The notes below the pieces were generated by a model that was given only the letters and a program-made list of their open reading frames with translations, searched no databases and had not been told where the DNA came from. This document shows, one piece after another, positions 1-64,000 of a stretch of 64,000 nucleotides of DNA. Position 1 is the stretch's first letter; every line of letters starts with the position of its first letter. The stretch is taken from contig JBAZTM010000008.1 in the NCBI GenBank assembly GCA_041661925.1, positions 1,128 through 65,127 of the forward strand, read 5' to 3'. The stretch comes from Gemmatimonadaceae bacterium (GTDB taxonomy: Bacteria; Gemmatimonadota; Gemmatimonadetes; Gemmatimonadales; Gemmatimonadaceae). The translations under genes and the position numbers were made by a program.

Positions 1-577
1 GCGGATCCATGACGTGGATTTCCTGCCAGTCGGAACCGGCGCGCGACAGCGTGTAGGCGAGTCGCGTTCCGGCGTCATCGAACGAGAATCCGCCCACGCG
101 CGTGGTGCCGTCGGCGGTGAGCGTGTTGGGGTCGATCAGCACGTCCGGCGTGCCGTCGAGACCGCGTTGCAGGTAGTACACGGACTGGTTCTGCAGTCCG
201 CTATTGCGCGCGTACCACACCCATCCTTTGCGCCGCACAGGCGTCGAGGTGCGCGGGTAGTTAGAGAGCTCCTTCAGCCGCTCGAGGAGCGCCCCGCGAT
301 AGGTGATGCGGTCGAGGTAGCCAAAGGTGACGGCATTCTGTTCGCCCACCCACGCCTTCACGGCGCTGGCGGTGTCGTCCTCGAGCCAGCGGTACGGGTC
401 GGGGACCTTGGTGCCGTGGTAGTCGTCCACGTGTTTCACGGTGCGTGTGGCGGGGTACTTGAGCTTCGGCTGCTGCTGCGCCGTGGCAACGGAGGCGCCG
501 AGCGCGAGCGCCGCCGCGACGATCACGGGGATCGTTCGGAAATGACCGCCGAGCGAGGTGAACCTGCGTTCCGTCAT
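1..577 (-). CDS. Prolyl oligopeptidase (S9A), N-terminal part; the gene runs off the left edge of the window
   Basis: Absent from the ORF track because it is open at the window edge. My translation of the minus strand from ATG 577-575 gives MTERRFTSLGGHFRTIPVIVAAALALGASVATAQQQPKLKYPATRTVKHVDDYHGTKVPDPYRWLEDDTASAVKAWVGEQNAVTFGYL... This is a signal peptide followed by the canonical POP N-terminal block (DPYRWLED ... V..WV..QN). Confidence 0.8.
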   Translation of the reverse strand, partial: MTERRFTSLGGHFRTIPVIVAAALALGASVATAQQQPKLKYPATRTVKHVDDYHGTKVPDPYRWLEDDTASAVKAWVGEQNAVTFGYLDRITYRGALLERLKELSNYPRTSTPVRRKGWVWYARNSGLQNQSVYYLQRGLDGTPDVLIDPNTLTADGTTRVGGFSFDDAGTRLAYTLSRAGSDWQEIHVMDP

Positions 578-800
578 GATATGCTCCAAGGTGGTGCGCG
601 GCTGCGGGTGAATTGGCTGCCATTGATTCTCTTCGATGTACGCCTGATCAGCCAGTCCCGCTGGAGCCGCGCGGGTGCGGAAGATGGGGTCGTCGGCTGG
701 CGCAGGAGCCGCCATCGCACGACCTTTCGCGCTTCGTGTGATGTGGCGCGGTGGCGGGTCGGCTGCCGCGCGATGTCGTCCCGACCAGGAGATTTGCGCC

Positions 801-1985
801 ATGACCCATCGCCACCTGTTCGCGCTGGCCACCGCCATGCCGATCGCCTTCGTCGCCATGCTCGCCGCACCGGCGCACGCCCAGGTGACACCCGCTGCGG
901 CGGTTCCGGCCGCCACGCCGACCGACACCGTGCGGGCGATCCTCCGGCCGCGCGTACCGCTGCCCGCGGAATCGGCGACGACCGGGGTGAACCGCTTCTC
1001 GTTCATCGCATACGGCGACACGCGCGGGCGGCGCGACGGCACTGAGCTGCAATACGAGCACTCGCTGATCGTCGATGCGATGCTGCGCCAGATCGCGCAG
1101 CGGGCCAACGGTCCGTCGCCGATCAAGTTCATCCTGCAGAGCGGCGACGCGGTGGTGAACGGTCGCGATCCCAGGCAGTGGAACGTGAGCTTCACGGGCC
1201 TGATCAACCGACTGACGACCGAGGGCGGCGTGCCGTACTTCCTGGCCCCGGGCAACCACGATGTGACGAGCGCCGCCGAGCTCGACAACCCGGGACGCAA
1301 GGAGGGACTGACGAACTACCTGCGCGCCGTGGCGCAGCTGATTCCCCCGGACGGTGCGACGCGGCGGCTGAATGGATATCCGACGTACGCGTTCGGGTAC
1401 GGCAACACGTTCGTGCTTGCCTTCGACTCCAACATTGCGGCCGACTCGACGCAGTTTGCGTGGGCACGCGCGCAACTCGAGGGGCTCGACCGCAAGCGGT
1501 ACGTGAACATCGTTGCCTTCTTCCATCATCCCACGTACTCATCGGGGCCGCATGGCGGCGCGATCATCGAACGTCCCACGGCGGCGGTGCGCGACAAGTG
1601 GATGCCGATGTTCCGGAAGCACGGGGTGCAGCTGCTCGTGACCGGGCATGAGCACCTGTTCGAACACTGGGTGGAGCGGTACCGCGACGCGCAGGGCGTG
1701 CGGCGGCGCATGGACCAACTCGTCACCGGCGGTGGCGGCGCGCCGCTCTACGGATACCGTGGCACGCCCGATCTGCGTCCCTATATGGCGGCCAGCGGCG
1801 CCGATTCGGCGCGCGTGCAGCACCTCGTGCGACCCGGCCCGGAACCCGGCGACAATCCGTACCACTTCGTGATCGTGCATGTGGACGGCGACCGAATGTC
1901 GCTCGAGGTGCAGAGCGTTGACTGGGGGACAGGGTACGCGCCGTATCGGAGCAATCGGGCGGTGCTGCGGGACAGCGTGCCCTGA
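801..1985 (+). CDS. Secreted metallophosphoesterase (calcineurin-like)
   Basis: ORF 675..1985 contains the motifs GDTRG, GNHD, HHPTYSSGPHGG and GHEHLFEHW. ATG at 801 is preceded by AGGAG and begins a signal peptide (MTHRHLFALATAMPIAFVAMLAAPAHAQ). Confidence 0.85.
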   Translation: MTHRHLFALATAMPIAFVAMLAAPAHAQVTPAAAVPAATPTDTVRAILRPRVPLPAESATTGVNRFSFIAYGDTRGRRDGTELQYEHSLIVDAMLRQIAQRANGPSPIKFILQSGDAVVNGRDPRQWNVSFTGLINRLTTEGGVPYFLAPGNHDVTSAAELDNPGRKEGLTNYLRAVAQLIPPDGATRRLNGYPTYAFGYGNTFVLAFDSNIAADSTQFAWARAQLEGLDRKRYVNIVAFFHHPTYSSGPHGGAIIERPTAAVRDKWMPMFRKHGVQLLVTGHEHLFEHWVERYRDAQGVRRRMDQLVTGGGGAPLYGYRGTPDLRPYMAASGADSARVQHLVRPGPEPGDNPYHFVIVHVDGDRMSLEVQSVDWGTGYAPYRSNRAVLRDSVP

Positions 1986-2010
1986 CGCGATCGTCAAACC
2001 AAGACGCTGG

Positions 2011-2183
2011 CTTTCTTCACCACGGAGCTCACGGAGGAAAACGGAGGGCCACGGAGGACTGCAACTGCTTGAGGGAACTGCGAGCGCCACGCAAACCATT
2101 GCGTGGCGCTCTGTCGCTCACCCAAGCTCTTGCAATCCTCCGTGGCCCTCAAGTGGTTCTCCGTGAGCTCCGTGGTGAAGAAG
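2011..2183. repeat. Composite palindromic intergenic element between convergent genes; probably a bidirectional terminator
   Basis: The left arm (2011-2064) and right arm (2130-2183) are near-perfect reverse complements. Each arm carries four ACGGAG (CTCCGT) motifs spaced 9-10 nt apart. At the centre is a perfect 9-bp hairpin, GCGCCACGC-8nt-GCGTGGCGC (2084-2109). Confidence 0.8.
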
Positions 2184-2687
2184 ATCAGCGCGTGCAAGTC
2201 ACTGTCCGCTAGAACTTCAGCACCTGCTCCTTCAAGTCCCCTGCCTGGAAGTACAGCCCGCGCCGCTCGTCGCCGGGCTGCCTGGCCACGAGCACGGTGT
2301 TCTGCTGGTCGTTGAACGACTCGAACATCAGGTGCACCTTCACGCCGATGGTCTGCACGGGCTTGGCGGCCTTCCACTGCACAAGCACCCACCAGATGGC
2401 CTGGTCACCATCCATGTCAGCGCCGCTGTCGAGCACTTCTCCGGCGAGCCTCGTCCCGTCTGCCGACACCATGAAATTCTGCGCCATGTACGCAGCGACC
2501 GCGGCCTTGGAGGCGGCATCGTCGCTGACCTTGCGCTTGAGCGCCTTGTCGAGGTCGTCACGGAACATCCGCACACGCGCCACGACCGCATTCCCCTCGA
2601 TCACCATGCGCGTGTGCGTGAGGTGCAGGTTGTGCGGTGGGGCGGGCGGTGGCGGCGCGAGCAGGAGCGCCGCGGCGAGCGTGAGGA

Positions 2688-4823
<2,136 letters not shown>

Positions 4824-4893
4824 CACACCTTCGCGAGAGAGGAAAGCGGCGGGCGTACCGTGCTCACGGCACCCGCCAATGTACGGCCGCCGG

Positions 4894-5496
4894 TCAGGCG
4901 GCGTTGCCAAGCCGGTCAAGCAGCAGCGTGAGCCCGATGCCAGCCGCTGCGCCCGAGAGAATCAGCACCCAGTCGCGGCGTCGTACGTGCAGCCAGCGAT
5001 CGGCGGCCAAGCCGAGGGCAAAGAAAATGCTGACGATGAGCACCTGTCCCACTTCGAGTCCGACGTTGAACGCAAACAGCGGAAGCGCGATGGACGTCTC
5101 GGCACCAAGGATGGCATGCAGCGCGCTGGCGAAGCCGAGGCCGTGAATGAGGCCAAAGATGCCGGCCGTGGCGTACCGGCGCCGCATCGCCGCCCGACGC
5201 GTCTCCTCCGACGCGCGAATGAGCTGGTCGCGGATGGCGGCGAGGCCCATGAAGACGATGGTGGCCGCAATGAGCGGTTCCACCACGGCGGCGCTGACGC
5301 TGACAAGGTTGTACGTGGCCAGGGCCAGGGTGATGCTGTGCCCCAGCGTGAACGCGGTGACGAGGACGGCGATGCGTTTCCACTCGTGCACGCCATATGC
5401 CGCGGTGAGGGCCGCGACGAAAAGGATGTGGTCCCACGCGCCGAGGGCGGCGATGTGGTGATACCCCATCCGGAGGTAGAGGGCAAATTCGGACAC
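4894..5496 (-). CDS. HupE/UreJ family membrane protein
   Basis: 200-aa polytopic protein with MGYHHI...WDHILF...GHSITL...GLIHGLGFA, the typical HupE_UreJ pattern. Confidence 0.8.
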   Translation of the reverse strand: MSEFALYLRMGYHHIAALGAWDHILFVAALTAAYGVHEWKRIAVLVTAFTLGHSITLALATYNLVSVSAAVVEPLIAATIVFMGLAAIRDQLIRASEETRRAAMRRRYATAGIFGLIHGLGFASALHAILGAETSIALPLFAFNVGLEVGQVLIVSIFFALGLAADRWLHVRRRDWVLILSGAAAGIGLTLLLDRLGNAA

Positions 5497-5563
5497 GGCG
5501 GGAAAATACAGCGCGGCGGCTTTCGCCGCCGCGCTGTCGGGCCGGGCGCTGCGCGTGCCTCGC

Positions 5564-8500
5564 CTACGGCGCCGGCGGGAGCTTGTCGGCAGGCACCTCG
5601 TACTCGCCCGTCAGCGTGTGCCGCAGCCCCGACGCCTGCTGCTCGGCGGTGATCTCCATCTCGCGCTGCTCGCTGACGAACCGGCGCTTGAACCACGTGC
5701 CGACGTCGTCGAGGTACGTGTAGGCGACGGGGATGACCACCAGCGTCAGCATCGTCGAGGTGATGAGGCCGCCGATCACCGCGTGGGCCATCGGCGCCCG
5801 GAACTCGCCGCCCTCGCCCAGCGCGAGTGCGATGGGGGTCATGCCGGCGATCATCGCAAGCGTCGTCATCATGATCGGACGCAATCGCACCGCCCCCGCC
5901 TCCACGAGCGCGGTGAAGCGGTGCGCGCCGGCGCGACGGCGTTCATTGGCGTTGTCCACCAGCAGAATGGCGTTCTTGGTGACCAGGCCCATGAGCATGA
6001 TCACGCCAATCATCGACATGATGTTCAGCGTCGAGCCCATGATGAGCAGGGCGAGCAGCACGCCCACGAGCGACAACGGAAGCGAAAGCATGATGGCGAT
6101 CGGCTGCGTGAACGACTCGAACTGCGACGCGAGAATGAGGAAGATCAGGATGACGGCGAGTGCCAGCGTCTCCCCAACGTAGCCGAGCGTCTCGACGAAC
6201 ATCTCGGTCTCGCCTCCGAGGGAGACAGAGTAGCCCGGCGGAAGCTGGAGCTTGGCCACCTCGGCCGTGATGGCGTTTGACGCCTCGGTCAACGTGATGT
6301 TTGGCGCGGTGCTTCCGGAGATGATGACGACACGCGCCAGGCGCGAGCGATCAATCTGCGCCGGCGCCGTGGCCACGGTCACCGTGGCGATGTCGCCCAG
6401 CCGTGCGTACGTCACGCCGTTGGGTCCGCCTTGCGCGGTGGGCACCGGCATTGCGCTGACGTCGGCGATGGAACGCCGCAGTTCGGGCGCCACCTGCACG
6501 CGGACGTCGCGCTCCTCGCCGGTCGGGTCCTCCCAGCGCGTCGCCACCTCACCCGCGAAGAGCGGGCGGATGGTCGCCGCAATGGCGCCAATGTCGAGGC
6601 CGAGCTGGTTGGCGGCGTCGCGGTTGACATCGACCCGCAGTTCCGGCTTGGGATCGCCGAGCGACGACTTGACGTCCACGACGCCGGGGATCTTCTCGAC
6701 GGCGGTGCGCAGCTCCGTGGAGAGGCGCTGCAACTCGGTGATGTCGGGGCCGCGCAGTTCGACCTGCAGCGGCGCCTGCGCGCCGCCGGGGCCCGACTGT
6801 GCGAGGACGAAGGATCGGACGCCGTAGAGCTGTCCGAGCCGCGCGCGGGCGTCCATCATCATGTCGTTGGCGCTGCGCGGGCGCTCGTGCGGCTTCACGA
6901 GGCGCACGTAGATCTCGCCGCTGCGCACCGTGCCCGTCGCCCCGGCGCCAATGGTGGTGTAGGTGTACGCCACGCCCTCCATGGCGCGCAGCGAGCCGAC
7001 GATCTGCTCGGCCTTGGACCGCGTCTGCGCGAGACTCGAACCCTCGGGCGTCTCGAAGGTCACCGTGAACTCGCTTTCGTCGGACTGCGGCGAGAACTCG
7101 CCGCCGATGAACGGCGTCAGCGCGAACGCTGCCACCAGGCTGAGCGTGGCGATGACGAGCGTCTGCCACCGGTGCAGGAGCGCCCACTCGATGACACCGC
7201 GGTAGCGATGCGCCACGCGGTCGAACCAGGCGTTGAACCGCGCGATGGTGCGGGTCACGACGTTGCCGCTGTGCGCGCCGTGCACGTGCGGGTCCACGCC
7301 CCACCAGGCGCTGAGCATCGGCGTGAGCGTGAACGACACGAAAAGCGAGACGAGCACCGCCCACGCGACGGTGAGGCCGAAGGCATAGAAGAAGCGGCCG
7401 ATGATGCCGCCCATGAACGCCACCGGCACGAAGACGGCGATGATGGAGAACGTGGTGGCCATGACCGCGAGGATGATCTCGCGCGTTCCCTGGCCGGCCG
7501 CCGTGAAGTGATCCTGCCCCATCTCGCGATGCCGCACGATGTTCTCGATGACCACGATCGCATCGTCGATCAGGATGCCGATCGAGAGCGAGAGCGCCAT
7601 CAGCGTCAGGATGTTCACCGTGAAGCCAAGCGCCTGCATGATGATGAACGCCGAGATGACCGAGACCGGCAGCGACAGCGACGTGATGGCGGTCGCCTTC
7701 CAGTCGTTCAGGAAGAGCATCACGATGATGACCGTCAGCAGCGCGCCGAGGAACAGCTCGTCGAGCATGTCGGCAACGGAGTTGCGGATGAGCACCGAGT
7801 TGTCGCGGACCACGCGCAGTTCGGTGCCCGCGGGCAGCTCCCCGCGCAGCCGCTCGATCTGTGCGTTGATGCCGTCGGCGACGTCCACCGTGTTGGCGCC
7901 GGAACTCTTGATCAGGTCGATGCCGATGGCGCGCCTGGCGTCCACGAGCGCCAGCGAGCGCTCCTCTTCGGTGCCGTCCTCGATGCGCGCCACGTCGCCA
8001 AGCCGGATCACCTGGCCGTTCCGTGTCGCGACGATGACGTCGGCGAACTGGCGCGTCTCCTTGATCCGTCCGCTCACGCGCACGAGCTGCTCGCGCGCGC
8101 CGAGCAGCACGCGGCCGGCCGGGACGTCGAGGTTCTGCGTCCGCAGCGCCATCGTGACCTGCGGCACCGTGATGCCCAGCGCCTCCATGCGCGCCGGCTG
8201 CAGGAAGACGCGCACCTCGCGCTTCAGCCCGCCGGAAATGCGCACCTCGCCCACGCCCCCCACCGACTCGAGGCGGCGGCGAATCGTCTCGTCCGCCAGC
8301 GCCGTGAGGCGCGCCATCGGGATGTCGGGGTTGGAGAGCGCCACCGAGATGATGGGCATCGCGCCGAAGTCGAACTTCTGCACGAGCGGCTGTTCCACGC
8401 CGTCGGGCAGCTCGCGCCGGATGGCGTCGATCTTGGAGCGCAGGTCCTGCGCCGCTGCATCCACATCGCGGCCGAGCTGGAACTCGACGATCACCTGCGA

Positions 8501-8812
8501 CACGCCCTCGAGGGAGACCGAGGTAATCTTCTTGACGTCCTGCACCGGATTGAACGCTTCCTCGAGACGACGCGACACTTCGCGCTCGACGGTACCGGCG
8601 CTCGCGCCAGGATAGATCGTTTGCACCGCGACGATCGGAAAGTCGATCTCCGGGAACTGGTCAATGGGCAGGCGCCGGTAGCTGAAGAAGCCCAGCACCA
8701 CCAGCGCGAGCATCACCATCGAGGTGAACACGGGGCGCCGGATGGCGAGGGCACTCAGGCCGCCGCCCGCCTGATCCGAGGTTCGACGGCCTCGGGCGCT
8801 TCGGGATTCCAT
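5564..8812 (-). CDS. RND efflux transporter, inner-membrane permease (AcrB/CzcA superfamily)
   Basis: 1082 aa with a 12-TM RND architecture and a typical N-terminus ([27 protein letters not shown]...[12 protein letters not shown]). It lies 1 nt downstream of the adaptor gene. Confidence 0.95.
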
Positions 8813-8813
8813 C

Positions 8814-9935
8814 CTACTTCTCCTTCGCCGTCGACACCTTCGTGCCGTCGGCTATCTCGACACCCGCCGTGACGACGATGCGCTCGCCCGCCTTGAGTCC
8901 GCTCACGATGACAATGGAGCCCGCGTCTTCGTCTCGCGCGCCGGTCGCCACCGCACGGCGGCGGACGACGTCGCCGTCCACCACGAGCACGAACGACTCC
9001 CTCTCGCCCGCGCGCACGGCGTTCATCGGCACGACCACCATCCTCGTCACCGCACCCGTGCGGATGCGGCCGTGCGCGAACTGACCGGCGACGATCTTGC
9101 CGCCGCCATTGGCCAGGCGGGTGAACACACCCACCTGCCGCGTGGTCGCGCTGGCCATGGGATCAACACGCGCCACCGTGCCCTTGAACTGCTGGCCCGG
9201 CATCCCGTCGATCGTGAAGGTCACGAGCTGACCAACGCGAACGTGGGCCGCATCCGCGGCGCCCACCTGACCCTTCAGCTCGAGCGTGCGCGGATCGACC
9301 ACGGTGAACACGGGATCATCCGACTTGACCGACTCGCCCTCTTCCGCCACCCGGTCGCTCACCCAGCCATCAATGGGCGATCGCATCGTCGTGTGCCCCG
9401 CCGCCTCGCTGGCACTCGCGAGCCCCGCGCGCGCCGCGGCAAGCTGCGCCACTGCCGCGTCAAAGCCGGCCTGCGCCGTCTTGAGGTCAATCACCGACAT
9501 GGCGCCGGCCTCGAACAGTTTCCTCGCGCCCTCGAGCCGCTGCAGCGCCACGGCTTGCGCCGCCTCGGCGCTGGAGACGTTCGCCCTGGCCCCCTCCGCC
9601 CCGGTGGTGACCCCCAGGGCTTCAATGCGCGCGAGCATCTGGCCACGGCTCACCTTCGCGCCGCGGTCCACCTTTACGTCACGCAGCGTGCCGGCGACCT
9701 GCGCGCGCACCCGCACAACGTCCGCGGGATCAAGCGCGCCGCTGACGACCACGCTCGGCCCGATGTCGGCGGTCGCCGCGGGCATGACGTCAGTCGCGGC
9801 GAGGGCGACGGGCGGGGCCGCGGTGTCGCCGGACTTAGCGCCGCCGCAGGCGGCTGACGCGGCGGCGATCCCGGCGAGGAAGGCGAAGCGCGCCGCACGC
9901 AGCGCGCGGGACGGGAATGAATGCATGGTGGGCAT
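8814..9935 (-). CDS. RND efflux periplasmic adaptor (MFP/HlyD-like) lipoprotein
   Basis: Lipobox (AAASAACGG), coiled-coil hairpin and beta-barrel segments. Positioned between the TolC and RND genes. Confidence 0.9.
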   Translation of the reverse strand: MPTMHSFPSRALRAARFAFLAGIAAASAACGGAKSGDTAAPPVALAATDVMPAATADIGPSVVVSGALDPADVVRVRAQVAGTLRDVKVDRGAKVSRGQMLARIEALGVTTGAEGARANVSSAEAAQAVALQRLEGARKLFEAGAMSVIDLKTAQAGFDAAVAQLAAARAGLASASEAAGHTTMRSPIDGWVSDRVAEEGESVKSDDPVFTVVDPRTLELKGQVGAADAAHVRVGQLVTFTIDGMPGQQFKGTVARVDPMASATTRQVGVFTRLANGGGKIVAGQFAHGRIRTGAVTRMVVVPMNAVRAGERESFVLVVDGDVVRRRAVATGARDEDAGSIVIVSGLKAGERIVVTAGVEIADGTKVSTAKEK

Positions 9936-9937
9936 GA

Positions 9938-11326
9938 TTAACGGGCCGTGGAGAGGGCGGCGGAGCTCGCGCCGAGGGCGCGCTGCAGTCCCGCGTCAGC
10001 GATGTGGTATTGAGCGACAGCTTGTGCGTAGTTGGCGCGCGCCATCAGGAGGCCAAGACGCGCATCGCTCACGTCGAGATGCGTGGCGAGTCCCTGGTCG
10101 TAGCGCAGAACGGTGAGGTCGTGCACGCGCTGCGCCTGATCCACCGTGCGCTGTCGCGCCGTGATGGCCGTCGCCGCGCGCGCCCGCTCGCCGAGCGCCT
10201 GCTGGTACTGCAGCTGCACCGCCTCGCGCAGCTGGGCGAGGCGGTACCGCTCCTGCTGTAGGCCGATGCGCGCTTGCGACAGGTCGGCGTTGCGCTTGAG
10301 TCCGCTGAAGAGCGGCACCTTGAGCGTCAGCGAGGCGTTCCAGTCGGTGAGCCAATCGCGGCCGTTCAGCGCGAAGACCTCCTGCGGGTACATGATGCGG
10401 CCGAGGCTCATGCGGAAGTCGAGTGACGGGATGTAGGCCGCGATGGCCTGCTTGACGAGTTCATTGGCGATGCGCACCGCCTGCTGCTCGGCCTGCACGG
10501 CGGCGCGATCCGACGCCACCGTGGCGGGATCGAGGCCCTCCATGGCCGGGACGGTCGGCGCGAGAAGCCGCGAGGTCAGCACGAGCGGCGCCGTCATGGG
10601 AACATTGATGAGCCGCTTCAGGTCCAGCGTCGCGATGGCCGCGGCGTTCTGTGCCTCCACGAGCTGCGGCTTCAGGTTCTCGAGCGACACCTCGGCGCGC
10701 AGGACGTCGAGCTCCGACCCAAGGCCGGACTTGAGGCGCAGGCGTTCCTGACCAAGGAACCGGTCGGCCTGCGCGACGGCCTCATGCGCGCTCGCCTCGA
10801 GCTCGGCGGCGAGCTGGGCGCGCACGTACGACGCGCGCACCTGATATTCCGTCTCGGCGAGCTGTTCGCGAAGGCTGAGGCGCGACGCGGACTGATAGTA
10901 GTTCGCGATGCGAAGCGCGCTGCCGAGCCGCGGCGAGAAGATCGCCTGCGTGGCCGTCAGGTTGGCCGTGTACTGATTGGCCCGGCCGAACGGCAGGTTG
11001 GCGAACAACTTGGCCAGCGGATTCGGCGTGGTGTCGCCGGGCTCAGCGGCCGGTGCCTTGATCTGGAACGGCGACGCATAGGTGCGCATGTAGTTGAAGC
11101 TGCCATCAATCGTCGGGAACGCCGCCGAGCGCGCCGACGAAACCTGCGTGGCGGCGATGTCCACCTGGGCGCGCGCGAGGCGCGCCTCCTCGCCCACGGT
11201 CCCGGCGCGGGCGAGCGCCTCCTCCATGGAGATGCGGATGGTGTCGGCGGCCGCTGGACGCTGTGCCTGCGCGGCCGGAGCGGCCGCGAGGGCAAGCGCG
11301 AGAAGGCGAGAGAGAATGCGATTCAC
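9938..11326 (-). CDS. TolC family outer-membrane efflux protein
   Basis: Signal peptide, duplicated TolC repeats, and first position in the efflux operon. Confidence 0.9.
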   Translation of the reverse strand: MNRILSRLLALALAAAPAAQAQRPAAADTIRISMEEALARAGTVGEEARLARAQVDIAATQVSSARSAAFPTIDGSFNYMRTYASPFQIKAPAAEPGDTTPNPLAKLFANLPFGRANQYTANLTATQAIFSPRLGSALRIANYYQSASRLSLREQLAETEYQVRASYVRAQLAAELEASAHEAVAQADRFLGQERLRLKSGLGSELDVLRAEVSLENLKPQLVEAQNAAAIATLDLKRLINVPMTAPLVLTSRLLAPTVPAMEGLDPATVASDRAAVQAEQQAVRIANELVKQAIAAYIPSLDFRMSLGRIMYPQEVFALNGRDWLTDWNASLTLKVPLFSGLKRNADLSQARIGLQQERYRLAQLREAVQLQYQQALGERARAATAITARQRTVDQAQRVHDLTVLRYDQGLATHLDVSDARLGLLMARANYAQAVAQYHIADAGLQRALGASSAALSTAR

Positions 11327-11479
11327 CTGGAATCCTGTCGGTTCGACCCAGTTGGTTGGCGTCCGACGGCGCGGCGTCGGCAGTCAGTGTCCATTTGCAG
11401 TCCATAAAAGATGCGCGCTCGCCGTAGTCCGCGCACCTGCGCATCATTGGGGAGGCGAAAACCACACCGAGGGTCCCGC

Positions 11480-13735
11480 ATGCGCCTGATCCGCGCGCTA
11501 GTTCTTGCTTTCCTCGCCGGCCTCGGCGTCAACGAGGTCCGTGCCCAGCAGCCCGTCCCGCGACTCGACGGACCCTACGTGCGGCTCGTGCTCGACGCCG
11601 TCCACGGTGGCATTCGTCGTCTCGAGTCGGCGTCCGGACAGGAGGTGGCGGTTCCGACGAGCGAGGCGCTCGGGCTCTTCGTTTTGGAGCGCGCGCCGGG
11701 GCAGGCGCCCATTGAGGCCGCGAGCGCATCGCGCTTCACCTGGTCGCGCATCGATGGGGTGCGGCCGAGGCTGAACCTGCAGTGGGAGGGATTCCGCGAC
11801 TATCCGACACTGCGTGTTCGCGCGACGGTTCACGCCGAGGACGACTCCACGACGGCGTGGCACATCGCCGTGGAGGGGATGGAAGGCGTCGGAATCGAAC
11901 GCGTGCTCTACCCGCGGCTCGGCGGGATTGGCCTCACCGAGATGGCCGAGCTCTCCGTGCCGCTCTGGATGGGGCAGCGCGCCAAGGACCCGCGAAACCT
12001 GCTGTCTGGACCTGACGGCAAGGGGCGCCGCTTCGAGTGGGGCTATCCGGGCCAGCTCTCCTTCCAGATGATCGCGCTGACGCGCGGCGCCACCGCCGGG
12101 CTTTACGTGGCGACGGACGATTCGCTGGCGTACCGGAAATCGTTCATCATGTCCGGCGACCAGGAGGGGTACGGTCGCATCGAGATTGCGCATCAACTGG
12201 CCGACCCCGCGAAGGCCACGCGCTACGAACCGACCTACGCGGTGAAGCTCGGCGTGGTGCACGGCACGTGGATGCACGCCGCCGAACGGTATCGCGCGTG
12301 GGGCGAGCGGCAGGCGTGGGCGCGCAACAGTCGCGTGGCGCGCGGCACCGCAACGCCGTGGATGCGCGAGACGGGCGTCTGGGTGTGGAACCGCGGACGC
12401 GCGTCGCAGGTGCTCGACCCGGCCATCACGCTGCGCCAGATGGTGGGACTCCCTGTGAGCGTCTTCTGGCACTGGTGGCATGCGGGACCGTACGACACGT
12501 CGTTCCCCGACTACCTGCCGCCGCGTGACGGCGTCGGTCCGTTCACCGCCGCGGTCAAGAAGGCGCACGCCGCCGACGTCCGCGCCATCGTCTACATGAA
12601 CCAGCGACTCTGGTGCGTGCAGACGCCGAGCTGGAAGAACGAGAATGCTGAGCGCTACGCGGTGCGCGAGCGCGACGGCAAGGTGCGGCTGGAGACGTAC
12701 ATGGTGTTCGACCCGTCGCCCTGCGCGCCCATGGACATCGCGACGAAGTTCTGGCGCGACAAGTACGCCGGCATCGCCGATACGGTGGTGCAGCAGTACG
12801 GCATCGACGGCATCTACATGGACCAGGCCGTGCTGAGCCTTGCCTGCTGGTCGCCCGACCACGGGCATCCGGTGGGCGGCGGTCACTACTGGATGGACGG
12901 CTTCCGCACGCTTGCGGCCGATATGCGCCGGCGCAACGGCGCGTCGCTCGGCCTCGCCGGTGAAGGCGGCGGCGAAAGTTGGCTGCCGGACCTCGACGCG
13001 TTCCTTACGCTGCAGGTGAGCCAGGAGCGCTACAGTGACCCGGCGAGCGGGTGGGATCCGCTGCCGATGTTCCAGGCCGTCTACCATCACCACGCCATCA
13101 CGTACGGCACGTACGGGTCGCTCACGTACCCGCCGTACGACGAGATGTGGCCCGACTCCACGCGACCGGCGAACGCACTGACGCTGCTCGACGCGAAGTA
13201 CCGCCGCCAGTTTCTGATGGAACAGGCGCGCATGTTCGTGTGGGGGATGCAGCCGACCATCGCGAACCTGCTGCCGGAGCAGTTCACCCAGCGCGCGGGG
13301 GAGATTGACTACCTCATGCGGCTGGCGCGCATCCGGCACGCCCATCGGGAGTGGCTGCAGGACGGCTCGTTCGTGATTCCGCCGGCGTCCAACGCCCCCG
13401 ACCTGAACTTTACGGGGTCGCGCATTTCCATTTACGCGGCGCGGCGCGGCGGTGCCACCGAAGCGGCGCTGCGCGCACCGGCGGTGCTGACGGGCGCGTG
13501 GCGCGCGTCCAACGGGCAGGTCGCCATTGCGCTCGCCAGCATCGACGACACAGCGCATCACGTGCGGCTGACGCTCGATCCGACACGGCATGGGACGCAG
13601 CGCGGCGCCGCGCTCTGGCGCGTGGACGCATCCGGGAAGAAGCAGGTCGGAACGCTGGCCGCTGGCGCGCGCGAACTGACCGTTGATGTCGCGGCGCTGG
13701 AGGGGGTGCTGCTGATTATCGAACCGGGGCGGTAA
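11480..13735 (+). CDS. Large secreted protein of unknown function, possibly a TIM-barrel glycoside hydrolase-like enzyme
   Basis: ORF 11411..13735. ATG 11480 starts a signal peptide (MRLIRALVLAFLAGLGVNEVRAQ). Internal blocks (WWHAGPYDTSFPDY, GIDGIYMDQA) resemble glycosidase barrels. The product assignment is weak. Confidence 0.6.
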   Translation: MRLIRALVLAFLAGLGVNEVRAQQPVPRLDGPYVRLVLDAVHGGIRRLESASGQEVAVPTSEALGLFVLERAPGQAPIEAASASRFTWSRIDGVRPRLNLQWEGFRDYPTLRVRATVHAEDDSTTAWHIAVEGMEGVGIERVLYPRLGGIGLTEMAELSVPLWMGQRAKDPRNLLSGPDGKGRRFEWGYPGQLSFQMIALTRGATAGLYVATDDSLAYRKSFIMSGDQEGYGRIEIAHQLADPAKATRYEPTYAVKLGVVHGTWMHAAERYRAWGERQAWARNSRVARGTATPWMRETGVWVWNRGRASQVLDPAITLRQMVGLPVSVFWHWWHAGPYDTSFPDYLPPRDGVGPFTAAVKKAHAADVRAIVYMNQRLWCVQTPSWKNENAERYAVRERDGKVRLETYMVFDPSPCAPMDIATKFWRDKYAGIADTVVQQYGIDGIYMDQAVLSLACWSPDHGHPVGGGHYWMDGFRTLAADMRRRNGASLGLAGEGGGESWLPDLDAFLTLQVSQERYSDPASGWDPLPMFQAVYHHHAITYGTYGSLTYPPYDEMWPDSTRPANALTLLDAKYRRQFLMEQARMFVWGMQPTIANLLPEQFTQRAGEIDYLMRLARIRHAHREWLQDGSFVIPPASNAPDLNFTGSRISIYAARRGGATEAALRAPAVLTGAWRASNGQVAIALASIDDTAHHVRLTLDPTRHGTQRGAALWRVDASGKKQVGTLAAGARELTVDVAALEGVLLIIEPGR

Positions 13736-13756
13736 CGACAGCTATTATCACGAAGA

Positions 13757-13790
13757 ACGAAGGGGCGCGAAGCTGGTCGCGCCCTTCGTA
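13757..13790. terminator. GC-rich hairpin between convergent genes
   Basis: ACGAAGGGGCGCGA-AGCTGG-TCGCGCCCTTCGT, a 13-14-bp stem. Confidence 0.55.
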
Positions 13791-13805
13791 CTTCGCGGCG
13801 GTCGT

Positions 13806-14363
13806 TCAGGTATTCCGTGGCAGCAGTAGGTCCTCGAGAAAGAACGCCGCCAACTCTGCTCGCCCGGCCAGTCCCGACTTCTGGTAGACCGTCACGGCGT
13901 GCTGCCGCACCGTGCGTTCGCTGCGCTGCGTGGCGCCGGCGATCTGCTTGTGGCCGTACCCCTTGAGGATCAGGAGCGCGACCTCGCGCTCTGACGGCGT
14001 GAGCTTCCACCCGTCGAACTGCTGGTCAATCGCCACGCCGAGGCCGGCCAATGCCGCCTGCGCGCTCTCGCGCCATTGGTCGCGTTCGGCTTGCAGCGTG
14101 GCGTGCCGCAACTCGAAGGCCCGCCGCGCCGCGCGGAGCGACTGCGACGCGCGACGCCAGCCACGCCAGAGCCAGCCGGCGAAGGAGAGGCTCACGGCCA
14201 TCATTCCGACTTCGAAAATGACGTGCGTCGAGAGCCAGCTTGTGGGCCGGTCGAGCGCGAGGTCGATGCCGCCGCCTACCGCGACGAGGATCAGGACTGC
14301 GGCCACCACGAGCGGGAGTGCGCCAGCGCTCCCCTCCTCATCGGTCAGAAACGAGTCATCCAT
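13806..14363 (-). CDS. Membrane-anchored LuxR-family HTH regulator
   Basis: The C-terminus (LTPSEREVALLILKGYGHKQIAGATQRSERTVRQHAVTVYQKSGL) is a LuxR/GerE HTH. Two TM helices lie upstream. The start is set at MDDSFL (ATG 14363). Confidence 0.8.
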   Translation of the reverse strand: MDDSFLTDEEGSAGALPLVVAAVLILVAVGGGIDLALDRPTSWLSTHVIFEVGMMAVSLSFAGWLWRGWRRASQSLRAARRAFELRHATLQAERDQWRESAQAALAGLGVAIDQQFDGWKLTPSEREVALLILKGYGHKQIAGATQRSERTVRQHAVTVYQKSGLAGRAELAAFFLEDLLLPRNT

Positions 14364-14506
14364 ACCTAACGCTACGCCACGCAACGCCTTGGGCGCTATC
14401 CGGCATTTGACGGATGTCACTTGTCCATGGAATAATGGACACATGACGGATGGTGAGGCCCCCTCGCCTGGCTCATTCTCCGCCTGAACCTCAACAGGAG
14501 AATGTC

Positions 14507-15061
14507 GTGCTGCCCGATCCGATGCATCCCATCGTTGTGCACTTCCCGGTCGTCCTCTCCGTCCTGCTCCCGATTGTCGCACTGGTCTCGCTGTACGCCA
14601 TCAAGGGTGGCGCCCGTCCGCTGCGTGCGTGGGGAACGGCGGTCGCCGTGGCGGCGGCCCTGACCTTGAGCTCTTGGGTGGCCGTGGAGACGGGTGAACA
14701 GCAAGAGGAGCGGGTGGAGGATGTGGTCGGCGAGGCGCGGCTCGACACGCACGCCGGTGCAGGGCAGACGCTGCTCTACACATCCGTGGGTGTGCTCGCA
14801 GTGCTCGCACTCGGCCTGATGCCAGGGGACAAAGGGCGCGTGGCGCGTTACGCCGGCGCGGTCGGAACGCTCGCCGTGGCGGGGATGGCATTCCGCGTGG
14901 GAATGACCGGCGGCGATCTGGTCTACAAGTATGACGCCGCGTCAGCCTACACGGCGCCCGGAGGGGCAGCCGGCGAGGGCGGGGCGGCCGCAAACGACGC
15001 GCCAGGCGAGAACGGTGAGTCGGGCGAGAAGGGAGAGGCCAGCGAGAAGGGCGAACGATAG
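14507..15061 (+). CDS. DUF2231-like membrane protein
   Basis: HPIVVHFPVVL motif and four TM segments. GTG 14507 lies 6 nt after AGGAG. The C-terminal tail is low-complexity and E/G-rich. Confidence 0.65.
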   Translation: MLPDPMHPIVVHFPVVLSVLLPIVALVSLYAIKGGARPLRAWGTAVAVAAALTLSSWVAVETGEQQEERVEDVVGEARLDTHAGAGQTLLYTSVGVLAVLALGLMPGDKGRVARYAGAVGTLAVAGMAFRVGMTGGDLVYKYDAASAYTAPGGAAGEGGAAANDAPGENGESGEKGEASEKGER

Positions 15062-16203
15062 CGCTGGCAGTCCGCGAGCAGTTCGCGAATTGGCTTGCTG
15101 CCCGGCTTCAATCGCCACCGTCCCACTCCAACGGAATCGGCAGCGCCGGCCGCTACTCGGCATGCGGGTGGCGCGCCGGCGACGACCACGTCGAAGAAGT
15201 CGGCCAGCGCCGCGCTGGCCCAGCGCACGGCATGTCGCGCGCTGAGGAACGCGAAGAGGGCAGGGTCCGCACGCGCTCCTCGCGTATCATCCACGAGTTC
15301 GATTCCGATGAGCGGGTGCCCGCGCCGCGTGATCCCTGAGGCGCGGCGTTCGCGATTCACCAGCGCCGACGCCCCCAACAGATAATCGCTGGCCGAACCA
15401 TACAAGGCGACCCGCAGCGCGAGATCAGGCAGGTACGGGGCGAACTCATTGCGGAATCGATCCGCCCCCACGTCCGGCGAGAAGATGCCGAAGGCGCGCA
15501 ACGGGTGCGCAGTGAGCATCGCGCGATTTGCCGTGTCGGTGACCGTTCCGGCGAGCGCGACGCGCGTTCCCATCGAATGCGCGAGGAGCACCACGTCCGA
15601 CGCGACGCCCTGCACGTCTCGCAATGCCTCCGCGAACGCCGGGCCGCTGCGTGCGGCGGCAACAGCATCCTGGCGATACGTCGAGATCGGCGAGCGGAAC
15701 GTCCGCTTCATATCGTGTGCCGGCCAGAGGAACAGGACCAGCGGTCCGTTGTGGTCGCCGCGCGCCTTGACCTGCACTCCTTGATTCGTGGCGGCGGCCG
15801 GGCTCGAAGCGTACCCGTGCACATAGATCAGCACGGCCCCCTCGGCCGACGTGTCGCGCCCAGCCGCAATGCCGAGGCGATCGCGCCACGAGGTCTCGTC
15901 AAGCGCGACGGAGTCCACGCGGCGCACTCCCAGTTTGGCGAGTTCCGGCATCTTCCCGGGGCTCGTGGTGATGCGCACTACATATTGGCCGTGCCAGAGT
16001 GAGTCCGTGGCATTGCGTGTGAATCCTCGCGCGGTCCGACGGCGATTGGAGACGACGAAGACGGTGTCGAACGAGGTGTCGGCCGGAGCCTGCGCCGGGT
16101 GTATTCCGAACGCTTCGCGCAGCGCACCCCGCGAACACGCGGCAGGAAGACCGCCGAATGCTGCCGCCACGGCCAGTGCAGCGAGGAGACGGAGCGCTTT
16201 CAT
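14947..16203 (-). CDS. Alpha/beta hydrolase lipoprotein (DUF900-like)
   Basis: Lipobox (LPAACS), IYVHGYASS, and the nucleophile elbow AHSMGT. Its ATG overlaps the stop of the upstream kinase gene (ATGA). Confidence 0.8.
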   Translation of the reverse strand: MKALRLLAALAVAAAFGGLPAACSRGALREAFGIHPAQAPADTSFDTVFVVSNRRRTARGFTRNATDSLWHGQYVVRITTSPGKMPELAKLGVRRVDSVALDETSWRDRLGIAAGRDTSAEGAVLIYVHGYASSPAAATNQGVQVKARGDHNGPLVLFLWPAHDMKRTFRSPISTYRQDAVAAARSGPAFAEALRDVQGVASDVVLLAHSMGTRVALAGTVTDTANRAMLTAHPLRAFGIFSPDVGADRFRNEFAPYLPDLALRVALYGSASDYLLGASALVNRERRASGITRRGHPLIGIELVDDTRGARADPALFAFLSARHAVRWASAALADFFDVVVAGAPPACRVAAGAADSVGVGRWRLKPGSKPIRELLADCQRYRSPFSLASPFSPDSPFSPGASFAAAPPSPAAPPGAV

Positions 16204-17282
16204 GCGAGGTGCGAAATGCGGCCGGCGTCAATGGCGCGCGTGGCGAGCGCGCCGAGCGCGGCCACCGCGGAGTCGAGTGCGGCGAACCGCGGATCCCGTG
16301 TATGGCCGGCCACGTACCGGGCGAAGATCTGCTGCGCGATCACCGCCACTTTGAAGAGCCCGAAGGCGAGCAGCCAGACCGGATCGCCGGCGCTACGGCC
16401 GGTGGAGGCCTCCCATGCAGCGACCACCTGTTCGCGCGTCCAGTTGCCGGGAAGGGACGTGACACCGATGCCGAGTTGGAGTACGGTCGGCGGATCATCG
16501 GCCTCAACCCAGTAGCCGAGCGTGGTGGCGACGTCGAGGCGCGGATCGCCGATGGTGGCCATCTCCCAGTCGAGCACCGCGCGCACGCGCGTCGGATCGG
16601 CGGGGTCGAGCACGAGGTTGTCGAACTTGAAGTCGTTGTGCACGAGCGTCGCCGCGTCGGGGGGCGGTGCGTGTTCGGCGAGCCACCCGATGACGCGCTC
16701 GATGTTGGGCTCGTCGCCGGTTCGCGCCGTCGCCCAGCGCTTGGACCAGCCGGCGACCTGGCGTTCCACGTATCCCTCTGGGCGCCCGAGTGCCTCGAGG
16801 CCCGGCACGCGCCAGTTCACCGCATGCAGGCCGGCCAGCGTGTGCACCGCCGCTGCCGAGAGCGCCCGCAGCTGCGACGCGCCGAAGGAGAGCGACTCGG
16901 GGAGCGTACCGCGAACAATCAGTCCGCGCACGCGCTCCATCACGAAGAACGGCGCGCCGATGACGCCCACGTCTTCGCACAGCGCCACAACGGCCGGTAC
17001 GCGCCGGTACGCCGGCCGCAGCGCCTCGAGCAGCCGGCCCTCGCGCAGCACGTCGTGCGCGACGCCGGGCTTCACGCCAAATGGCGGGCGTCGCAGCACG
17101 TACTCGTCGCCGCCGGCGCGCACGAGGTACGTGAGATTGGAGAAACCCCGCGGGAACTGCTCCACCTCCATCGCGTGGACATGGCCGATGGCGCTCTCCC
17201 ACCAGGCGCGCAGCGCGTCCAGGGGAATGGACTCACCATCGCGAACTGGTGCTGCCGAGTCGAGGAGCGCGGCGTAGGACAA
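16200..17282 (-). CDS. APH-like phosphotransferase (kinase partner of the ACAD10/11-type dehydrogenase)
   Basis: SNLTYLV, HNDFKFDNLVL and VLDWEMATIGDP (APH/ChoK catalytic and Mg loops). The start codon is TTG and is uncertain. Confidence 0.85.
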   Translation of the reverse strand: MSYAALLDSAAPVRDGESIPLDALRAWWESAIGHVHAMEVEQFPRGFSNLTYLVRAGGDEYVLRRPPFGVKPGVAHDVLREGRLLEALRPAYRRVPAVVALCEDVGVIGAPFFVMERVRGLIVRGTLPESLSFGASQLRALSAAAVHTLAGLHAVNWRVPGLEALGRPEGYVERQVAGWSKRWATARTGDEPNIERVIGWLAEHAPPPDAATLVHNDFKFDNLVLDPADPTRVRAVLDWEMATIGDPRLDVATTLGYWVEADDPPTVLQLGIGVTSLPGNWTREQVVAAWEASTGRSAGDPVWLLAFGLFKVAVIAQQIFARYVAGHTRDPRFAALDSAVAALGALATRAIDAGRISHLA

Positions 17283-17287
17283 CGGCG

Positions 17288-17353
17288 GGATGGAGGAGGG
17301 GTGCAGGGGTGTGGTGAGGGGGGAGGAGTGGAGAGCGGAGGAGGGGGAGGAGG
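17288..17353 (+). repeat. G-rich dispersed repeat, 'type 1' unit, solo copy
   Basis: GGAGGAGGGGTGCAGGGGTGTGGTGAGGGGGGAGGAGTGGAGAGCGGAGGAGGGGGAGGAGG. It aligns with 46801-46872 and with the reverse complement of 48550-48617. Confidence 0.8.
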
Positions 17354-17355
17354 TT

Positions 17356-18537
17356 TCACCCGCGCGGCTTCACATACCGCTCGAGCGTATGCCTCGCCAC
17401 CGCATCCTTGTGTACCTCATCGGGGCCGTCGTAGATCCGCGCGGCGCGCTCGTGCGCCCACCAATTGGCCAGCGGTGTGGCGTCGGTGAGCCCGTAGCCG
17501 CCGTGCACCTGCAGGGCGCGGTCGAGCACGCGCTGCATCACCTGCGGCACGAAGTACTTGATCATCGAGATCTCGTCGCGCGACGCACGCTGCCCATCGC
17601 GTTCGAGGCGCTGCACGGTGTCTCGCACGAACAGTCGCGCGGCCTCCGTCTCGGCGCGGCTCTCGGCGATCCAGTGGCGCACCACCTGCTTGAGCGCGAG
17701 CGGCTCGCCCGGGGCGGTCTCACGTCGCAGGGCATAGCGACACATGAGGTCGATGGCCCGGTCGCAGATGCCGATCCACCGCATGCAGTGGTGCACGCGC
17801 CCCGGACCCAGCCGCTCCTGGGCCAGCATGAAACCCGTGCCTTCGGCGCCGATCATCGCCGACGCCGGCACGCGGCAGTCGGTGTAGGTGAGCTCGCCGT
17901 GGCTCGCGTAGCCCGCGCCGACGTGGCCCATGACCGGGATGTTGCGCACCAGCGCGTAGCCCGGCGTATCGGTGGGGACGATGAACATGGACGCACGATG
18001 GTGCGGCTTGGCCGCCGCGGGATTCGTCACCGCGAGCGTGACGCAGAACGACGCCCCCTCAGCTGACGAGGCGAACCACTTGCGGCCGTTGATGACCCAC
18101 GCGTCGCCATCGCGAATGGCAGTTGTGTCGAGCCAGACGGGGTTGGAGCCGGCGCGCGCCGGTTCGGTCATGCCGAAGCACGAACGGATGCGCCCTTCCG
18201 CGAGCGGCCGCAGGAATCGCTCACGCTGTTCCGGTGATCCGTGCGCGAGCAACAGTTCCATGTTGCCCACGTCGGGCGCCTGCGCATTGCAGGCGTAATG
18301 GCCCAGCGGCGTGCGGCCGAGGATGGCGCTCACCTCGGCGAACTCGGCGAGCGGCAAGGCAAGACCGCCCCACTGTGTGGGCAGGTGCGGCGCCCAGAGG
18401 CCGCGGTCGCGCGCTGCCTTGCGCGCCGCCTCCACCTGCGCCTCGATGGCGGGCCACGGATTGCTGAGCACCAGCGGCTCGAGCGGGAGCAGCACGTCGT
18501 CCACGAACGTGGCGTAGCGGGCAAGGAGATCAGACAT
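17356..18537 (-). CDS. Acyl-CoA dehydrogenase, ACAD10/11 (FadE2-like) type
   Basis: GMTEPARAGSNP...INGRKWFASS, and a C-terminal ACAD helix domain. Confidence 0.9.
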   Translation of the reverse strand: MSDLLARYATFVDDVLLPLEPLVLSNPWPAIEAQVEAARKAARDRGLWAPHLPTQWGGLALPLAEFAEVSAILGRTPLGHYACNAQAPDVGNMELLLAHGSPEQRERFLRPLAEGRIRSCFGMTEPARAGSNPVWLDTTAIRDGDAWVINGRKWFASSAEGASFCVTLAVTNPAAAKPHHRASMFIVPTDTPGYALVRNIPVMGHVGAGYASHGELTYTDCRVPASAMIGAEGTGFMLAQERLGPGRVHHCMRWIGICDRAIDLMCRYALRRETAPGEPLALKQVVRHWIAESRAETEAARLFVRDTVQRLERDGQRASRDEISMIKYFVPQVMQRVLDRALQVHGGYGLTDATPLANWWAHERAARIYDGPDEVHKDAVARHTLERYVKPRG

Positions 18538-18691
18538 GCGTGGAAGCTATGAATGAAGTCCGGACGACGCCACGACGGTGCCCTTTCCGGAAGCGGCGGC
18601 GCGCGTTACCTCTGTCGGGGCGCGCGCGCGGTCTTTTTGACGAAACGAATGACGGTGCGTGCGCGCGACCTTTTTTTCACAACGATCTTCC

Positions 18692-19498
18692 ATGCCGCAC
18701 CTGACCATAAACGGCGTCTCATTTCATTACGAGGACACGGGCGGACCCGACCCGGCGCTCGTCTTCAGCCACGACCTGCTGATGTCGTCGCGGATGTTCG
18801 CGGCGCAGGTGGCAGCGTTCAAGGGCCGGTTCCGCTGCATCACGTACGACCACCGCGGGCAGGGGCAGAGCAGCGATCCGGGCGGCCGCGCGCACGACAT
18901 GGACACGTGCTACCGCGACGCGGTGGCCGTCATCGAGGGACTCGATGCGCGCCCGTGTCACTTTGTGGGGCTCTCCATGGGCGGCTTCGTCGGCATGCGC
19001 CTTGCCGCGCGCCGGCCCGACCTGCTGTACTCGCTCTCCCTGCTCGAGACGTCGGCGGAACCGGAACCGGTGGAAAACGTCCCGAAGTACAACCGCCTCG
19101 CGATGGTGGCCGGGCTGTTCGGGACGCGCTGGGTGGTAGACCGCGTGATGCCGATTCTCTTCGGCCGCACGTTCATGAGCGCTTCCGCGAGGGCCGGGGA
19201 GCGGGAGTCGTGGCGCCGGGAGATCGCGTCGCGTCCGCGCACGATCGTGCGCGCAGTGCGCGGCGTCGTCGAGCGCGAGGGCGTCATGGAGGAGATCACC
19301 TCCATCCGGGTGCCCACGCTCGTGGTGGTTGGCGAGGAGGACACCGCCACGCCGCCGCCGAAGGCGCGCCGCATCCACGAGCACATTCCCGGGTCGCGGC
19401 TGGCCCGAATTGCGGCGGCCGGCCACTCGTGCACCATCGAGCAGCCGGCCGAGGTGACGCAGGTGCTCTCAGACTTCTTCTCGACGCTCCCGCAGTAG
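18692..19498 (+). CDS. Alpha/beta hydrolase (enol-lactonase/haloperoxidase-like)
   Basis: GLSMGG nucleophile elbow and a C-terminal AAGHSCTIEQP. The start is set at MPHLTINGVSFHYEDTG. Confidence 0.85.
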   Translation: MPHLTINGVSFHYEDTGGPDPALVFSHDLLMSSRMFAAQVAAFKGRFRCITYDHRGQGQSSDPGGRAHDMDTCYRDAVAVIEGLDARPCHFVGLSMGGFVGMRLAARRPDLLYSLSLLETSAEPEPVENVPKYNRLAMVAGLFGTRWVVDRVMPILFGRTFMSASARAGERESWRREIASRPRTIVRAVRGVVEREGVMEEITSIRVPTLVVVGEEDTATPPPKARRIHEHIPGSRLARIAAAGHSCTIEQPAEVTQVLSDFFSTLPQ

Positions 19499-20356
19499 GA
19501 GGCGGACGTCCCAGAGCGCGCGCTCGATGGCCGCCAGTCGGTCCTGATAGGCGCGCGCATGGCGCAGCAGGACGGTCACGCGATGCGAGCCGATGCCGCC
19601 GAGGAGAACGAGGACGGCCGTCAGCGTCAGCCAGAACATCAGCGGGTCGGGGCCGGCGGCGCCGCTCCATGGTCCGCCCTGGAGAAAGCTCGTCAGGAAG
19701 GTCGGGCCTGACAGCGTCACGACGAAGGCAATACCGAGCGTGGCAGCACCGAAGATGCCCGCGTGCAGGTACGCGAGCGCACGCATGCGGCGCGCCTCGG
19801 TGCGCTGGTTGCCCAGCAGGTCCGCCGCGTCCTCGAGTTCCGCCGGGGACATGGTCTCGAGCGGCGGTCGAATGAACGCCGACGGGTTCGCCACGCGCCA
19901 GGCCCACGAGCGCCGCTGACGCCGACGGCGCCGGCGTCGCGCGCCGGTGCCGGCCTCGTCGAGCTGTGAGAGGCGCTTCAGGATCTCCTGCTCGCGCGTG
20001 CGCGCAATGCGCACGCGTTCGCGCTGCCGGTCGTAGCGTCGCGCAAAGTACGCGCCGAGGGGGGTCGCGGTGCCCACGAGGATCAGCAGGCCCGTCATCT
20101 GCGTGAAGCGCGACTGCTGGTTCGCGATCCACTCGTCAGGCGCGAGCAGGTACACGACCATGGTGGCGACCACCGTGAGCGTGAGGACAAGCAAGGAGAG
20201 GAAGACCCACGCGCGTCGCTGCCGGAAGTTGATGCGCCCAATCAGGCGCCGATATTCCGTGCGGAGCGCCTCCACTTCGCGCTGCCGCAGCGCCTGATCA
20301 TCCTGGGCCTCGGGCACGAGAAACGACGTCGTTGAACTCGAACGGATTGGTCTCAC
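19469..20356 (-). CDS. Hypothetical membrane protein with a basic coiled-coil linker
   Basis: About four TM segments and an R-rich linker. No family recognised. Its 3' end overlaps the convergent hydrolase gene by 30 nt. Confidence 0.55.
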   Translation of the reverse strand: MRPIRSSSTTSFLVPEAQDDQALRQREVEALRTEYRRLIGRINFRQRRAWVFLSLLVLTLTVVATMVVYLLAPDEWIANQQSRFTQMTGLLILVGTATPLGAYFARRYDRQRERVRIARTREQEILKRLSQLDEAGTGARRRRRRRQRRSWAWRVANPSAFIRPPLETMSPAELEDAADLLGNQRTEARRMRALAYLHAGIFGAATLGIAFVVTLSGPTFLTSFLQGGPWSGAAGPDPLMFWLTLTAVLVLLGGIGSHRVTVLLRHARAYQDRLAAIERALWDVRLLLRERREEV

Positions 20357-20499
20357 GGAATTCCCTTCGTTGCGGCGCGCAATACGGACGCCCCCGCACG
20401 CGCGGGGGCAGGATCGTGCCCATCTCCCTCATAGTCGAAGACTGCGACGGCCAAGTCAACGAAACGACTGTCACTTTGTGATAGTTGTGCGCTGCGTCG

Positions 20500-21087
20500 T
20501 CAGTAGAGTTCGGGTCGGCAGGCCTGGCTGGCGGTAAAGAAGCTGCGCAGGTGCCTGATGTCGTGCTCGGCGTCGCCCGTCATGACCTGCGGCGGGTGGA
20601 GGATCCAGCGCTTGCGCGGAAAATCGAACGCGACCGGGACGATTGGCACGCCGGCGCCGACGGCCACCCAGTAGAAGCCCGTGCGCCAGCGCTGGGTCTT
20701 CTTGCGGGTTCCCTCGGGGGAAATGGCGAGGATGATCTTCTCGCGCGTCTTGAAGTACTCGATGGTCTGGTCGACCACGTTGTTCTTGGAGAAGCGGTCG
20801 ACGGGGATGCCGCCGAGCCAGCGGAAGATGAACCCGAACGGCGGCCTGAAGAGCGTGTCCTTGCCCAGGAAGGTGCCGCGGAGGCCGAGGGCGAACATCG
20901 CCATGATGCCAATGGGGAAGTCCCAATTGGACGTGTGCGGCGCGACGATGAGGACGAACTGGCGGAGGTTGGGGAGCTGACCCTCAAAGCGCCACCCCGT
21001 CCCCAGCATGCACAACGAGGCGACGGCCTTCGTGAAGAGGTTGCCGCGGCGGTGGATACTGTCGCCGACTGGAGGGATCAGGGCCAC
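20500..21087 (-). CDS. Lysophospholipid (1-acyl-sn-glycerol-3-phosphate-type) acyltransferase
   Basis: HTSNWD (HX4D) and PEGTRKK motifs. The start is uncertain. I chose GTG 21087 because the upstream part of ORF 20500..21243 is occupied by a G-rich repeat. Confidence 0.75.
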   Translation of the reverse strand: MALIPPVGDSIHRRGNLFTKAVASLCMLGTGWRFEGQLPNLRQFVLIVAPHTSNWDFPIGIMAMFALGLRGTFLGKDTLFRPPFGFIFRWLGGIPVDRFSKNNVVDQTIEYFKTREKIILAISPEGTRKKTQRWRTGFYWVAVGAGVPIVPVAFDFPRKRWILHPPQVMTGDAEHDIRHLRSFFTASQACRPELY

Positions 21088-21090
21088 GAC

Positions 21091-21135
21091 AGGGGTGGGG
21101 AAGGGTGCCGGGTGTGGTGCAGGGGAAGGGGCGGA
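21091..21135 (+). repeat. G-rich dispersed repeat (GGTGTGGTGCAGGGG family)
   Basis: GGGGTGGGGAAGGGTGCCGGGTGTGGTGCAGGGGAAGGGGCGG. It shares its core with 53611-53695 and 57806-57868. Confidence 0.65.
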
Positions 21136-21296
21136 GCGAGCGCAGCGCGACGGAAGCTCGCTGAACGACGTGCGGTCGGCAAGGCGCCTCTGCTGCTGGC
21201 CGCGCACGCGCGCAGCATGCCTTCGCACCGCGTGTGGCGTCAACCATAATTAGTGACGTCATCGCCGTTGAGTCGGCTTGTCCCTGAGGAGGCTCC

Positions 21297-22337
21297 ATGC
21301 TGTTCCGCTTCGCGGCCCGCGCCATCCCATCGCTGCTCATTCTCTCGAGCGTCGCGATTGCCCAGGCCGACACGTCACTCATCGCCGTCGGCGCCAAACT
21401 CGAGCGTGTCTTCTGCTGCGGCGTCTTCCTCGAAGGCCCGGCGGCGGCACCCGACGGCTCGATCTACTTCACGGATATCACCGCGACGTACAACTACGTG
21501 GGCCGGCCGCTCGAGCAGCAGGGTGGCGTGATTCGCCGGTATGACCCCAAGACCGGCAAGACGACGGTTTTTCAGTCACCGAGCGCGATGGCCACGGGGC
21601 TCGAGTTCGCGCCGAATGGCCAGATGTACATCACGCATGCGGCCCACCTCGGCACCCGGCTGGTCACGCGCATCGATCTCGCGACGGGGCTGGGCTACGT
21701 CGCCGCGTACCGCTACAACGGCCGGCCGTACAATTCGCCGAACGACCTCGCCGCGGACCATCAGGGGCGCATCTTCTTCTCCGATCCGCGCTACATCGGG
21801 GACGAGGCCATCGACCAACCGGTGCTTGGCGTCTATCGCATCGATACCGACGGCTCGCAGCACCTGATCACGGCCGACCTCGGCAAGCCGAACGGCGTGG
21901 CGCTGTCACCGGACCAGAAGACGTTGTACGTGGCGAGCGTCGGCAAGTCGGAGACCGACCGCATGCCGCAGCCGGTGCCGACGCGCAGTTCACTCGAGGC
22001 CATCGTGGCGTACGACCTGCAGCCGGATGGATCGGTGAAGTTCAACCGGATCGTCGTGGACTATCTGGCCGCACCGGTGCGTCCGGAGAAGAACGGCCCC
22101 GACGGTATCGACACCGACGTGCACGGGAACATCTGGGCCACGCAGGGGGCGTGGAAGGCCGTCGTCGCGTACAGCCCAAGCGGCAAGGAAATCGGGCGCA
22201 TCCCGCTCGAGGAAGGCGCGGCCAACCTCGAGTTTGGGCGCGGCAACGAGGCCGACGTGCTGTACATCACCGGCAAGACCGGACTGTACAGGGTGAAGGT
22301 GAAGGTGCGCGGGTGGCATGCAGGGGAAGGACATTAG
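21297..22337 (+). CDS. SMP-30/gluconolactonase/LRE family protein, secreted
   Basis: Signal peptide. NSPNDLA, PNGVALSPD and GPDGIDTD blocks of the six-bladed propeller. Confidence 0.85.
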   Translation: MLFRFAARAIPSLLILSSVAIAQADTSLIAVGAKLERVFCCGVFLEGPAAAPDGSIYFTDITATYNYVGRPLEQQGGVIRRYDPKTGKTTVFQSPSAMATGLEFAPNGQMYITHAAHLGTRLVTRIDLATGLGYVAAYRYNGRPYNSPNDLAADHQGRIFFSDPRYIGDEAIDQPVLGVYRIDTDGSQHLITADLGKPNGVALSPDQKTLYVASVGKSETDRMPQPVPTRSSLEAIVAYDLQPDGSVKFNRIVVDYLAAPVRPEKNGPDGIDTDVHGNIWATQGAWKAVVAYSPSGKEIGRIPLEEGAANLEFGRGNEADVLYITGKTGLYRVKVKVRGWHAGEGH

Positions 22338-22366
22338 CTTTCACGACGCCTCCTACCGACCAACCA

Positions 22367-23413
22367 ATGCCTCCCATGCTCGCCCGTGCCCTCGCACTGA
22401 TCCTGCTGATCCCCGCCGTGCTTACCGCCCAGCGTCCCACCAGCGCCGCGGACGTCGAGCGCGTGCTCGCGCCACTCGCCGATGATTCGATGGCGGGCCG
22501 AATGACGGCATCGCCCGGCGAGGCAAAGGCCGCGCGCTTCATCGCCGCCGAGATGCAGCGCATCGGGCTCAAGCCGATGGGCGACAGCGGCTGGTTCCAG
22601 CGCGTGCCACTCGCCGCGGTGCCGCTGGCGCAGCCGCGCCGCGGGCGCACGGAACGACTGATGCTGCTGAAGTCATTCGCCGATCGCGACACCTTTCCCG
22701 CGGAGCGCCGCCGCACGGCGGTGAACGTCGTCGGCCTGCTGGAGGGCAGCGATCCACAGCTCAAGAGCGAATACGTCCTCATCACCGCGCACTTCGACCA
22801 CGTGGGCATCGGCGCCGCCCTCAACAGCGATTCGATCTACAACGGTGCGGATGACGACGCGTCGGGTGTCACGACGGCGCTCGAGATCGCCCGCCAGCTC
22901 GCGGAGCGCGCGGCGCCGAAGCGATCAGTGCTCTTCGCCCTCTGGACCGGCGAGGAGATGGGGATGCTCGGCTCGCGATGGTTCATCGAGAACCCCGTGG
23001 TGCCGTTCGGGCAGATCGTCGCCAATCTTGAGATCGAGATGATCGGCCGGCCGGACGCACTCGTGGGTGGCGCGGGAAAGGCGTGGCTCACCGGCTTCGA
23101 GCGCTCGAACATGGGCGAACAGCTCGCGGCCGCGGGAATCCCGATCGTGGCGGACAAGCGTCCGGAGCAGAACTTCTTCGAGCGCAGCGACAACATCGCG
23201 CTCGCACGGCGCGGCGTCGTGGCGCACACGCTCTCGACGTTCAACCTGCACGCGGATTACCACCGGCCGAGCGACGACATGCGGGGGATGGACCTCGAGC
23301 ACATGGCGACCGTGATCAACGCGGCGGCGCGGGCGACGCAGATCCTCGCCGACGGGCCGAAACCGGCGTGGAAGCCGGGCGGGCAGCCGGCGGCGCCGGA
23401 ACAGCGGCCGTAA
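22367..23413 (+). CDS. M28 family aminopeptidase, secreted
   Basis: AHFDHVG, NGADDDASG and TGEEMGMLGS metal-ligand blocks. The start is at the MPPMLARALALILLIPAVLTAQ signal peptide. Confidence 0.85.
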   Translation: MPPMLARALALILLIPAVLTAQRPTSAADVERVLAPLADDSMAGRMTASPGEAKAARFIAAEMQRIGLKPMGDSGWFQRVPLAAVPLAQPRRGRTERLMLLKSFADRDTFPAERRRTAVNVVGLLEGSDPQLKSEYVLITAHFDHVGIGAALNSDSIYNGADDDASGVTTALEIARQLAERAAPKRSVLFALWTGEEMGMLGSRWFIENPVVPFGQIVANLEIEMIGRPDALVGGAGKAWLTGFERSNMGEQLAAAGIPIVADKRPEQNFFERSDNIALARRGVVAHTLSTFNLHADYHRPSDDMRGMDLEHMATVINAAARATQILADGPKPAWKPGGQPAAPEQRP

Positions 23414-23499
23414 CGACGAGTGACGCGCACGCTCCGTCGTTCCTCACGCGGGGGATCGCCCTGCCGCAAACGACGTGAGTTCGTCATCGTTCCCGAGCG

Positions 23500-24642
23500 A
23501 TGCCCAAGCTCACCTCTGCACCCTCCCGACTTCACCAAGCGAACCGCGCGCGCGCGTCCCGTCCGCCGCTCGTCCTGTTTGCCACGGGGAGCACCGGCGG
23601 GCACGTGACGCCGGCGCTCGCCGTGGCGGAGGCCCTCAACGCGTCAGGCCAGCCAGTACGGACGGTGTTCTGCGGTCCCGCCGGGGGAGTGGCGGAGCGC
23701 ATGGTCAGCGCCACGGGAGGAGCGTTCGTTCCACTGGAGATCCACCCCCTGCGTGGCGAGGGTGCCGTGCGCTTGTTGCGGGGGATTGCGCGTCTGCCCG
23801 AGGGTGCGCACAGGAGCTTCTGGTTGCTGCGATCGCTGCGTCCCGACCTCGTCGTCGGCACGGGAGCACACACGTCGGGTCCTCTCGTGGCACTCGCCGC
23901 CGTGCAGCGGATTCCCACCCTCATCTTCGAAGCGAACGTGGATGTGGGGTTGGCGAATCGCTGGTTGGGTCCGCTGGTACACGGAGTGGCGGTCGCTTGG
24001 CCGCAAACTCTGGCGTCGTTTCCCGGGCGCGGGTTCGTGTGTGGATGGCCGGTCGGCCGGGCAATTCGAGAGACTCTGCCGCAGGACACTTCCGCGTCGG
24101 ATCGCTTCCATGTCCTCATCTTGGGCGGAAGCGCCGGCGCCTCAGCGCTTGATCGGGCCGTGCGCGATGCGCTCCCGCACGTCGGGTCTCTCTCGCGAAG
24201 TTTGTCCGTGGTCCACCAGGCCTCGTTGGGAGAGGTGGCAGTCCTTCGGGAGCACTACCGTGCAGCGGGAGTCGAAGCCCGCGTGGAGCCGTTCTTTCCA
24301 GACCTGGTGGAGCACTACGTGCGCGCTTCGCTGGTGATCACGCGCGCGGGTGCCACCACCCTCGCGGAACTGGCGGCCGTGGGTCGCCCGGCCATCCTCG
24401 TGCCGTTATCGGCGGCGGGCAATCACCAGCAGTCCAACGCCGCCGCCTGGGAAGATGCGGGATGCGCCCGTTGTATCCAACTCAACGAACTCTCGGGCGA
24501 AGCGCTGGCCGCTTCCGTCCTCGCCCTCGCTCAGGACCGTGCCGCTCTCAAGAGGATGGGCGAAGCGGCCCGGTCGTGGCACCGACCAGACGCGGCCGCA
24601 CGAATCGCCGAGTGGTGTCGCCTCGCCATGCGGATTCAGTAG
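23500..24642 (+). CDS. MurG-like GT28 N-acetylglucosaminyltransferase (paralogue outside any dcw context; Alg13/14 analogue)
   Basis: TGGHVTPALAVAEAL, and ITRAGATTLAELAAVGRPAILVPL...NHQQSNA (MurG donor-binding block). It ends 9 nt upstream of the Alg1-like gene. Confidence 0.85.
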   Translation: MPKLTSAPSRLHQANRARASRPPLVLFATGSTGGHVTPALAVAEALNASGQPVRTVFCGPAGGVAERMVSATGGAFVPLEIHPLRGEGAVRLLRGIARLPEGAHRSFWLLRSLRPDLVVGTGAHTSGPLVALAAVQRIPTLIFEANVDVGLANRWLGPLVHGVAVAWPQTLASFPGRGFVCGWPVGRAIRETLPQDTSASDRFHVLILGGSAGASALDRAVRDALPHVGSLSRSLSVVHQASLGEVAVLREHYRAAGVEARVEPFFPDLVEHYVRASLVITRAGATTLAELAAVGRPAILVPLSAAGNHQQSNAAAWEDAGCARCIQLNELSGEALAASVLALAQDRAALKRMGEAARSWHRPDAAARIAEWCRLAMRIQ

Positions 24643-24651
24643 GCGACCACG

Positions 24652-25842
24652 ATGCGCGCACTGGTTCTCGTCCTCGGCGATTTGGGTCGAAGCCCGCGCA
24701 TGCTGGCTCACGCCGCGGCGCTGCTTCGGGCAGGTCACGAGGTGCATTTGGTTGGCGGGACCCGAACCCCCCTGCCGTACGCGCTACAACGCGCGTCCAG
24801 CCTCAGCGTGCACTCGCTTGACGTGGGAGAGGCCAGCCGCGGCGATGGGCCGGCGGCCAGTCTCGCCACCGGAGTCCGGGGAATACGCCTCGGATGGAGG
24901 ATGGCCCGCGTGCTCCTGCGGGACACCCCGCCGCCTGACCTCATCCTGGTCCAGACTCCGCCTCCGCTCCCGACGCTTCCCGTGGCGATGGCGGCTGCAC
25001 GCCTGCGAGGCGCGAGGCTGCTCGTGGACTGGCACAATCTGGGTTGGACGCTGCTCGCGCTTCGCTTCGGGTCGTCGCATCCACTCGTTCACGTCATGCG
25101 ATGGGCCGAGCACTTCTTCGGTCGGCGCGCCGATGGCCACCTCGCGGTGTCGGCCCTGCTGGCGAGACGCCTGATGACTCTGGGGCTTCGCGACGTGGCG
25201 GTCCTCCACGATGGTCCTTCGGCGGTGCGCCCCTTTCCTCCGGCTCGAAACGACCTGCCAGATGACCCCTTGGTGGTCGTCGCTCCCATGGGATGGACGC
25301 GCGACGACGATCTTCCGCTCCTCGCCGACGCGCTCCGCCAGCTGACGCGCCGCGTGGATTCCGCTCCGGCGCCTCGCCGTGCGCTTCGCCTCCTCGTGAG
25401 TGGAGATGGTCCGCTGCGTGCCGAGTGGGGGCCGAGACTGCGGGCCATCGGAGGTGTCGCGATCCGGGTGGAGACGCCGGACGTCGCGGTGGACGACTAT
25501 CCGAACCTCCTCGCGGGGAGCCACCTCGGGCTCTGCGTCCACCGATCCGCTTCTGGGCTGGACCTGCCGATGAAGATCGTGGAACTACAGACGGTCGGCG
25601 TCCCCGTGCTTGCCCTCGACGACGGCTCCCCACTCGAGGAGATCGTACCGCCGGAGTGTGGGGTAGTCCGCTACGGAACCGCATCCGGCCTGGCGGAGCA
25701 GCTCTATGCTGCGCTTGCCGAGGACCACGATGGATCGGACTTCCTCTCGGGGCTCACGGCACAGGCACGCCGCCACACTCCGGTCTCCTGGGACGACCGC
25801 TGGCCCGGGTTGATGCAGTCCCTCTTGCCCCCAGTGAAGTAG
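24652..25842 (+). CDS. ALG1-like beta-1,4-mannosyltransferase (GT33)
   Basis: Blocks VLGDLGRSPRM, LILVQTPPPLPTLP, LLVDWHNLGW, HPLV, AVLHDGP, SGDGPL and SASGLDLPMKIVE line up with the hallmark blocks of yeast Alg1 as I recall them (VLGDVGHSPRI, ILVQNPPSIPILP, IIDWHNLAY, SSSGLDLPMKILD). Confidence 0.85.
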   Translation: MRALVLVLGDLGRSPRMLAHAAALLRAGHEVHLVGGTRTPLPYALQRASSLSVHSLDVGEASRGDGPAASLATGVRGIRLGWRMARVLLRDTPPPDLILVQTPPPLPTLPVAMAAARLRGARLLVDWHNLGWTLLALRFGSSHPLVHVMRWAEHFFGRRADGHLAVSALLARRLMTLGLRDVAVLHDGPSAVRPFPPARNDLPDDPLVVVAPMGWTRDDDLPLLADALRQLTRRVDSAPAPRRALRLLVSGDGPLRAEWGPRLRAIGGVAIRVETPDVAVDDYPNLLAGSHLGLCVHRSASGLDLPMKIVELQTVGVPVLALDDGSPLEEIVPPECGVVRYGTASGLAEQLYAALAEDHDGSDFLSGLTAQARRHTPVSWDDRWPGLMQSLLPPVK

Positions 25843-25845
25843 CGA

Positions 25846-26904
25846 TCAGGAAGCGGGGCGGGTCTTCGCTTCCATCAGCGCGAGCAGTCCCATCACCACC
25901 GCGCACTGCGCGATCACCGCTGGCGCAGCGTCCCGGCCCACGCGGGCGAGCACGAGCCCGGCCAGCGCCGTCACCAGTGTGCACCCACAGATGAACACGA
26001 GCGTCCGGCGCGGGGAGAGTCCCCGTCGCACGAGTCGATGGGCGAGGTGGCTGGTATCCCCGTGGAAGAGCCAGCGTCGCTCGATCATGCGCAGCCAGAC
26101 GACGCTGACGAGATCGTAGAAGGGGATGGCGAGGATGAGGAGAATGGCGAGGGTCGCGTACGGTGAAGTCGGCGCACCGAGGTCGGGGTCATGACCGACG
26201 ATGCGAAGGGACGTCGTGGCGATGAGGTATCCGATCATCAGCGACCCACCGTCCCCCGCAAAGGTTCGCGCCGGCGGGAGGTTCCAGCGGAGGAACCCGA
26301 CCAGCGATCCGATCAGGGTGGCGAGGAGGAAGAGGGCTTCGTTCACGCGCCACGCCCAGGCGAGCAGCGCAAGCGCGAGCGCGCACAAGAGCGCGACGCT
26401 GCCCATCAAGCCGTCGATGCCGTCAAGCATGTTGAACGCGTTCACCACGGCGAGGATCCAGAGCAGCGCGCACACGGACGCGGCCCACGCGGGAATCCAC
26501 TGCTGAAACAGGGAGAACTCGTGGAGCGTGACCAGCGGCAGGGCCGCGGCAACCTGCGCCAGCAGCTTGGGCACGGCCCCCAGTTCCCTCCGGTCGTCCA
26601 CGACGCCGACGACGAGGAGCAACAGGGCACCGGCGACGACGGCGGCGGCGATCGACCACCCAAAGGTGCCGTCCACCAGCGGGCGGTCGCGCAGGTGCAG
26701 GCCGCCGAGGAGCAAGAGGCCGGTCAGGATACCCGCGGTGATCGCCACGCCCCCCACCACCGGAGTGCTCCGCGCGTGGGTCTTTCGTCCTCCCGGATGG
26801 TCGATGAGCGACCAGCGCCCCGCCCGAGGGATGAGGAGCGGGATGGCGATCCAGGTGACACCAAAGGCCAGGAGCGAGGCCGCACTGGCCATCCAGACTG
26901 TCAA
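25846..26904 (-). CDS. WecA/MraY-family polyprenyl-phosphate HexNAc-1-phosphate transferase (Alg7 analogue)
   Basis: HARSTPVVGG, VVDD, NAFNMLDGIDGL and FAGDGGS motifs in about 10 TM segments. Convergent with the Alg1-like gene, with a gap of only 3 nt. Confidence 0.9.
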   Translation of the reverse strand: MTVWMASAASLLAFGVTWIAIPLLIPRAGRWSLIDHPGGRKTHARSTPVVGGVAITAGILTGLLLLGGLHLRDRPLVDGTFGWSIAAAVVAGALLLLVVGVVDDRRELGAVPKLLAQVAAALPLVTLHEFSLFQQWIPAWAASVCALLWILAVVNAFNMLDGIDGLMGSVALLCALALALLAWAWRVNEALFLLATLIGSLVGFLRWNLPPARTFAGDGGSLMIGYLIATTSLRIVGHDPDLGAPTSPYATLAILLILAIPFYDLVSVVWLRMIERRWLFHGDTSHLAHRLVRRGLSPRRTLVFICGCTLVTALAGLVLARVGRDAAPAVIAQCAVVMGLLALMEAKTRPAS

Positions 26905-27053
26905 AGGCAGTTCCTCTGGTGCATTGCTTCAGGTCAACCTTGGGCGCAGCGCCAATTTTGGATGACCATTCTGGTCGTGAACACGCGGCAAAGCGAATGA
27001 TGCAATAACGTCCACCAAGCTTGCTAGCGACAGTGCGCATCAGCGCCGGGAGG

Positions 27054-27992
27054 TCACGTGCCCGCGCTGAACCGACGCAGAAAATCCCGGTATGCCATGT
27101 CCAGTCCCTCAGCGAGTTCGTGGCGGTGCTTCCATCCGAGGGCATGGAGCCGCGACACATCGAGCAATTTGCGGCGCATGCCGTCAGGCTTCGACGAATC
27201 CCAGACAATTGCGCCGTCATACCCGACGGTCCGGGCGACCATCTCTGTCAGTTCTCGGATCGTCAGGTCCTCGCCGGTGCCGATATTGACGAAATCGCTG
27301 CCGGAGTAATCCTGCATGAGAAAGACACAGGCATCTGCACAGTCGTCGGCATACAAGAACTCCCGCCGTGGCGTACCCGTTCCCCAGACGGTTACCTGGG
27401 TCTTCCCCTGCGTCTTCGCTTCGTGAAAGCGTCGAATCAGCGCCGGCAGGACGTGGCTATTCTGCGGGTGATAGTTGTCGTTGCGTCCGAAGAGGTTCGT
27501 CGGCATCACCGAGATGAAGTCGGTGCCGTATTGCGCGTTGTAGCTTTGGCACAACTTGATTCCGGCGATCTTCGCGGTGGCGTAGGGCGCATTCGTCGGT
27601 TCAAGCTCGCCGGTGAGCAGGTACTCCTCTTTCATCGGCTGCGGTGCGTCTTTGGGATAGATGCACGACGATCCCAGGAACAGGAGTTTCCTCGCGCCGG
27701 AACGATACGCCGCATCAACGACATTCACGGCGATGAGCAGGTTGTTGTAGATGAACTCCGCCGGAAACGCACCGTTCGCATGAATGCCGCCCACCTTCGC
27801 CGCTGCCAGGAACACGTACGCGGGTCGCTCGGCTTCGAAAAATTGGCGCACGTCAGATTGGCACTCGAGGTCCAGTTCCTCGTGCGTGCGCACGACGAGA
27901 TTGCGATAGCCCCGCTCGAGAAGATTTCGCACGATGGCGCTTCCGACGAGCCCGCGATGCCCAGCAACGTATATTTTGTCGTGACGTTCCAT
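27054..27992 (-). CDS. fcl: GDP-L-fucose synthase
   Basis: [15 protein letters not shown] (Rossmann fold), PTNLFG, and a typical Fcl length (312 aa from MERHDK). GC content is visibly lower than in the neighbours (hand counts of about 52-58% on two lines). Confidence 0.9.
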
Positions 27993-28092
27993 CCTCTCCC
28001 CATAGCGTGCCCTGCCCCAAGGAACATACTGCACCCTCGTTCACCAGAGACCCTTGGGTTTTTGGACGGCGACAAATATGGTTGACGACTAG

Positions 28093-29286
28093 ATGAGCGC
28101 CATCCCACACGCTTGCCACTCCGCGCCGCGCCTTCGCGTGCTCGTCGTCCAGCCGTCCCTCCAGCCTCCCGGGGGCGGCAATGCCGTCGCCGCCTGGATT
28201 CTCCAGGCCTTGGCGGGCGCGCACGACATTACCGTGTGCAGTTGGCGGCCCGTCGCGCTGGAGTCGGTGAACGCCTACTACGGGACCACGCTTCGGCACG
28301 AGGACGCCACATGGCTCCCGATGCCAGCGGTGCTGCGGCTGCTCGAGGGCGTGCCCCTGCCGGTCGTGCTGCTCAAGTCGTCGCTCCTCTTTCGACGGGC
28401 AAAGAAACTCGTCGGTGATTTCGACGTTGTCATCTGCGGCCATAACGAGACGGACTTCGGGCGACGGACGCTGCAGTACATCCATTATCCGTCGCGACTC
28501 CGGCCCCGTCCGCACGCCGACCTCCGCTGGTATCACGCGTGGACCGGCGCGCTTGCTGCGTACTACGCCCTCTGTGACTGGGTTGCCGACTTCCATGCTG
28601 AACGAGTCGTGGAGGCGACGACCGTCACCAACTCAACCTGGATCGCCGGGCGCATGGTGCAGCTGTACGGCAAGGAGGCCCGCCCGCGGGTCGTTCCTCC
28701 TCCCGTGGAGATGGCGCCCTCGCCGCTCGCCTGGGACGACCGCGAGGACGGGTTCGTCTGCATCGGGCGCATCGCGCCGGAAAAGGAGTTGGAGCGCGTC
28801 ATCGGGATCCTCGCGCGTGTCCGTCAAACGCGCCCGGAAATCCGGCTCCACATCATCGGGAGCCGCGGACCTCAATGGTACGTCCGCCGGGTCGAACGCT
28901 TGGCTCGCGAGGCTGGGGATTGGGTGTACCTCCACTTCGACGTCTCCAGGTCCGACCTGGTCGGGCTCATTCACCAGAATCGCTATGCGATTCACGGCAT
29001 GAGCGAAGAACACTTCGGCATCGCGCCGGCCGAGGCGCTCCTCGGAGGAAGCATCGTCTTCGTTCCCGACGGCGGTGGCCAGGTGGACATCGTGGGGCCG
29101 GAGTACAGACTCCGCTTCGCCTCGGATGAAGAGGCGGTGGACAAGATCGTCGCCGTCCTCGGGAGCGAGCGGGACCAGGCGACGCTGCGCGCGTTCCTCC
29201 GCGACCGGGGCGCCCTGTTCACCCGTGCACGGTTCGAAGTGGCGATCCGCGGCCTCGTTGACGAGGTCTTCAGCGGACGCCAGTGA
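28093..29286 (+). CDS. GT4 glycosyltransferase, ALG11/ALG2-like
   Basis: N-terminal VVQPSLQPPGGGNAV (compare ALG11 HPYCNAGGGGERV) and C-terminal EEHFGIAPAEALLGGSIVFVPDGGGQVDIV (compare the ALG2/ALG11 EHFGI block). Its stop overlaps the lptF GTG (GTGA). Confidence 0.8.
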   Translation: MSAIPHACHSAPRLRVLVVQPSLQPPGGGNAVAAWILQALAGAHDITVCSWRPVALESVNAYYGTTLRHEDATWLPMPAVLRLLEGVPLPVVLLKSSLLFRRAKKLVGDFDVVICGHNETDFGRRTLQYIHYPSRLRPRPHADLRWYHAWTGALAAYYALCDWVADFHAERVVEATTVTNSTWIAGRMVQLYGKEARPRVVPPPVEMAPSPLAWDDREDGFVCIGRIAPEKELERVIGILARVRQTRPEIRLHIIGSRGPQWYVRRVERLAREAGDWVYLHFDVSRSDLVGLIHQNRYAIHGMSEEHFGIAPAEALLGGSIVFVPDGGGQVDIVGPEYRLRFASDEEAVDKIVAVLGSERDQATLRAFLRDRGALFTRARFEVAIRGLVDEVFSGRQ

Positions 29287-30572
29287 CGACGCTCACCCGA
29301 TACCTCCTCCGGGCGCATGTCGGCCCGTTCGCCTTCGCGTTTGCAGCCGTCACCGGCCTGCTCTTTCTCACGGCCGTCGCGCAGCGCTTCCAGGAACTGG
29401 CGGGCAAGGGAGTCGGACTGGCGGTCATCCTGGAACTCATGCTCCTCTCGCTGCCGCATGTGGTGACGCTCGCTGTTCCCATGGCTCTCTTTGCGGCTAC
29501 GCTGTACGTCTTCGCCGACCTGTCCCAGAACAGCGAACTGACCGCGATGGCAGCGGGCGGCGTGCATCCGGCGCGCCTGCTTGCCCCGCTCCTCGTCGCG
29601 GGGATCACCCTATCGCTCCTGATGGTCGTTTTTAATGATCGGATCCTGGCCGGGGCGAACGCGCGCTTTCAGGACCGGCTGGAGGACGTGGCCAGGACGA
29701 ATCCGGCGCTGCGGCTGCGGGCGGGCGTGATGAACACGCTTCGCGCTACCGACGGCTCGCTCCGCTACGTCCTCGTGCGGTCCACGGCGGCACATGGGAA
29801 CACCCTGCGTGGGGTCACTATCGCCGACTTCAGCCGACCCAATCGGCCTCGGTTCGTGACTGCCGACAGTGGTTCGGTCGCGCGGCAGCCAAACCGCCGC
29901 GACATCCTCATCCGACTTGCGGCCGGACAATTCGCGAGCCCTTTCATGGACCGGCCGGGGACGCTGCAGTTGGTCGAGTTTCAGAGCTACCTCGTGATCC
30001 TGCGTGGCCTCGCGGCGGGCGTGGAACGGGGCACGCGCGTCGGGGCGCGCGATGAGCGGGAACTCTCGATCGCCACGCTCCGCGGGAGGATTCGTGAGGC
30101 GCAGGACACCGCGCGAGCCTCCGCGTCAGGAGACGCGCGCGAGGCGTCGGCGGCCACCGCGCGAGCGCGCCGGTCCGTCGTCATCCGGAGTCGCGCCGAG
30201 CTGCATCGGCGCTATGCGACGGCTTTCGCCTGCGCCGTGTTCGTGCTTCTGGCCGCGCCGCTGGGCATTCGGTTCGCTCACGGCGGGATCGGCGCGATCA
30301 TCGCCCTCTCGGTGGCCGTCCTCTTCTTCTTCCGTGTGGGCATCATCTGGGGAGACCGTCTCTCGGATGCCGGGAGGCTCGATCCGATCGTTGGTAGTTG
30401 GACAACCGTCGGCGTGCTCCTCCTGACCGCCCTGCTGTTCCTGCGAGGTCTTGGCGGTGCTGTCTCCAACGCTCAGCGCGCACCGGAGGCAAATCGCTCG
30501 CCGCGCGGGTCACACGCGCGCCGCCGGACCCGCGTGCAGGGACGCCGAGATGGGCGAGGACTCGGAGCGTGA
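29283..30572 (+). CDS. lptF: LPS export ABC permease LptF (YjgP/YjgQ family)
   Basis: N-terminal TRYLLRAHVGPFAFAF...SELTAMAAGGV is typical of LptF/G. Contains a periplasmic beta-jellyroll insert. Confidence 0.85.
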   Translation: MTTLTRYLLRAHVGPFAFAFAAVTGLLFLTAVAQRFQELAGKGVGLAVILELMLLSLPHVVTLAVPMALFAATLYVFADLSQNSELTAMAAGGVHPARLLAPLLVAGITLSLLMVVFNDRILAGANARFQDRLEDVARTNPALRLRAGVMNTLRATDGSLRYVLVRSTAAHGNTLRGVTIADFSRPNRPRFVTADSGSVARQPNRRDILIRLAAGQFASPFMDRPGTLQLVEFQSYLVILRGLAAGVERGTRVGARDERELSIATLRGRIREAQDTARASASGDAREASAATARARRSVVIRSRAELHRRYATAFACAVFVLLAAPLGIRFAHGGIGAIIALSVAVLFFFRVGIIWGDRLSDAGRLDPIVGSWTTVGVLLLTALLFLRGLGGAVSNAQRAPEANRSPRGSHARRRTRVQGRRDGRGLGA

Positions 30573-31654
30573 TGAGACTGCGCATTCTCGACCGGTATCT
30601 CGTCGGCGCGTTCCTTCGGATCTTCGGTCTCACCGCGCTCAGCGCGCCGCTCCTGTTCATCCTAGCCGATCTCACAGGACGACTTGACGTCGAACTTGCT
30701 CGGGGGATGACGGCGGGAGACATGCTGCGATGGTATCAGGGGCAGTTCCCGATCTACCTGATCTGGGCCTTCCCCATCGCCGCGCTGGTGGCGACGCTGT
30801 TCACGCTTCAACCCCTCGCACGGCACGGGGAGATCCACGCGATGCTGGCGAGCGGAATTCGCATTCATCGGCTGTTCGCCCCTCTCCTGCTCGGTGGTGC
30901 AGTCGCTTCGCTCCTCGGACTCGTCCTCCTCGAGACGACTCCAAGGCTCGCACGCGATGCGTCGGCAGGACCGCGGGAGTCGGGGCGCGGGCGCGCCGAG
31001 CGCGTCGCCTTCGCGTACCTCACCGATGCGGGGGAGCTCCTCAGCGTCCAGCGGCTCGAGGTGGGAGCGCAGGGACGGATGTACGATCTCGTGCTCCGAT
31101 CAGCGAGCGCGAAGACGGCAGGAGCCGTGCAGTACATCGTCGCGAAGGAGGCGCGCTGGATCGAGGGGCGAGGGTGGGTGCTGCGGGACGGCCAACTCTG
31201 GAACATCGCCGCCGATGGCAATCCGGTGTGGACCTCCTTCGCGCAGCTGTCGCACCCCGCCCTCACCGAGCGACCGAGCGATCTCCTCGACGCGCCCCAG
31301 GTGGACCTCGCCGCCATGACGTTCGGCGACCTCGGACGCCTTGCCGAACGCATGGAGCGCTCCGGAGCGTCCACGGCGTTCCCGCGCACCACGCAATGGG
31401 AGCGGGTGACCATTCCATTGACCACGCTCGCGATCATCATGTTCGCGGCGCCGCTTGCGACCCGCGCGGGACGCGGGGAAGGGGAGCTGGGACTCGCACT
31501 CGCCCTCGTGCTGACCATCCTCTATCTCGCCGTGCTCCGCACCGCGGAAAGTCTTGGCTTCGCGGGACTCTTGCATCCGGGCCTCGCCGCCTCCCTTCCC
31601 GCACTGCTCTTCGGCGCGGGCGGCTGCTTCTTGCTGCGTCGTGCGCACACCTGA
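30572..31654 (+). CDS. lptG: LPS export ABC permease LptG
   Basis: MRLRILDRYLVGAFLRIFGL...GEIHAMLASGI. Its ATG overlaps the lptF stop by 1 nt (TGATG). Confidence 0.85.
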   Translation: MRLRILDRYLVGAFLRIFGLTALSAPLLFILADLTGRLDVELARGMTAGDMLRWYQGQFPIYLIWAFPIAALVATLFTLQPLARHGEIHAMLASGIRIHRLFAPLLLGGAVASLLGLVLLETTPRLARDASAGPRESGRGRAERVAFAYLTDAGELLSVQRLEVGAQGRMYDLVLRSASAKTAGAVQYIVAKEARWIEGRGWVLRDGQLWNIAADGNPVWTSFAQLSHPALTERPSDLLDAPQVDLAAMTFGDLGRLAERMERSGASTAFPRTTQWERVTIPLTTLAIIMFAAPLATRAGRGEGELGLALALVLTILYLAVLRTAESLGFAGLLHPGLAASLPALLFGAGGCFLLRRAHT

Positions 31655-31744
31655 AGTGCGAATCACCGCCTCGGGAGGACTTGATGCGGCGTCGCCGCGG
31701 CAACTCTGCGTCGTGATGCCTCGCGCATTTCCGGACGGTCAGCC

Positions 31745-33421
31745 ATGAGGCGCTTCGTCTACCTCTTCCAGGTTGAACAGGACCTGCCGGAGCATCTCGC
31801 GGAGGCCGAAGGTCCCGACAGCGAGGTGCGGTTCCTGTCGTATCGCGCGCGATCGGCCGACCGGCGAGCGCTGTACTATCCCTCGTCTTCGTGGACGCAG
31901 GGACGAAACCGCCTGCTCCGCGAGGTCGTAGACGGCGACTGGCTGTACTACGTGTTCGGCGATGCCGACGTCCACCTCGAAATCATCGGACGCAATGCGG
32001 AGCGCCAGAACCCATGGCGTGCGTTCGAGGAGTTTCTCCTCGCCCACGAGCCGGCTGTGGGAACGCCGGCGTACGCGTGGCACCTCTCGGGTCAGTGGGA
32101 TCTGACGCAGGAGACGCGAACGCTGCGTTTCTTCGACCCAGTGCTGAATGCGTTCCACCGAGAGGCGCTGCGCACGCTCCTGCCGTACTACGACCTCCTG
32201 GACGAGGAGTGCGCGGACTACTCGGGGAGCATCGTCTGCAGCCTCGCCGCCGACCTCTATGCGGGGCACGTGCTGCAGTCCAACCGCGTGCGGGTGTTGA
32301 ATCCGATCAGCCAGCGGGCGTACACGGAACGTCTGATGACGAAGCCCGAGACGCTCTACCTGGATGCAGTGCCGGATCCCAAGGACCGAGCATCGTACCG
32401 TCGGCAGCCGGAATGGAGCCAGTTGCCCCATCCTGACATGGGCGCGCCTTGTCGAAAGACGGCCTCGTACCGAAGGACGACCGAGGAACTTGCGCTGCGC
32501 TATCGGCTGGATCACCCGCTTTGGGTTCGCAAGTGCGAGTTACTGGCGATGCCGCTGGCGCACGAGTTCTACGGCGAAGGCCCGGCCAGCGCCCGTGCAC
32601 AACGGTGGCGAGCGCACGGCGCAGCAGCTGTGCCGGTGCGGGCGATGGGTGGCCTGCGGAAGCTCTGGCTGCGCACGCACGCGCTGCGAGTGCGCCTCGG
32701 ATTGGTCCGGACATCCGGACTGTTCCTGCTCGTTTACCGCATCCGGAACGTTCGGCACTCACTGCGCACCCGGCTGCAGCGTTGGCGGCGCCGGCTCCGT
32801 CGGCCGAACGAGCACGCGTTGTGGAACGCCTGGCGGACGGCCGGGCGCGCGCTCGCGGAACTCCCGGCCGGCGGTCCGGACGCCATCGATCTCATCGGTC
32901 ACGCGCTAGACCAACTGGACGATCCCGAGGTGATCTTCGTGGATGTGGGAACCGGTCGCGGCGAGGCACTCGGCCGCATTCAAGACGGCGTCTCGCAACG
33001 CAAGCGTGTGATCTCCATCGGCGTGGACCCCGTCCAGACGCGCGGCTTCACGTGGTACACGGGTTTCGTGCTGGGAACGGTAACGGATGGTGAGATGACG
33101 CTCGCGGCCATCCTCCGGCAGTACGGACTCGTCGGCCGGGTGCTGCATTGGGTGCGCATCAATCACGACGATCCCGTCACGGTCTGTCGTACACTCGGTC
33201 AGCAGTTGCAGCGCTGCCTGTTCCTCACGGTGCGATGCGCCGAAGGCGCGGCGGGTTCCGCCGCGGCCGCGGGCGCATCATGGCCGGAAGTCCGGGACAC
33301 GCTTGCGACCGATGGCTTCCGCGTGGTCGCTGTCATCGGTGGTGATTCCACGCAGCACGTGGAGGCCACGCTCATCAACGCTTCGCTCGCACAGACTCTT
33401 CTTCCCACCATCGCGTCATGA
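31745..33421 (+). CDS. Two-domain protein: uncharacterised N-terminal domain (paralogue of 38554..40443) plus a degenerate FkbM-like C-terminal domain
   Basis: The N-terminal ~210 aa align with the paralogue along their whole length (FxYLFQVEQDLP, YYPSSSWTQGRNRLL, FGDxDxxLE, NPWRxFExFLL, LRFFDxxLNAFHRE, LLPYYDLLDEE, CSLAADLYAGHV). The C-terminus has FVDVGTGRGE, but the KIDxxG block is lost (VRINHDD). Confidence 0.8.
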   Translation: MRRFVYLFQVEQDLPEHLAEAEGPDSEVRFLSYRARSADRRALYYPSSSWTQGRNRLLREVVDGDWLYYVFGDADVHLEIIGRNAERQNPWRAFEEFLLAHEPAVGTPAYAWHLSGQWDLTQETRTLRFFDPVLNAFHREALRTLLPYYDLLDEECADYSGSIVCSLAADLYAGHVLQSNRVRVLNPISQRAYTERLMTKPETLYLDAVPDPKDRASYRRQPEWSQLPHPDMGAPCRKTASYRRTTEELALRYRLDHPLWVRKCELLAMPLAHEFYGEGPASARAQRWRAHGAAAVPVRAMGGLRKLWLRTHALRVRLGLVRTSGLFLLVYRIRNVRHSLRTRLQRWRRRLRRPNEHALWNAWRTAGRALAELPAGGPDAIDLIGHALDQLDDPEVIFVDVGTGRGEALGRIQDGVSQRKRVISIGVDPVQTRGFTWYTGFVLGTVTDGEMTLAAILRQYGLVGRVLHWVRINHDDPVTVCRTLGQQLQRCLFLTVRCAEGAAGSAAAAGASWPEVRDTLATDGFRVVAVIGGDSTQHVEATLINASLAQTLLPTIAS

Positions 33422-34413
33422 AGCCCTCGCCATTCGTCGTCATCACGTCCATCGCGCCGCCCACCGACGCCGTGCGGGCGTTCGCCGAGCGCGTGGGGGA
33501 CCAGCTCATCGTGGTGGGTGACCGGAAGACGCCACCGGACTGGTCGTTGCCTCCCGTAGAGTATGTCGGCATTTCCGGGCAGGAGTCGGGCGGACGGCTC
33601 GGCACCCTGCTCCCATGGAACCATTACTGTCGCAAGATGCTCGGCTATCTCCGCGCCGCGCAGCGCGGCGCCGAGGCCATCTACGACACCGACGACGACA
33701 ACACACCAAAGCCGGCGTGGGGGATTCCGTTGTTCGAGGGTGCGTGGCAGACCAGCGCCGCCGCCCTCGGTTGGGTGAACGTGTATCGCTGGTTCACCGA
33801 CGCGCACATCTGGCCACGCGGCTTTCCATTGCGTGCCATCACCGATCCGCGTGCCGTGGTGTCGACGGACCAGACGTCGGTCTCCGCGGCACGCGTTGGC
33901 GTGTGGCAGGCCATGGCCGACGGCGATCCGGACGTGGACGCCATCTATCGATTGGTGGACGGGCGCGCATGCTTCTTCCGGGATCGCGAGCCACTTGTGT
34001 TGGGTGAAGGCACGCTTTGTCCGTTCAACTCGCAGGCGACCGCGTTCCAGCGGGCGTGCTTCCCGCTGCTCTACCTCCCGGCGAGCGTCTCGTCGCGCGT
34101 GACCGACATCCTGCGCGGTCTCGTGGCCCAACCCGTGCTCTGGGCCGCGGGGATGCGCCTCGGCTTTACCACGGCCACCGTAGTGCAGGACCGGAACCCG
34201 CACGATCTGCTGCGCGACTTCGAGGCGGAACTCCCGCTCTACCTGCGCGCCGAGGAAATCGTGGATACCGTCATCGGGGCCGTTCGCGGCGGGGCAACGC
34301 TCGAGGCAAATCTCATCGCCGCCTACTCGGCCCTGGAGCGCACGGGAGTCGTAGACGCCACAGAACCGCCTCGCGTGGAGGCTTGGCTGCACGATCTTGC
34401 CGCGTCCACATGA
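33418..34413 (+). CDS. STELLO/DUF288-like glycosyltransferase
   Basis: VVITSIAPPTDAV...VVGDRKTPPDW...LPWNHYCRKMLGYLRAAQRGAEAIYDTDDDN matches my memory of the STELLO (PF03385) N-terminal pattern. Its ATG overlaps the upstream stop (ATGA). Confidence 0.65.
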   Translation: MKPSPFVVITSIAPPTDAVRAFAERVGDQLIVVGDRKTPPDWSLPPVEYVGISGQESGGRLGTLLPWNHYCRKMLGYLRAAQRGAEAIYDTDDDNTPKPAWGIPLFEGAWQTSAAALGWVNVYRWFTDAHIWPRGFPLRAITDPRAVVSTDQTSVSAARVGVWQAMADGDPDVDAIYRLVDGRACFFRDREPLVLGEGTLCPFNSQATAFQRACFPLLYLPASVSSRVTDILRGLVAQPVLWAAGMRLGFTTATVVQDRNPHDLLRDFEAELPLYLRAEEIVDTVIGAVRGGATLEANLIAAYSALERTGVVDATEPPRVEAWLHDLAAST

Positions 34414-34442
34414 CTGCGCTTTGTCGGAGCGGAGACCGCGCT

Positions 34443-35294
34443 CTAATGCCGACCCTGTGCGATGAGAATGAACCGAGGGCATTCGGCGGCCACCGTCTCG
34501 AGAGGCCGCGGATCAATGCCCGCGTCGTTCACACTGGCGCGCCGGTAGTCGCTGTCCGGGAACGCCGCCAGCAGCTCCGTGACTGACGACGAGTAGCGTG
34601 CCAGCCACGGTCCGTGCACCTCAACCAGCACATCGACCGTTCCGGCGGCCAGCGTGGCCGTGGCGCCGCGAAACGCGGCGCCCTCGTATCCCTCGACATC
34701 CATGTAGATGACATCGGGCGCACCGTACTCCGCCGAGAGGGCATCGATGGTCAGCGCCGGCACGGCACTGCCACGGGCTCGCGCAGTCTGGATCGCGCCC
34801 GTCGTCGCGTCGTGCGTCAGGGTGCCAGCGACTGCACCCGCCGCCGCATGGCGGACGATCATCTGATCAATTCCGTTGGCGGACCGATTGACCTCGGCGA
34901 GCCCGGCATGGAACGCGTCCGCCTCGACGGCGATCACCCGGCCCGTGCGTCCCACCTCGCGAGCGAGAATCATGGCGACCACGCCTTGGTGCGCCCCGAT
35001 GTTGAACACCGTCGCTCCGGGGCGCAGCCTGCCGCTGCGCAGGATGGAAAGCTCAGGCATCGTCCAATCCTGATCATACCAACTCGATCCGACGCGGTCC
35101 CCGAGCAGCACCCGTAGCGGGTGGCCGGCGTACGTATGCTCCACCCACCGACGCGCGAACGTTCTCCGCTCCAGGGCGAGTTTGGCGATCTGCAGCCAAC
35201 GCCACCAAGCCGGGGGCAGCGAACGTCGCAACGCCTCCTTGGCAACCTGGTCGAGGTGTTGGTGCTGAGACAGCAAGGAGGCCTCCCTCATCAC
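34443..35294 (-). CDS. FkbM family methyltransferase
   Basis: VFNIGAHQGVVAM, VIAVEAD, and IYMDVEGYEGAAFRGA. Confidence 0.8.
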   Translation of the reverse strand: MMREASLLSQHQHLDQVAKEALRRSLPPAWWRWLQIAKLALERRTFARRWVEHTYAGHPLRVLLGDRVGSSWYDQDWTMPELSILRSGRLRPGATVFNIGAHQGVVAMILAREVGRTGRVIAVEADAFHAGLAEVNRSANGIDQMIVRHAAAGAVAGTLTHDATTGAIQTARARGSAVPALTIDALSAEYGAPDVIYMDVEGYEGAAFRGATATLAAGTVDVLVEVHGPWLARYSSSVTELLAAFPDSDYRRASVNDAGIDPRPLETVAAECPRFILIAQGRH

Positions 35295-35513
35295 GCGCGG
35301 CGTCGAATGCCGCTCCGATCAGCCGACGGGAAGCGTAGGAATCGATCATGGTGGGGGCAAGGGCTGGTTGCTTGCACGAGAGTTGGCCCCGGCCTACCTT
35401 GCCGCGCACGCCGGCAGGCGTGCGACCTGTCGGTTCCTTACCAACAACGGGCCGGACGGTCGCTTCTCTTCCGCTCTGTCCGTGTATTGGCGGACAGCCT
35501 CTCGAGTCACCGG

Positions 35514-36455
35514 ATGCGCACGATCTCACTTACCAAAGCGCTTCGCGCGTTGCGCCGCAACGCGATGCTCCATGGCCTGGCGCGGCTCGGTGAGCGCCGG
35601 AGGCGCATCCTGGCGTGGAGGGTGATGCAGGCTGCGGGCGTCAGCGAAGTCACGTTCACGCGTGATGGCCTGACGTGGCGTGTGCCTGCGGGCGACTCGC
35701 ATATCGGCTTCGGACTGTTCGTGGAAGGCGGCTTCGCGCAAGGCGCTATCGAGGTACTGCTGGCTTGGTTGCAGGCGCAGGGGCGCGCGCCCGGCCCGGA
35801 GGATGTGATCGTCGATATCGGCGCGAACATCGGCACGACGTGCATTCCGATGGTTCGCGCCTGCGGTTGCCGCGCCGTCGCGGTCGAGCCGATGCCCGAG
35901 ATCGTGGCGAGGCTTCGCGACAACGTCGATCGCAACGGGATGGCCGATCGTATCGTGCTGGTTGAGGCGGCCATCGCACGTACTGCAGGTCGAGTGGTCA
36001 TGCAAGCGGGCCATGACATCGGCGCGGCGACCGTGGTGCCGCCGCTGCATGCTGCGGCCATCAACCGCGGTGACCTGGCGGACGTCGTCGGAATGCCACT
36101 CTCCGAGCTACTGACTCGTGCTGGCGTACATCCATCCGAGGTGGCGCTCGTGTGGGCCGATGCACAGGGCTCTGAATCGGACGTCATCGAAACCGGCGAG
36201 GCACTCTGGGCACGCGGCGTGCCCCTCTGGGCGGAGTTCGAACCCGGCCTGCTGGCGCAGCATGGCGGTGTGGAGGCTTTCTTTGCGGCAACGCGCCGGC
36301 ATTTCGATCGTTTCATTGAGGCGCCGCGCCTGTTGCGCGACGGGCCGAGTGCCGCGCCGCACGACATCGCGCGACTCCCAGCGGTGCTCGCAGGCGTGCC
36401 GATTCAGACGGACGTCCTGCTGCTGTCGCCCTCGCTCAGCGCGCGCCTGCCCTGA
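35514..36455 (+). CDS. FkbM family methyltransferase
   Basis: VVDIGANIGTT, AVAVEPMPE, and VWADAQGSESDVI. The start is set at MRTISL (ATG 35514); the upstream part of ORF 35121 is antisense to the previous gene. Confidence 0.8.
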   Translation: MRTISLTKALRALRRNAMLHGLARLGERRRRILAWRVMQAAGVSEVTFTRDGLTWRVPAGDSHIGFGLFVEGGFAQGAIEVLLAWLQAQGRAPGPEDVIVDIGANIGTTCIPMVRACGCRAVAVEPMPEIVARLRDNVDRNGMADRIVLVEAAIARTAGRVVMQAGHDIGAATVVPPLHAAAINRGDLADVVGMPLSELLTRAGVHPSEVALVWADAQGSESDVIETGEALWARGVPLWAEFEPGLLAQHGGVEAFFAATRRHFDRFIEAPRLLRDGPSAAPHDIARLPAVLAGVPIQTDVLLLSPSLSARLP

Positions 36456-36551
36456 CGGCGTGTGCCGCCCTCGAGGCGGCGTCCGGCGGCGTGCGGCGGC
36501 GTCCGGCGGCATCCGGTGGCGTGCGGACCCGCGCAGAATGCGGTCCCACGG

Positions 36552-37427
36552 CTACCCAGTGATCGGCGACCGCTCGCGGAGCGGGTGGCCGTAGCCTCGC
36601 GAGTAGCGCGGTGGAGCGTAGAGAAACGACGCTCCACGCGAATGATCGGGAAAGCGATCGTCCACGAGGTCCGCCCGGACGAAGTAGGCGTTCACCCCAT
36701 TGGAGGAACAACCAACCAGCAGGTGGCCGGAACGAGCGCCGAGCTTGGCCAGCGACGAGAGCGAGGCGCTAAAGTACGCGGTGCCGCGCCAGCAGTGGTC
36801 TGGGGCATACGGCATAACCCACTCTCGCGGTGGGCGCCAGCGCGCGTTGTACTCGATCACCGTCACCCGGGGCTGGTAGGCGCTCAGGATGCGTTCCCAG
36901 ACCCAGTAATCATTCCCGTCGATGTCAATGACGAGCAGGTCGGGTGACTGCGGAACGCCGGCCGCCTCGAGCACCGAGAGCACATTCTCCGCGGTGACGC
37001 ACCTCGGGAGGATCCGCACGCCGGGGAGGTGCCGGTACAGTTGCCGCGCGTGGTCAGCCGCCGTCTCGTCCGCTTCGACCAGCACGCCGCACCATTGGTG
37101 ATGCTGCAGGAGATTTCGCGTGCAACACTCGCGGCCGTCTCCGATGCCCAACTCGACGGAGAAGCGATTGCCGTCGCCGATCCGCGTGAAGATCTCCGCA
37201 ATCGCGCCATCTTCGCCGTCCTGCGAGTAGACTCGCCGTTCGAAGCGCGAAAGCGCCGTGGGCGTCTGTCGCCGCTTCCACCGCTCCACCTCGACCAGGC
37301 GCCGTGGCGTATGAACCGCGACGTCGATCGCCCACGCCAGCGAAGCGAATCGGGCGAGGTGCCACTCCATTCGTTCAAGGAGCGTGGGCCGAGGCCATTG
37401 GCTGATCGGGGGCGTTGGTCCTGCCAT
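36552..37427 (-). CDS. FkbM-like SAM-dependent methyltransferase
   Basis: YSQDGEDGAIAEIF...VELGIGDG...VLVEAD...LLVIDIDGNDYWV. ATG 37427 is preceded by GGGAGAG. Confidence 0.65.
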   Translation of the reverse strand: MAGPTPPISQWPRPTLLERMEWHLARFASLAWAIDVAVHTPRRLVEVERWKRRQTPTALSRFERRVYSQDGEDGAIAEIFTRIGDGNRFSVELGIGDGRECCTRNLLQHHQWCGVLVEADETAADHARQLYRHLPGVRILPRCVTAENVLSVLEAAGVPQSPDLLVIDIDGNDYWVWERILSAYQPRVTVIEYNARWRPPREWVMPYAPDHCWRGTAYFSASLSSLAKLGARSGHLLVGCSSNGVNAYFVRADLVDDRFPDHSRGASFLYAPPRYSRGYGHPLRERSPITG

Positions 37428-37705
37428 GCTCTCCCTCTGAGGGTCCTGTCGGCGAAGCGCTGGTCGCGCCGGGGCTTCCACACGCGCATCGCAAAAAGCT
37501 ACGCTTCAGTACGGTCCGGGATAGTCACCGATGCGGGCCACCCGAGGCTGGTTCACGGCAAGACCCGGCCCTATGATTCGCTCGGTTCACCACGCGATAT
37601 GACCAACCCTGCGCGCGCAGATCACATTCGACGACGTCATCGCCGTGCGCCCGTTCTGCGCAGGCGCGGGCAGAATCGCGCCCATCCCGCTGCGAGGCCC
37701 GCCCG

Positions 37706-38518
37706 ATGACGGGCTTTCCTCCGGTGTTTGTCATCAGCCTGTCGCGGTCCGTCGAACGACGGGCTCACATCTCTCGTCAGCTTTCCGCTCTCGGCGTGTC
37801 GTGGGAGTTCGTTGATGCCGTCGACGGGTTGGAACTTGCGGCCGAAGAACTGGATCGCGTCGTGGGTGCGTCGAACTTGGAGGTCCTCCCCGGGGTCTGG
37901 CGGCGCCTCACGCGAGGGGAGATCGGGTGCGCGCTAAGCCATCAGCGTTGCTACCGACTGATTCTCGCGCGTGACCTGCCGATGGCCTTCGTCTTTGAAG
38001 ATGACGTGGACGTCAGGTCGAGCTTCGTCGAGGTCGCGAATGCACTCGCGCGCTTCCCGGTGAACTGGGAACTGGTGCTCTTTGCGCATCACTCGGCGCG
38101 AAACGGGCCACGCGCGGGCGCCGAGACGACCTGGTACGGCGCGACCGTGCACCCGGAGCATCGCGTGCGGCGCGTGGTGGAGTTTGCCATGGGGGCGATG
38201 GCCTACCTCGTCTCCCGCGCGGGGGCACGCAAGCTCCTCACCTACGGCACGCCCGTGCGGATGCCGGCCGATTGGGTGACAGGATACGCGCCCAGTGCCG
38301 GCGTGCGGCTGCATGCCGTCACGCCGCCCGTGGTCACACCCTCCACGGCGCTGTCCCACGGCACCACGCTTCCTGATCGCGAGGCCTCGTGGGAAGCTGG
38401 GCCCGACGTTCGTCGTCAGCCGCCCATCGCGGCGGGGCTCCGCTCGTGGGGCGGCACCGGGCTGCTGTGGCTCCGGAAGGCCGGTGTGTGGCCCAGTGCG
38501 TACTCCCGGCGCTACTGA
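37706..38518 (+). CDS. GT25 family LPS/LOS glycosyltransferase
   Basis: VFVISLSRSVERRAHISRQL...FVDAVDG...GEIGCALSH...FEDDV. Confidence 0.85.
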   Translation: MTGFPPVFVISLSRSVERRAHISRQLSALGVSWEFVDAVDGLELAAEELDRVVGASNLEVLPGVWRRLTRGEIGCALSHQRCYRLILARDLPMAFVFEDDVDVRSSFVEVANALARFPVNWELVLFAHHSARNGPRAGAETTWYGATVHPEHRVRRVVEFAMGAMAYLVSRAGARKLLTYGTPVRMPADWVTGYAPSAGVRLHAVTPPVVTPSTALSHGTTLPDREASWEAGPDVRRQPPIAAGLRSWGGTGLLWLRKAGVWPSAYSRRY

Positions 38519-38553
38519 GCGATGCGTCCCAGCGAACTCACGCCCGGCCGGTC

Positions 38554-40443
38554 ATGAAGCGATTCCTCTACTTGTTCCAAGTCGAGCAGGATCTTCCGTC
38601 CGCGTTGGAGGCGGCAGCCGGTCCGGACAGCGACATTCGCTTCTTGTCCTGGCGCGCACGATCGGCGGATTCCCGGAGCATCTACTATCCATCCAGTTCC
38701 TGGACGCAGGGCCGGAACCGCCTGCTGAAGGAGGCGCTGCGACGCGATTACCTGTACGTCGTGTTTGGCGACGACGACATCACGCTTGAGTTGACGGAGC
38801 GTGGCGTCACGGCGGCCGGCCCGCAGGCGAATCCGTGGCGCGTCTTCGAGGATTTCCTGCTGACCTACGAACCCGCCGTCGGCTGCAGCATGTATTCCTG
38901 GCACCTGAGCGGCGGCGCGTACGATCCGACCCAGGACTGTCAGACGCTCCGCTTCTTCGACGCGATCCTCAACGCGTTCCACCGCGAGTCGCTTGAAGTC
39001 TTGCTCCCCTACTACGACCTCCTGGACGAGGAGACGGAGTGCTACTCCCAGAGCCTGCTCTGCAGTCTCGCCGCGGATCTGTATGCGGGACATGTGATGC
39101 AGACGAATCGCCTCATCGCCGCCAACGACAAGCGTCGCCGGACCGACCTGGCCTTCGTCCTATGCAAGCCGGAGCAGCTCTACCTGGAGTCGCTGCGTGA
39201 TGCCGAGTGGGCGCGGCGTTTTGCGCGCCAGGGCGTGGGCGACAGTGCCCGCTTTCCAACGATGGGACCACCCCGGAGGAAAACCGCATCGTTTGCGCGA
39301 ACGGACGAGGAACTGGCGCGGCACTACGACCTTTCACACCTGCTCTGGACGCGCCGGCGGGCGCTCCGCGCGCTTCCGGTCACCGATGAGTTCTACTCCG
39401 ACAGCGCGGACTCACCGCGCGCATTCCAGTGGCGCGCCGCCAGGCCACGGCCGGCGGCTCTCCCGGCGCCAGCCATCCAGTCCCGGTTCGCGCTGCCGCA
39501 CCCTTGGCGGCTGCCGGCGTGGACTCGCTCCTATTTGCAGAAACCCGCCGTCCGTGCCCATCCGCTGTTTCTGATTGCTCGGGATCTTTACCGTGGCCGT
39601 GGGCGGCCTCGTGCCATCGCCGAGGTGCTTGGCAGGATGAAGTCCCGACTCCCCGCGCGAGGTCTCTGGCGAAGGTGGTACCGAACAGCTGGGGCCATTC
39701 ACGAGATTCCCGAGGCTCGCCAGCAAGAGGTCCTGGAGCTTCTTGCGTTCGCGCTGAACGAGCTAGCTGATCCGAGCGTGGTGTTCGTGGATGTTGGTGC
39801 GGGGCGCGGCGACGTGCTGCATGCGCTCCGTTGCACGGATCTGCACAAGCGCCTCTTCGCACTCGGCATTGATCCCATCGACCTGCGTGGGCAGCCGAGT
39901 TACACCGGCTACGTGCAGGCCGCCATCACCGACGGCCCCGAGGGTCACGCGGAACTGTTCCGTTACGCCTCGAGCGACTGCAGCTCGCTGAAGCGCATGG
40001 ATCCGACGAAGGTCACGCACGACCCCGCGCTGGGAGGGGACCGCCTCTACTACACACCCACTCCCATCGAGCGTCTGGAGGAAATGGTCCGGGTGCCGAC
40101 CTTCCACCTCTCCACGATCATCCGGCAGTACGGGCTCGCGAACGACGTGCTGCATTTCGTGAAGATCGACGCGCAGGGGAGTGACCTGGACGTCTTTCGC
40201 AGCCTGGGCGAGATGAGCTCGCGGTGTCTGTTCCTCCGCATGGAAACCGTGTGTCACGAAGGAGAAGGACCGGCGCCCACCCTGTACGAAGGGCAGACGA
40301 CGTTCGCGGAAGACCGCGCGGCGCTCGAGGCGGCCGGATTCCGGCTCTTCAACATCGCGCGATTCGGTTCGACGCCGGAAGCGGACGTGACGTTCGTGAA
40401 CGTGCGGCTGTTTCGGGAGCTTCTCCCAGCCCTCGCCCGCTAG
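38554..40443 (+). CDS. Two-domain protein: uncharacterised N-terminal domain (paralogue of 31745..33421) plus an intact FkbM-type methyltransferase domain
   Basis: The N-terminus is as in the paralogue. The C-terminus has VFVDVGAGRGD ... FVKIDAQGSDLDVFRSLG. The start is set at MKRFLYLFQ (ATG 38554). Confidence 0.8.
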   Translation: MKRFLYLFQVEQDLPSALEAAAGPDSDIRFLSWRARSADSRSIYYPSSSWTQGRNRLLKEALRRDYLYVVFGDDDITLELTERGVTAAGPQANPWRVFEDFLLTYEPAVGCSMYSWHLSGGAYDPTQDCQTLRFFDAILNAFHRESLEVLLPYYDLLDEETECYSQSLLCSLAADLYAGHVMQTNRLIAANDKRRRTDLAFVLCKPEQLYLESLRDAEWARRFARQGVGDSARFPTMGPPRRKTASFARTDEELARHYDLSHLLWTRRRALRALPVTDEFYSDSADSPRAFQWRAARPRPAALPAPAIQSRFALPHPWRLPAWTRSYLQKPAVRAHPLFLIARDLYRGRGRPRAIAEVLGRMKSRLPARGLWRRWYRTAGAIHEIPEARQQEVLELLAFALNELADPSVVFVDVGAGRGDVLHALRCTDLHKRLFALGIDPIDLRGQPSYTGYVQAAITDGPEGHAELFRYASSDCSSLKRMDPTKVTHDPALGGDRLYYTPTPIERLEEMVRVPTFHLSTIIRQYGLANDVLHFVKIDAQGSDLDVFRSLGEMSSRCLFLRMETVCHEGEGPAPTLYEGQTTFAEDRAALEAAGFRLFNIARFGSTPEADVTFVNVRLFRELLPALAR

Positions 40444-41591
40444 GCGCTCCCGGTCTCCGGCTCCGGTCGCGCATCGGGCTCGTTGGGGTTTCCCCACGTC
40501 GAGTCGCCCGGGTGCCACAGGAAGGTGCGGACAAGGCCCGGCACGCACACCACCGGGATTCCCCTCCGGGCAGCCGAGGCGGGCGCACCGGTGGTGATCC
40601 AGGAGTCTTCGAGTGACGCCTCCCACCGGCGCTTCGGGGCGCCGAGGTACTCCGTGGGAATGGGGAGCACGCCCCGCCAGTAGTCCCGGTGCGCGTGAAG
40701 GTGGACGCCAGCGGTCTCGCGTTTGAGCAGCACGCGCAGTCCGCTGATCTCCCGCTCCTCTAGCACGGCGTGCTCGGCTGCATCGTAGCCTGTCAGCAAT
40801 GGGCGCAGGGCCGCGTCCTCCAACCGGTGCAGCGACTCGAGCAGATCGGCACGTACGTCCGCATCGTCCTGCACGCACGAGATCCACTGCATGTGCGAGT
40901 CAGCCAGCAGGTACGCGAGCCCCGCGTTCAGGGCCGCGCTGATCCCGCGGTTCGACGGGAGCCGGAGATACTCGGCGCCGTGCGCGCGGGTCACGCCCTG
41001 ATTGCGATGCGCCGCCGCGGTGCGGGATCCGTCGTCCACCACGAGCACGGGAGCCCCGAGTCGAACCAACTGCGGAAGCGATCGCTCCAGCGCCGCGGGG
41101 CGCTCGAAAGTGGTGACCAGAATCGCCCGGTCCTTCCAGGCGGGAACCTTGAGCGCCGGGAGGTCGTTCCCTGCATCCGTCGGCGCGAGGAGCGCATCGA
41201 GCCGAGCACGCATGCCCGGGTTGGCTTCGATGGCGGAGTCGCGACGAGATGTTCGAAAGAGGAGGTAGCGCCGGTTCTCCATCACGCGGAGGTAGTCATC
41301 GCGGAGGCCCCGAAGCAGCGCGGGGGGAAGTCCCGCCAGCGCCGCCTGCGGCACGATCACCCAAGGGAACGCGCGCACGGGGAGGTCGTCCGCCACGCCG
41401 CGCAACGGCATGAGACAACGAAGATAGGGTGCGAACTCATCGGGGCCCATGACGCGGACATCTCGCGGATCGCCATCGATGGAGTCGAGCACGGCCCGCA
41501 GGAGCCAGGCATCCATGAGGGGCCCCACGATCGTCGTGCGCCGGGCCGTCCGGGCCAAGTCCACGAAACGCCGGAAGAGCCCCTCGGTCAT
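40440..41591 (-). CDS. GT2 glycosyltransferase with an extra ~150-aa N-terminal domain
   Basis: ILVTTFERPAALERSL...VVDDGS...LPSNRGISAALNAG...QDD. Its stop shares the palindrome CTAG with the convergent gene. Confidence 0.8.
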   Translation of the reverse strand: MTEGLFRRFVDLARTARRTTIVGPLMDAWLLRAVLDSIDGDPRDVRVMGPDEFAPYLRCLMPLRGVADDLPVRAFPWVIVPQAALAGLPPALLRGLRDDYLRVMENRRYLLFRTSRRDSAIEANPGMRARLDALLAPTDAGNDLPALKVPAWKDRAILVTTFERPAALERSLPQLVRLGAPVLVVDDGSRTAAAHRNQGVTRAHGAEYLRLPSNRGISAALNAGLAYLLADSHMQWISCVQDDADVRADLLESLHRLEDAALRPLLTGYDAAEHAVLEEREISGLRVLLKRETAGVHLHAHRDYWRGVLPIPTEYLGAPKRRWEASLEDSWITTGAPASAARRGIPVVCVPGLVRTFLWHPGDSTWGNPNEPDARPEPETGSA

Positions 41592-41753
41592 GCCTGCACT
41601 CCTCCGCCTGTGACGGTCACCCGATCTGTGCGTACGCATGCGCGTCGCGTCCTCGGCAACCTATCCCGCGCCCTGCGGGGCCACAACGTCCGGCGCCGCC
41701 CGCGGCATGAACGGCGCGGCGAACGGACATCACGCGAAATCCCCTTCCAACGC

Positions 41754-41783
41754 TTGACGCTGCCAATGACGGGTGCCTACTGT
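41754..41783 (+). promoter_or_regulatory. Candidate sigma70-like promoter for the ABC exporter
   Basis: TTGACG, an 18-nt spacer, then TACTGT, about 125 nt upstream of ATG 41910. This is pattern match only. Confidence 0.25.
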
Positions 41784-41909
41784 GGATCTGCAGTCTGGCG
41801 GGATTCACGCCCCTCGTTCACCGTCGGCACGGCACCGCTGGTGCGCTGCAGCCAGTTTTGTTCGCCGAGTCCACCGCCGCCGAGTCCCGAGGGACGCCGT
41901 CACCATCCG

Positions 41910-43721
41910 ATGATCTCGACACTCAAGAAGTGCATCGGCATGGTCCCGCGCGAGCTTCGCACGGGGTGGCTCGGATTGCCATTCCTCGGCCTGCTTGCCG
42001 GGGCCCTGGAAGGTGGCCAGGCCGGCGCCATCTACCTCCTCATCCGCCTGATGGGTGAACCGCGCGCGATCTTCGAGTTCACCAAGTGGCCGGCGCTGCG
42101 ACGGGTGTTCGAGGGCGCGACCGACATCGGAATTATCCTGCGCTTCGCGGCGCTGCTGGCCGTCTACCACGTCGTGAAGAACCTCATCGTCATCGGCTCG
42201 CACTACCGTCGGCAGAACATCCTCGCCGGCACGAATGCCGCGCTCTCGAGCGCGTTGTTCCGCGGGTACCTGCTGGTGCCGCTCCCCTTTCACTTCCGCA
42301 GGCACTCGGCGGAACTGGTGCGCAACACCACGCACGCGGTGGCGGCCGCGGTGGCCGTCCTGGAGGCATTTGACGGTCTCATCCGCCGCGGCTTCACGGT
42401 GGTGAGCCTGACCGTCGTACTCATTGCCACCTCACCCACCGCGGCGCTCGGCTCGGGTGTCGCCCTGGCCCTGCTGGTCACCGGCCTGCTTCGCCTGACC
42501 CGGGCGATGGCCGAACGGGGCGGCAGCGCCCAGCATGAGTTGGGCCAGAGCCTTCAGCAGACGATACAGAACGCCCTCGGCGGCATCCGGGAAATCAAGG
42601 CGCTGGGACGCGAGCCTTACTTCTACAGGACCTTCTCCGATGTGCAGCGGCAGATTTTGGAGCTCGGGCACCTGAACGTGACACTGAGCGTGATTCCCCA
42701 GGTGATGTTCGAGACGGCCTTCGTGCTCGCCGCGCTGGTGGCGGCGGTGCTTCTGGCCACCCAACCCTCGGCCTCGACCACGGCGCTGCCGGTGATGGGC
42801 CTCCTCGGGTATGCCGGGTTTCGCATGATCGTCATGGCGAATCCCATCATCACGACGATCAACCAGATCCGGGCCGCGCGGGCGCCGGTGGATGCCCTGC
42901 ACGAGGATTTCCTCCTCATTCGTCGCGAGACGGCGTCCCTCGACATGGCCGGAGAGTCGCCCGTGACGCTGCGCTCCGAGATGGTGCTGGAGGGCGTGAG
43001 CTACAGCTATCCCGCCGCTTCCCGGCCGGCCCTGACCGACGCGTCGATGCGGCTGAAGGTGGGAGAGGCCATCGGTGTAGTGGGCCCCACGGGCGCCGGG
43101 AAGAGCACCCTCGTCGACCTGATCGTCGGGCTGCTCATTCCGGCGACGGGACGAGTGCTCGTTGACGGCGTGGATGTGACCCGGAACCCCATGCGCTGGC
43201 GGCAGAAGATTGGATACGTGCCGCAGTCGATTTTTCTCCTCGATGATACGCTGCGGCGGAACGTCGCCATGGGAATTCCGGACGACGAGATTGAGGAGCA
43301 GGCTGTGGTGCGGGCCATCCAGATGGCACAGCTCGACCGGCTGGTCGACGCCTGGCCGGAGGGACTGAGCACCGTCCTTGGCGAGCGCGGCATCCGCCTC
43401 TCTGGCGGGGAGCGGCAGCGCGTGGGGATCGCCCGGGCACTCTATCACGATCCCGACCTCCTGGTCTTCGACGAGGCCACGGCCGCGTTGGACGGCGTCA
43501 CGGAGGCCGAAGTCACCCGGTCCATCCACGCGCTCCGGGGACGGAAGTCCATGCTCGTCATCGCTCACCGCCTGAGCACGGTGCGGGCGTGCGACCGACT
43601 GCTGTACCTCGAAGACGGGCGGATCGTGGCGCAGGCGAGCTACGATGACCTGCTCGCCTCGAACGACCGTTTCCGACTCATGGCTGCCGCGTCGGGAGCG
43701 CAGCCGCACGTGGTGAGCTGA
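41910..43721 (+). CDS. ABC exporter, fused TMD-NBD (MsbA/PglK-like candidate lipid-linked glycan flippase)
   Basis: Six TM segments, Walker A GPTGAGKST, signature LSGGERQRVGIARAL and Walker B LLVFDEAT. The N-terminal 380 aa of ORF 40770 are antisense shadow. Confidence 0.9.
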   Translation: MISTLKKCIGMVPRELRTGWLGLPFLGLLAGALEGGQAGAIYLLIRLMGEPRAIFEFTKWPALRRVFEGATDIGIILRFAALLAVYHVVKNLIVIGSHYRRQNILAGTNAALSSALFRGYLLVPLPFHFRRHSAELVRNTTHAVAAAVAVLEAFDGLIRRGFTVVSLTVVLIATSPTAALGSGVALALLVTGLLRLTRAMAERGGSAQHELGQSLQQTIQNALGGIREIKALGREPYFYRTFSDVQRQILELGHLNVTLSVIPQVMFETAFVLAALVAAVLLATQPSASTTALPVMGLLGYAGFRMIVMANPIITTINQIRAARAPVDALHEDFLLIRRETASLDMAGESPVTLRSEMVLEGVSYSYPAASRPALTDASMRLKVGEAIGVVGPTGAGKSTLVDLIVGLLIPATGRVLVDGVDVTRNPMRWRQKIGYVPQSIFLLDDTLRRNVAMGIPDDEIEEQAVVRAIQMAQLDRLVDAWPEGLSTVLGERGIRLSGGERQRVGIARALYHDPDLLVFDEATAALDGVTEAEVTRSIHALRGRKSMLVIAHRLSTVRACDRLLYLEDGRIVAQASYDDLLASNDRFRLMAAASGAQPHVVS

Positions 43722-43762
43722 GTCCCCGTCCGTCCGCTGCATCACTCGCTTTCGAGAGGCCA

Positions 43763-44638
43763 ATGCGAGTCTCCGGATTCACCATCGCCCGACGGGCGGT
43801 CGCACTGGGTTATCCGCTCGCCGAGTCGCTGCGGTCGCTCCTGCCGCTCGTGGACCAGCTCGTCGTCAACGTGGGTGACGGCGACGACGGTACCTGGGAA
43901 ACGGTGCAGGCGCTCGCCGATCCACGAATCGTCGCCTTTCGCAGCACGTGGGACCTGTCCAAGCGCGACGGGTTGACGCTCTCCGAGGAGACCAACAAGG
44001 CGCTCGCCCGATGCGACGGCGACTGGGCGATTTACCTGCAAGCGGATGAGGTGTTGCACGAAGCGGAGGGGCCGGCCCTGCGGGCGGCGCTGCAGCGCCA
44101 CCTCCACTCGCGGGTCGAGGCGCTCAGCCTGCGCTACTACCATTTCTACGGATCGTATCGCACGTACAAGGACGATCCGAGGTGGTGGTATCCGAGGGCG
44201 ACCCGCATCGTCCGAACGGGCATGGACGTCCAGTCCGTCGGGGATGCCTGCGCGTTCATGCGCCGACACGACGGTGCTTGGCGGAAACCGAGGCGGCGTG
44301 ACCTCACGATGCACGTCTACCATTACGGCAGGGTCCGGCCGCCGGCACAGATGCTGCTCAAGCAGCGGAATCTCGAACGCCTGTACCACGACGAATCTTG
44401 GTTGGAGACGCACGGTCTCCCCGCCGACATGGATCTTGCGGCGATCTATGGTGATTCGCGCCACCTGCGCGTGTTTCACGGAACGCATCCCGCGGTCATG
44501 CACGACCGGGTTGCGTCCGTGGACTGGCCGGAGCCACCGCTCGTGGCCGGTCCGTGGCCGGAGTGGATGCGGCGCGGCTACGTGTATGGCGCGTGGGTGA
44601 TCGATCGCGGCGTGGCGGCGCTCCGGGCGCGGCAATGA
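43763..44638 (+). CDS. GT2-like glycosyltransferase
   Basis: VSGFTIARRAVALGYPLAESLRSLLPLVDQLVVNVGDGDDGT...YLQADEV. This is a GT-A fold with DxD-like motifs. Confidence 0.7.
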   Translation: MRVSGFTIARRAVALGYPLAESLRSLLPLVDQLVVNVGDGDDGTWETVQALADPRIVAFRSTWDLSKRDGLTLSEETNKALARCDGDWAIYLQADEVLHEAEGPALRAALQRHLHSRVEALSLRYYHFYGSYRTYKDDPRWWYPRATRIVRTGMDVQSVGDACAFMRRHDGAWRKPRRRDLTMHVYHYGRVRPPAQMLLKQRNLERLYHDESWLETHGLPADMDLAAIYGDSRHLRVFHGTHPAVMHDRVASVDWPEPPLVAGPWPEWMRRGYVYGAWVIDRGVAALRARQ

Positions 44639-44706
44639 CCGTGGGCCCGGTGAGCGCCTCGTCGCGCATCGCCTTTCTCCATCCGGATCTTGGTATCGGC
44701 GGCGCC
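44635..44706 (+). pseudogene. Remnant of an ALG2-like GT4 gene (first ~24 codons only)
   Basis: An ATG overlapping the GT2 stop (ATGA) opens [24 protein letters not shown]. This matches the Alg2 N-terminus ([21 protein letters not shown] as I recall it). The expected ERLVVDAA continuation is absent in every frame, and the MFS gene ends 53 nt further on. Confidence 0.55.
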
Positions 44707-44758
44707 GGCGCCGCGGCCGTAACGACTACCGCGAAGTGTAAAGGGCGCGAAGGGGCAG

Positions 44759-45964
44759 TTAGCTCTTGTCCGTCCGCCACTCCCGCGCTACCGGCGCCAG
44801 CACCACTCCGGCGGCTACGCCGAGCACGATCACCAGCGTGCCGACACCGATGAAGATGGCGTCGTACGCTGGCACGCCTGATGCACGCCGCGTCACCTCC
44901 ACGGCAATGCCGCCGGCGATAGGGCCGGCGAGGAAGCCGAAGCTCCCCGCCACCTGGAACGCGCCGAACAGTCCCTCGCCGGCGCCGCGCCGCGCGAATT
45001 CCGAGACGAGCAGCAGGTTGGGCGCGAACATCAGCGCGCTCGTCAGTCCCGACAACACCATCGACACGGGTAGCATGGCGTGCGGCACGACGCCGTACGT
45101 GGCATAGATCACCCCGAAGGCGATGGTGCCCGCGATAATCGGCACGTACCAGCCGACGCGATCGGCGAGGCGCCCCACAGGCCAGCACAGGATGGCGAAC
45201 GGCAGCATGAAGAGCGCCATCAGCATGCCGCGCTCCGATGGCGTGACCTTCAGGACCTCACCGAGGTAGAGCGTGAAAGTCGACACGAAGACGCCGATGG
45301 TGAACCGGTCCATGAAGCCGAACGCGAGCGGCATCCACGTGGCCAGCGAGCCGTGCTTCCATTCATAGCGGTGCCCGCCACCGACGTTCGCGTCGGCGGG
45401 GAGCGGCGGAATGCGCAGCGACGCGAGCGCGGCCACGGTCAGGAGCGCCGCCCCCGTGAGGTACACGGCCGAGGGCCCGCGTTCCACGAGCCAGCCGCCG
45501 AGCGGCGAGCCGATGGCCACGCCCATCATCAGGGACATGGCGACGAGCCCAAGCGTCGCACCGCGCTTCTCGCCGGCGAGGCGGTTGGCGGCCACCATGA
45601 GGAGCGTCACGGCGGGGAGATGCGCAACGCCATCGAGTGCGCGCCAGGCGAGCAGGGTCGGAACCGACTGGGCCGCATTCATGCCGAGGAACGCGACGGC
45701 ATCAATCAGCAGCGAGCCGACCAGCCAGAGGCGCAGGTTCGGCAGACGGCGGAAGAGCACCATCGCGATGGGCACGCCAATGATGCCCGTGGCCATGTTG
45801 ATGGCCGTGAAGGCGTGCGCGTCGGCGCGCGTGCCGCCGACATGCACGATGACCAGCTCGTGGAGCCCCGCGACGACCAGCGTCAGCGGGACGAGCGTCA
45901 GGAACGTGGCGAGCGCGATGGCTCGGCGGGCGGCAAGGGCTTGGGGGGTGAACACCTGCGACAT
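44759..45964 (-). CDS. MFS transporter
   Basis: 401 aa with 12 TM segments. The start (MSQVFTPQALAARR) overlaps the upstream stop by 1 nt. The 812-aa track ORF is an artefactual upstream extension. Confidence 0.85.
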   Translation of the reverse strand: MSQVFTPQALAARRAIALATFLTLVPLTLVVAGLHELVIVHVGGTRADAHAFTAINMATGIIGVPIAMVLFRRLPNLRLWLVGSLLIDAVAFLGMNAAQSVPTLLAWRALDGVAHLPAVTLLMVAANRLAGEKRGATLGLVAMSLMMGVAIGSPLGGWLVERGPSAVYLTGAALLTVAALASLRIPPLPADANVGGGHRYEWKHGSLATWMPLAFGFMDRFTIGVFVSTFTLYLGEVLKVTPSERGMLMALFMLPFAILCWPVGRLADRVGWYVPIIAGTIAFGVIYATYGVVPHAMLPVSMVLSGLTSALMFAPNLLLVSEFARRGAGEGLFGAFQVAGSFGFLAGPIAGGIAVEVTRRASGVPAYDAIFIGVGTLVIVLGVAAGVVLAPVAREWRTDKS

Positions 45965-46785
45965 CAACGGAAGCCGTCCTCGTAGAGTTCCGCGAGCTTG
46001 CGGAGGGTGGTCGTGAAGTCGCCGGTGCGGTCGGCCACTGCCAGGGCGCCAATCATGTCGGCCGACATGTGCGGTGCGCCCGAAAACGTCTCCTGCAACG
46101 TCCCCGCGGCCAGCCTGTGCTCGTCCATCGCGTTCACGAACGCCGACAGCTGCGGGTCCGCGGCGGCCTCGGCGGCCAGCCGGATGGCGCGCGGCAGGGG
46201 CAGGCCCGCCTCGACGCCCGTGGCGAGAGCGCGCGCGAATCGGGCGCGCACCATCGGCGGCTTGGCACCGTAGCGCTGGGCCACCGCCACGAGGAACGAG
46301 CCGCCCGACGTGACCCACGCGATGCATCCGGTGGCGACGAAGGCGATGTAGGCGCCGGTCTGCCCGAAATAGAGCAGGGGGAACGGCGCGATGAAGACCA
46401 TGCAGATCGCCGTGAACATGGGATACGCCATTTGCTTCTTGATCCAGAGGATCAGCCGGTGCTTGGCGTGATAGAAGTCGGCGAGCAGCTGCAGCGACTC
46501 CTCGAAGGTACCGGTCTCTTCGCCGAGGACGAGGATCGCGCGCTCCATCGGCTCGAAGCGCTTGCCGCCCGTGCGCACGAGATACGTGACCCGCTGGCCG
46601 CGGCGCGCCCCGTCGAGGAGCCACTCGCGCATCTCCTCGACGTGCGGTGCGTGGCGCGCGCCGATGGTCTTGAGCGCCTTCTCGTTGGTGAACCCGGCAT
46701 GCACCGCCGTGCGCCACATGCGATAGAACTCGGCACGGTGACGGCCGTCGTCGAGGGCGCGATAAGCGGAGAGAAAACTCGGCAC
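45964..46785 (-). CDS. GspF/PilC-like (T2SSF domain) membrane protein, compact and orphan
   Basis: Two T2SSF-type helical bundles (FEPMERAILVLGEETGTFEESLQLLADFY and MSADMIGALAVADRTGDFTTTLRKLAELYE) flank TM helices. The start is uncertain (GTG 46785). Confidence 0.65.
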   Translation of the reverse strand: MPSFLSAYRALDDGRHRAEFYRMWRTAVHAGFTNEKALKTIGARHAPHVEEMREWLLDGARRGQRVTYLVRTGGKRFEPMERAILVLGEETGTFEESLQLLADFYHAKHRLILWIKKQMAYPMFTAICMVFIAPFPLLYFGQTGAYIAFVATGCIAWVTSGGSFLVAVAQRYGAKPPMVRARFARALATGVEAGLPLPRAIRLAAEAAADPQLSAFVNAMDEHRLAAGTLQETFSGAPHMSADMIGALAVADRTGDFTTTLRKLAELYEDGFR

Positions 46786-46800
46786 GGACGGAAGATATAG

Positions 46801-46970
46801 CGGAGGGAGGGGGAGGGGTGCAGGGGTTTGGGAGGGGTGAAGAGTGGAGTGCGGGGAGAGGAGGGAGGAGGCGGGCGGCCTTAGTGGCCGGTACATTCCC
46901 CCTCGTCCCCCGAACCTCCTCTCTCCACTCGACACTCCTTCCAAGCCGCTGCACTCCTCCTCGTCCTTCG
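46801..46970. repeat. Composite inverted repeat: type-1 unit (46801-46872, G-rich) facing an inverted type-2 unit (46898-46970, C-rich)
   Basis: The left arm aligns with 17288-17353. The reverse complement of the right arm aligns with 48476-48545 (core GAGGAGTRCAGCGGCTTRG...GAGTGGAGAGA...GGGGGA.GAGG). A central mini-hairpin is GGCC-TTAGT-GGCC. Confidence 0.8.
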
Positions 46971-46976
46971 CGCATC

Positions 46977-48473
46977 ATGCCCTCTGATTCAAATTTCGAC
47001 GAACTCGAACTCCTCATCCGCGCCAAGTACGCGCTGATCGTCCTCGACACCGTCGAGGTCGAACGCGCGGAGCAGGGGCTCGCGCTCTCGTCGTCGCGCC
47101 TCAACCTGCTGTACTTCTCGTGGAGCCGGTCCCGCGGACTGCGGCGCGGGGTGCTGAGTTCCGACCCGGTGATGTCCAACACGGAGGAGCCGGCCAAGGC
47201 GCTGGCGGCCGTGGTTGAGGAGGGCGCCGGTCTCTTTCACTTTCGCGGCCTTGGCGCGCACCTCGATGACCCGGCCGTCGTGAGCTACGTGCTGGATGTG
47301 GTGCAACAGTTCAATACGCGACGCGGCGCGCTGGTACTCACGGGCCACAACATCCGGCTCCCCGACGCACTGCGGCCGCACGCCACGGTCATCCGGCTCG
47401 CCGGCGCCTCGTTCGACGACTACCGCCTGCTGCTCGAGCGCCTCATTCGCGAGTACTCGGCCAAGATGCCGGTGAAGGTGGAACTGACGCACGAGGACCG
47501 CATGCGCCTCGTAAACAACCTCACCGGATTGTCGGTCACCGAGGCAGAGAAGATCATCACGCGCCTGATTGTCGAGGATGGCGCGCTGCGCGCGCCCGAC
47601 ATCGAGCGTGTGAACTCCGCCAAGCGGCAGATCGTGGAGCAGGACGGCCTGCTCGAGTTCTATCCGCACACCGAGGGGATGGACCAGGTGGCGGGGCTCG
47701 GCGGCCTCAAGAGTTGGCTCACGCGCCGGCGCGCGGTGGTGACCGACCCGCGCCGCGCCGAGGAGTTCGGGCTGGGCTTCCCCAAGGGCGTGCTCCTGCT
47801 CGGCGTGCCGGGGTGCGGCAAGAGCCTCTGCGCCAAATCGGTGGCGCACGAGTGGGGGCTGCCGCTGCTCAAGCTCGATCCGTCGAACCTCTACGACAAG
47901 TACGTGGGCGAGAGCGAACACAACTTCAAGCGTGCCATGATGACGGCAGAGCGTCTCGCGCCCATCGTGCTCTGGATCGACGAACTCGAGAAAGCCTTCG
48001 CGTCGGCGAGCGCCGACGCCGACGGCGGCGTGTCGCACCGCATCTTTGGCACGTTCCTCAGCTGGCTGCAGGATCGCCGCGGTGACGTCTTTGTGGTCGC
48101 GACGTCCAACGACGTGGCCAAACTGCCGCCCGAGTTCATTCGCAAGGGCCGTTTCGACGAGATCTTCTTCGTGGACCTTCCCGGCGACGCGGCGCGAGCG
48201 GAGATCCTGCGCATCCACCTGCGCAAGCGGAAGCAGGATCCCGCGACGCTGGACCTCGATGACCTCGTGACCGCAACGAAGGGCTTCAGCGGCGCCGAGA
48301 TCGAGGAGAGCATCGTGAGCGCGATGTACGCAGCGTTCGCCAACAGCACGCCGCTCGACACGGACGCACTGCTTACCGAGATCTCGGCGACGCGTCCGTT
48401 GTCAAAGACGATGCCAGAGCGTCTGGATGCGCTGAGGCGGTGGGCGTCGCATCGGACGGTCGCGGCGGACTAA
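46977..48473 (+). CDS. AAA+ ATPase (degenerate N-terminal domain plus an active classical-clade AAA module)
   Basis: Walker A GVPGCGKS, Walker B IVLWIDELEKA, ATSN (sensor 1) and the second region of homology. The start is set at MPSDSNFDELELLI. Confidence 0.9.
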   Translation: MPSDSNFDELELLIRAKYALIVLDTVEVERAEQGLALSSSRLNLLYFSWSRSRGLRRGVLSSDPVMSNTEEPAKALAAVVEEGAGLFHFRGLGAHLDDPAVVSYVLDVVQQFNTRRGALVLTGHNIRLPDALRPHATVIRLAGASFDDYRLLLERLIREYSAKMPVKVELTHEDRMRLVNNLTGLSVTEAEKIITRLIVEDGALRAPDIERVNSAKRQIVEQDGLLEFYPHTEGMDQVAGLGGLKSWLTRRRAVVTDPRRAEEFGLGFPKGVLLLGVPGCGKSLCAKSVAHEWGLPLLKLDPSNLYDKYVGESEHNFKRAMMTAERLAPIVLWIDELEKAFASASADADGGVSHRIFGTFLSWLQDRRGDVFVVATSNDVAKLPPEFIRKGRFDEIFFVDLPGDAARAEILRIHLRKRKQDPATLDLDDLVTATKGFSGAEIEESIVSAMYAAFANSTPLDTDALLTEISATRPLSKTMPERLDALRRWASHRTVAAD

Positions 48474-48475
48474 AC

Positions 48476-48617
48476 AGGAGGGGGAGGAGTACAGCGGCTT
48501 AGTAGGAGGGAGGAGTGGAGAGAAGAGTGAGGGGGAGGAGGCGCTCGATGGCCTCCTCCCCCTCTCTCCGCGCTCCACTCCTCCCTCCTTCTACACCCCT
48601 GCACTCCTCCTCACACC
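48476..48617. repeat. Composite inverted repeat (type-2 unit facing an inverted type-1 unit) forming a long hairpin; a bidirectional terminator between convergent genes
   Basis: There are two perfect stems: 12 bp (48531-48542 with 48551-48562) and 16 bp (48505-48520 with 48573-48588), separated by a 10-nt internal loop. Confidence 0.85.
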
Positions 48618-50291
48618 CTAGGCGAGGATCATCACCCAGATCCCAACTAGGCTCGCCAGCACAATCGAGTGCCAGAAGATCCGCCGCAGGATCAGCCCCT
48701 CGTGTCCGACAAAGCCTGTGGCGGCGCCAGCGACGACAATGCTCTGCGCATCAATCATCTTGCCCATCACGCCGCCGGCGCTGTTGGCTGCCGCCATCAG
48801 CACGGTGCTGACGCCCACCTGTGTGGCGGTGAGCACCTGCAGAGAACCGAACAGCACGTTGCTCGACGTGTCGCTTCCCGTGAGCGCGACGCCGAGCCAG
48901 CCGAGCATCGTGCCGAAATACGGATAGGCGCGGCCGGTCTGTGCGAAGGCGAGGCCGAGGATGGCGTCGAGGCCGGAGTAGCGCATGACGAAGCCGATGC
49001 CGAACATTGCCGCGATGGTGAGGAGCGGGATGCGCGCGCGGTTCAGCGCGTCGACGTAGGCTCCCATGATGCTCCGGCGTCCGGCGCGCATCGCGAGGCC
49101 GGCGACGAGGCCGGCGAGGAGAATGGCCGTGCCGGTGGCTGACAGCCAGTTGAGCGTGAAAATCGCCGCCTCGGGTTTGGCGACGGCGACCACTGGCGGC
49201 GTGCGTTCGACGAGGTTGTGCAGTCCGGGCACCTGGAAGGTGGGTGCCGAGAGCGCGTTGAGGCCGTTCTTCACCGCCGGCACGCCCCACGCAAAGACGA
49301 AGACGGCGAGGATGAGCCAGGGGAGCCACGCCTTCATCACGTCGATCACCGGCGCCGTTCTCGTCTGGTGAGGCTCGGCGGCAAACGTTGCCGCGGTCGC
49401 CGCCTCAGCATGGGCCTCGAGGTCCTTCGGCTGCCACACCTTCAGGAAGAGGCCCAGCGCCGCCATCGAACAGATCGCCGCGACGATATCCACCAGCCAC
49501 GGTCCGTGGTAGGTCGCCATCAGATACTGCGGCACCGCAAAGGAGCCGCCGGCGACGAGCAGCGCCGGCCAGACGGCGAAGGTGCGCCGGATACCGCAGT
49601 GGGCGGCGACGAGCCAGAACGGCACGATCACGCTGAACGGCGGAAGCAGGCGGCCGACCATGGCCGACAGTTCGTGCACGTCGAGCCCCGTGACGCCGCT
49701 GAGGGCGATGATGGGCGTGCCGAGCGCGCCGAAGGCGACCGGCGCGGTGTTGGCGAGGAGTGAGAGTACGGCGCTCTCGAGCGGCGCGAAGCCGAGTCCC
49801 ACGAGCAGCGCGGACGTGATGGCGACCGGCGTGCCGAACCCGGCCGCTCCCTCGAAAAAGGCGCCGAGCGAGAAGGCGACGAGCACGAGCTGCATGCGCC
49901 GGTCGGCGGTCACATCGGCGATGTGCTCACGCAGCGCGTCGAAGGCGCCGTGATCGACCGCGAGGCGATACAGGAAGAGGACGTTGACGAGGATCCAGCC
50001 GATCGGGAATAGACCGTACGCGGCCCCGAGGCCGGCGGCGGCCGCAGCAGATGCCGCCGGCATACCCGATGCGGCGATGGCGATGACCAGGGCGGAGCCG
50101 AGCCCGAGCAGAGCGGCCCAGTGTGCCTTCACCTTGTGCGAAGCGAGCGCCCCGAGGAGCAGTACCACGGGCAGCGCGGCGACCAGCGTCGAGAGCAGCG
50201 CGCTGCCGAGCGGATTGTAGGGTTGCGGCCAGGTCACCGTGGGGAGGGTTGGAGAAGGCCCAACGATGGCGACCGAGGGAAGGTCCTGCAA
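48618..50291 (-). CDS. L-lactate permease (LctP family)
   Basis: 557 aa. The N-terminus (WPQPYNPLGSALLSTLVAALPVV) is typical of LctP/LldP, and the protein is polytopic. Confidence 0.9.
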   Translation of the reverse strand: MQDLPSVAIVGPSPTLPTVTWPQPYNPLGSALLSTLVAALPVVLLLGALASHKVKAHWAALLGLGSALVIAIAASGMPAASAAAAAGLGAAYGLFPIGWILVNVLFLYRLAVDHGAFDALREHIADVTADRRMQLVLVAFSLGAFFEGAAGFGTPVAITSALLVGLGFAPLESAVLSLLANTAPVAFGALGTPIIALSGVTGLDVHELSAMVGRLLPPFSVIVPFWLVAAHCGIRRTFAVWPALLVAGGSFAVPQYLMATYHGPWLVDIVAAICSMAALGLFLKVWQPKDLEAHAEAATAATFAAEPHQTRTAPVIDVMKAWLPWLILAVFVFAWGVPAVKNGLNALSAPTFQVPGLHNLVERTPPVVAVAKPEAAIFTLNWLSATGTAILLAGLVAGLAMRAGRRSIMGAYVDALNRARIPLLTIAAMFGIGFVMRYSGLDAILGLAFAQTGRAYPYFGTMLGWLGVALTGSDTSSNVLFGSLQVLTATQVGVSTVLMAAANSAGGVMGKMIDAQSIVVAGAATGFVGHEGLILRRIFWHSIVLASLVGIWVMILA

Positions 50292-50445
50292 TGGCGACGC
50301 CGGCTCGCGCCGGACGCCACGACCGCGGGGCCCCGTGGCAGAACGCGTCGAGGCGGGGTATAGTCTAGGCGGTCAGCGATCGACTGTGCTCGGTCGTGCT
50401 CGCATCAGGTTGCCGCCATCACACCCGACGAGGAACGAATTCATC

Positions 50446-50838
50446 ATGAAGATCCGCCTGCTTGCCGCGCTCGCGCTCGCCTTTCTGCTCCCCGCCGCCG
50501 CCGGCGCGCAGGAGGAGGTAAAGCCCGCGACCCCCGCCATTGATCCGGTGGGCAAGTACGCCGTTCAGGCGGTCGTGCAGGGGCAGGCCATGGACTTCGA
50601 GATGGTGATCGAGAAGAAGGATGACGGCACGTACGGCGGCAAGCTGGCGAACCCGAACATCGGTGAGTCCCTCATCGCGTCGCTCAAGGTCGAAGGGCGG
50701 ACGATGAAGATGGTGCTGTCCACGCCGCAGGGCACCGAGGCGGTGGCCGAGGTGACGATGGCCGAGGACGGCACGCTTGACGGCTCGTGGTCGATGCAGG
50801 GCGACGGCGGCAAAATGACGGGCAAGAAACTTCCGTAG
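50446..50838 (+). CDS. Small secreted hypothetical protein
   Basis: Signal peptide (MKIRLLAALALAFLLPAAAGAQ) and a 130-aa beta-rich sequence. No family recognised. Confidence 0.6.
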   Translation: MKIRLLAALALAFLLPAAAGAQEEVKPATPAIDPVGKYAVQAVVQGQAMDFEMVIEKKDDGTYGGKLANPNIGESLIASLKVEGRTMKMVLSTPQGTEAVAEVTMAEDGTLDGSWSMQGDGGKMTGKKLP

Positions 50839-50964
50839 GGAGTTTCTTGCCAGAGTACGACGGAATCCGACGGAGTACCACAGAATGCGGCAGCGGCCCG
50901 GGAGCGAGAACTCGCCCTCGGGCCGCTGTGATTGCACTGCCTCACTCCGTCGTATTCTGTCGCA
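50821..50964. repeat. Nested inverted repeats and terminator hairpins between convergent genes
   Basis: An 11-bp perfect hairpin (GGCAAGAAACT/AGTTTCTTGCC, 50821-50851) spans the stop codon. A 9-bp hairpin (CAGCGGCCC/GGGCCGCTG, 50891-50928) follows. Both are flanked by inverted CGACGGA-type arms (50856-50877 and 50943-50964). Confidence 0.7.
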
Positions 50965-50971
50965 CTCTGTC

Positions 50972-52783
50972 TTACTCCTGCCGAGCTATCTCTTCTCCCG
51001 GATTGATAAACTGATCCATCTCCGTCCGGTATTGCGTGTCGTAGAGCTGCTTGTAGCGCCCGCCAAGGGCGAGGAGCTGCTGATGCGTGCCGCGCTCGAC
51101 GATCTCGCCATGCTCGAGCACCAGGATCTGGTCGGAGCTCTGGATGGTGCTGAGCCGGTGCGCGATCACGAAGGTGGTGCGCCCGCTGCGGAGCGCGCGG
51201 AGCCCTTCCTTGATCTGCTGCTCGCTCTCGCTGTCGAGGCTCGACGTGGCCTCGTCGAGCAGGAGAATGCGCGGGTCGCTGAGGATGGCGCGCGCGATGG
51301 CCACACGCTGCCGCTGGCCGCCTGACAGTTTGACGCCGCGCTCGCCGACCACGGTGTCATAGCCGTCCGGGAACTGGCGCACGAATTCCTCGCAGTGCGC
51401 CACGCGCGCGGCCGCGAGCACCTCGTCCTTCGTCGCGCCGGGCTTGGAGAAGGCGATGTTGTCGAGCACGGTGCCGTCAAACAGGAAATTGTCCTGCAAC
51501 ACGACGCCGAGATTGGCGCGATAGTCGCGGAGTCGCAGCGTCGTGAGGTCGCGGCCGTCCACGAGGATGCGCCCACCCTTGGGACGCGCGAAGGCCATGA
51601 TCAACGAGATCAGCGTGCTCTTGCCCGAGCCGCTCGACCCGACGAGCGCCGTCGTGGTGCCAGCCGGTGCATGAAACGACACGCCCTGAAGCACCGGGAC
51701 GCCCGCGCGGTACTCGAAGTTCACCGCGTCGAACGTGATCTCGCCGCGCAGTCCCGTCACGCGCTCGTGCGACGCGTCGTGCTCATCCTCGGTGGGCGTC
51801 TGCATGATCTCGCGGATGCGGTCGAGTCCCGCGAATGCCTCGGTGATCTGCGTACCGATGCTCGCGATCTGCACCACGGGGAACGCCACCAGCACCACCA
51901 TGAACACGTACATGAACAGGTCGCCGATGGTCATCTGCTGGTGCAGGATTGCCCGTCCGCCGAACACGATGAGCACCACGTAGATCGCGCCAATCACCAC
52001 GGTGCTCAGCGCGCCAATCGCCGAGGTGCCGGTGATCGTCTTGGCGATGTTCCGGAAGAGCCGGTGGGCGCCGAGGGTGAAGACTTTCTCCTCGCGCTTT
52101 TCCGCGGTGTAGACCTTCACTACGCGCGCGCCGCCGAACGTCTGGCCGAGCCGCCCGCTGACCTCGGCCGAGATGACGCTCCGCTCACGGAAGACCGGCC
52201 GCAGTGTCATGAATGCGTACGCCATGCCCGCGCCGAAGATGGCGAGGAAGAGCAGCGTCGCCACCGTCATCTGCCAGTTCAGGTAGAAGAGCACGCCGAG
52301 CGCCAGCACGGCGGTCAGCACGCCGCCGACCAGCTGGATGATGCCCGTGCCGATGAGGTTCCGGATCCCTTCGGCGTCGTTCATGACGCGGTTGATCAGC
52401 ACGCCGCTCTGCGTCTCGTCGAAGAACGCGACCGGCAGCCGTAGCAGGCGGGCGTGCACCCGCCGGCGCAGCTCGGTGATCGCGCGCTGGCCGGCCACGC
52501 TGATGACCTGCGAGAGTGCAAACGACGTGGCCGCCTGCACCAGCGCGGCGCCGCCCACCGCGAGTGCGAGCGGCCACAGCAGGTCGTACCGGCTCTTGCC
52601 GACGACGTCGTCCATCAGCCACTTGGTGCTGGCGGGACCGACGAACCCGGCCGCGCGGCTCAACAGCATCAGCGCGAAGCCGATGGCGAGCGTGCGGCGG
52701 TGCGTCCACATCAGGGCCTTGGTCTCGGCCCAGGCCTGCCTGTAATCGATCTTCTTCTTGGCGGGCGGCGTTGCAGCCGTCAT
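50972..52783 (-). CDS. ABC exporter, fused TMD-NBD (MsbA/multidrug type)
   Basis: Six TM segments, GSSGSGKST, LSGGQRQRVAIARAIL and LLLDEATS. Confidence 0.9.
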   Translation of the reverse strand: MTAATPPAKKKIDYRQAWAETKALMWTHRRTLAIGFALMLLSRAAGFVGPASTKWLMDDVVGKSRYDLLWPLALAVGGAALVQAATSFALSQVISVAGQRAITELRRRVHARLLRLPVAFFDETQSGVLINRVMNDAEGIRNLIGTGIIQLVGGVLTAVLALGVLFYLNWQMTVATLLFLAIFGAGMAYAFMTLRPVFRERSVISAEVSGRLGQTFGGARVVKVYTAEKREEKVFTLGAHRLFRNIAKTITGTSAIGALSTVVIGAIYVVLIVFGGRAILHQQMTIGDLFMYVFMVVLVAFPVVQIASIGTQITEAFAGLDRIREIMQTPTEDEHDASHERVTGLRGEITFDAVNFEYRAGVPVLQGVSFHAPAGTTTALVGSSGSGKSTLISLIMAFARPKGGRILVDGRDLTTLRLRDYRANLGVVLQDNFLFDGTVLDNIAFSKPGATKDEVLAAARVAHCEEFVRQFPDGYDTVVGERGVKLSGGQRQRVAIARAILSDPRILLLDEATSSLDSESEQQIKEGLRALRSGRTTFVIAHRLSTIQSSDQILVLEHGEIVERGTHQQLLALGGRYKQLYDTQYRTEMDQFINPGEEIARQE

Positions 52784-53586
52784 CGGGACTCCGCGGGGGG
52801 AGATTCACCGGGAGCGCGCCCGAGCAGCGCGAGCATCGTTCCCGGATCATCGGAAAGTATCGCGTTGACCCCACCATCCCATAGGCGCCGGGCGACCCGC
52901 GGGTCATTGATGGTCCAGCAGTGGGTCGGGATTCCGCGCTTCCGCAGCATACGGGCGAAGCGGAGCACCGGGACTCGGAGGAGCTTCCACGTGGGCGGAA
53001 CGCTGCACGCCTGGTACGTCACGGTGCCGGCGCCGAGCGGCGTGAACGAGCGAAAGAAGAGCTGCGTGATGGCAGGCTTCGACGCGGTGATGTGGAAGCC
53101 GCGCCCTTCCATGCGTGCATGCACCTCGTCACTGAAGCTGCCCACGAGCACCCGATCCCTGGCGTGGTGCTGCTCGACGGCGCGCATGAACGGCTCGGTG
53201 GCCTCCAGGGCCTTGAGCTCGATGATGCACGGAACGCCCGGAAAGGACTCAAGCGCTTCGTCGAGTGTGGGGATCCGAATCCCCCGGCCGCGATACGGAT
53301 AGGTGCGGCCGCCGTCGCGCGTGAAGCGATACCCCGCGTCGAGGGTGCGAAGCTCCGCGAGCGAGCGCGCCGCCACCGGTCCGGTGCCGTCAGTGGTGCG
53401 GTCGAGCGTCGGGTCGTGGATGATCACGGGAACGCCATCGGCGCTCAACCGGACGTCGAACTCGAGCCCGTCGGCGCCCAGCGCCATCCCCTGACGCAGC
53501 GATTCCAGGGTGTCCTCGGGGGCGTGCATGGAATTGCCGCGATGGGCAATGACCAGGCGCTTGGTGGGGTCGAGGAGTGCGAACAT
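52780..53586 (-). CDS. Glycerophosphodiester phosphodiesterase
   Basis: VIAHRGNS...PEDTLESL...GADGLEFDVRLSADGVPVIIHDPTLDRTT. It overlaps the downstream ABC gene by 4 nt. Confidence 0.9.
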   Translation of the reverse strand: MFALLDPTKRLVIAHRGNSMHAPEDTLESLRQGMALGADGLEFDVRLSADGVPVIIHDPTLDRTTDGTGPVAARSLAELRTLDAGYRFTRDGGRTYPYRGRGIRIPTLDEALESFPGVPCIIELKALEATEPFMRAVEQHHARDRVLVGSFSDEVHARMEGRGFHITASKPAITQLFFRSFTPLGAGTVTYQACSVPPTWKLLRVPVLRFARMLRKRGIPTHCWTINDPRVARRLWDGGVNAILSDDPGTMLALLGRAPGESPPAESR

Positions 53587-53610
53587 GCCCTGAAGCTAGC
53601 CGGAAGACGG

Positions 53611-53695
53611 AAAGGGTACAGAGTGTGGTGCCGGGGCATGGTACACGGTGAGGTGCACGGGACAGGGAACAGGGTGTGGTGCGGCGGAGGGAAAA
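53611..53695 (+). repeat. G-rich dispersed repeat (two GGGWACAGRGTGYGGTG units)
   Basis: GGGTACAGAGTGTGGTGCC...GGGAACAGGGTGTGGTGCGGCGGAGGG. The same units occur at 57806-57868. Confidence 0.7.
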
Positions 53696-53724
53696 ACAGA
53701 ACGGCGGAGCATCTCTGCTCCGCC
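53689..53724 (-). terminator. Rho-independent terminator of the TonB-dependent receptor gene
   Basis: On the minus strand, GGCGGAGCA-GAGA-TGCTCCGCC is followed by GTTCTGTTTTT. Confidence 0.75.
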
Positions 53725-53738
53725 GCCCAGTTGTACGT

Positions 53739-53782
53739 CTGTTGTCTCTCTGTTGTTTCTCTGTTGTCTCTCTGTTGTTTCT
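53739..53782. repeat. Tandem repeat, 2 x 22 nt (or 4 x 11 nt alternating)
   Basis: CTGTTGTCTCTCTGTTGTTTCT occurs twice, immediately 3' of the receptor stop codon. Confidence 0.85.
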
Positions 53783-53783
53783 C

Positions 53784-56576
53784 TTAGAAGCTGTATTGGA
53801 TACGCGACATAATCATGCGCCCGAGAGGCGCGCCGCCGACAAACTCGGCGTGCTTGGTGTTGAGCACGTTCTGCGCCATGACGGAGAGCATCGCCCCGCC
53901 CAGCACGTTCGGGCGGAAGTTGAACGACGCGTCATACAGATTGTACGCCCGCACCGGGCCGACGTACACGCCCGAGTTGCCCGGGAACGCCGCTGAGTGG
54001 CGGAACCGCGCCTCGGCGCCGAAGCCCCTCGAATCATCACGGTAGCGGATCGCCACGGTGCTCTTCTTGTGCGGCGCGTTGAGTGCGATGTCCGACACGC
54101 CACCGACGTCCTTGCGCGCGAAGAAGTCGCGGCTCACCCAGCTGTAGGTGCCGAAGAGCGACAGGCGCTCGCCGACGATGTAGTTTCCGCTGAAGTCCAC
54201 GCCGCTCAGCCGCACCCGGCCGAAGTTCCGGTAGGCGAGGACGATGTCCGTGCTGCCAGACAGCGGATTGTCGGGGTTGACGACGCCGAGCGGAACGCCC
54301 GTCGTGGCCGAACCCGACACACCGCCGAGACCGCCGGCGAGGGTCGGCGCCAGCTGGCCGGCCAGCGCGGTGGCCGTGGGACCGGCGGCGGGACCGAGGA
54401 CAGGCGTCAGCGCCGCCGTGAGGGCCGGCACCAGGTTAGGACCGATGAAGCCTGCCAGGGACGCGGCGTCGAGGAAGACATTGGGCGTTTCAACGATGAG
54501 CGGGCCCACGAAGTCCGTACGCTCCGAATACCACCAGTCCACCGTCCCGTAGAACTTCTTGCCAATCTCACCCTTCCAGCCGGCTTCCCAGCTGGTGGTC
54601 AGCGTCGGACGGATCTGGTCGATGTCGCGCACGTCACCGGCGAGAACGTCGGAGAAGCGCGCCGTCGTCGGGTTGAGCACGCGGAGCTTCGTGCTGACCT
54701 GGGCCGACGTGGGCTGGAGCGACGCCAGCGTGGACATCACAAGGTTGGAGAGTGCGCCGGCCGTCGCCGCGCCGAAGCTCGGCGTGAGGGCGGCCGTCAC
54801 CGCGCTGCCCATGCCGCCGGCCGCAGCGGCGGCCACGGCGCCCTTGTAGAACAGGGAGGCGTTGGCCGGCACAAACTGGCCCTTCCCGCCGGGATTGAAC
54901 GGGGACTTCATGCACAGGTTGCCGACGCCGCCCACGCAGTCGCGCCGGAAGTGGAACCCGTCGCTCGGCGTGCCAAGGGCGCGCACGGTATACAAGGAAT
55001 TCGTCGCGTTGGTGCCGCCGATGTAGCCGGCCGCCAAGTCGAGGAACTGGTTGTTCGTGGACGGGTTCGAGAAGCCGCGGTTGTACGACACGCGGAAGCT
55101 CTGCACGTCGTTGGGGTTGTACACGAGCGCGGCGCGCGGCGACCAGCTGCCATCCGCGAGCCGGCTGTGCTTGTCGTAGCGGATGGCGGCGACGGCCTGC
55201 CAGTACTTGTTCAGGTGCGTGATCGAGTGGAGGTAGCCGCCGACTTCGGTGAAGTTGTCATCGCCTTCATTGCGGCCGTTGATCGTGCCGCCCGTCACCG
55301 GGTTCGTCGCCAGGTAGTCGCCGCCGTACACGAATGTCTGCTTGTTGTCAGCTCCGAACGACATGCTGTGCTGCACCTGTCCGACCGTCTGGCTGGACTT
55401 GTCCACGATCGGCTGGCCGGTACGAAGCAGGAACGTGTCGCCGGCGTCGCTCTCGTTGCGGAAGACCTGTGCGAACAACCGGCCGCGCTTGGCGCGCAGC
55501 TGGTAGGCACGGAACTGCCAGTCCTTCACCTGGCCGGCGCCGAGGCCCGTCGGCTCGACGGCGCTGCCGATAAGCGCTCCGCCGATATTGGCCACGACTT
55601 CAGTCTTCTGGTCGGGGCGCCAGTCGGCGCGCAGGTCCATCGCGGTGCGCTCGATGTCAAAGACGCGCTGGCGGCCCGCCTTCAGCTCGACGCTGTCCAC
55701 GCTGGTGAAATCGGTGGCCGTGAGCCGCTCGGCCGAGAGCTTGTAGCCGAACTTCTGGCCCACCGTGCCGGCGTAGCGGCCGGAGAGGCGGCGCAGGTTC
55801 TGCTCGCCGACGTCCGCCGTGATGATGCCGCCCTTCGAGTTGAACGGCGACTTGGTGATGATGTGCATGACGCCCTGCGTCGCGTTGGGGCCGTACAGCG
55901 CCGCCGCGGGGCCGAGGACGACTTCGATGCGCTCGATGTCTTCGTTGCTCGTCGGCGCCATGTACGAGATGTTGACGCGAAGCGACGGGACGAAGTTGAA
56001 GCGGTTGTCCGTCAGCGTGAGCAGCGAGCCCGAGAAGATGTTGTTGAAGCCGCGCGCCACGACGTTGGTCTGCACCACGCCGCCGGCGGTGATGTCGATG
56101 CCGGGGACGTCGCGGAGCTGCTCGACCGGGGTCGCCGTGATCGTCTCGTTGATCTTCTCCTGGCTCAGCACGCTGATCGCGGCCGGCGCCTTGTTGAGCT
56201 TTTCCTCCTCCGCGATGCCGGTGACGGCGACGGTATTCAGCTGGGTCGGCATTTCGCTCAGCTTGAAGTCGACGGTCACCTGCGCGCTCGCCACGGCGAT
56301 GCCGTCCCGGCGGGTCGGCTTGAAGCCGATGCGGGTGACGCGGATGCCGTACGTCCCCGCCTTGAGATTGGCGAAGCGGTACGTCCCGTCCTCGGCTGTG
56401 CTCGTGACTCCCGCGGTGCGCAGGCCTTCAATGGCCTGGACCGTCGCTGAGGCGACTGCTGCGCCCGCTTCGTCGGTTACCTTGCCGACAATGCGTCCTT
56501 GCTGCGCCGCCGCGGTTCCCGCCACGGCAACGAAACCGATTGCCGCGAGCAACCTGCCGACGAATCGAACAACCAT
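53784..56576 (-). CDS. TonB-dependent outer-membrane receptor with an N-terminal carboxypeptidase-regulatory-like domain
   Basis: Signal peptide, a CarbopepD_reg block (GRIVGKVTDE...GTYRFANLKAGTYGIRV), plug and barrel, and a terminal ...IQYSF. The start is set at MVVRFVGRLL, with GAGGTG upstream. Confidence 0.9.
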   Translation of the reverse strand: MVVRFVGRLLAAIGFVAVAGTAAAQQGRIVGKVTDEAGAAVASATVQAIEGLRTAGVTSTAEDGTYRFANLKAGTYGIRVTRIGFKPTRRDGIAVASAQVTVDFKLSEMPTQLNTVAVTGIAEEEKLNKAPAAISVLSQEKINETITATPVEQLRDVPGIDITAGGVVQTNVVARGFNNIFSGSLLTLTDNRFNFVPSLRVNISYMAPTSNEDIERIEVVLGPAAALYGPNATQGVMHIITKSPFNSKGGIITADVGEQNLRRLSGRYAGTVGQKFGYKLSAERLTATDFTSVDSVELKAGRQRVFDIERTAMDLRADWRPDQKTEVVANIGGALIGSAVEPTGLGAGQVKDWQFRAYQLRAKRGRLFAQVFRNESDAGDTFLLRTGQPIVDKSSQTVGQVQHSMSFGADNKQTFVYGGDYLATNPVTGGTINGRNEGDDNFTEVGGYLHSITHLNKYWQAVAAIRYDKHSRLADGSWSPRAALVYNPNDVQSFRVSYNRGFSNPSTNNQFLDLAAGYIGGTNATNSLYTVRALGTPSDGFHFRRDCVGGVGNLCMKSPFNPGGKGQFVPANASLFYKGAVAAAAAGGMGSAVTAALTPSFGAATAGALSNLVMSTLASLQPTSAQVSTKLRVLNPTTARFSDVLAGDVRDIDQIRPTLTTSWEAGWKGEIGKKFYGTVDWWYSERTDFVGPLIVETPNVFLDAASLAGFIGPNLVPALTAALTPVLGPAAGPTATALAGQLAPTLAGGLGGVSGSATTGVPLGVVNPDNPLSGSTDIVLAYRNFGRVRLSGVDFSGNYIVGERLSLFGTYSWVSRDFFARKDVGGVSDIALNAPHKKSTVAIRYRDDSRGFGAEARFRHSAAFPGNSGVYVGPVRAYNLYDASFNFRPNVLGGAMLSVMAQNVLNTKHAEFVGGAPLGRMIMSRIQYSF

Positions 56577-56743
56577 AATGGCACCTCGTGGAGGGGAGTG
56601 TTGCGTCTCGCTCAAACAGTTCGCCGCCAGCGTAGGCGGAGGGAAAGCTGTACATCCAAGTCGGCTAAAACTTTGACACGTCACCGGCAAACGTCAATAA
56701 GGTAGCGACAGGATTTTTCGGGGGACGGGAACGCACTTTGACG

Positions 56744-56775
56744 AGCGAAAAGACGGCCCGGCAACAGCCGGGCCG
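56744..56775 (-). terminator. Rho-independent terminator of the NlpC/P60 gene
   Basis: CGGCCCGGC-4nt-GCCGGGCCG, followed on the minus strand by TCTTTTC. Confidence 0.7.
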
Positions 56776-56796
56776 CAGGGAAAAAGAACTGATCTG

Positions 56797-57366
56797 TTAT
56801 TGGGAGCCGCTTCGCGCTGTAGTGGAATCCCTGAGCACCCGACGCACGGTGCGGAGGTTCAGCGAGGAGCCCCTGGCGGGGACGCGGGTTTCCACGACGC
56901 GGCGCTGGCTCGTGCTGGCGTGAATCATCCGACCATCGCCGACATAGATCCCGATGTGCGAGATGCGCGTGCTGCGTCCGCGACCGAAGAGCAACAGGTC
57001 GCCGGGGCGCATGGTTGCCGAATCGGCGTCAACGCGCTCGCCTTCCTGCGCGATGCGAGCCGCGTTGTGCGGCAGCTCCACCCCAACGGACTTGAGGACG
57101 TACTTCACGAGGCCGCTGCAGTCGAAGCCTCGCTCAGGGGAGGAAGCGGCAAATCGGTAGCGTCGTCCCAACTGCTCACGAGCCCGCTGGACGACGGAAT
57201 CGGCGGCCGCGGATCCTCGCTTGGCAAACGGCCCGTCCGGATTGGCGCCGCGAGCGAGCAGGGCCGCGAGCGGACCGGCGCCATCCTGCGCCACCACCGG
57301 AAGGGCGGTGGCGCCAACGAAGCCGAGGGCGAGGAGGAGGCGGATCGTGAAGGTCATGAGGACCAC
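56797..57366 (-). CDS. C40 (NlpC/P60) peptidoglycan endopeptidase
   Basis: Signal peptide. FDCSGLV (catalytic Cys) and ISHIGIYVGDGRMIHAS. Confidence 0.85.
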   Translation of the reverse strand: MVLMTFTIRLLLALGFVGATALPVVAQDGAGPLAALLARGANPDGPFAKRGSAAADSVVQRAREQLGRRYRFAASSPERGFDCSGLVKYVLKSVGVELPHNAARIAQEGERVDADSATMRPGDLLLFGRGRSTRISHIGIYVGDGRMIHASTSQRRVVETRVPARGSSLNLRTVRRVLRDSTTARSGSQ

Positions 57367-57448
57367 CGCAAGTTAGCCCGCCACACGGAGGTGCGAAACC
57401 GTTCGGACGACTCCGGGGGAAGCATGGCGACGTCGACTCTGCCGAGCC

Positions 57449-57802
57449 TCAGCCGCGATAGACGACGCCTGACGCGCCGGACTCGGTGATCTCCACGGCG
57501 CTCAGTCCGGGGAGCTGGCCCACGAGGTGGTCCCAGATCCAGAGTGCCAGTCGCTCACTGGTCGGGTTCTCGAGGCCCGGAATATCGTTGAGGAAGCGGT
57601 GATCGAGTGCGTCGTGCACTGGGGCGAAGGCGCGCTGCACGTCCGCGAAGTCGGCCACGAACCCGGTGACCGAATCCACTGGCCCCGACACCGTCAGCCG
57701 AACGCGAAACGTGTGCCCGTGCACGCGCGCGCACGGGTGATCCGCCGGAACGCCAGTGAGGCGGCGGCCGGCGGCGATGGAGAACTCGCAGAATGCGTCC
57801 AT
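57449..57802 (-). CDS. queD: 6-carboxy-5,6,7,8-tetrahydropterin synthase
   Basis: HPCARVHGHTFRV ... FLND ... PTSERLALWIW. 117 aa from MDAFCEF. Confidence 0.9.
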   Translation of the reverse strand: MDAFCEFSIAAGRRLTGVPADHPCARVHGHTFRVRLTVSGPVDSVTGFVADFADVQRAFAPVHDALDHRFLNDIPGLENPTSERLALWIWDHLVGQLPGLSAVEITESGASGVVYRG

Positions 57803-57805
57803 TCG

Positions 57806-57868
57806 CGGTGCGGGGGAGGGGAACAGGGTGTGGTGCAGGGGGAGGGTACAGGGTGCGGTGAAGGGAAA
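57806..57868 (+). repeat. G-rich dispersed repeat filling the queE-queD spacer
   Basis: GGGGAACAGGGTGTGGTGCAGGGGGAGGGTACAGGGTGCGGTGAAGGG. Confidence 0.7.
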
Positions 57869-57876
57869 GAGGAGGA

Positions 57877-58518
57877 TTACCTCAATCCAAGCACCTTGTG
57901 TGTCTGAAGACTCAGGCGCCACTGCGGATGGGCGAGGCAGTACGCCACGGCGGCGTTCGTGTTCGCTTGGCGCTCCGGGCCGTCCATCGGCTGCAGCAAG
58001 AAGTTGCCGAAGGCGAGATGTCCGAAGTGCTCGGGCTCAGCGCCGGGCTGCGGATAGACGAGCTTGAGCTCATCGCCGCCCTGAATCTCCAACGGCGCGC
58101 CCGCCTTGGGACTGACGCACACCCAGTCCAGGCCGCGGGGCGCAGGCAGCGTGCCGTTGGTTTCCACCGCCACGGTGAAGCCGAGCTGATGCATGGCATC
58201 AATCGCCGCCTCGTCGAGCTGCAGCAGCGGCTCGCCCCCCGTGCACACCACAAATCGCGTCCCGGCCTTCTCGTCCGCCATCGGCCAGCGCTTGGCCACC
58301 GCTTCGGCGAGCTCCGCCGCCGTGACGAAACGGCCGCCGTCGGGGCCAATGCCGAAGAAGTCGGTGTCGCAGAACTTGCACATCGCGCTCGCGCGATCCT
58401 CCTCGCGTCCCGTCCACAGGTTGCACCCCGCGAACCGGCAGAACACGGCAGGGCGGCCGGCGTGAACGCCCTCGCCCTGCAGCGTGAAGAAAATCTCTTT
58501 GACGGAGTAGTAGGGCAC
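57877..58518 (-). CDS. queE: 7-carboxy-7-deazaguanine synthase (radical SAM)
   Basis: YSVKEIFFTLQGEGVHAGRPAVFCRFAGCNLWTGREEDRASAMCKFCDTDF, as in Burkholderia-type QueE. A GTG start at 58518 is inferred from alignment to the family N-terminus. Confidence 0.85.
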   Translation of the reverse strand: MPYYSVKEIFFTLQGEGVHAGRPAVFCRFAGCNLWTGREEDRASAMCKFCDTDFFGIGPDGGRFVTAAELAEAVAKRWPMADEKAGTRFVVCTGGEPLLQLDEAAIDAMHQLGFTVAVETNGTLPAPRGLDWVCVSPKAGAPLEIQGGDELKLVYPQPGAEPEHFGHLAFGNFLLQPMDGPERQANTNAAVAYCLAHPQWRLSLQTHKVLGLR

Positions 58519-58520
58519 TC

Positions 58521-58604
58521 GAGACGGGAGACGGGAGACGGGAGACGGGAGACGGGAGACTGGAGACGGGAGACTGGAGACGGGAGCTGCGAAGCGGGAG
58601 ACGA
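58521..58604. repeat. Heptanucleotide tandem repeat (GAGACGG)n: 9 good and 3 degenerate copies
   Basis: Counted directly: GAGACGG x5, GAGACTG, GAGACGG, GAGACTG, GAGACGG, GAGCTGC, GAAGCGG, GAGACGA. The array fills the queC-queE spacer and ends 2 nt from the queE start. Confidence 0.95.
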
Positions 58605-58615
58605 CTGACCAGCGC

Positions 58616-59341
58616 CTATCGAGCAGACTGATATTTCGCCGGGTCCGCAAGTCCGGCCTGCTCGAAGCCCCGCAGGCGCAGCTGGCAGGCGTCACAATGG
58701 CCGCACGCCGCACCTTCGGCTGACGGGTCGTAACAGCTCGTGGTCATGCCGTAATCCACGCCCAGCGACTGCCCGAGCTGGATAATCTCGCGCTTGGTCA
58801 TCTGCATCAGCGGCGTGTGCACGGTGAGTCGCGTGGTGCCCTCCACGCCCGTGCGCGTGGCGAGGTTCGCCAGCCGTTCGAAGGCCTCGATGAAAGCGGG
58901 GCGGCAATCAGGGTAGCCGCTGTAGTCGAGCGCGTTGACGCCGAGGAACACGTCCTGTGCGCCGAGCACCTCGGCCCACGCCATCGCGAACGAGAGGAAG
59001 ATCGTGTTGCGAGCCGGCACATAGGTGACGGGAATGCCGGACGCCATGGTGGCTGCGTCTCGATCCTTGGGTACGTCAATGTCGCCGGTCAGTGCCGATC
59101 CGCCGAACTGCCTGAGGTCGATGTCGCAGACCACGTGCTGTGTCACGTTGAAGCGCGCGGCCAGCGCGCGTGCGCGCTCGAGCTCGATCTGGTGCCGTTG
59201 TCCGTAACGGAACGACAGTGCGTGCACGGCGTACCCCGCACGCGTCGCCCAGGCCAGCACGGTGGCCGAATCGAGCCCGCCGCTGAGCAGCAGCACGGCG
59301 CGCGTGCCCGGCGCCACCGAAGGATCAGCGGAGTGCGTCAC
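58616..59341 (-). CDS. queC: 7-cyano-7-deazaguanine (preQ0) synthase
   Basis: LLLSGGLDS (PP-loop) and a C-terminal Zn cluster (C..CGHCDAC). GTG 59341 overlaps the aguA stop (GTGA). Confidence 0.9.
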
Positions 59342-60372
59342 CGGGCCGGCTGCTGCTGCGTGAGGCAGTGCAGTGTGCCGAGTCCCCACACCAGATCCAG
59401 CGCGTGGATGCCGACGACGGGGCGGTCGGGGACCAACTCCGCGAGCGCGTTGAGCGCCACGCGATCGTTTGCGTCGTTGAAGGTCGGCACGAGCACCGCG
59501 CCGTTGGCGATGTAGAAGTTCGCGTAGCTCGCCGGCAGACGCTGCCCGTCCATCATCACCGTGCGCGGATAGGGCAGCGGGACGACGCGCAGGGACTCGC
59601 CGCGAGCGTCGCGCGCCGCGCGCAGGCGCCGCAGGTTGTCGAGCGACCGGGCATGATTCTCGTCGGCAGGGTCCTGCTCGTGGGCGAGCACCACCACGCC
59701 GGGGGCCACCCAGCGCGCGATGTCGTCCACGTGCCCGTGCGTGTCGTCGCCGACGCACCCCTCGCCCAGCCAGATCGTGGTCGAACAGCCCAGCTCGTCG
59801 GCAAAGATCCGCTCGTAGTCGGCGCGGCCAAGGCCCGGATTTCGCACCTGCACACCGGAGAGGAGCCACTCCTCGGTCACCATGATGGTGCCGCACCCGT
59901 CGGTCTCGATGCCGCCGCCCTCGAGCACGAGAGGGACATTGCCATTGGGGCGCATCGGCACCCGCCGCGGGCGGCGCGTCACGTCCGCCACGAACTCACC
60001 GATCGTGGCGTCGAGCGAGTAGTTCTCGTACTTCGCCCACGCGTTGAATGCCCAGTCGCACCACGCGAGCGTGCCATCGGCGCCGATGACGCCTGTGGGC
60101 GCGCTGTCGCGCAGCCAGACGCGGTCCGTCGGCTTCAGGTGCAGCCTGACGCCACCCGAAACGTGGTGCGCCGCGAGGCACGCTTCGGCGTCCTCCAGGA
60201 CTGTCTGGTCATGGCAGAGGATCTCCACCTGTTCCGACTGGGCGAGCACGCGCGCGATCTCCGCGTAGACCCACGGGATCGGCTCGAACTTGCCGGGCCA
60301 GTCGGGCTCGTAATGCGGCCACGCGATCCACGTGGCGTCGTGGGCTTCCCACTCGGCGGGGAATCGGGGCAT
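59338..60372 (-). CDS. aguA: Agmatine deiminase
   Basis: [20 protein letters not shown]..., and a C-terminal GTLHCLTQQ with the catalytic Cys. Confidence 0.9.
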
Positions 60373-60374
60373 CG

Positions 60375-61334
60375 TCAGGCGTCCCGCGGACCGATCCAGC
60401 GGTTCAGGATCGGGCCGTACGCGTCAACGCGCCGGTCGCGCAGGAACGGCCAATTACGGCGGGTCTCCTCGACGCGGCGCGGATCGCACGTGGCGAGCAG
60501 GATGGTCTCGTCCGTGCCCGCCTCGGCGAGCGCTCGGCCGAACGGATCGTACACGAATGAGTGCCCGAAGAACTCGATGCCGTCGGTGCCGTTCTCCGCC
60601 TCGAAGCCAGTGCGGTTGGCCGCCGCGACGAAGACCCCGTTGGCGATGGCGTGCGCGCGCTGCGCGGTGCGCCAGGCTTCCACCTGCGCCTCGCCCCACT
60701 CTGCCTTCTCCGCCGGATGCCAGCCGATGGCGGTCGGATAGAACAGGATGTCGGCGCCGAGCAGCGACGTGATGCGCGCCGCCTCGGGATACCACTGGTC
60801 CCAGCAGATCAGCACGCCGATGGTGGCGTAGCGGGTCTTCCAGACCATAAAGCCGCCCGCTTCGCCGGCCGGGCCGCGCGCACCTGCGGGTTGCACGGGG
60901 TCGTGCGACTCCCCCGGCGCGAAGTAGTACTTCTCCTCGAAGAGCGGGTCGTGCGGAATGTGCATCTTGCGATAGACGCCCTGCACCGTGCCGTCGGCGT
61001 CAATGATGACGGCCGAGTTGCGGTAGACGCCCGGCGCCTGGCGTTCGTAGATCGGCGCAACCAGCACCACCTCGAGTTCCGCCGCCAGCGCGCTCAGCCG
61101 CTGCACTGTGGGGCCGGGCACCGGTTCGGCGAGGTCGAACCGCTCCAGATCGAGCTTCTTGCAGAAATACGGCGCGTCGAAGAGCTCCTTGAGGCAGATC
61201 ACCTGCGCGCCGCGCGCCTGGGCGGCGCGAATGCTGGCGATCGTGCGATCGAGCGTCTCCGCCTTGGAGGACGCGACGCCGTCCTGGATGAGGGCGACGG
61301 TGAACGGGGCGGCAGGCATGCGGGCCAATTTCAC
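60375..61334 (-). CDS. aguB: N-carbamoylputrescine amidase (nitrilase superfamily)
   Basis: E-K-C triad context (LKELF, YRKMHIP, ICWDQWYPE). Adjacent to aguA. Confidence 0.9.
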   Translation of the reverse strand: MKLARMPAAPFTVALIQDGVASSKAETLDRTIASIRAAQARGAQVICLKELFDAPYFCKKLDLERFDLAEPVPGPTVQRLSALAAELEVVLVAPIYERQAPGVYRNSAVIIDADGTVQGVYRKMHIPHDPLFEEKYYFAPGESHDPVQPAGARGPAGEAGGFMVWKTRYATIGVLICWDQWYPEAARITSLLGADILFYPTAIGWHPAEKAEWGEAQVEAWRTAQRAHAIANGVFVAAANRTGFEAENGTDGIEFFGHSFVYDPFGRALAEAGTDETILLATCDPRRVEETRRNWPFLRDRRVDAYGPILNRWIGPRDA

Positions 61335-61395
61335 CTGACACGGGAGAGAGCGCTACTGATTGAGGAACTTCCAGATCCTCAGTCGCTTCGCTCAG

Positions 61396-62739
61396 CTACA
61401 TCCGCACCGCGATGACCACGTCGCCGACGTTGGTGCCGGTGAGGCCGGTCTTGAGCAGCGCACCGGACCGGTGCAGCGCCTCGTAGCTGTCGTGCTGGCG
61501 CAGGGCGGCGGTCGGGTCGAGGCCGGCTTCCATGATGCGCGCGGCGGTGGCGGCGTCGACGATCGCCCCGGCGGCGTCCGTAGGTCCATCGCGTCCGTCG
61601 GTGCCGGCCGCCAGCAGCGTGATGCCGCTCGCGCCGGGGCCGGCCTCGGCGAGTTCCAACGCCGCGGAGAGCATCATCTCCTGGCAGCGTCCGCCGGCGC
61701 TCCGAACGGCGCCCATCGTGACGGTAGTCTCGCCCCCCCAGAAGGCCACGCCGCCGCGCGGCAGCGCCATCGCTGCCGACGCGATGCGCACGCCGGCATG
61801 GAGAGCCTCGCCGTGGAGCGGTTCATTGACGATGACCACCGGGTCGAAACCCAGCACACGCGCCCGCAGCGCACCCGCGTCGAGCACCCCGCCGTTGCCC
61901 TGCACGGCGGGAACGCCGGAGAACAGGAATGCGGGCGAATCGGACTTGGGCGTCTCGGGACGCTCGTTGCGCATTACCTCGTCGAGGTAGCGGAGCATCG
62001 CAGCCGGCGTCCGGTCCAGCATCTGGGTCTCGTCGAGCAGGAGCCGCACGTCCACTGCCGTCGAGGCGTCCGGCACGCACGGTCCCGACGCGATGTGGGC
62101 AAGGTTGTCTCCGATGACGTCCGACAGGACGATCTGTTCGACACGGGCCGGCGCGAGTGCCATCGCGAGGCGCCCCGCGCCCCAGCGCAGGAAGCGCTTG
62201 CGAATGGCGTTGACGCGGCCGATGTCGAGGCCGGAGCGCAGTAATTCGTCGCTCAGCGTCGTCAGGTGGTCCTGCGCGTCAATGCCGTCGACGGGGGCGG
62301 CCACCAGGCTTGTGGCGCCGCCGGAGAGCAGGACGAAGACCCGGTCGCCGCCGGGTACGCGATCGCACAGGTCGCCAAGGGCGCGGGCGGCGGCGAGCGA
62401 CTGTTCGCCAGGGATCGGATGGTCCCCAGCCGCCACGGCGATTGCCGGATGGGGCGTATCCGCGATGCTTGGACCGACCACCAGACCGCCGGCGATCGTG
62501 CTGTTGCGCTCACGCAGTTCGTGCACCGCCGCTCGCGCCATTGTGTGCGCGGCCTTGCCGAGGGCAATGACCCACGTGGGCCGGTTCTGGGCCCGATCGT
62601 TTGGAAGGCGAAGCCGGACGGCGCGCGCCGTGAATGACGTCGGGTCGGCGGCGATCAACGAGGCGGCAAACAGGTCGCGGACCGTGACCGCGCCCGAGCG
62701 AATGGACGGGATGGATGAGCGATGTGTCGAAGTCTGCAT
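61396..62739 (-). CDS. Glycerate 2-kinase / hydroxypyruvate reductase-like protein (DUF4147 + MOFRL)
   Basis: GKAAHTMA, LLSGGATSL, and a C-terminal MOFRL block (LLAAGTDGRDGPTDAAGAIVD...TGTNVGD). Confidence 0.8.
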   Translation of the reverse strand: MQTSTHRSSIPSIRSGAVTVRDLFAASLIAADPTSFTARAVRLRLPNDRAQNRPTWVIALGKAAHTMARAAVHELRERNSTIAGGLVVGPSIADTPHPAIAVAAGDHPIPGEQSLAAARALGDLCDRVPGGDRVFVLLSGGATSLVAAPVDGIDAQDHLTTLSDELLRSGLDIGRVNAIRKRFLRWGAGRLAMALAPARVEQIVLSDVIGDNLAHIASGPCVPDASTAVDVRLLLDETQMLDRTPAAMLRYLDEVMRNERPETPKSDSPAFLFSGVPAVQGNGGVLDAGALRARVLGFDPVVIVNEPLHGEALHAGVRIASAAMALPRGGVAFWGGETTVTMGAVRSAGGRCQEMMLSAALELAEAGPGASGITLLAAGTDGRDGPTDAAGAIVDAATAARIMEAGLDPTAALRQHDSYEALHRSGALLKTGLTGTNVGDVVIAVRM

Positions 62740-62859
62740 CTCGTCACTAATGACGGTAAAGAAGCGGCGGTTCCCGGCTCCTCGGCGTTGGAGTCGGCTT
62801 CGTGGGACGCTGTGCACAGTCACCCCGTGCCGTCAGAACCCCGTCACTGCGCTGTGCAA

Positions 62860-62897
62860 CCGGGGGCGGCAAGCGCCGATGCGCCTGCCGCCCCCGG
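62860..62897 (-). terminator. Strong hairpin downstream of the peroxiredoxin gene
   Basis: CCGGGGGCGGCA-14nt-TGCCGCCCCCGG, a 12-bp perfect stem with no clear U-tract. Confidence 0.5.
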
Positions 62898-62955
62898 GGT
62901 TGACGTTCGTCTGACGAGGACAAGATGTCCCGTTGCCAGACCCGCGTGCCGTCGA

Positions 62956-63537
62956 CTATTTCCCGCCCTTCGACACCGCGTCGATGACCGAGTCGAGTTG
63001 CGCATACTGGTCCTGCGACAAGGCCGAAAACGGGCGGAAGACGTGAACAACGCGTCCGTCCGGTCCGACGACAAACACTACGCGCTTGTAGAACTTCTTC
63101 AGCGGTCCGATGCCGGTGCCCGTGGTCGCGTACTTCGCGGCGACGTCGCCGGAGGTGTCACTGGCGAACAGCACGGGGAAGTTGGCGTCCTTTGCCCACG
63201 ACGCGAGTTCATCCACGCCGTCGGAACTGATGGACAGGGCGACCACGCCCTTGCCACCGTTGAAGATCGTGGCGTACTGATCCCGGTACGCCTCATGTTG
63301 GACGGTTCAGCCCTTGGTCCGCGCCTTGGGGAAGAACGAGATGACGACGGTCTGCCCGCGGAAATCGGCGAGGCGCAATGCCCTCTCGGTCACGCCGGCC
63401 TTGGAAGCGCCGGGGAGGGAGAAGTCAGGGGCCATGTCGCCAACTTGGGGGCCGTCGCCTTGGGCCCACGCGTGCGCTGCCGCCAGCCCGACGAGGGCGG
63501 CAGCGAGCACGGTGAGCGAGACGGCACGCAACAACAT
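62956..63537 (-). CDS. BCP/PrxQ-type peroxiredoxin, secreted, with an in-frame TGA (63309-63307) at the peroxidatic-Cys position; candidate selenoprotein, alternatively a pseudogene
   Basis: Track ORFs 63307..63573 and 62956..63246 are in the same frame. My translation across the gap reads ...DFRGQTVVISFFPKARTKG[TGA]TVQHEAYRDQYATIFNGGKGVVALSISSD... Compare E. coli BCP YFYPKAMTPGCTVQACGLRD. Confidence 0.7.
63256..63306 (-). promoter_or_regulatory. Candidate bacterial SECIS-like hairpin directly downstream of the in-frame UGA
   Basis: The mRNA reads UGA-ACCGU...GGCGUAC-CGGGAUCA-GUACGCC...ACGGU. The upper stem is a perfect 7 bp (63292-63286 with 63277-63271) with an 8-nt G-containing loop. The lower stem is 5 bp, ACCGU/ACGGU (63306-63302 with 63260-63256). 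Confidence 0.45.
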
Positions 63538-63742
63538 TATGGGGGGGGTCCTCTGGTGAATGATCGACGTCAAGATGACCTTCCTATCTACTCAGTGAAC
63601 ACCCGATTCAGCAACTTGAGTTCCCGGCTGGGGTAGACCTTCGCACGGCTCGACTTCAGCCCTCGCAACCCTGAGGATGTTCCTGGCCGTCTAACAGGAA
63701 CGCTCTCTCGCTCGTTGAGAGTATGACCCCCGTAACAGCGAC

Positions 63743-64000
63743 ATGACCGACCGATCCAGCCCTTCCGACCCATTCGACGCCGTCACTACGCCTGCCGGGG
63801 TCACCACGAAGTGTCCGCAGTGCGGCGTCACGCTCGACGCGCTCACCACGGCCTGCGCGCGGTGCGGCGCCGTCATCACGGGCGGCGGGCACGACGGCGA
63901 GCGGGCCGAGCGGGTGCGGCAGCGGCTACAGGCGCAGATCGGCGACGCCTACCAGCTGGGCGCGCTCATCGGGCGCGGCGGCATGGGCATCGTCTTCCGC
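63743..64000 (+). CDS. Ser/Thr protein kinase, N-terminal part (zinc-ribbon then the start of the kinase domain); continues past the right edge
   Basis: Not in the track because it is open-ended. My translation gives MTDRSSPSDPFDAVTTPAGVTTKCPQCGVTLDALTTACARCGAV...YQLGALIGRGGMGIVFR. It contains a CxxC...CxxC ribbon and the GxGxxG P-loop of Hanks kinases. Confidence 0.7.
   Translation, partial: MTDRSSPSDPFDAVTTPAGVTTKCPQCGVTLDALTTACARCGAVITGGGHDGERAERVRQRLQAQIGDAYQLGALIGRGGMGIVFR

Follow-up and report, generated by a model that had tools for sequence, protein, structure and literature searches.

In Escherichia coli O8/O9a, the O-polysaccharide is ABC dependent, WbdD works with Wzm/Wzt, and a methyl group terminates the chain. 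Sugar O-methyltransferases of the FkbM family (PF05050) include NoeI of rhizobia and RfbT of Vibrio cholerae. FkbM genes have been reported from O-antigen clusters (PMC10888714), and the WecA-Wzk-WaaL route of Helicobacter pylori is an experimental precedent for the pathway proposed below (Hug et al. 2010, PMC2841628). The canonical lptFG of Proteobacteria is a two-gene locus apart from lptCAB, and the Gemmatimonadota are treated as a true LPS diderm phylum (PMC8871954). In a stretch of 64,000 nucleotides (the window) from the MAG of an uncultured Gemmatimonadaceae bacterium, lptF and lptG were located inside a glycan locus of ~21 kb (23500-44638).

Like the H. pylori route, this locus appears to combine WecA-type initiation with chain growth in the cytoplasm through glycosyltransferases, fucosylation included. 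Neither has Wzx/Wzy or Wzm/Wzt, both have a fused PglK-like ABC half-transporter as the sole candidate flippase, and both show an evolutionary tie to N-glycosylation. However, the H. pylori genes are scattered and its lptFG are unlinked, whereas here a single locus has lptFG in its middle and many FkbM methyltransferases, and WaaL was not found in the window. A polyprenol-phosphate sugar-phosphate transferase, a MurG/Alg13-14-like GT28, GT4 enzymes and an ABC flippase are also features of the Campylobacter jejuni pgl system (PglK and PglB) and of the archaeal-eukaryotic LLO pathways (Alg7, Alg13/14, Alg1, Alg2/11, AglB/STT3).

The preliminary description placed a glycan island at 29283-44638. 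The island is present, but its true start is at 23500, where a MurG-like GT28 is the first gene. All the junctions quoted there were present in the sequence, including a 3-nt spacer between two convergent genes (25843-25845) and the CTAG at 40440-40443, which is the stop common to the convergent pair of paralogue B and GT2a. The gene families were as assigned, except that the Alg11-like label of GT4b is putative and that the firm count of FkbM domains is three instead of five. The proposal of one operon is possible for GT4b-lptF-lptG, and perhaps for paralogue A with the STELLO-like gene, but not for the rest, as both strands are used and at least seven transcription units are likely. Promoter and terminator scans were at chance level, so the operon structure is read from spacing only, which counts against the pathway proposed below. 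The families Wzx, Wzy, Wzz, Wzm, Wzt, WaaL and OST (oligosaccharyltransferase) were all missing from the scanned ORFs of the window, in agreement with the earlier statement on Wzx/Wzy/Wzz and Wzm/Wzt.

The permease gene lptF (29283..30572, + strand) matched PF03739 with 231.7 bits over profile positions 1-351 of 353, and lptG (30572..31654, +) matched it with 153.9 bits. The stop codon TGA (29284-29286) of the glycosyltransferase gene GT4b (28093..29286, +; PF00534, Glycos_transf_1, 59.2 bits) overlaps the GTG start of lptF at 29283 (GTGA), and the lptF stop TGA (30570-30572) overlaps the lptG ATG (30572-30574) as TGATG. Both starts were chosen identically by independent gene callers (three metagenome contigs). 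A gap of 90 nt (31655-31744) separates lptG from paralogue A. Like their counterparts in the proteobacterial lptFG operon, lptF and lptG are paralogues lying side by side, the stop of one overlaps the start of the other, and both match PF03739 over the full length. What differs is the setting, since glycosyltransferase genes flank the pair and are translationally coupled to it.

This arrangement was conserved. In all seven genomes of one Gemmatimonadaceae clade, whose LptF sequences are at least 56% identical, lptF-lptG lie amid glycan genes, and the coupling to a glycosyltransferase gene claimed earlier was kept in six of the seven, with its stop overlapping the lptF start. The overlap of GT4b and lptF is 4 nt in loci L088, L089 and L090 and 10 nt in L091. 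Among 82 more distantly related lptFG loci, not one had glycan-gene neighbours of this kind, even within the Gemmatimonadota, which bears out the view that such a placement of lptFG is atypical; in the other examined Gemmatimonadota, the neighbours were SprA (T9SS) and T2SSE genes. The recurrence in 7/7 clade genomes versus 0/82 other loci indicates adjacency beyond chance. The GT and FkbM content varied among the seven loci, as is typical of O-antigen-like loci. We propose, with about even confidence, that the glycan is polyprenol-linked, fucosylated and O-methylated, that the ABC exporter of the locus flips it, as in the Wzk pathway of H. pylori, and that it is then joined to lipid A-core and taken up for extraction by LptB2FG.

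The clade LptFs are 376-430 aa long, compared with 470-570 aa for most other retrieved Gemmatimonadota LptFs (one out-group cluster, ~432 aa), and are 24-46% identical to other Gemmatimonadota LptFs. Both proteins scored under their NCBIfam equivalog cut-offs (LptF, TIGR04407, 158.9 bits versus 230; LptG, TIGR04408, 138.5 bits versus 240). LptF/G-like proteins have been proposed as movers of other lipids in Thermotoga (PMC10160955), and within the clade the association of lptFG with GT28, GT4 and the ABC exporter does not vary. These observations would suit a specialised extractor of a non-LPS glycolipid, made by GT28/GT4 and flipped by the ABC exporter in a self-contained make-flip-extract module, with an ordinary second lptFG perhaps elsewhere. 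We regard this as improbable, given that the PF03739 matches are full-length, that LptF and then LptG are the best matches in the right order, and, as a weak negative, that no second LptF of the same NCBI MAG was among the best 120 profile matches. The divergence also lies inside the range between other Gemmatimonadota groups, whose LptFs are 37-59% identical to each other, and the sequence of the clade LptF therefore fits an orthologue rather than an additional paralogue.

The nearest modules outside the clade were found in two other genomes (L093 and L094), where homologues of paralogue B (ParB; 55-57% identity to this locus), STELLO (62%) and the ABC exporter (41-42%) flank an AglB/STT3-type OST, without lptFG. 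The preliminary description had missed this enzyme at the lptFG position of related clusters. The OST beside the homologous genes suggests that the module acts on a polyprenol-linked glycan, which would be flipped before en-bloc transfer. This resembles the C. jejuni pgl and LLO pathways and could mean that the glycan is not part of LPS at all but goes to proteins (N-/O-glycosylation) or another surface polymer through an enzyme encoded elsewhere, with lptFG sharing only the neighbourhood and perhaps regulation. The lipid-linked-oligosaccharide-like gene set (WecA-type transferase, MurG-like GT28, and a GT4 with the JGI name beta-1,4-mannosyltransferase) and a window without WaaL agree with such a destination. 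We nevertheless consider it unlikely, because neither the window nor any clade locus gave an OST homologue by tblastn, and in L005 lptFG occupy the exact position that the OST has in L093 and L094, between GT28/GT4 and the ABC exporter. Hitch-hiking is also a poor explanation for the glycosyltransferase-lptF overlap in six of seven genomes and for the contiguity of lptG with GT2b in three. The GT2-like gene GT2b (43763..44638, +; PF13704 27.7 bits, PF00535 24.1 bits) has its orthologue directly after lptG in L001/L088, L091 and L092, with a 1-nt overlap in two loci and a gap of ~30 nt in one.

Upstream of lptFG, the MurG-like GT28 gene (23500..24642, +; PF04101 109.7 bits, PF03033 73.6 bits) was named MurG by PGAP and occurs at this side in six of seven clade genomes. 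It scored slightly below the TIGR01133 murG cut-off (238.9 versus 250.25 bits) and aligned over its full length with Pseudomonas aeruginosa MurG (3s2u, E 2.6e-45). GT4a (24652..25842, +; Glyco_trans_4_4 59.3 bits), the putative beta-1,4-mannosyltransferase of JGI, starts 9 nt downstream; it is 59-72% identical across clade loci and lies directly upstream of lptF in L005. GT28 and GT4a share only 33-35% identity between lptFG-type and OST-type clusters. On the opposite strand are the candidate initiating enzyme, a WecA/MraY-family polyprenyl-phosphate N-acetylhexosamine-1-phosphate transferase (25846..26904, -; PF00953 123.9 bits; TIGR02380 wecA 119.8 bits, sub-cut-off), and the GDP-L-fucose synthase Fcl (27054..28034, -; NF047922 501.3 bits versus a cut-off of 500), whose start codon is uncertain among gene-call variants (27932, 27992 or 28034). 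Downstream of lptFG are GT25 (37706..38518, +; PF01755 106.2 bits), of a LOS/LPS-type family, and GT2a (40440..41639, -; PF00535 35.6 bits). The STELLO-like putative glycosyltransferase (33418..34413, +) scored 26.5 bits with PF03385, below the cut-off of 27.8, while a PF03385 match is on record for the L088 orthologue. Its ATGA coupling to paralogue A was present at 33418-33421, and proteins P0035, P0135, P0172 and P0183 are fusions of a paralogue-A-type protein with STELLO. A stand-alone STELLO-ParA (paralogue A) pair with a 4-nt overlap was also found elsewhere.

The usual acceptor of GT25 enzymes is lipid A-core itself rather than a polyprenol carrier, which counts against our proposal, as does the absence of the initiating phosphotransferase from the locus in four clade genomes. 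L001/L088 have the WecA/MraY-family gene, but in L005, L089, L090 and L091 it does not occur within 10 kb of lptFG. In addition, GT28, GT4a, GT4b, lptF and lptG are closely packed and co-directional, as a core. These features would suit another reading, conceivable though quite unlikely in our judgement, in which GT28, GT4 and GT25 build a LOS-type chain in the cytoplasm, straight onto lipid A-core, and the cluster ABC exporter is a specialised MsbA-like flippase for that large glycolipid, acting ahead of LptB2FG. The full-length MurG likeness of GT28 points instead to a polyprenyl-diphosphate acceptor, the homologous ABC beside the OST in L093 and L094 implies a polyprenol-linked substrate, and a WecA-type gene is present in the window locus and L088.

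The exporter itself (41910..43721, +; PF00005 101.9 bits, PF00664 32.1 bits) is a fused TMD-NBD protein and the candidate flippase for a lipid-linked glycan. Its HMM scores for HepA (274 bits), MsbA (256 bits) and PglK (235 bits) are near each other and none reaches its curated cut-off, which also weighs against the proposed pathway. The MsbA score, slightly above that of PglK, would favour the LOS-type chain, yet the closest solved half-transporter is PglK (217 bits). At 235 bits versus a PglK cut-off of 1000, the protein is too divergent from Wzk/PglK for an orthologue call. In line with the earlier suggestion that export depends on this half-transporter, it is a plausible flippase: four clade genomes keep an orthologue in the vicinity of lptFG, and in L005 it is the gene that follows lptG. 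Full-length homologues beside lptFG in L005, L089 and L092 are 44-55% identical. The cluster ABC is, however, not the best MsbA candidate; an MsbA-like gene elsewhere in the window (50972-52783) is a better one, with 457.6 bits for TIGR02203 versus 256 for the cluster ABC, which speaks against the LOS-type chain. The two exporters are distinct, having only the NBD in common.

Five FkbM domains had been described, of which three pass the Pfam cut-off, one is borderline and one is a divergent form without an HMM match. Methyltransferases 1 (34443..35294, -; PF05050 47.2 bits, TIGR01444 70.4 bits) and 2 (35514..36455, +; 37.1 and 72.5 bits) pass both. The third stand-alone gene (36552..37427, -), a possible FkbM-related accessory gene, was sub-threshold (PF05050 20.6 versus 22.7 bits), had zero matches in the NCBIfam search and is absent from L001/L088. 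Paralogue B (38554..40443, +) is a predicted bifunctional protein with a GT-A-like domain (~residues 1-290) and an FkbM methyltransferase domain (~residues 400-629; PF05050 30.2 bits, passing). Paralogue A (31745..33421, +) had zero Pfam or NCBIfam matches. In its alignment with paralogue B (40% identity, full-length), it lacks ~70 residues of the methyltransferase domain, and at least 90% of the proteins of the A and B types keep the glycine-rich SAM motif, suggesting that the C-terminus of paralogue A is a conserved, shortened FkbM variant undetected by HMM. The AlphaFold model of paralogue B had a pLDDT of 87.7 (N-terminal domain alone, 84.9), and Foldseek matched the N-terminal domain exclusively to GT-A glycosyltransferases (probability 1.0, E from 2e-5). 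D74xD76, H144, E146 and D159 (paralogue B numbering) are invariant. Both paralogues carry a predicted GT-A glycosyltransferase domain that had not been modelled before and has an invariant DxD motif; the preliminary description had missed it. Like NoeI and RfbT, the FkbM domains are SAM dependent and encoded in a glycan cluster, and a fucose-forming enzyme is present, as for 2-O-methylfucose formation of the NoeI type. Unlike those enzymes, they have an unusually high copy number, and two copies are fused to the new GT-A-like domain. An extensively O-methylated glycan can reasonably be inferred.

In the pathway that we propose, the WecA-type phosphotransferase would prime polyprenyl phosphate. 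The chain would then grow at the cytoplasmic face through the MurG-like GT28, two GT4, two GT2, one GT25, the STELLO-like enzyme and the GT-A domains of paralogues A and B, with fucose built in from Fcl-made GDP-fucose, and three to five FkbM-type domains would O-methylate it. Such cytoplasmic completion and methylation before ABC export, and the fusion of methyltransferase domains to other catalytic domains, recall E. coli O8/O9a. In contrast to that system, this locus has no Wzm/Wzt and no WbdD-type kinase or coiled-coil; its half-transporter is of the fused type IV (MsbA/PglK) fold and its methyltransferases are FkbM-type. The dedicated exporter would flip the lipid-linked glycan, as compared with Wzk of H. 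pylori and PglK of Campylobacter. A WaaL-type ligase encoded elsewhere would join it to lipid A-core, and LptB2FG, with permeases co-translated with GT4b, would extract the finished LPS. WaaL, lpx, kdo, lptB, lptC, lptA and lptD were found neither in the 64-kb window nor in the clade loci, which span up to 10 kb around the anchor gene in each direction, frequently less, and this counts against the proposal. The analysis establishes which genes are there, their overlaps and conservation, the new domain's fold and the separateness of the two ABC exporters. We infer the lipid carrier, the sugar methylation, the flipping by the cluster ABC and, above all, the LPS end-point, the last because the window has no WaaL or lpx genes. 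The best explanation of 23500-44638 is that it is a lineage-specific envelope-glycan locus, where lptF and lptG have been absorbed into a glycosyltransferase operon.

Protein-coding genes in the window, which has a G+C content of 67%, were told from spurious ORFs by codon-position G+C together with HMM searches. The two adjacent paralogous genes lptF (29283-30572) and lptG (30572-31654) scored 231.7 and 153.9 bits, respectively, against PF03739 (cut-off 27.9), and the alignments covered positions 1-351 and 1-353 of the 353 in the model, which is its full length. Neither protein reached its NCBIfam equivalog cut-off (158.9 against 230 bits for LptF with TIGR04407, and 138.5 against 240 bits for LptG with TIGR04408), although the best NCBIfam match was still the correct one for each gene. 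Every junction quoted in the preliminary description was found in the sequence. The stop of a GT4 glycosyltransferase gene (GT4b, 28093-29286) overlaps the lptF start in GTGA at 29283-29286, and the lptF stop overlaps the lptG start in TGATG at 30570-30574, with a gene overlap of 1 nt. A gap of 90 nt (31655-31744) separates lptG from paralogue A (31745-33421), which in turn overlaps the STELLO-like gene (33418-34413) in ATGA at 33418-33421. One convergent pair has its common stop in CTAG at 40440-40443, and another has a spacer of 3 nt at 25843-25845. Identical lptF and lptG starts were picked by gene callers on three independent metagenome contigs.

The clade was defined as the Gemmatimonadaceae genomes whose LptF is at least 56% identical to that of the window, and comprises seven distinct genomes (the window, L001/L088, L005, L089, L090, L091 and L092). 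The lptFG pair lies between glycan genes in all seven. The overlap of the lptF start with a preceding glycosyltransferase stop recurs in six of them; that glycosyltransferase is GT4b in five and, in L005, GT4a, the other GT4 of the locus. The MurG-like GT28 and GT4a genes are found upstream of lptFG in 6/7. The glycosyltransferase GT2b is directly 3' of lptG in three genomes, with a 1-nt overlap in two and a gap of about 30 nt in one. The four clade loci with a long enough contig also have an ABC exporter orthologue nearby (full-length identity 44-55%), which in L005 is immediately 3' of lptG. The other content of the clade loci varies (FkbM genes, GT25, GT61, GT17, and paralogues A and B with the STELLO-like gene), and such variation is typical of O-antigen-like loci. 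As an outgroup we used 82 loci in which LptF identity does not exceed 42%, 43 of which have at least 3 kb of flank, with 505 kb of flank in all. In these 82 loci, tblastn at E<1e-3 detected homologues of none of the cluster genes, the one exception being a nucleotide-binding domain (NBD) fragment at a distance of 10 kb, and where gene calls existed the neighbors of lptFG were SprA, T2SSE or DAP epimerase genes. The earlier view that lptFG inside a glycan cluster is atypical was thus borne out, and since the glycan context is found in 7/7 clade genomes and is absent from the outgroup, the placement is derived, clade-specific and conserved.

The LptFs of the clade are 24-46% identical to other Gemmatimonadota LptFs, and those groups are 37-59% identical among themselves. 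Set against the divergence among the other groups, that of the clade fits an orthologous lptFG pair rather than an extra paralogue, as judged from these identities. Alternatively, the LptFG pair might be specialised for a different glycolipid. The search for a second LptF gave a weak negative: the 120 best profile hits included none from the same MAG, and the named hits have accessions of other MAGs. An LptF search of genome contigs returned only one related genome. Within the 64-kb window no gene was found for LptB, for the LptC/A/D/E bridge or for lipid A synthesis. The M28 peptidase gene (22151-23413) was considered as a marker of positional orthology, since one adjoins the locus here and one lies near lptFG in locus L007, and was rejected when tblastn showed no detectable relation between them.

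The island had been placed at 29283-44638. This interval is within the locus and is too small, because five further genes lie upstream of 29283: a MurG-like GT28 (23500-24642), a second GT4 (GT4a, 24652-25842), a WecA/MraY-family phosphotransferase (25846-26904), a GDP-L-fucose synthase (27054-28034; 501 bits, above the equivalog cut-off) and GT4b, which ends at 29286 in the GTGA junction with lptF. The locus is bordered by the M28 peptidase gene on one side and by an MFS transporter gene (44759-46021) on the other. Both strands are coding, with several divergent and convergent pairs, and therefore the proposed single operon does not hold for the whole locus; it is possible for GT4b-lptF-lptG and perhaps for paralogue A with the STELLO-like gene. 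A promoter and terminator scan of 23000-42900 found 0 promoter-like and 8 terminator-like sites, which equals the count in shuffled sequence. A tandem repeat at 36475-36526 (10-nt unit GGCGGCGTCC, 5.2 copies, 85% matches) lies between the genes 35514-36455 and 36552-37427, a convergent pair with a 96-nt spacer.

The mean GC3 of the locus (23500-44638) is 0.80, compared to 0.87 in the flanks, and it is lower in all locus genes (Mann-Whitney p = 9e-6), lptF and lptG among them. The low GC3 would be expected of a horizontally acquired island, and no tRNA genes, looked for as island markers, were found within the window. Synteny with L088 extends over the locus and its upstream flank, and the synteny across the clade, which includes lptFG, speaks together with the conserved flanks against a recent insertion. 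Hence, the region looks like an old, fast-evolving locus.

The other enzyme families named in the preliminary description, namely LptF/LptG, the GT4 upstream of lptF, GT25 (106 bits), two GT2 and the fused ABC exporter, were confirmed by Pfam and NCBIfam, and the STELLO-like match was slightly below its cut-off. The count of five FkbM methyltransferase domains held in part. Three passed PF05050 (cut-off 22.7 bits), i.e., 34443-35294 with 47.2 bits, 35514-36455 with 37.1 bits and the C-terminus of paralogue B (38554-40443) with 30.2 bits. With TIGR01444 (cut-off 37.7 bits) the first two scored 70.4 and 72.5 bits and paralogue B 26.0 bits, below the cut-off. The gene at 36552-37427 was sub-threshold with PF05050 (20.6 bits) and had no NCBIfam match, and the C-terminus of paralogue A had no FkbM HMM match at all. 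The GT28 scored 238.9 bits with the murG model TIGR01133, against an equivalog cut-off of 250.25, and aligned over its full length to solved MurGs. It has FEAN at the place of the MurG motif HEQN, and its context is the glycan locus, with neither ftsW nor murC adjoining. It may be a relocated housekeeping murG, or a paralogue with an Alg13/14-like role; 23500-24642 is the only MurG-like gene seen, heads the glycan locus and is outside any dcw context. Sequence searches of the PDB with GT4a and GT4b gave no useful relatives, so that the names 'Alg1-like' and 'Alg11-like' are provisional. Members of mostly eukaryotic glycosyltransferase families were observed in bacterial glycan loci at L005 1-3526 (a GnT-III-like GT17 and a GT61), at L092 9667-11709 and at L093 13148-15886, where a 912-aa protein has GT2, GT7 (beta-4-galactosyltransferase-like) and GT61 domains.

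Paralogues A and B are homologous by BLASTP, being 40% identical over the full length, and A is without about 70 residues of the methyltransferase domain. Since the short form is common to all A-type orthologues and their glycine-rich SAM motif is retained, the C-terminus of paralogue A is a divergent but conserved domain rather than a decayed one. In both paralogues, residues 1-290 matched no Pfam model, even when E was allowed to reach 1. AlphaFold models of paralogue B, built with the family alignment, were confident, with a pLDDT of 87.7 (full length) and of 84.9 (N-terminal domain by itself). Among the 50 Foldseek hits in the PDB listed for the N-terminal domain, almost all were GT-A glycosyltransferases (probability 0.96-1.0, E from 2e-5), including chondroitin synthase, the LH3 GT domain, TarP, RmlT, GnT-I, SpsA and TarS, and the C-terminal domain matched class I SAM methyltransferases. 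Residues D74xD76, H144, E146 and D159 are invariant in 41 sequences. The N-terminal domain (31745-32620 in A, 38554-39420 in B) is thus predicted to be a GT-A fold with a DxD metal-binding motif that has no Pfam model, and paralogue B is best described as a predicted bifunctional glycosyltransferase and O-methyltransferase.

When 1.84 billion proteins were searched with a profile of this domain, 1,229 cluster representatives matched, 745 of them at E<=1e-10. Many stand alone, with a length of 250-300 residues, and in some proteins the domain is fused to STELLO-like, sulfotransferase, FkbM or TPR domains. The domain is a candidate for a new, widespread glycosyltransferase family. That paralogue A is functionally tied to the STELLO-like gene is indicated by their ATGA coupling in the window, by fusion proteins (e.g., P0035) and by a free-standing STELLO-paralogue A pair with a 4-nt overlap. 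On the contigs of protein P0040, this pair stands alone beside a gene for a large outer-membrane beta-barrel, and on one of them a series of radical-SAM and PqqD genes lies upstream of it.

As had been claimed, Pfam scans of 46 window ORFs revealed no Wzx/Wzy/Wzz and no Wzm/Wzt, and no WaaL ligase or PglB/AglB oligosaccharyltransferase (OST) was found in the window ORFs scanned or in the clade loci. The most economical reading of the locus is a polyprenol-linked glycan pathway. A WecA-type enzyme would initiate the glycan on a polyprenol carrier; the phosphotransferase scored 123.9 bits with PF00953 and 119.8 bits with the wecA model, below the equivalog cut-off. The chain would then be extended by the GT28, GT4, GT2, GT25 and GT-A enzymes, fucosylated and O-methylated, and the finished chain would be flipped by the fused ABC exporter (41910-43721). 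Since the coupling to lptFG is fixed, the end product may well be LPS. No ligase or lipid A genes were seen in the window. The WecA-Wzk-WaaL route of the H. pylori O-antigen gives experimental support for the same logic (PMC2841628), and Gemmatimonadetes are counted as LPS diderms (PMC8871954).

A rival to the polyprenol-linked pathway is that the glycan is built straight on lipid A, in the manner of LOS, and that the ABC exporter takes the part of MsbA. The cluster exporter scored 274 bits with the HepA model, 256.2 with MsbA (TIGR02203, cut-off 602) and 235 with PglK (NF050066, cut-off 1000), and none of the cut-offs was reached. The best solved half-transporter was PglK (217 bits), and no MsbA chain was among its 60 best PDB matches (lowest 184.6 bits). 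A second fused ABC exporter of the window (50972-52783, minus strand) scored 457.6 bits with the TIGR02203 MsbA model; it carries the JGI name MsbA and matched Sav1866, BmrA and MsbA at 305-337 bits. At its 5' end it overlaps with a gene for a GDPD phosphodiesterase. The two exporters align in the NBD only (38% over 291 residues), and MsbA was rejected as the first choice for the cluster exporter, 50972-52783 being the better candidate. As their alignment is confined to the NBD, the cluster exporter is a lineage of its own, which travels with the glycan module.

Paralogue B homologues 55-57% identical were found in two related clusters (L093 and L094, GC 0.63-0.65), one from an ENA metagenome and the other from GCA_038231575.1. 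The order in both is two GT4 genes (on the opposite strand), a GT28, an AglB/STT3-type OST, an ABC exporter and paralogue B, and L093 also has a STELLO-like gene nearby that is 62% identical. The OST of L093 (5741-8182, 813 aa) passed both PF18079 (AglB_L1, 46.9 bits) and PF02516 (STT3, 40.2 bits), and that of L094 (5067-7562, 831 aa) passed PF18079 only (54.6 bits). Both have 'TDWCDG' as a variant of WWDYG, and the L093 stretch aligned to the WWDYG of Archaeoglobus AglB. The ABC exporters are 41-42% identical to that of the window over the full length. Whereas L005 has GT28, GT4a, lptF, lptG and the ABC exporter, L093 and L094 hold the OST where L005 holds lptFG. The lptFG genes are absent from both of these loci, as is an OST from the window and every clade locus; the AglB/STT3 enzyme was seen only in these two clusters. 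They may be a bacterial N-glycosylation system with Alg-like enzymes. The GT28 and GT4a of the two cluster types are only 33-35% identical, so that orthology of these two genes across the types is not established.

These clusters bear on a further rival to an LPS end-point, in which the glycan of the clade would serve elsewhere, e.g., in protein glycosylation via an unlinked OST. They also bear on a reading that we regard as rather unlikely. It holds that one assembly and flipping module (MurG/Alg13-14-like GT28, GT4s, PglK-like ABC exporter, GT-A/FkbM enzyme and STELLO-like partner) works with an AglB/STT3 OST in some bacteria and with LptF/LptG in the clade, which would be a natural end-point switch from protein N-glycosylation to LPS; or else that the locus makes, flips and extracts a heavily O-methylated glycolipid as one dedicated module, whose extractor is translated together with its glycosyltransferases.

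Every component family is already known, as is the Wzk/PglK-type O-antigen route. What is new is the conserved insertion of lptFG in a glycan operon, the density of FkbM domains, the predicted GT-A/FkbM fusion on an unmodelled domain family, and the alternation of OST and LptFG between related clusters. Literature searches found nothing specific on the LPS of Gemmatimonas, on lptFG in glycan clusters or on OST in Gemmatimonadetes.

Genes for LPS synthesis are normally separate from those for the Lpt export machine. Here a clade has lptFG fixed in a variable glycan locus and in translational coupling with it, which suggests that the extractor and its cargo are produced in a coordinated manner and offers a natural system to ask whether LptFG co-evolve with the glycan that they carry. 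The presence of an OST in the same place in related clusters makes it possible to test, on a concrete case, the evolutionary link that has been proposed between the assembly of O-antigen and protein N-glycosylation, and if the end-point switch were true, the window would capture a module that moved from protein N-glycosylation to LPS. The GT-A-like domain is widespread (about 1,200 sequence clusters), and its fusion to STELLO-like, FkbM and sulfotransferase domains recurs. Gemmatimonadaceae are a common, little-studied soil lineage, and the locus predicts fucose-containing, O-methylated envelope glycans in this family.

Follow-up and report, generated by a model that had tools for sequence, protein, structure and literature searches.

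Paralogous fusion proteins joining a predicted GT-A-like domain to an intact or degenerate FkbM-type methyltransferase domain in a Gemmatimonadaceae glycan gene cluster

FkbM-family sugar O-methyltransferases include Vibrio cholerae RfbT and rhizobial NoeI. Both the GT-A enzymes and fusions of glycosyltransferases with methyltransferases are already well known, and the locus described here represents no new kind of biology. WsaE of Geobacillus stearothermophilus is a trifunctional protein with an O-methyltransferase and two rhamnosyltransferase domains, and its methyl group caps the glycan (PMC2943079). The polymerase-terminator O-antigen enzymes WbdD, WbbB and Klebsiella O7 ORF6 are multi-module proteins whose glycosyltransferase modules and terminating modules (methyltransferase or kinase) vary in distribution and fusion; modules of the WbdD/WbbB type have helical spacers between them and act at the cytoplasmic membrane face (PMC11231755). 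WrtF consists of a GT-A core of ~200 aa followed by a helical domain (PMC12595478). STELLO (DUF288) proteins are Golgi proteins of plants that resemble glycosyltransferases and regulate the assembly of cellulose synthase (PMC4906169).

The window analyzed here, 64,000 nucleotides of DNA from a Gemmatimonadaceae bacterium (GCA_041661925.1), encodes two proteins, A and B, that are probably two-module peripheral enzymes of a lipid-linked glycan pathway, in which the N-terminal domain (N-domain) would add a sugar, B would methylate and A would carry a pseudo-methyltransferase. A, B and the STELLO-like glycosyltransferase encoded between them are a conserved three-gene module with the following features:

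31745..33421, plus strand: gene A, ORF of 558 aa with a predicted GT-A-like N-domain, a basic helical linker and a shortened methyltransferase-like domain
31745..32314, plus strand: N-domain core of A (aa 1-190), predicted GT-A fold (full-length AF2 model and Foldseek)
31961..31969, plus strand: DxD motif of A, D73-A74-D75 in VFGDAD, directly after strand E68-73
32615..32899, plus strand: linker of A (aa 291-385), strongly basic and predicted helical
32900..33418, plus strand: C-terminal methyltransferase-like domain of A (aa 386-558), motifs I and II present, without the 54-aa insert and KIDxxG
33418..34413, plus strand: STELLO-like (DUF288) putative glycosyltransferase (Pfam STELLO, 26.5 bits, just below the cut-off of 27.8)
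38554..40443, plus strand: gene B, ORF of 629 aa from MKRF with a predicted GT-A-like N-domain, a basic linker and an intact FkbM methyltransferase domain
38554..39138, plus strand: N-domain core of B (aa 1-195), predicted GT-A fold (AF2 model, Foldseek against PDB, BFVD)
38770..38778, plus strand: DxD motif of B, D73-D74-D75 in VFGDDD, after strand E68-72
39754..40440, plus strand: FkbM methyltransferase domain of B (aa ~401-629; PF05050 at residues 413-598)
39778-39819, plus strand: motif I of B, VDVGAGRGD
39940-40101, plus strand: 54-aa insert of B (residues 463-516), absent from A
40147-40197, plus strand: VKIDAQGSDLDVF of B, with the KIDxxG block

The two ORFs had been described as paralogs in an earlier, sequence-only reading, and this description held: both lie on the plus strand, the proteins were 40% identical over their full length (BLASTP, E 5e-133), and every motif block named for both was found in A and B in the same order. 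Identity was 63% over residues 1-200, 46% over residues 201-290, 18% in the linker and 39.5% in the C-terminal domain. The N-domains were 63.5% identical at the nucleotide level and only 43.5% identical at third codon positions; the duplication is thus old, as proposed, and without recent gene conversion. The GC3 of A and B was ~0.80 (0.79 for A), which is normal for coding sequence. A public protein of 629 aa (P0241), recovered by a profile-seeded homolog search, was 100% identical to B and is deposited as 'FkbM family methyltransferase [Gemmatimonadaceae bacterium]', a name that leaves the first 290 residues of B unexplained. A longer B from a GTG start at 38389 is unlikely because all homologs begin MKRF and P0241 is 629 aa long. 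Orthologs of A (P0007 and L081_549) were 59-65% identical to A, and those of B were 62-78% identical to B.

The conserved N-terminal region proposed from the sequence was real; its length, given as ~210 aa, was not, and the region actually spans ~275-290 aa, made up of a core of ~190 aa and a conserved helical extension. A variable helical region C-terminal to the core is a feature shared with GT-A enzymes, and the layout matches that of WrtF. The statement that the N-domain cannot be placed in a described family was borne out for Pfam and NCBIfam. Searches with the N-domains of A and B gave zero matches in Pfam (E up to 10), NCBIfam and PDB sequences (phmmer), two profile searches with the family gave zero matches in PDB sequences, and 88 diverse members scanned singly matched no Pfam or NCBIfam family beyond sporadic weak matches. 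No glycosyltransferase match was obtained for 87 of the 88 members, the sole weak ones being PF00535 (E 0.006) and TIGR03111 (7e-4), each in one member. In this lack of profile similarity to Pfam or NCBIfam models and to PDB sequences the N-domain is unlike known glycosyltransferases. No match was found by tblastn against plasmids and phages.

An exhaustive HMM search (E ≤ 1e-3) placed the N-domain in 1,490 representative clusters at 50% identity; the impression of a very rare domain, given by a word-indexed search that returned 6 proteins, was a search artefact. Members were spread over many bacterial phyla, a few archaea, corals, Nematostella and an amoeba; their database names read 'hypothetical' or reflect no more than the fusion partner. 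Many were standalone proteins of 250-320 aa, and six of the eight named eukaryotic members had a type II signal anchor, as in Golgi glycosyltransferases. The N-domain represents a real, widespread and previously unannotated family, of predicted enzymes of a familiar kind.

The models predict a GT-A fold for the N-domain, a single Rossmann-like alpha/beta/alpha domain with a central mixed beta-sheet; the assignment rests on predicted models of moderate quality. The AF2 model of residues 1-225 of B had a pTM of 0.78, with pLDDT above 85 for residues 1-110 and 50-80 past residue 110. The full-length model of A had a pLDDT of 74 and a pTM of 0.68, and the predicted strands of its core were E4-10, 26-32, 42-44, 68-73, 77-80, 105-110, 134-138 and 176-185. 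Foldseek with the B model gave 67 PDB matches at E ≤ 1e-3, and the top 50 were all GT-A-fold proteins, including STIV A197 (TM 0.56), COLGALT1, LH3, SpsA, glycogenin, TarP and RmlT. At probability 1.0 the N-domain matched GT-A glycosyltransferases only, among them STIV A197, COLGALT1, LH3, SpsA and TarP. The structural matches had TM scores of ~0.5-0.58 at 10-17% sequence identity. Matches of the B N-domain in the viral structure library BFVD were also GT-A glycosyltransferases. In the full-length A model, GT-A proteins and class I SAM methyltransferases were each matched independently, the former including LH3, STIV A197, alpha-1,3-GalT and BoGT6a. The GT-A-like fold guessed from the acidic motifs therefore holds at the fold level in predicted models, and the structure predicted is a nucleotide-sugar-transferase fold.

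The conserved residues are consistent with this fold. R54, N55 and D73 were invariant in the 88 diverse members, and D75, E99, D136, H143 and D158 were at least 90% conserved. One of the two acidic motifs put forward earlier, FGDxD, thus survived, its two Asp residues being D73 and D75; the other, DLLDEE, did not, save for its second Asp (D158). Among 150 representatives of the family, YYIFxD[DE]D was near-universal, and the pattern SxWTxGRNxL...YYIFxDxD follows the order beta3, Arg-Asn helix and beta4-DxD of GT2-type enzymes. Like the DxD-dependent GT-A glycosyltransferases (SpsA/GT2, STIV A197, COLGALT1/GT25, the LH3 GT domain, TarP and RmlT), the N-domain has a predicted Rossmann-like alpha/beta fold, with the DxD straight after a beta-strand and preceded by a helix with the conserved Arg-Asn. 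The end of beta2 in GT2 enzymes is typically acidic (DD or DxS); unlike these, beta2 of the N-domain ends LSW[KR].

Genes flanking the module on both sides belong to glycan assembly. Those in the upstream part of the same cluster (23500..31654) were assigned with Pfam and NCBIfam. The features are:

23500-24642, plus strand: MurG-like GT28
24652-25842, plus strand: GT4
25846-26904, minus strand: WecA-like polyprenyl-phosphate sugar-phosphate transferase
27054..28034, minus strand: GDP-L-fucose synthase, Fcl (NF047922 equivalog, 501.3 bits against a cut-off of 500)
28093-29286, plus strand: GT1
29283-30572, plus strand: LptF
~30572-31654, plus strand: LptG
34443..35294, minus strand: standalone FkbM methyltransferase 1 (PF05050 47.2 bits; TIGR01444 70.4 bits, above cut-off)
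35532..36455, plus strand: standalone FkbM methyltransferase 2 (PF05050 37.2 bits; TIGR01444 72.5 bits)
36552..37481, minus strand: weak FkbM-like protein 3 (PF05050 20.4 bits, under the cut-off of 22.7; no NCBIfam match)
37706..38518, plus strand: GT25-family glycosyltransferase of the LPS-biosynthesis type (PF01755, 106 bits)
40440..41639, minus strand: GT2-family glycosyltransferase, convergent with B (PF00535)
41910..43721, plus strand: fused TMD-NBD ABC exporter, HepA/MsbA/PglK-like (ABC_membrane and ABC_tran; NCBIfam HepA, MsbA and PglK, all below cut-off)

The glycan genes of the window are those for a WecA-like transferase, GT28, GT4, GT1, GT25, two GT2 enzymes, Fcl, LptF/G and an ABC exporter. 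Scanning the window with Rfam and for tRNAs gave no matches. The order A-type, STELLO-like, B-type was found in four organisms (the window, L081/L082, L083 and L084), as were the position of A and the 4-bp overlap of its stop codon with the start of the STELLO-like gene. Orthologs of the STELLO-like protein, 68-74% identical, held the equivalent position in L081, L083 and L084. GT1-LptF-LptG lay directly upstream of the module in L084, in the same order as in the window, and in L080 LptF/G, GT1, GT4 and GT28 flanked the module in a different arrangement. In L083 the GT25 ortholog preceded the A-type gene and in L084 the B-type gene, and the GT2 ortholog held the equivalent position in L080 and L084. 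The ABC exporter is a candidate flippase for a lipid-linked glycan. In L085 and L086 its ortholog directly preceded the B-type gene; in L084 the ortholog lay on the downstream side, ~200 bp past the convergent GT2, and in L080 a similar ABC exporter was located ~7.5 kb away. Among relatives, the B-type gene adjoined genes for an ABC exporter and an STT3/AglB oligosaccharyltransferase.

Across the family, the N-domain was fused to FkbM, Sulfotransfer_1/2/4, STELLO and, in Desulfobacterales, DUF7796, and one triple fusion joined Sulfotransfer_2, the N-domain and STELLO. Flavobacterium loci had a standalone N-domain gene abutted by a separate FkbM-like gene. STELLO was the most constant partner, adjacent or fused: of the 28 closest genome loci, 19 had a STELLO-like gene next to that for the N-domain. 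The STELLO-like protein and the N-domain are partners but not homologs (hhalign probability 0.3%), and the bacterial STELLO-like proteins cover only the first 57-103 of the 387 positions in the Pfam model. The recurrent fusion or adjacency of FkbM, sulfotransferase and STELLO in unrelated lineages strengthens the sequence-only proposal of candidate enzymes that add a sugar and then methylate it. For DUF7796, hhalign detected no relation to FkbM, STELLO or the N-domain, and a literature search on it found no papers.

The N-domain could be a divergent member of an existing CAZy family, such as GT2 or GT74 (the GT-A-type alpha-1,2-fucosyltransferase of Dictyostelium PgtA), and thus already known in kind and lacking just Pfam and NCBIfam coverage, a reading we regard as doubtful. 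In its favor, a GT-A fold has been predicted or shown for fucosyltransferases of GT74 and GT2 (PMC12595478), the cluster contains the GDP-fucose synthase Fcl, 12 of 76 genome loci had Fcl less than 8 kb from the N-domain gene, amoebozoan proteins are among the family members, and the PF00535 and TIGR03111 matches, weak as they are, are of GT2 type. GT74 modules, however, have been described in a bimodular arrangement alongside a GT2 domain (PMC11468063), and no GT2 domain was found in ~100 N-domain members scanned, multidomain proteins included, a distinction drawn from the published architecture of GT74; P0120, which carries its N-domain at the C-terminus, likewise had no GT2 module of the kind expected for GT74/PgtA. 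As for GT2, 87 of the 88 members gave no GT2 signal at E ≤ 0.01, and hhalign of the family profile found no similarity to the window's GT2 (probability 0.6%) or GT25 (<1%), a weak test as the templates were single sequences.

It is rather improbable that the N-domain, though GT-A-folded, is no glycosyltransferase. In that case it could be a nucleotidyltransferase or a phosphotransferase, or it could lack catalysis and bind a nucleotide or glycan as a scaffold that holds the methyl- or sulfo-transferase partner in place. The GT-A fold also occurs in sugar-1-phosphate nucleotidyltransferases, and GMPPA/B appeared at rank 43 of the Foldseek PDB list of the B N-domain. The top matches COLGALT1 and LH3 have several domains, accessory GT-like ones among them, and the GT-A-like domains without catalysis in multidomain enzymes of collagen glycosylation would provide a precedent for a scaffold; nor did the sequence and profile searches yield a tie to any characterized glycosyltransferase family. 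Nevertheless, the DxD, R54, N55, H143 and D158 were conserved over ~1,500 clusters, many standalone proteins among them, as is typical for active sites but not for scaffolds. Nucleotidyltransferases have an N-terminal Gly-rich GxGxR loop, whereas the N-terminus of the N-domain is FLYLxQ and has no such loop, and the Golgi-type type II topology of the eukaryotic members also argues for a glycosyltransferase.

The C-terminal domains of the pair have diverged asymmetrically. B keeps the FkbM catalytic blocks, as had been noted from its sequence: its C-terminus scored 30.2 bits with PF05050, above the cut-off of 22.7, and the motifs VDVGAGRGD, GIDP and VKIDAQGSDLDVF were all kept in ~18 B-type orthologs. 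With its GxGxG, GIDP and KIDxxG blocks B resembles the FkbM family (PF05050/TIGR01444), and the cluster contains two to three standalone FkbM genes; B differs in falling under the stricter TIGR01444 cut-off (26 against 37.7 bits), and A in having no 54-aa insert, KIDxxG block or model match. The C-terminal half of A gave zero Pfam or NCBIfam matches even at E ≤ 10, and its homology to the FkbM domain of B was visible only by direct comparison. A is 71 aa shorter than B, close to the ~70 aa first estimated, mainly because of one 54-aa internal deletion (B residues 463-516), and the reported loss of KIDxxG was evident in the alignment of VKIDAQGSD of B with VRIN--HDD of A. Motif I (VDVGTGRGE) and motif II (GVDP) were retained, and the domain was modelled as a seven-strand beta/alpha domain that matched class I SAM methyltransferases and the FAS pseudo-methyltransferase in Foldseek.

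All of the ~14 A-type orthologs, from Gemmatimonadota- and Acidobacteriota-type contigs, shared the 54-aa deletion and had altered but conserved methyltransferase motifs, and between A and its ortholog the C-terminal domain was 57% and the linker 50% identical. The subfunctionalization suggested for A is refined, A belonging to a conserved lineage with a degenerate methyltransferase domain. From its motifs, this domain is probably a pseudo-methyltransferase that no longer methylates; it may instead act on a different acceptor because GxGxG and the motif II Asp remain. That A is a decaying, pseudogene-bound duplicate with no function of its own is very improbable and effectively refuted by ortholog conservation, since the missing Pfam FkbM match, the deletion in the methyltransferase core and the lost KIDxxG block stand against an intact 558-codon ORF with normal GC3, an N-domain that retains every family-invariant residue, ~14 orthologs with the identical deletion, a conserved C-terminal domain and a gene position and STELLO-like overlap kept in four organisms.

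Among known fusions, WsaE, WbdD, WbbB and Klebsiella O7 ORF6 are precedents for A and B. As in WsaE, glycosyltransferase and sugar O-methyltransferase modules would be combined in one polypeptide for lipid-linked surface glycan assembly, but the methyltransferase is N-terminal in WsaE and C-terminal in A and B, and the glycosyltransferase and methyltransferase families are not the same. Where WbdD and WbbB have helical spacers, the modules of A and B are separated by ~95-110 aa of basic, predicted helical linker. In A, this linker of 95 aa contained 20 R+K against 4 D+E, no transmembrane segment was predicted in it, and its predicted helices (H299-317, 325-351 and 354-365) covered ~65 residues, some of them with a pLDDT under 50. 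The published rulers are far longer (PMC11231755), no long coiled-coil ruler was confidently predicted in A or B, and the linker is too short and too poorly modelled to be called such a ruler. Another difference from WbdD/WbbB is that the methyltransferase is of the FkbM type. WsaE operates with a Wzm/Wzt exporter and the present cluster has an MsbA/PglK-like one: the window encodes exporters only at 41910-43721 and 50972-52783, both of them fused TMD-NBD proteins of the MsbA/PglK/HepA type, and no Wzm/Wzt exporter with a carbohydrate-binding module, the type used by classical terminator-dependent O-antigen systems, was present within it.

For the two-module glycan enzymes that we favor, we infer the following catalytic activities, donor and acceptor, order of reactions and membrane association. 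A and B would be membrane-peripheral in an LPS- or oligosaccharide-type lipid-linked glycan pathway of the Gemmatimonadaceae bacterium. The N-domain would most likely use a nucleotide-sugar as donor, bind a divalent metal through D73 and D75, and pass the sugar to a growing glycan attached to polyprenyl diphosphate or to lipid A-core on the cytoplasmic side of the membrane; Fcl would supply a candidate donor sugar. The FkbM domain of B would next O-methylate that sugar or a neighboring one, using SAM, and the product would leave through the nearby MsbA/PglK-like ABC transporter. A would be an ancient paralog with a fully intact N-domain, whose probably inactive methyltransferase domain may be structural, partner-binding or SAM-binding.

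A more far-reaching version, which we put forward only tentatively and consider unlikely as a whole, is that the N-domain founds a new CAZy-level glycosyltransferase family, common to bacteria, archaea, cnidarians and amoebae, that specializes in adding a sugar (possibly from a GDP-6-deoxyhexose, e.g., fucose) which at once receives a methyl or sulfate cap. In Gemmatimonadota and Acidobacteriota, A, the STELLO-like protein and B would form an obligate complex in which the dead methyltransferase of A pairs with the live one of B. A lipid-linked oligosaccharide would be assembled and given its methyl cap by this complex, to be flipped by the PglK/MsbA-like exporter and passed on to LPS or, where STT3/AglB is adjacent, to proteins.

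If the prediction is true, a new GT-A glycosyltransferase family would be defined, and ~1,500 protein clusters now called 'hypothetical' or named after a partner would gain a function. The consistent coupling with methyl- and sulfo-transferases and STELLO-like proteins would offer a genomic handle on the way methylated or sulfated sugars enter bacterial surface glycans and, perhaps, cnidarian glycans, and the poorly understood STELLO/DUF288 family would gain bacterial partners and a testable biochemical context. The conserved pairing of active and degenerate methyltransferase fusions makes A and B a candidate enzyme/pseudo-enzyme pair in glycan assembly.

The ORF at 27021-28085 on the plus strand was rejected as spurious (no family match, GC3 of 0.62, Arg-rich) in favor of the minus-strand Fcl gene, which sits in a low-GC island (GC 0.56-0.61 vs. 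~0.68 in its surroundings).

The sequence-only reading had described a paralogous pair of fusion genes with a common N-terminal domain, and both open reading frames were found exactly where it placed them:

31745..33421, + strand, gene A (ORF, 558 aa)
38554..40443, + strand, gene B (ORF, 629 aa)

All ten conserved N-terminal blocks quoted in that reading are present in A and B in identical order. The two proteins align end to end with 40% identity (BLASTP, E 5e-133); by region, identity is 63% over residues 1-200, 46% over residues 201-290, 18% in the linker and 39.5% in the C-terminal domain. Residues 413-598 of B matched PF05050 FkbM (30.2 bits vs. a threshold of 22.7), and no Pfam model matched A in the Pfam scan. 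The difference in length, estimated earlier at about 70 aa, is 71 aa and comes mainly from one 54-aa stretch (B residues 463-516) deleted in A. The coding signature is normal in both genes (GC3 of about 0.80). At the nucleotide level the N-terminal domains are 63.5% identical, falling to 43.5% at third codon positions, so the duplication is old, as had been judged by eye, and has not been homogenised. Orthologs are 59-78% identical, yet A and B are about 40% identical in every genome, indicating that the duplication is older than these lineages. A deposited protein, 'FkbM family methyltransferase [Gemmatimonadaceae bacterium]', is 100% identical to B, and this record shows that the first 290 residues carry no annotation in public databases.

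The predicted structure of the N-terminal domain supports a GT-A fold with a DxD motif. Single-sequence and profile searches of Pfam (E up to 10), NCBIfam and PDB sequences gave no match to the domain. Alignment of six relatives revealed, from N to C terminus, the pattern FLYLxQ (a hydrophobic strand), SxWTxGRNxL, YYIFxDxD, EPAV, FDxxxNAFHRE and LLPYxxxxD. In the AlphaFold2 model of B residues 1-225 (pTM 0.78; pLDDT >85 over residues 1-110), the DxD motif (D73-D75) directly follows the strand formed by residues 68-72, and a helix with R54 and N55 precedes it. Searched with Foldseek, this model had 67 PDB matches at E<=1e-3, and the top 50 were all GT-A-fold proteins, including STIV A197, COLGALT1, the LH3 glycosyltransferase domain, majastridin, SpsA, glycogenin, TarP, RmlT and GT6 enzymes (probability 1.00, TM-scores of about 0.5-0.58, sequence identity 10-17%). 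A viral structure library again returned the GT-A class, and a second model, covering the full length of A, also matched GT-A proteins. The earlier proposal of a GT-A-like enzyme is thus supported by the predicted fold and the DxD motif and not by membership of a described sequence family.

Alternatively, the domain could be a member of a known CAZy family, for example GT74 or a GT2 that has diverged strongly. A bimodular architecture with GT2 is reported for GT74 (PMC11468063), and this layout was not seen in the family members scanned. When the family profile was aligned by hhalign with the GT2 and GT25 proteins encoded in the window, probabilities stayed below 1%.

The GT-A-like domain family is large. 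When 1.84 billion cluster representatives were searched exhaustively with HMMER, 1,490 passed E<=1e-3, 983 passed E<=1e-10 and 274 passed E<=1e-30, showing that the rarity suggested by the six relatives from a word-indexed search was an artefact. The word-indexed search (225-aa query, 6 matches) missed the 100%-identical deposited protein and is misleading for rarity estimates. In an 88-sequence alignment, R54, N55, D73, P107 and P152 were invariant and W50, G53, D75, E99, D136, H143, Y153 and D158 were at least 90% conserved; the YYIFxD[DE]D motif is nearly universal across the family. Apart from single sporadic weak matches, no described Pfam or NCBIfam family matched the 88 members scanned, and every named public entry is 'hypothetical' or 'uncharacterized'. 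The closest genome matches were in Acidobacteriota (53-57% identity), with others in Desulfobacterales, Cyanobacteria, Bacteroidota, Planctomycetota, Verrucomicrobiota, Abditibacteriota, Caulobacter, Vibrio, sponge-symbiont Gammaproteobacteria and two archaeal MAGs.

Eukaryotic members were detected in the coral Oculina patagonica, in Nematostella vectensis (P0131) and in a Stenamoeba transcript. Oculina patagonica has at least six paralogs (P0159, P0104, P0174, P0175, P0178, and P0181), all hypothetical, on a single 25.6-Mb scaffold, and their neighbouring locus numbers suggest a tandem array. The cnidarian genes may be of ancient descent or may have come from bacteria by gene transfer. An N-terminal signal anchor is present in six of the eight eukaryotic members with a name, and the cnidarian members are type II membrane proteins, a topology classic for Golgi glycosyltransferases.

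Alignment of about 30 full-length relatives separated orthologs of B (B-types) from orthologs of A (A-types). All of the approximately 18 B-types have motif I (DVGA[GA]xG[DE]), motif II (GIDP) and the 54-aa insert, and VKID-AQGSDL-DVF is almost invariant among them. The insert is absent from all of the approximately 14 A-types, which form two subgroups. The first, which includes the window's A, kept motif I (VDVGTGxGE) and motif II (GVDP) and lost KIDxxG; in the second, the Acidobacteria type, motifs I and II are replaced by other conserved sequences, DVGGLREDT and [IV]SA. The C-terminal domain of A has a seven-stranded beta/alpha prediction and matches class I SAM methyltransferases and the fatty-acid synthase pseudo-methyltransferase, and A and B each have the complete set of invariant N-terminal residues. 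A decaying copy is ruled out, since the A-types have a common deletion and the C-terminal domain of A is better conserved between orthologs than the linker (57 vs. 50% identity). The loss of KIDxxG, from which subfunctionalisation had been proposed, was borne out, and the proposal is refined to a conserved A-type lineage with a degenerate methyltransferase domain that is probably catalytically impaired.

The N-terminal domain is repeatedly fused to modules that build or decorate glycans, in family proteins (P handles) and at genome or metagenome loci (L handles):

with FkbM: P0010, P0018, P0022, P0138, P0149
with Sulfotransfer_2 or _4: P0019, L070, L077
with STELLO: P0009, L072
with DUF7796: most Desulfobacterales members (L006-L030), e.g., L011 7863-9524
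with TPR repeats: a further fusion type
Sulfotransfer_2, N-terminal domain and STELLO: P0054, 840 aa

The triple fusion, P0054, is the most compact evidence for three activities acting together. Of the 28 closest genome loci, 19 have a separate STELLO-like ORF next to the domain gene (22 of all 76 loci). In 10 of the 76 (Flavobacterium and related), an FkbM-like ORF directly adjoins or overlaps a standalone domain gene, and one metagenomic locus has the order STELLO, domain gene, Sulfotransfer_1. This recurrent, Rosetta-stone pattern of fusion and adjacency argues that the domain shares a pathway step with a methyl- or sulfo-transferase and a STELLO-like glycosyltransferase. In P0009 (751 aa), an A-type protein continues into a STELLO-like N-terminus within one ORF. 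Given the 4-bp overlap between the stop codon of A and the start of the STELLO-like gene in the window, P0009 may be either a genuine fusion or the product of a single-base frameshift in the assembly. P0009 and the B-type P0195 are probably on the same contig, as the longest contig of each is 15,919 bp. The Desulfobacterales proteins match only profile positions ~3-172 of 346 of DUF7796 (PF25072). In hhalign comparisons DUF7796 resembled neither FkbM, STELLO nor the N-terminal domain, and a literature search turned up no paper that mentions it. UniRef names these fusion proteins solely after DUF7796.

The order A-type, STELLO-like, B-type is found in the window and at loci L081/L082, L083 and L084, where the A-type stop codon and the start of the STELLO-like gene overlap. 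The three genes are contiguous in L081, with no FkbM gene between STELLO-like and B; the window has a GT25 gene and three FkbM-like genes in this interval, and L084 resembles the window with two FkbM genes in place of three. The surrounding glycan cluster spans about 23.5-44.6 kb of the window:

upstream part, in order: MurG-like GT28, GT4, WecA-like initiating transferase, Fcl, GT1, LptF, LptG
27054-28034, - strand: GDP-L-fucose synthase (Fcl), equivalog-level match (501 bits vs. a cut-off of 500)
downstream part, in order: A/STELLO-like/B module, GT2, MsbA/PglK/HepA-like ABC exporter, second GT2
34443-37481, alternating strands: three FkbM-type genes, the third a sub-threshold match

With B and the degenerate domain of A, the inserted genes bring up to five methyltransferase-type domains into about 9 kb. 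As many as four of these domains are intact FkbM types, one of them a sub-threshold match, so the glycan is probably heavily O-methylated. Fcl lies in a low-GC island of about 1.2 kb (0.56-0.61 vs. about 0.68 around it), suggesting separate acquisition, and no gmd partner was recognised among the neighbours scanned. A + strand ORF at 27021-28085 overlaps Fcl and is spurious. Among 76 genome loci, 12 have Fcl no more than 8 kb away from the domain gene; as a raw count, together with Fcl in the cluster, this makes a GDP-6-deoxyhexose donor a lead and is not evidence of specificity.

The N-terminal domain would bind a nucleotide-sugar, with a divalent metal held through D73 and D75, and transfer the sugar to a lipid-linked glycan under assembly. 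The FkbM domain tethered to it in B would then use SAM to O-methylate the transferred sugar; A would provide a second glycosyltransferase activity with a non-catalytic, methyltransferase-derived domain, and the STELLO-like protein would add a further sugar. Neither A nor B has a transmembrane segment, and their linkers are predicted to be helical and are very basic (R+K 20-21 vs. D+E 4-6), which fits peripheral membrane association. Glycosyltransferase and methyltransferase modules are similarly fused in the characterised protein WsaE (PMC2943079) and in the characterised systems WbdD, WbbB and Klebsiella O7 ORF6 (PMC11231755).

The GT-A fold is already known, and so are both reactions, DxD glycosyl transfer and O-methylation by FkbM enzymes, and the logic of fusing them. 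What appear to be new are a sizeable, phylogenetically broad, putatively GT-A-like family absent from the libraries searched (Pfam, NCBIfam and PDB sequences), its tight coupling to STELLO-like proteins and methyl-/sulfo-transferases, and the conserved pair of intact and degenerate methyltransferase fusions.

Lipid-linked oligosaccharide assembly at the cytoplasmic face followed by ABC-mediated flipping is the constant theme of the cluster. In two relatives, L085 (5067-11228) and L086 (5741-11893), genes for an ABC exporter and an oligosaccharyltransferase of the STT3/AglB type lie immediately upstream of the B-type fusion, and GT28 and GT4 genes are close by. Such an arrangement resembles a bacterial pgl-like locus for N-glycosylation rather than one for LPS. 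The window contains a second exporter about 7 kb downstream of the cluster, and either of the two may be the true lipid A flippase:

50972-52783, - strand: MsbA-like fused exporter (ABC_membrane + ABC_tran)

This second exporter adjoins a GDPD phosphodiesterase and a TonB-dependent receptor.

Follow-up and report, generated by a model that had tools for sequence, protein, structure and literature searches.

The AAA ATPase gene in the 64,000-nt stretch of Gemmatimonadaceae DNA analysed here (the window) is flanked on each side by a long hairpin-forming element. Both elements probably belong to one lineage-specific family of palindromic repeats, REPIN/MITE-like in character, which is dispersed between the genes in a clade of uncultured Gemmatimonadaceae. 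The family unit is a G/purine-rich segment of ~70 nt that stands alone or forms a doublet, in which a G-arm, a short loop and a complementary C-arm add up to 140–170 nt and can fold into a very stable hairpin or cruciform. Because copies of the family are scattered through intergenic spacers, the two elements most likely mark no mobile or invertible ATPase cassette. The ATPase would be an ordinary resident chromosomal gene that, by happenstance, has one copy on either side.

The Two Elements and Their Arms

The spacer upstream of the ATPase gene is 191 nt long and the one downstream 144 nt; the features of the locus are listed in Table 1. An earlier, sequence-only reading of this DNA had placed inverted-repeat elements on both flanks of an ATPase ORF at 46977–48473 and had seen no obvious Shine-Dalgarno sequence (SD) in front of it. 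All three points were borne out, the first by computing positions and folds, the last by finding no SD-like motif 5' of the ATG. The upstream element folds into a long hairpin of -133.8 kcal/mol (z -10.2) and the downstream element into one of -109.6 kcal/mol (z -8.2), and in neither case was any of 200 shuffled sequences equally stable. The 5' arm of both elements is G/purine-rich and the 3' arm C-rich. As read from the sequence, the G-arms contain at least four runs of three or more G, and the arms of the downstream element are 85% complementary over 60 nt. A search of Rfam with the elements gave nothing at the gathering score; the sub-threshold matches were microRNA-precursor models, which fit any long hairpin.

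Table 1. Features of the ATPase locus and the additional unit copy in the window.
Feature	Coordinates	Strand	Remarks
T2SSF-like gene	GTG start at 46785	-	divergent from ATPase
Candidate -10 box TATCTT (putative function)	46792..46797	-	6 nt upstream of the T2SSF-like GTG start
Upstream element	46799-46972		3' limit 4-6 nt short of the ATPase ATG
Upstream G/purine-rich arm, one ~70-nt unit copy	46799..46877	+	nhmmer E = 2.6e-9; family profile match 46799-46877; pairs with 46898-46972
GTACATTC, loop of upstream hairpin; candidate ATPase -10 box TACATT (putative function)	46891..46898	+	~80 nt before the ATG
Upstream C/pyrimidine-rich arm, unit in reverse complement	46898..46972	+	nhmmer E = 1.4e-13 on the minus strand; pairs with the G-arm
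AAA ATPase gene, 498 aa	46977..48473	+	Cdc48/PAN-like AAA domain at residues ~235-460
Downstream element	48474-48620		starts directly past the ATPase TAA stop; reaches the convergent lactate-permease stop codon (48618-48620)
Downstream G-rich arm	48474..48545	+	nhmmer E = 1.1e-11
Downstream C-rich arm	48548..48620	+	nhmmer E = 4.3e-12; abuts the lactate-permease stop
Lactate-permease gene	48618-50237	-	convergent with ATPase; PF02652 match
Fifth unit copy, single G-arm	17283..17355	+	nhmmer E = 4.2e-8; 72-83% identical to the four ATPase-flanking arms

The four arms, two upstream and two downstream, are homologous and align collinearly as one unit of ~70 nt, with identities of 63–77% in the four-arm multiple alignment and of 68–78% in pairwise comparison. 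The similarity among the arms exceeds the low-complexity background: all six arm pairs gave local-alignment z scores of 8.3–14 against 1000 shuffles, and nhmmer E values were 1e-8 to 1e-13. The sequence-only reading had instead distinguished two unit types in mirrored order, giving terminal and inner inverted repeats around a 1.8-kb segment. This arrangement was not upheld. The two pairings within a type (76% and 75%) are no better than the other four (75%, 78%, 72% and 68%), and the downstream element is a direct repeat of the upstream one (D1 75%, D2 81%), each being palindromic. The arrangement appears mirrored because each element is itself a palindrome. The identity of ~80% that had been estimated for the units applies to ungapped sub-segments only. 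The longest exact run common to both elements is 14 nt in direct and 12 nt in inverted orientation.

A Family Dispersed Through Intergenic Spacers

Further copies of the unit were found, both in the window and in related populations. The fifth window copy fills the spacer between an acyl-CoA dehydrogenase gene and an APH-kinase-like gene, both on the minus strand; being a single arm, it folds with only -0.04 kcal/mol per nt. About 70 additional copies came from a metagenome scan, in which the pattern GTGCRGGGGTKTGGN{8,14}GAGTGGAG matched 66 stretches where about four were expected by chance. A family profile collected 83 elements (41 doublets and 42 singles) from 62 loci totalling 408 kb, and the density of extra copies in related loci is about one per 19 kb. 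Of the 83 elements, nearly all are intergenic and just two seem to overlap a called gene. An identical 33-nt core recurs at dozens of loci within one sample, and the palindromes end 12–16 nt beyond the core motif.

The doublets have a strict polarity: the C-arm lies 3' of the G-arm in 36 matches and 5' of it in none. Where the gene context could be scored (n = 28), 19 doublets lie between tandem genes, five between convergent and four between divergent ones. Single arms show no favoured orientation to transcription (9 antisense, 8 sense). Several apparent regularities were considered and dropped. The five half-sites in the window fit a rule by which the C-rich strand is always sense upstream of gene starts, and the larger sample of single arms rejects it. 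The notion that doublets are two leaders placed back to back in divergent spacers fails on the 19 of 28 found between tandem genes. A four-helix-bundle ORF beside the elements in L096, L107 and L142 represents one orthologous locus next to accC and is not recurrent.

Other genes are bracketed by family copies in the same manner, namely those for RNase HII, a GT2 glycosyltransferase, an S8 peptidase and an MBL hydrolase in related contigs. With three occupied spacers among 35–49, the chance that adjacent ones are occupied is P = 0.12–0.17. The sequence-only reading had allowed that the repeats might be dense enough for double flanking to be expected by chance, and at the density given above, with unrelated genes double-flanked as well, this is largely the case. 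Gaps of less than 1.5 kb between elements numbered 14 of 21 against 10.4 expected (P ~0.05), a figure inflated by orthologous duplicates and short loci. Since neighbouring elements are thus slightly more clustered than random, pairing round single genes is perhaps not pure chance.

Signs of a transposition machinery were sought as well. A crude regular expression for the HUH...Y(x)NP motif of transposases and RAYTs found no such ORF in the 64-kb window and ~0.5 Mb of Gemmatimonadaceae loci, a small fraction of a genome. The flanks of 31 doublets, compared by eye, show no consistent direct repeat of the kind left by target-site duplication, although the element ends are fuzzy and short duplications could escape. 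Among the fetched loci, no arms flank a transposase gene. A literature search returned no published description of such a repeat family in Gemmatimonadota.

Two other features of these genomes may be recorded here. Short tandem repeats make up many spacers in the lineage; examples are (GGGAGAC)n, (CTCTGTTGT)n and 25-nt units of GGGTGTGGTGCAGGGG. G-rich, degraded-looking runs stand at the ends of some contigs (L002, L092, L125 and L129).

Concerted Change at Orthologous Sites

The arms cluster by genome and not by locus. At the orthologous GT2 and RNase HII loci, both arms of the element are of the host population's type, and the type was found to match in this way at four orthologous positions: the ATPase, APH/ACAD, GT2 and RNase HII loci. 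At the ATPase locus the arm sequences have been replaced wholesale between close relatives; the fourfold-degenerate sites of the ATPase gene are just 68–72% identical among the three closest genomes (the window, L088 and L001). An alignment of 18 doublets contains two base pairs that are split AU:9 versus CG:9 and AU:9 versus GC:9, and none that is broken. Copies that keep their position while switching type have been reported for REPINs (bioRxiv 10.1101/2024.10.14.618302). As to the mode of spread, we infer a homogenising or replicating process that would maintain the family genome-wide, its agent possibly being a RAYT-like enzyme or gene conversion. Such a process would account for the fact that each population has its own master sequence, with both arms changing together.

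The elements could instead be regulatory structures selected by the host, that is, terminators, insulators or cruciform promoters, made similar by co-evolution with a trans-acting host factor or by G-quadruplex/i-motif biology. The hairpins at the ATPase locus would then insulate the gene from its neighbours. Several observations lend this some appeal. The limits of the elements match those of their spacers, either two stop codons or a promoter box and an ATG; the G-arms carry the G runs described above; and two further convergent spacers of the window (1986–2208 and 50839–50971) likewise contain long hairpins, which consist of other short repeats. Moreover, the 84%-identical relative L005 has a G-rich and a C-rich arm round the same -10-like box in a different sequence, so the architecture at the upstream site is older than the current family type. 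We nevertheless consider host selection an unlikely origin. The presence of an element varies between orthologous spacers while the gene order stays the same: the spacer orthologous to that of the fifth copy is only 7–38 nt in L004, L005, L090 and L091, and the one downstream of the ATPase gene is 13 nt in L005. Half of the copies are single arms, for which a hairpin is impossible and which have no preferred orientation, and no candidate trans-acting factor is known.

It is also rather doubtful, though worth stating, that the family represents strand-asymmetric palindromic replicators of an undescribed class. Such replicators, with a homopurine G-arm invariably 5' of the C-arm, would be concertedly rewritten across the genome by an enzyme other than a classical RAYT, would take over terminators and, through a -10 box in the loop, promoters, and, being fragile palindromes, might occasionally seed the relocation of a bracketed gene, as in the L089/L158 copy described in the next section.

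Gene Order and a Relocated ATPase Copy

The ATPase domain matches Pfam PF00004 at 5e-29 and the D2 domain of Cdc48/p97 in the PDB at 6e-59, and the N-terminal ~230 aa matched no family. Homologues number at least thousands and occur across phyla. Among the matches listed in a profile scan of genome contigs, relatives are at most 64% identical and come from many phyla; the ten that were inspected all lack the elements. Closer relatives are found in ten related contigs, which represent eight distinct arrangements and encode an ATPase 82–97% identical in protein. T2SSF-like (-), ATPase (+) and lactate permease (-) follow one another in this order, and the ATPase keeps its orientation, in all seven distinct arrangements with readable neighbours. 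These include orthologous loci without the downstream hairpin, a comparison that the sequence-only reading had proposed: L005 has no downstream element, and in L091 a tandem repeat replaces it, with the same gene order in both.

One ATPase copy, 91% identical, lies in a different genomic context in L089 (NCBI GCA_025361705.1) and in the independently assembled L158 (Logan, 3 samples). There it adjoins a truncated stomatin-like gene and fragments of an IS91-like transposase. It retains the upstream spacer, but only the G-arm of the downstream hairpin, and an identical 22-nt sequence in direct orientation, GGAATAGGAATTTCAATCGGGG, borders the segment on both sides. The breakpoints in L089 lie ~20 nt into the T2SSF-like coding sequence and at the hairpin apex, and not at the outer ends of the elements; palindrome breakage or IS91-type capture therefore explains them better than repeat-driven transposition would. 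Removing the L089 insert does not restore an intact stomatin-like ORF, so a simple insertion accompanied by target duplication was discarded.

This copy bears on the suggestion, made in the sequence-only reading, of a cassette mobilised or inverted by the repeats. The two doublets would be the ends of a composite unit that moves or flips the ATPase gene, like the MITE-flanked composite transposons. The relocated gene did take parts of both elements along, the 22-nt repeat bounds the segment, and family pairs round single genes are slightly above expectation. The cassette is still improbable. Neighbours and orientation are kept in the seven other arrangements, even in the relatives without a downstream element, and in none of these is the segment inverted or absent as a whole; the relocated segment, as stated, was broken away from the element ends. 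Exact runs in common are at most 14 nt long, and runs of that length are too short for efficient RecA-dependent recombination. Furthermore, the family copies at other sites bracket housekeeping genes, and do so at orthologous loci.

Possible Roles in Transcription

The elements may also act in gene expression. At the left edge of the upstream element, every relative retains a TANNNT box in the same position (TATCTT, TATTTT, TATAAT or TAGTTT), even as the surrounding spacer diverges. In the window, the distance between this box and the GTG would give a leaderless or near-leaderless T2SSF-like mRNA. The second candidate box lies in the hairpin loop, whose motif is invariant in six of six aligned orthologous spacers, the arms being variable; a loop box (TACATT, TATGTT or TACCTT) occurs also in L090, L005 and L091. 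The ATPase mRNA probably begins within the upstream element because of this conserved TANNNT box. The upstream doublet would then occupy the divergent spacer with its G-arm between two divergent promoters and the likely ATPase -10 box in its loop, and the C-rich arm would be the only part of the element in the ATPase mRNA, giving it a 5' UTR of ~70 nt that is unstructured and lacks an SD. A strict sigma-70 scan found no promoter, including at the TATCTT box. We infer the promoter roles, and the terminator role that follows, from conservation and position alone.

The downstream element is probably a terminator common to the convergent ATPase and lactate-permease genes, and would most probably act as a U-tract-less terminator or as a barrier to 3'-exonucleases for both transcripts. 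The only terminator-like match at this hairpin is on the minus strand, with a weak T-rich tail; the ATPase strand lacks a U-tract. Of the roles put forward in the sequence-only reading, transcriptional insulation is plausible for this downstream hairpin, which fills the convergent spacer. A structured leader that controls translation is unlikely at the upstream one, since the conserved box lies in the loop.

For such a leader, the whole upstream hairpin would have to be transcribed, with alternative pairing of GGAGG and CCUCC controlling ATPase translation or attenuating transcription. The great stability of the fold is in keeping with this, as is a C-arm that stops just short of an SD-less ATG. 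However, besides the -10-like box in the loop, the same doublet is found 3' of or between cistrons at many unrelated genes, its arm sequences are swapped wholesale between close relatives, and Rfam contains no match, which together make the leader very improbable. Hardly credible at all is a chance likeness of low-complexity G-rich spacers produced by replication slippage without common origin, for although many spacers of the lineage are made of short tandem repeats, collinear ~70-nt alignments with z of 8–14 against shuffles, nhmmer E values down to 1e-13 and identical 33-nt cores at dozens of loci speak against it.

Comparison with Known Repeat Systems

The family resembles REPINs in several respects. 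Both window elements and the 41 doublets consist of two inverted units able to form a hairpin, with single units present too; the copies are dispersed and almost exclusively extragenic round a genome-specific master sequence; their number, extrapolated from the measured density, would be tens to hundreds per genome; doublets have their two units in one fixed orientation; and copies at orthologous sites adopt the prevailing type of the genome, as REPINs do. In contrast to REPINs, the Gemmatimonadaceae arms measure ~70 nt and consist of purine-rich sequence almost throughout, which prevents a single arm from folding back. The classical REP is a palindrome of 20–35 nt with a conserved 5' GTAG. 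This tetranucleotide is not conserved here, being present in some arm types and absent from the G-type master sequence. No RAYT was found by the crude motif test of the window and related loci, and the REPIN/RAYT literature retrieved by our search makes no mention of Gemmatimonadota.

Like the ERIC/IRU, YPAL and Correia families, the elements are imperfect palindromes of 125–170 nt in transcribed intergenic regions, beside stop codons and promoters. Members of those families can serve as terminators, RNase III targets or promoter carriers. They differ in having defined terminal inverted repeats and, in Correia, a TA target duplication; no target duplication was seen here. To our knowledge, the G-arm/C-arm strand asymmetry and the exclusive 5' position of the G-arm (36 to 0) have no counterpart in these families. 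Nor do the elements conform to MITEs, since the by-eye comparison of 31 doublets showed no target-site duplication bordering terminal inverted repeats. The downstream hairpin, GC-rich, filling a convergent spacer and without a T-run on the ATPase strand, is reminiscent of the U-tract-less ("I-shaped") intrinsic terminators of high-GC bacteria. However, its stem of ~60 bp is far beyond the usual terminator length, and it belongs to a dispersed repeat that is present also where termination is unexpected, e.g., in divergent spacers.

Significance

For the ATPase locus, a tempting but wrong reading as a mobile or phase-variable cassette is removed, as there is no evidence for one. Palindromic intergenic repeats are abundant in the Gemmatimonadaceae clade and form a family undergoing concerted evolution. 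Annotation may suffer from it, since the repeats may pass for regulatory RNAs or mobile-element ends, and they may also break assemblies, given the degraded-looking G-rich runs at some contig ends. After REPINs, this would be a second, phylogenetically distant case in which position is conserved and sequence rewritten. The enzyme behind the rewriting, once found, would be of general interest.

Repeat Elements Flanking the ATPase Gene

The DNA comes from an uncultured member of the Gemmatimonadaceae, placed by its ATPase protein, and the window has a G+C content of 67.5%. The AAA domain of the ATPase resembles the Cdc48/PAN D2 domain, and the N-terminal ~230 residues gave no family match. Because both neighbours of the gene are encoded on the minus strand, the upstream repeat element sits in a divergent spacer and the downstream element in a convergent one. 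Each spacer was predicted to fold into one long imperfect hairpin (-133.8 kcal/mol, z -10.2 upstream; -109.6 kcal/mol, z -8.2 downstream) with a G/purine-rich 5' arm and a C/pyrimidine-rich 3' arm.

Features of the window and of related contigs (L-numbers); positions without a prefix refer to the window
Feature	Position	Strand	Remarks
AAA ATPase ORF	46977-48473	+	PF00004 domain, residues ~235-460
T2SSF-like gene, left neighbour of ATPase	start at 46785	-	GTG start; ATG at same position in L005
Lactate-permease gene, right neighbour of ATPase	stop codon 48618-48620	-	
Upstream element	46799-46972		in 191-nt divergent spacer
Downstream element	48474-48620		whole 144-nt convergent spacer, stop codon to stop codon
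Single arm, fifth copy of unit	17283-17355		found with profile built from the four arms
Truncated stomatin-like gene	L089:6137-6430	-	
IS91-like transposase fragments	L089:8331-9062	-	
Exact 22-nt direct repeats	L089:6468-6489, 8305-8326		GGAATAGGAATTTCAATCGGGG
Triplicated ATPase stop codon region	L091:11549-11619		TAGGCGTCGCCGAC x3
Doublet with expanded loop	L154:3060-3200		GACGAGGC(G/C)TCCGCTT
Heptamer array upstream of radical-SAM (QueE-like) gene	58519-58615, L005:21257-21329, L091:21372-21442		(GGGAGAC)n in window, (GACGGTA)n in L005 and L091
TonB-dependent receptor/GDPD spacer	53587-53783, L001:16578-16785, L090:16542-16742		
Convergent spacers with long hairpins	50839-50971, 1986-2208, L001:13838-13962, L005:13632-13795, L091:13778-13906		GC-rich core
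Spacers with ~25-nt G-rich units	57803-57876, 21088-21130, L001:20791-20864		GGGTGCAGGGTGTGGTGCAGGGGAA
Convergent spacer of tandem repeats	36456-36551		GGCGGCGTCCGGCGGCGTGC-like
Paralogous gene segments	31874-33154, 38683-40161		same orientation, 6.8 kb apart

When oriented G-rich, the four arms are collinear over ~70 nt, with identities of 63-77% in multiple alignment and 68-78% pairwise, and local alignments of arm against arm reached z = 8.3-14 against shuffles. A profile search of the 64 kb returned exactly five copies (E 1e-8 to 1e-13): the four arms and one single arm. The flanking elements that a sequence-only reading had noticed are real and non-random. That reading had also divided the arms into two types mirrored around the ATPase. 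Its type 1 and type 2 pairings turned out to be no closer than other arm pairings, and the two elements repeat one another in direct orientation; they look mirrored only because each is a palindrome.

The loop of the upstream hairpin contains GTACATTC, which was unchanged in all six aligned spacers while the arms varied; more distant relatives have TATGTT, TACCTT or TACATT at this position. A TATCTT-type box 6 nt before the T2SSF-like start also stayed constant while the arms changed. A strict sigma-70 scan gave no promoter match. Since similar TANNNT islands are conserved in other spacers of the relatives' genomes, both are regarded as putative -10 boxes. If the loop box does act as a -10, the ATPase mRNA would start near 46905, and its leader would exclude the G-arm and consist of the C-rich arm alone (~70 nt, without an SD).

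The Locus in Relatives

Ten contigs with ATPases 82-97% identical in protein (L001-L006, L087-L091) were compared, representing eight distinct arrangements. The order MFS, T2SSF-like(-)/ATPase(+)/lactate permease(-) was kept in all seven arrangements with readable neighbours. Both hairpins are present in L001, L088, L004 and L090, with very different arm sequences; the L005 downstream spacer measures 13 nt and its upstream spacer has only short arms, and L091 is without either hairpin. In L091, three tandem copies of the ATPase stop codon region replace the downstream hairpin. The two hairpins of L004 are built of the ~25-nt GGGTGCAGGGTGTGGTGCAGGGGAA unit type, not the GGAGG-rich type.

The proposal of a mirror-bracketed, possibly mobile or invertible ATPase cassette was left without support. 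Bracketing of the ATPase is an ordinary outcome for this repeat family, because adjacent occupied spacers are expected by chance with P = 0.12-0.17 (3 occupied among 35-49), element pairs in related contigs bracket unrelated genes (RNase HII, GT2 glycosyltransferase, S8 peptidase, MBL-fold hydrolase, a small four-helix-bundle ORF), and the gaps between neighbouring elements show just a marginal excess of short ones (14 of 21 below 1.5 kb vs 10.4 expected, P ~0.05).

One relative bears directly on this question. In L089 (GCA_025361705.1), a 91%-identical ATPase lies outside the usual synteny, downstream of a NiFe-hydrogenase cluster and adjoining a truncated stomatin-like gene and IS91-like transposase fragments. 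The segment is enclosed by exact direct repeats, and both junctions were confirmed by L158, an independent Logan assembly (3 samples). That the relocated ATPase has kept its upstream spacer and one arm (the G-arm) of the downstream hairpin would suit a cassette of gene plus flanking elements. However, one breakpoint falls within the T2SSF-like gene (~20 nt in) and the other at the hairpin apex; neither coincides with an element end. We read L089/L158 as a rearrangement rather than transposition by the repeats; palindrome fragility or IS91-type capture may have contributed to it. The case leaves the cassette idea a small probability.

A Dispersed Repeat Family

A metagenome scan with the pattern GTGCRGGGGTKTGGN{8,14}GAGTGGAG returned 66 stretches (73 matches), with about four expected by chance, mostly from six JGI samples that include the source of L001. 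The family profile found 83 elements in 62 loci (408 kb), namely 41 doublets (G-arm, loop and complementary C-arm) and 42 single arms. The density of ~1 additional copy per 19 kb is comparable to the three loci in the window. Nearly all copies are intergenic, often occupying the full spacer. The C-arm was 3' of the G-arm in 36 matches and the reverse in none; doublets occur in tandem (19), convergent (5) and divergent (4) gene contexts, and single arms show no preferred orientation to transcription (9 vs 8).

The loop of the L154 doublet holds four tandem copies of its unit, so element loops can expand by tandem duplication. The 3' end of L002 and the C-arm regions of L092, L125 and L129 stop in or decay into G or C runs inside family elements (e.g., GGGGGGGGGGGGGGGCGGGG); short-read assemblies are probably interrupted or corrupted at these repeats.

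Concerted Evolution

Identity at fourfold-degenerate ATPase sites is no higher than 68-72% among the closest three genomes (window, L088, L001); even so, two arms from one genome resemble each other at least as closely as orthologous arms do. Arm identity is 74-85% within L001 and 62-79% within L087/L088, vs 60-68% for four of five orthologous comparisons with the window. At each of the three loci the flavour of the arm sequence is genome-specific. For the elements at GT2 and RNase HII, two populations were compared (87-89% coding identity there), and both arms show the master type of the respective population. Across 18 aligned compact doublets, pair 11-149 is AU in nine and CG in nine, pair 19-141 AU in nine and GC in nine, and none is broken. 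For REPINs (REP doublets), a study reports conserved positions while the sequence shifts to match the genome's predominant RAYT, the REPIN-associated transposase (bioRxiv 10.1101/2024.10.14.618302); the repeats here also keep position yet change type.

Other Repeat-Built Spacers

Several other spacers are built of repeats. In the array upstream of the QueE-like gene, the unit changes at a constant position. The TonB-dependent receptor/GDPD spacer is tripartite: G-rich units repeating every 25 nt (GGGTGTGGTGCAGGGG type) are combined with a short GC hairpin (GGCGGAGC...GCTCCGCC) and tandem repeats rich in pyrimidines (CTCTCTGTTGT)n; the relatives share this architecture with different unit sequences. 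In the convergent spacers with long hairpins, short tandem repeats make up both arms as complementary arrays; the units are GACGGAGTA-like or CACGGAG-like (window), AGAGACAACAG (L001), GGTAGAC (L005) and ACAGAGTGAA (L091). At one orthologous site the unit is unlike in every genome. The ~25-nt units form a related G-rich family. The paralogous gene segments share 70-84% nucleotide identity over several blocks (repeat families D4, D6, D7, D10, D11, D15, D18).

Comparison with Known Repeats

The elements resemble REPINs in being dispersed, extragenic hairpin doublets and singlets, and also in having master sequences and in the conversion seen at orthologous sites. One defining REP feature is absent: REP units are short GTAG-headed palindromes, whereas the arms here are long purine tracts. 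A crude search for RAYTs, covering little sequence, found none. ERIC-, YPAL- and Correia-type repeats are similarly long palindromes, but no target duplication is visible around the present elements. Rfam holds no family for them, and no description of such repeats was found in the literature for the phylum Gemmatimonadota. We consider it likely that they are a new family among the dispersed palindromic repeats of intergenic regions, and that their local roles, as terminators and promoter context, are incidental. The interest of this family lies in its concerted evolution and the unusual asymmetry of its arms, rather than in the ATPase locus itself.

Follow-up and report, generated by a model that had tools for sequence, protein, structure and literature searches.

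A putative exported, cysteine-free peroxiredoxin of the BCP/PrxQ type with selenocysteine at the peroxidatic position in Gemmatimonadales

A selenocysteine (Sec)-containing family of peroxiredoxins (Prx) has been predicted in 78 organisms (Peng et al., 2016; PMC5029168), and five independent Cys-to-Sec events have been described within Prx (Zhang et al., 2006; PMC1794560). The characterised case of the Sec-Prx family is PrxU of Eubacterium (Peptoclostridium) acidaminophilum. The active-site motif given for Sec-Prx is PxxxTxxU, and the bSECIS model from the same source describes the bacterial SECIS element as a stem of 4–16 bp with a loop of 3–9 nt, a UGA-to-loop distance of 16–37 nt, a minimum free energy (MFE) of at most -7.5 kcal/mol, and a G in one of the first two places of the loop with G or U next to it (PMC13188914). 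Outside the Sec-containing family, PprX, a cell-envelope peroxiredoxin of Caulobacter crescentus, is reduced through ScsB and TlpA (PMC3322552). Our literature search returned nothing linking Gemmatimonadota to the use of Sec and no description of an exported Sec-peroxiredoxin.

We analysed a stretch of 64,000 nucleotides from a Gemmatimonadaceae bacterium, referred to here as the window. The initial annotation had proposed that two ORF pieces on the minus strand belong to a single gene, and translation bears this out: the pieces 63573..63307 and 63246..62956 lie in the same frame with a single TGA (63309-63307) between them, and the read-through product reads ...FFPKARTKG-U-TVQHEAYRDQY... We moved the start from the TTG at 63573, where that annotation began its range, to the ATG at 63537 (MLLRAV...), since orthologues begin at the same Met. 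The coding sequence of the presumed selenoprotein precursor extends over 62956..63537 on the minus strand and comprises 193 codons, with Sec as codon 77 and a TAG stop at 62958-62956. TGA is the ordinary stop codon of many genes in the window, which excludes a genome-wide reassignment of TGA. We estimate a probability of about 0.9 that the gene is intact and codes for an exported BCP/PrxQ-type peroxiredoxin carrying Sec as the peroxidatic residue, and the in-frame TGA is very probably a real Sec codon.

Directly 3' of the stop codon, positions 62860..62941 (minus strand) hold two stable G+C-rich hairpins, one of them with a 17-bp stem. The region folds at -68.1 kcal/mol (z = -5.27), and none of 200 shuffled sequences was equally stable. 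A scan for consensus promoters and terminators called nothing, and it passed over these hairpins because they are not followed by a U-tract. They are probably a transcription terminator, and their high stability after the stop codon suggests that the peroxiredoxin gene is its own unit.

The translated protein matches the Pfam family AhpC-TSA (PF00578) with an E-value of 1.4e-23, scores 83.6 bits where the cut-off is 26 and spans positions 1-123 of the 124 in that profile; it also matches the Redoxin family (E 1.5e-16). The top NCBIfam model is NF006960, a BCP-type thiol peroxidase (E 1e-20), with 74.2 bits, below the equivalog cut-off of 140; the PrxU model NF040737 gives 35.8 bits against a cut-off of 270. 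BLASTP aligns the protein with E. coli BCP at 33% identity (E 4e-23), pairing YFYPKAMTPGCTVQACGLRD with SFFPKARTKG-U-TVQHEAYRD and placing the TGA opposite Cys45, in agreement with the initial annotation, which had put the UGA at the peroxidatic Cys of the BCP active site. The closest solved structures, 2ywn, 2cx3 and 5epf (PDB matches with E 4e-11 to 4e-10), likewise have their catalytic Cys aligned with the TGA. The motif P70-K-A-R-T74-K-G-U77 (63307..63330, minus strand), of the form PxxxTxxU, has fYPaaFTqvC as its counterpart in 2ywn and 2cx3 and YPKAMTPGC in E. coli BCP. The conserved active-site Arg of peroxiredoxins is found at Arg152 (KRVVFVV; codon 63082..63084, minus strand), aligned with kRavFvi of 2ywn and 2cx3 and hRisFli of E. 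coli BCP. A resolving Cys in a CxxxxC arrangement is typical of the BCP/PrxQ subfamily but not universal in it, and the earlier claim that it is missing here proved correct: BLASTP places a Glu opposite Cys50, the resolving Cys of E. coli BCP, and the number of cysteines in the whole protein is zero. With Thr74, Sec77 and Arg152 in place and no Cys, the protein should act as an exported 1-Sec peroxidase, as far as its sequence can predict.

Residues 1-25 (MLLRAVSLTVLAAALVGLAAAHAWA; 63463..63537, minus strand) have the basic n-region, the hydrophobic core and the A-x-A site of a signal peptide, all read directly from the sequence, which bears out the signal peptide named in the initial annotation. 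The predicted signal peptidase I cut falls after AWA and before QGDG, and the same layout is found in both the Sec-containing and the Cys-containing relatives. The solved Prx structures align only from mature residue 6, which makes the N-terminal part an extension. An exported Sec-peroxiredoxin is less unusual than the initial annotation had supposed, because TGA together with a signal peptide also occurs in homologues from Acidobacteriota, Verrucomicrobiales and a metagenome-assembled genome (MAG) of Pseudomonadaceae.

We collected orthologues by scanning one genome per species, which gave 79 loci (cited below by their L numbers). Besides the window, 23 Gemmatimonadales loci each contribute one copy with TGA as the peroxidatic codon, at amino acid identities of 49-91%, whereas 13 copies from the same clade have TGC or TGT. 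Assemblies carrying the TGA form include PNKL01, VHBQ01, CAYQCP01, CAMTWA01, JACREJ01, JACPFW01, JANYJW01 and JAHFCT01. The TGA forms are those of L001-L015, L016 (second copy), L017-L021, L026, L029 and L034, from Gemmatimonas, Gemmatimonadaceae and Gemmatimonadales MAGs; the Cys forms are found at L016, L018 and L020 (paralogues), L022, L024, L025, L027, L028, L030-L033 and L035. TAA or TAG never occurs at this codon among the 23 orthologous copies, and the TGA forms contain neither a frameshift nor a second stop. The alignment of orthologues from independent assemblies, which the initial annotation had named as a check, thus came out in favour of a retained TGA with TGC or TGT in related copies.

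The substitution pattern among 16 close species shows purifying selection on both sides of the TGA, indicating that translation runs on past it. The mature part before the TGA has a dN/dS of 0.131 (dS 0.644), the 16 codons after the UGA, which form the SECIS region, have a dN/dS of 0.026 (dS 0.143), and the remainder after the SECIS has a dN/dS of 0.196 (dS 0.735). The relaxed constraint downstream of the TGA that would mark a decaying gene was therefore not found. Synonymous change is reduced about 5-fold in the hairpin region (dS 0.143 versus 0.64-0.74 elsewhere in the gene), which points to selection on the RNA itself in addition to the protein. A 36-nt block (GAGGCGTACCGGGATCAGTACGCCACGATCTTCAAC; 63259..63294, minus strand) is shared without any change by the window and 16 of the 17 copies from close relatives (L001-L015, L029, L034); L009 has ATT in place of ATC, and the contig of L034 ends inside the block. 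Rare codons of this high-GC3 gene are fixed here: GAT inside the block, and CAA and CAT just 5' of it at 63300-63295.

The putative bacterial SECIS hairpin occupies 63271..63292 on the minus strand, with the 5' arm at 63292-63286, the loop CGGGAUCA at 63285-63278 and the 3' arm at 63277-63271. The element GGCGUAC-CGGGAUCA-GUACGCC has a 7-bp stem and an 8-nt loop, starts 14 nt after the UGA and folds at -10.3 kcal/mol; the perfect hairpin reported earlier is there in sequence and in position. Its dimensions, including a UGA-to-loop distance of 21 nt and a G at loop position 2, lie within all the ranges of the bSECIS model, which upholds the proposal that it has the position and shape of a bacterial SECIS. 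We rejected fold stability as evidence for a SECIS, as the 73-nt stretch folds no better than its shuffles (z-score 0.05) in DNA of 67.5% G+C; with an energy within chance for such G+C-rich DNA, significance can come only from comparison with relatives.

In that comparison, pairing in the 7-bp stem reaches 100% of cells across 15 distinct sequences, and L021 and L026 have C-G in place of G-C as the closing pair, a compensatory change. All 23 Sec copies form seven Watson-Crick pairs (-9.4 to -10.3 kcal/mol) with a loop CG[G/U]GAUCA. The perfect stem is found in none of the 13 Cys forms, which have 4-6 possible pairs and an MFE of 0 to -6.8 kcal/mol over nearly the same peptide ((E)AYRDQ/KYA). 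The hairpin is accordingly a feature of the TGA orthologues, one of the points that the initial annotation had named as a check on its claim. The loop carries a G-G/U dinucleotide at positions 2-3, the SelB-type signature, which is absent from the Cys forms; their loops read CGCGAC(C/A)A in 10 of 13, CGCGAUCA in two and ACCGACCA in one. Because the Ala-Tyr...Tyr-Ala peptide forces four of the seven stem pairs, the independent information lies in three pairs, the loop and the lack of synonymous change. The further ACCGU/ACGGU helix that had been described right after the UGA did not survive the comparison: it is paired in 58.7% of cells across relatives, shows no covariation and is not conserved, and we discarded it from the SECIS as a chance match. 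Rfam, which holds no usable general bacterial SECIS model, gave no match over the whole window at gathering thresholds and only a chance match to PhotoRC-I in 63150-63400 at E-values up to 10.

Several other explanations of the interrupted frame were weighed against these data. A sequencing or assembly error hiding a true TGC or TGT has only the one-base distance between TGA and TGC in its favour; it is refuted by the recurrence of the TGA in independent assemblies from many studies (NCBI MAGs, ENA, JGI, Logan), and its probability is negligible. A peroxiredoxin gene killed by a nonsense mutation at the catalytic codon would be in keeping with the two fragments reported by gene callers and with the lack of a selA, selB or selD match in the window and about 1.2 Mb of related loci. 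However, the same TGA stands in the 23 further copies, which differ by up to 51% in protein sequence and contain no other stop or frameshift, the part past the TGA evolves with a dN/dS of 0.196, and a nonsense mutation would not stay TGA at one catalytic codon linked to an invariant hairpin. One shared contaminating sequence could not account for the recurrence either, as the assemblies differ at many sites. The comparative data thus effectively refute the idea of a pseudogene, to which we assign a minimal probability.

Genuine termination at the UGA would yield a 76-residue exported peptide and a separate C-terminal Prx fragment from an internal start. Codon 79 is indeed GTG or ATG in some relatives, which is why databases hold 115-residue products starting there, but it is GTC or GTT, and hence no start, in the window and in many relatives; the first in-frame start of the window lies 21 codons further on. 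As neither fragment would contain a complete thioredoxin fold or the catalytic residue, two separate products are very improbable. Somewhat less remote, but still unlikely, is a read-through of the UGA that places Trp, Cys or Arg there by near-cognate or suppressor decoding, while the hairpin merely slows termination. Hairpins after stop codons can stimulate read-through, and the absence of selA, selB and selD matches from the window and the related loci agrees with this mechanism as well. Nevertheless, the UGA sits exactly at the position of the catalytic Cys, which is Cys in homologues; an enzyme with Trp or Arg at this site would be inactive, which does not fit the purifying selection on the protein; and the loop bears the SelB-type G-G/U signature that is missing in the Cys forms. 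Taken together, the preferred reading remains an intact gene in which the UGA is decoded as Sec.

As for the Sec-decoding machinery, tblastn with E. coli SelA, SelB and SelD found no selA, selB or selD in the 64 kb of the window or in the related loci, which total about 1.2 Mb, and ARAGORN found no tRNA genes of any kind in the window or in 23 Gemmatimonadales loci. A search of a plasmid collection with SelD brought up no Gemmatirosa sequence among the 40 records listed of 176, nor among the ten commonest genera. A scan for coding ORFs interrupted by TGA detected no credible second selenoprotein gene in the window and 35 loci; the matches were antisense frames or neighbouring genes sharing a frame. 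At L008, for example, hydrolase and deiminase ORFs lie in one frame with a single TGA between them, mimicking a selenoprotein signal.

Turning to the neighbourhood of the gene, we scanned 40 ORFs that cover most of the window with Pfam. None of them is a thiol-redox or selenium gene, and no ScsB, DsbD, CcdA or TlpA-like gene occurs near the gene or among these ORFs. Downstream, at 59338-62823 (minus strand), the window encodes a glycerate-kinase-like protein (DUF4147/MOFRL), a carbon-nitrogen hydrolase and an agmatine deiminase, the latter two of which look like an agmatine-to-putrescine route. Farther away, the window contains an RND efflux operon with genes for AcrB-like, membrane-fusion and outer-membrane proteins (5564-11383, minus strand) and a long cluster of glycosyltransferase, FkbM-methyltransferase, LptF/G and ABC-exporter genes (approximately 25800-44600). 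The GC3 of this cluster is slightly reduced (0.78-0.83), which fits what one would expect of a locus for surface polysaccharides.

Among the wider relatives, the TGA at the peroxidatic codon also occurs in 12 distant BCP-like homologues from four other lineages: Myxococcales (L037, L041, L042), Acidobacteriota (L039, L052, L070, L074, L076, L078), a Pseudomonadaceae MAG (L049) and Verrucomicrobiales (L063, L067). Most of them have a clear hairpin 14-17 nt downstream, less clear in L039 and L052, and six of the 12 carry CGUGA in the loop (L037, L041, L049, L063, L067, L078). The Myxococcales Sec forms retain the resolving Cys as UxxxxC. Signal peptides are found in several of the distant Sec forms, with a twin-arginine-like motif in two; the Acidobacteriota forms of L070 and L074 start with MRRFSRRAALLGLAAAGA or MRFLSRREALLGLAAAGA, and these N-termini look like twin-arginine (Tat) rather than general-secretion signals. 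In a neighbour-joining tree, the Sec and Cys forms of Gemmatimonadales make up one clade, apart from the other Sec forms. This grouping fits the report of repeated replacement of Cys by Sec in Prx (PMC1794560); for the Gemmatimonadales forms, the tree is compatible with a single Cys-to-Sec event and later reversions as well as with several events.

Cys homologues accompany the Sec form, with 13 in Gemmatimonadales, including tandem paralogues, and many in other phyla, so that the gene belongs to a Sec/Cys pair. Tandem Cys and Sec forms lie on the same strand about 550 bp apart at L016 (5173/5727), L018 (9666/10223) and L020 (1996/2553). They would be a natural pair for comparing the two enzymes and for dating the conversion. 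An exported Cys form (FYPKDRTSGCTAEL) is encoded on the 1.1-Mb plasmid 1 of Gemmatirosa kalamazoonensis KBS708 (NZ_CP007129.1; L084:2584-3480), and it is the only form of the gene that this megaplasmid carries. As a cultured member of the Gemmatimonadaceae, G. kalamazoonensis could host tests of the Sec form.

Public protein collections (JGI, ENA, Logan and NCBI) represent the Sec form in pieces of 115 residues, or of 76 and 96 residues (P0001-P0007, P0009, P0014-P0017, P0035, P0041; locus L082), and some of these truncated products bear the name "peroxiredoxin". Our protein search found at least 14 clusters of 115-residue "peroxiredoxins" with 77-88% identity, all starting with V/MQHEAY, two codons past the TGA. 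Full-length relatives, at approximately 50-58% identity, have Cys at the position of the TGA. The sole record of the N-terminal piece of the window gene is a 3-kb ENA contig, whose annotation gives the gene as fragments of 76 and 96 residues. No full-length Sec annotation was present among the best 120 matches listed. With fragments in the databases and no NCBIfam model reaching its cut-off, a whole selenoprotein clade in a common soil and freshwater phylum has been missed.

The mechanism that we propose follows the bacterial Sec pathway. At UGA77, the hairpin 14 nt downstream would recruit SelB-GTP-Sec-tRNA(Sec), so that Sec is inserted without termination; we infer this recoding step from the conformity with the SECIS model and from conservation. 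The 193-residue precursor would leave by the general secretory pathway, as its signal peptide implies, and be cut after Ala25. The mature protein of 168 residues, with the triad Thr74/Sec77/Arg152 and no Cys, would function as a 1-Sec peroxidase, its selenolate reducing H2O2 or an organic hydroperoxide and turning into selenenic acid. The reverse step, reduction of the selenenic acid, would presumably fall to an external thiol partner that has no gene in the vicinity.

The SECIS sits on the conserved peptide E-A-Y-R-D-Q-Y-A. In the Cys relatives, the codons for this peptide already dictate four of the seven stem pairs. The Sec form is therefore probably derived from a Cys gene in which a few synonymous positions became fixed and TGC turned into TGA. 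This suggests how the SECIS came about, namely from a Cys ancestor that may already have encoded most of the stem. We give an even chance to a broader proposal for the largely aerobic Gemmatimonadota: that they harbour previously unreported Sec decoding and a clade of Cys-free, exported 1-Sec peroxiredoxins whose selenenic acid is recycled by a periplasmic reductant, with a SECIS recruited from a hairpin half-encoded by the AY..QYA palindrome of the Cys ancestor.

If read as we propose, the gene implies Sec decoding by these Gemmatimonas-like bacteria and presents a case of a Cys-free selenoperoxidase in the cell envelope, and the tandem Cys and Sec paralogues offer a clean system for studying the birth of a SECIS within a coding sequence. 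We consider the interest of the finding to be moderate, resting on the phylum, on export combined with the total lack of Cys, and on the visible route of SECIS origin together with the systematic mis-annotation. The current understanding stands, given that both the existence of Sec-peroxiredoxins and the repeated conversion of Cys to Sec among them are well documented; as Sec-peroxiredoxins are a long-known family, the window gene is a further member and not a new kind.

The presumed selenoprotein shares with the Sec-Prx family the AhpC/TSA fold, the PxxxTxxU motif with UGA at the peroxidatic position, the existence of Cys homologues and a SECIS hairpin directly past the UGA. It is not an orthologue of PrxU, as the score of 35.8 bits against 270 for NF040737 indicates, but belongs to the BCP/PrxQ branch, and it is further set apart from PrxU by its signal peptide, its lack of Cys and its origin in Gemmatimonadales. 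The best sequence matches are BCP/PrxQ proteins, i.e., E. coli BCP, Aeropyrum pernix BCP (2cx3), Sulfolobus tokodaii Prx (2ywn) and 5epf, with which it has the catalytic Thr, the residue at the Cys position and the Arg in common; unlike them, it would have Sec for Cys and has Glu for the resolving Cys, and it scores below the NF006960 equivalog cut-off. E. coli BCP is cytoplasmic and aligns from its residue 5, without an N-terminal extension, whereas the window protein has an export signal. PprX resembles it as a peroxiredoxin outside the cytoplasm that relies on imported electrons and, by analogy, may be the nearest functional model for its recycling, although PprX uses Cys. With the E. coli fdhF-type SECIS and the bSECIS consensus, the window hairpin shares a stem-loop in the coding sequence just past the UGA, a spacing within 16-37 nt and a G followed by G/U at the start of a small apical loop. 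It differs from the fdhF-type element in its unrelated sequence, its 8-nt loop and the lack of an evident bulged U, and can be regarded as a putative SelB target.
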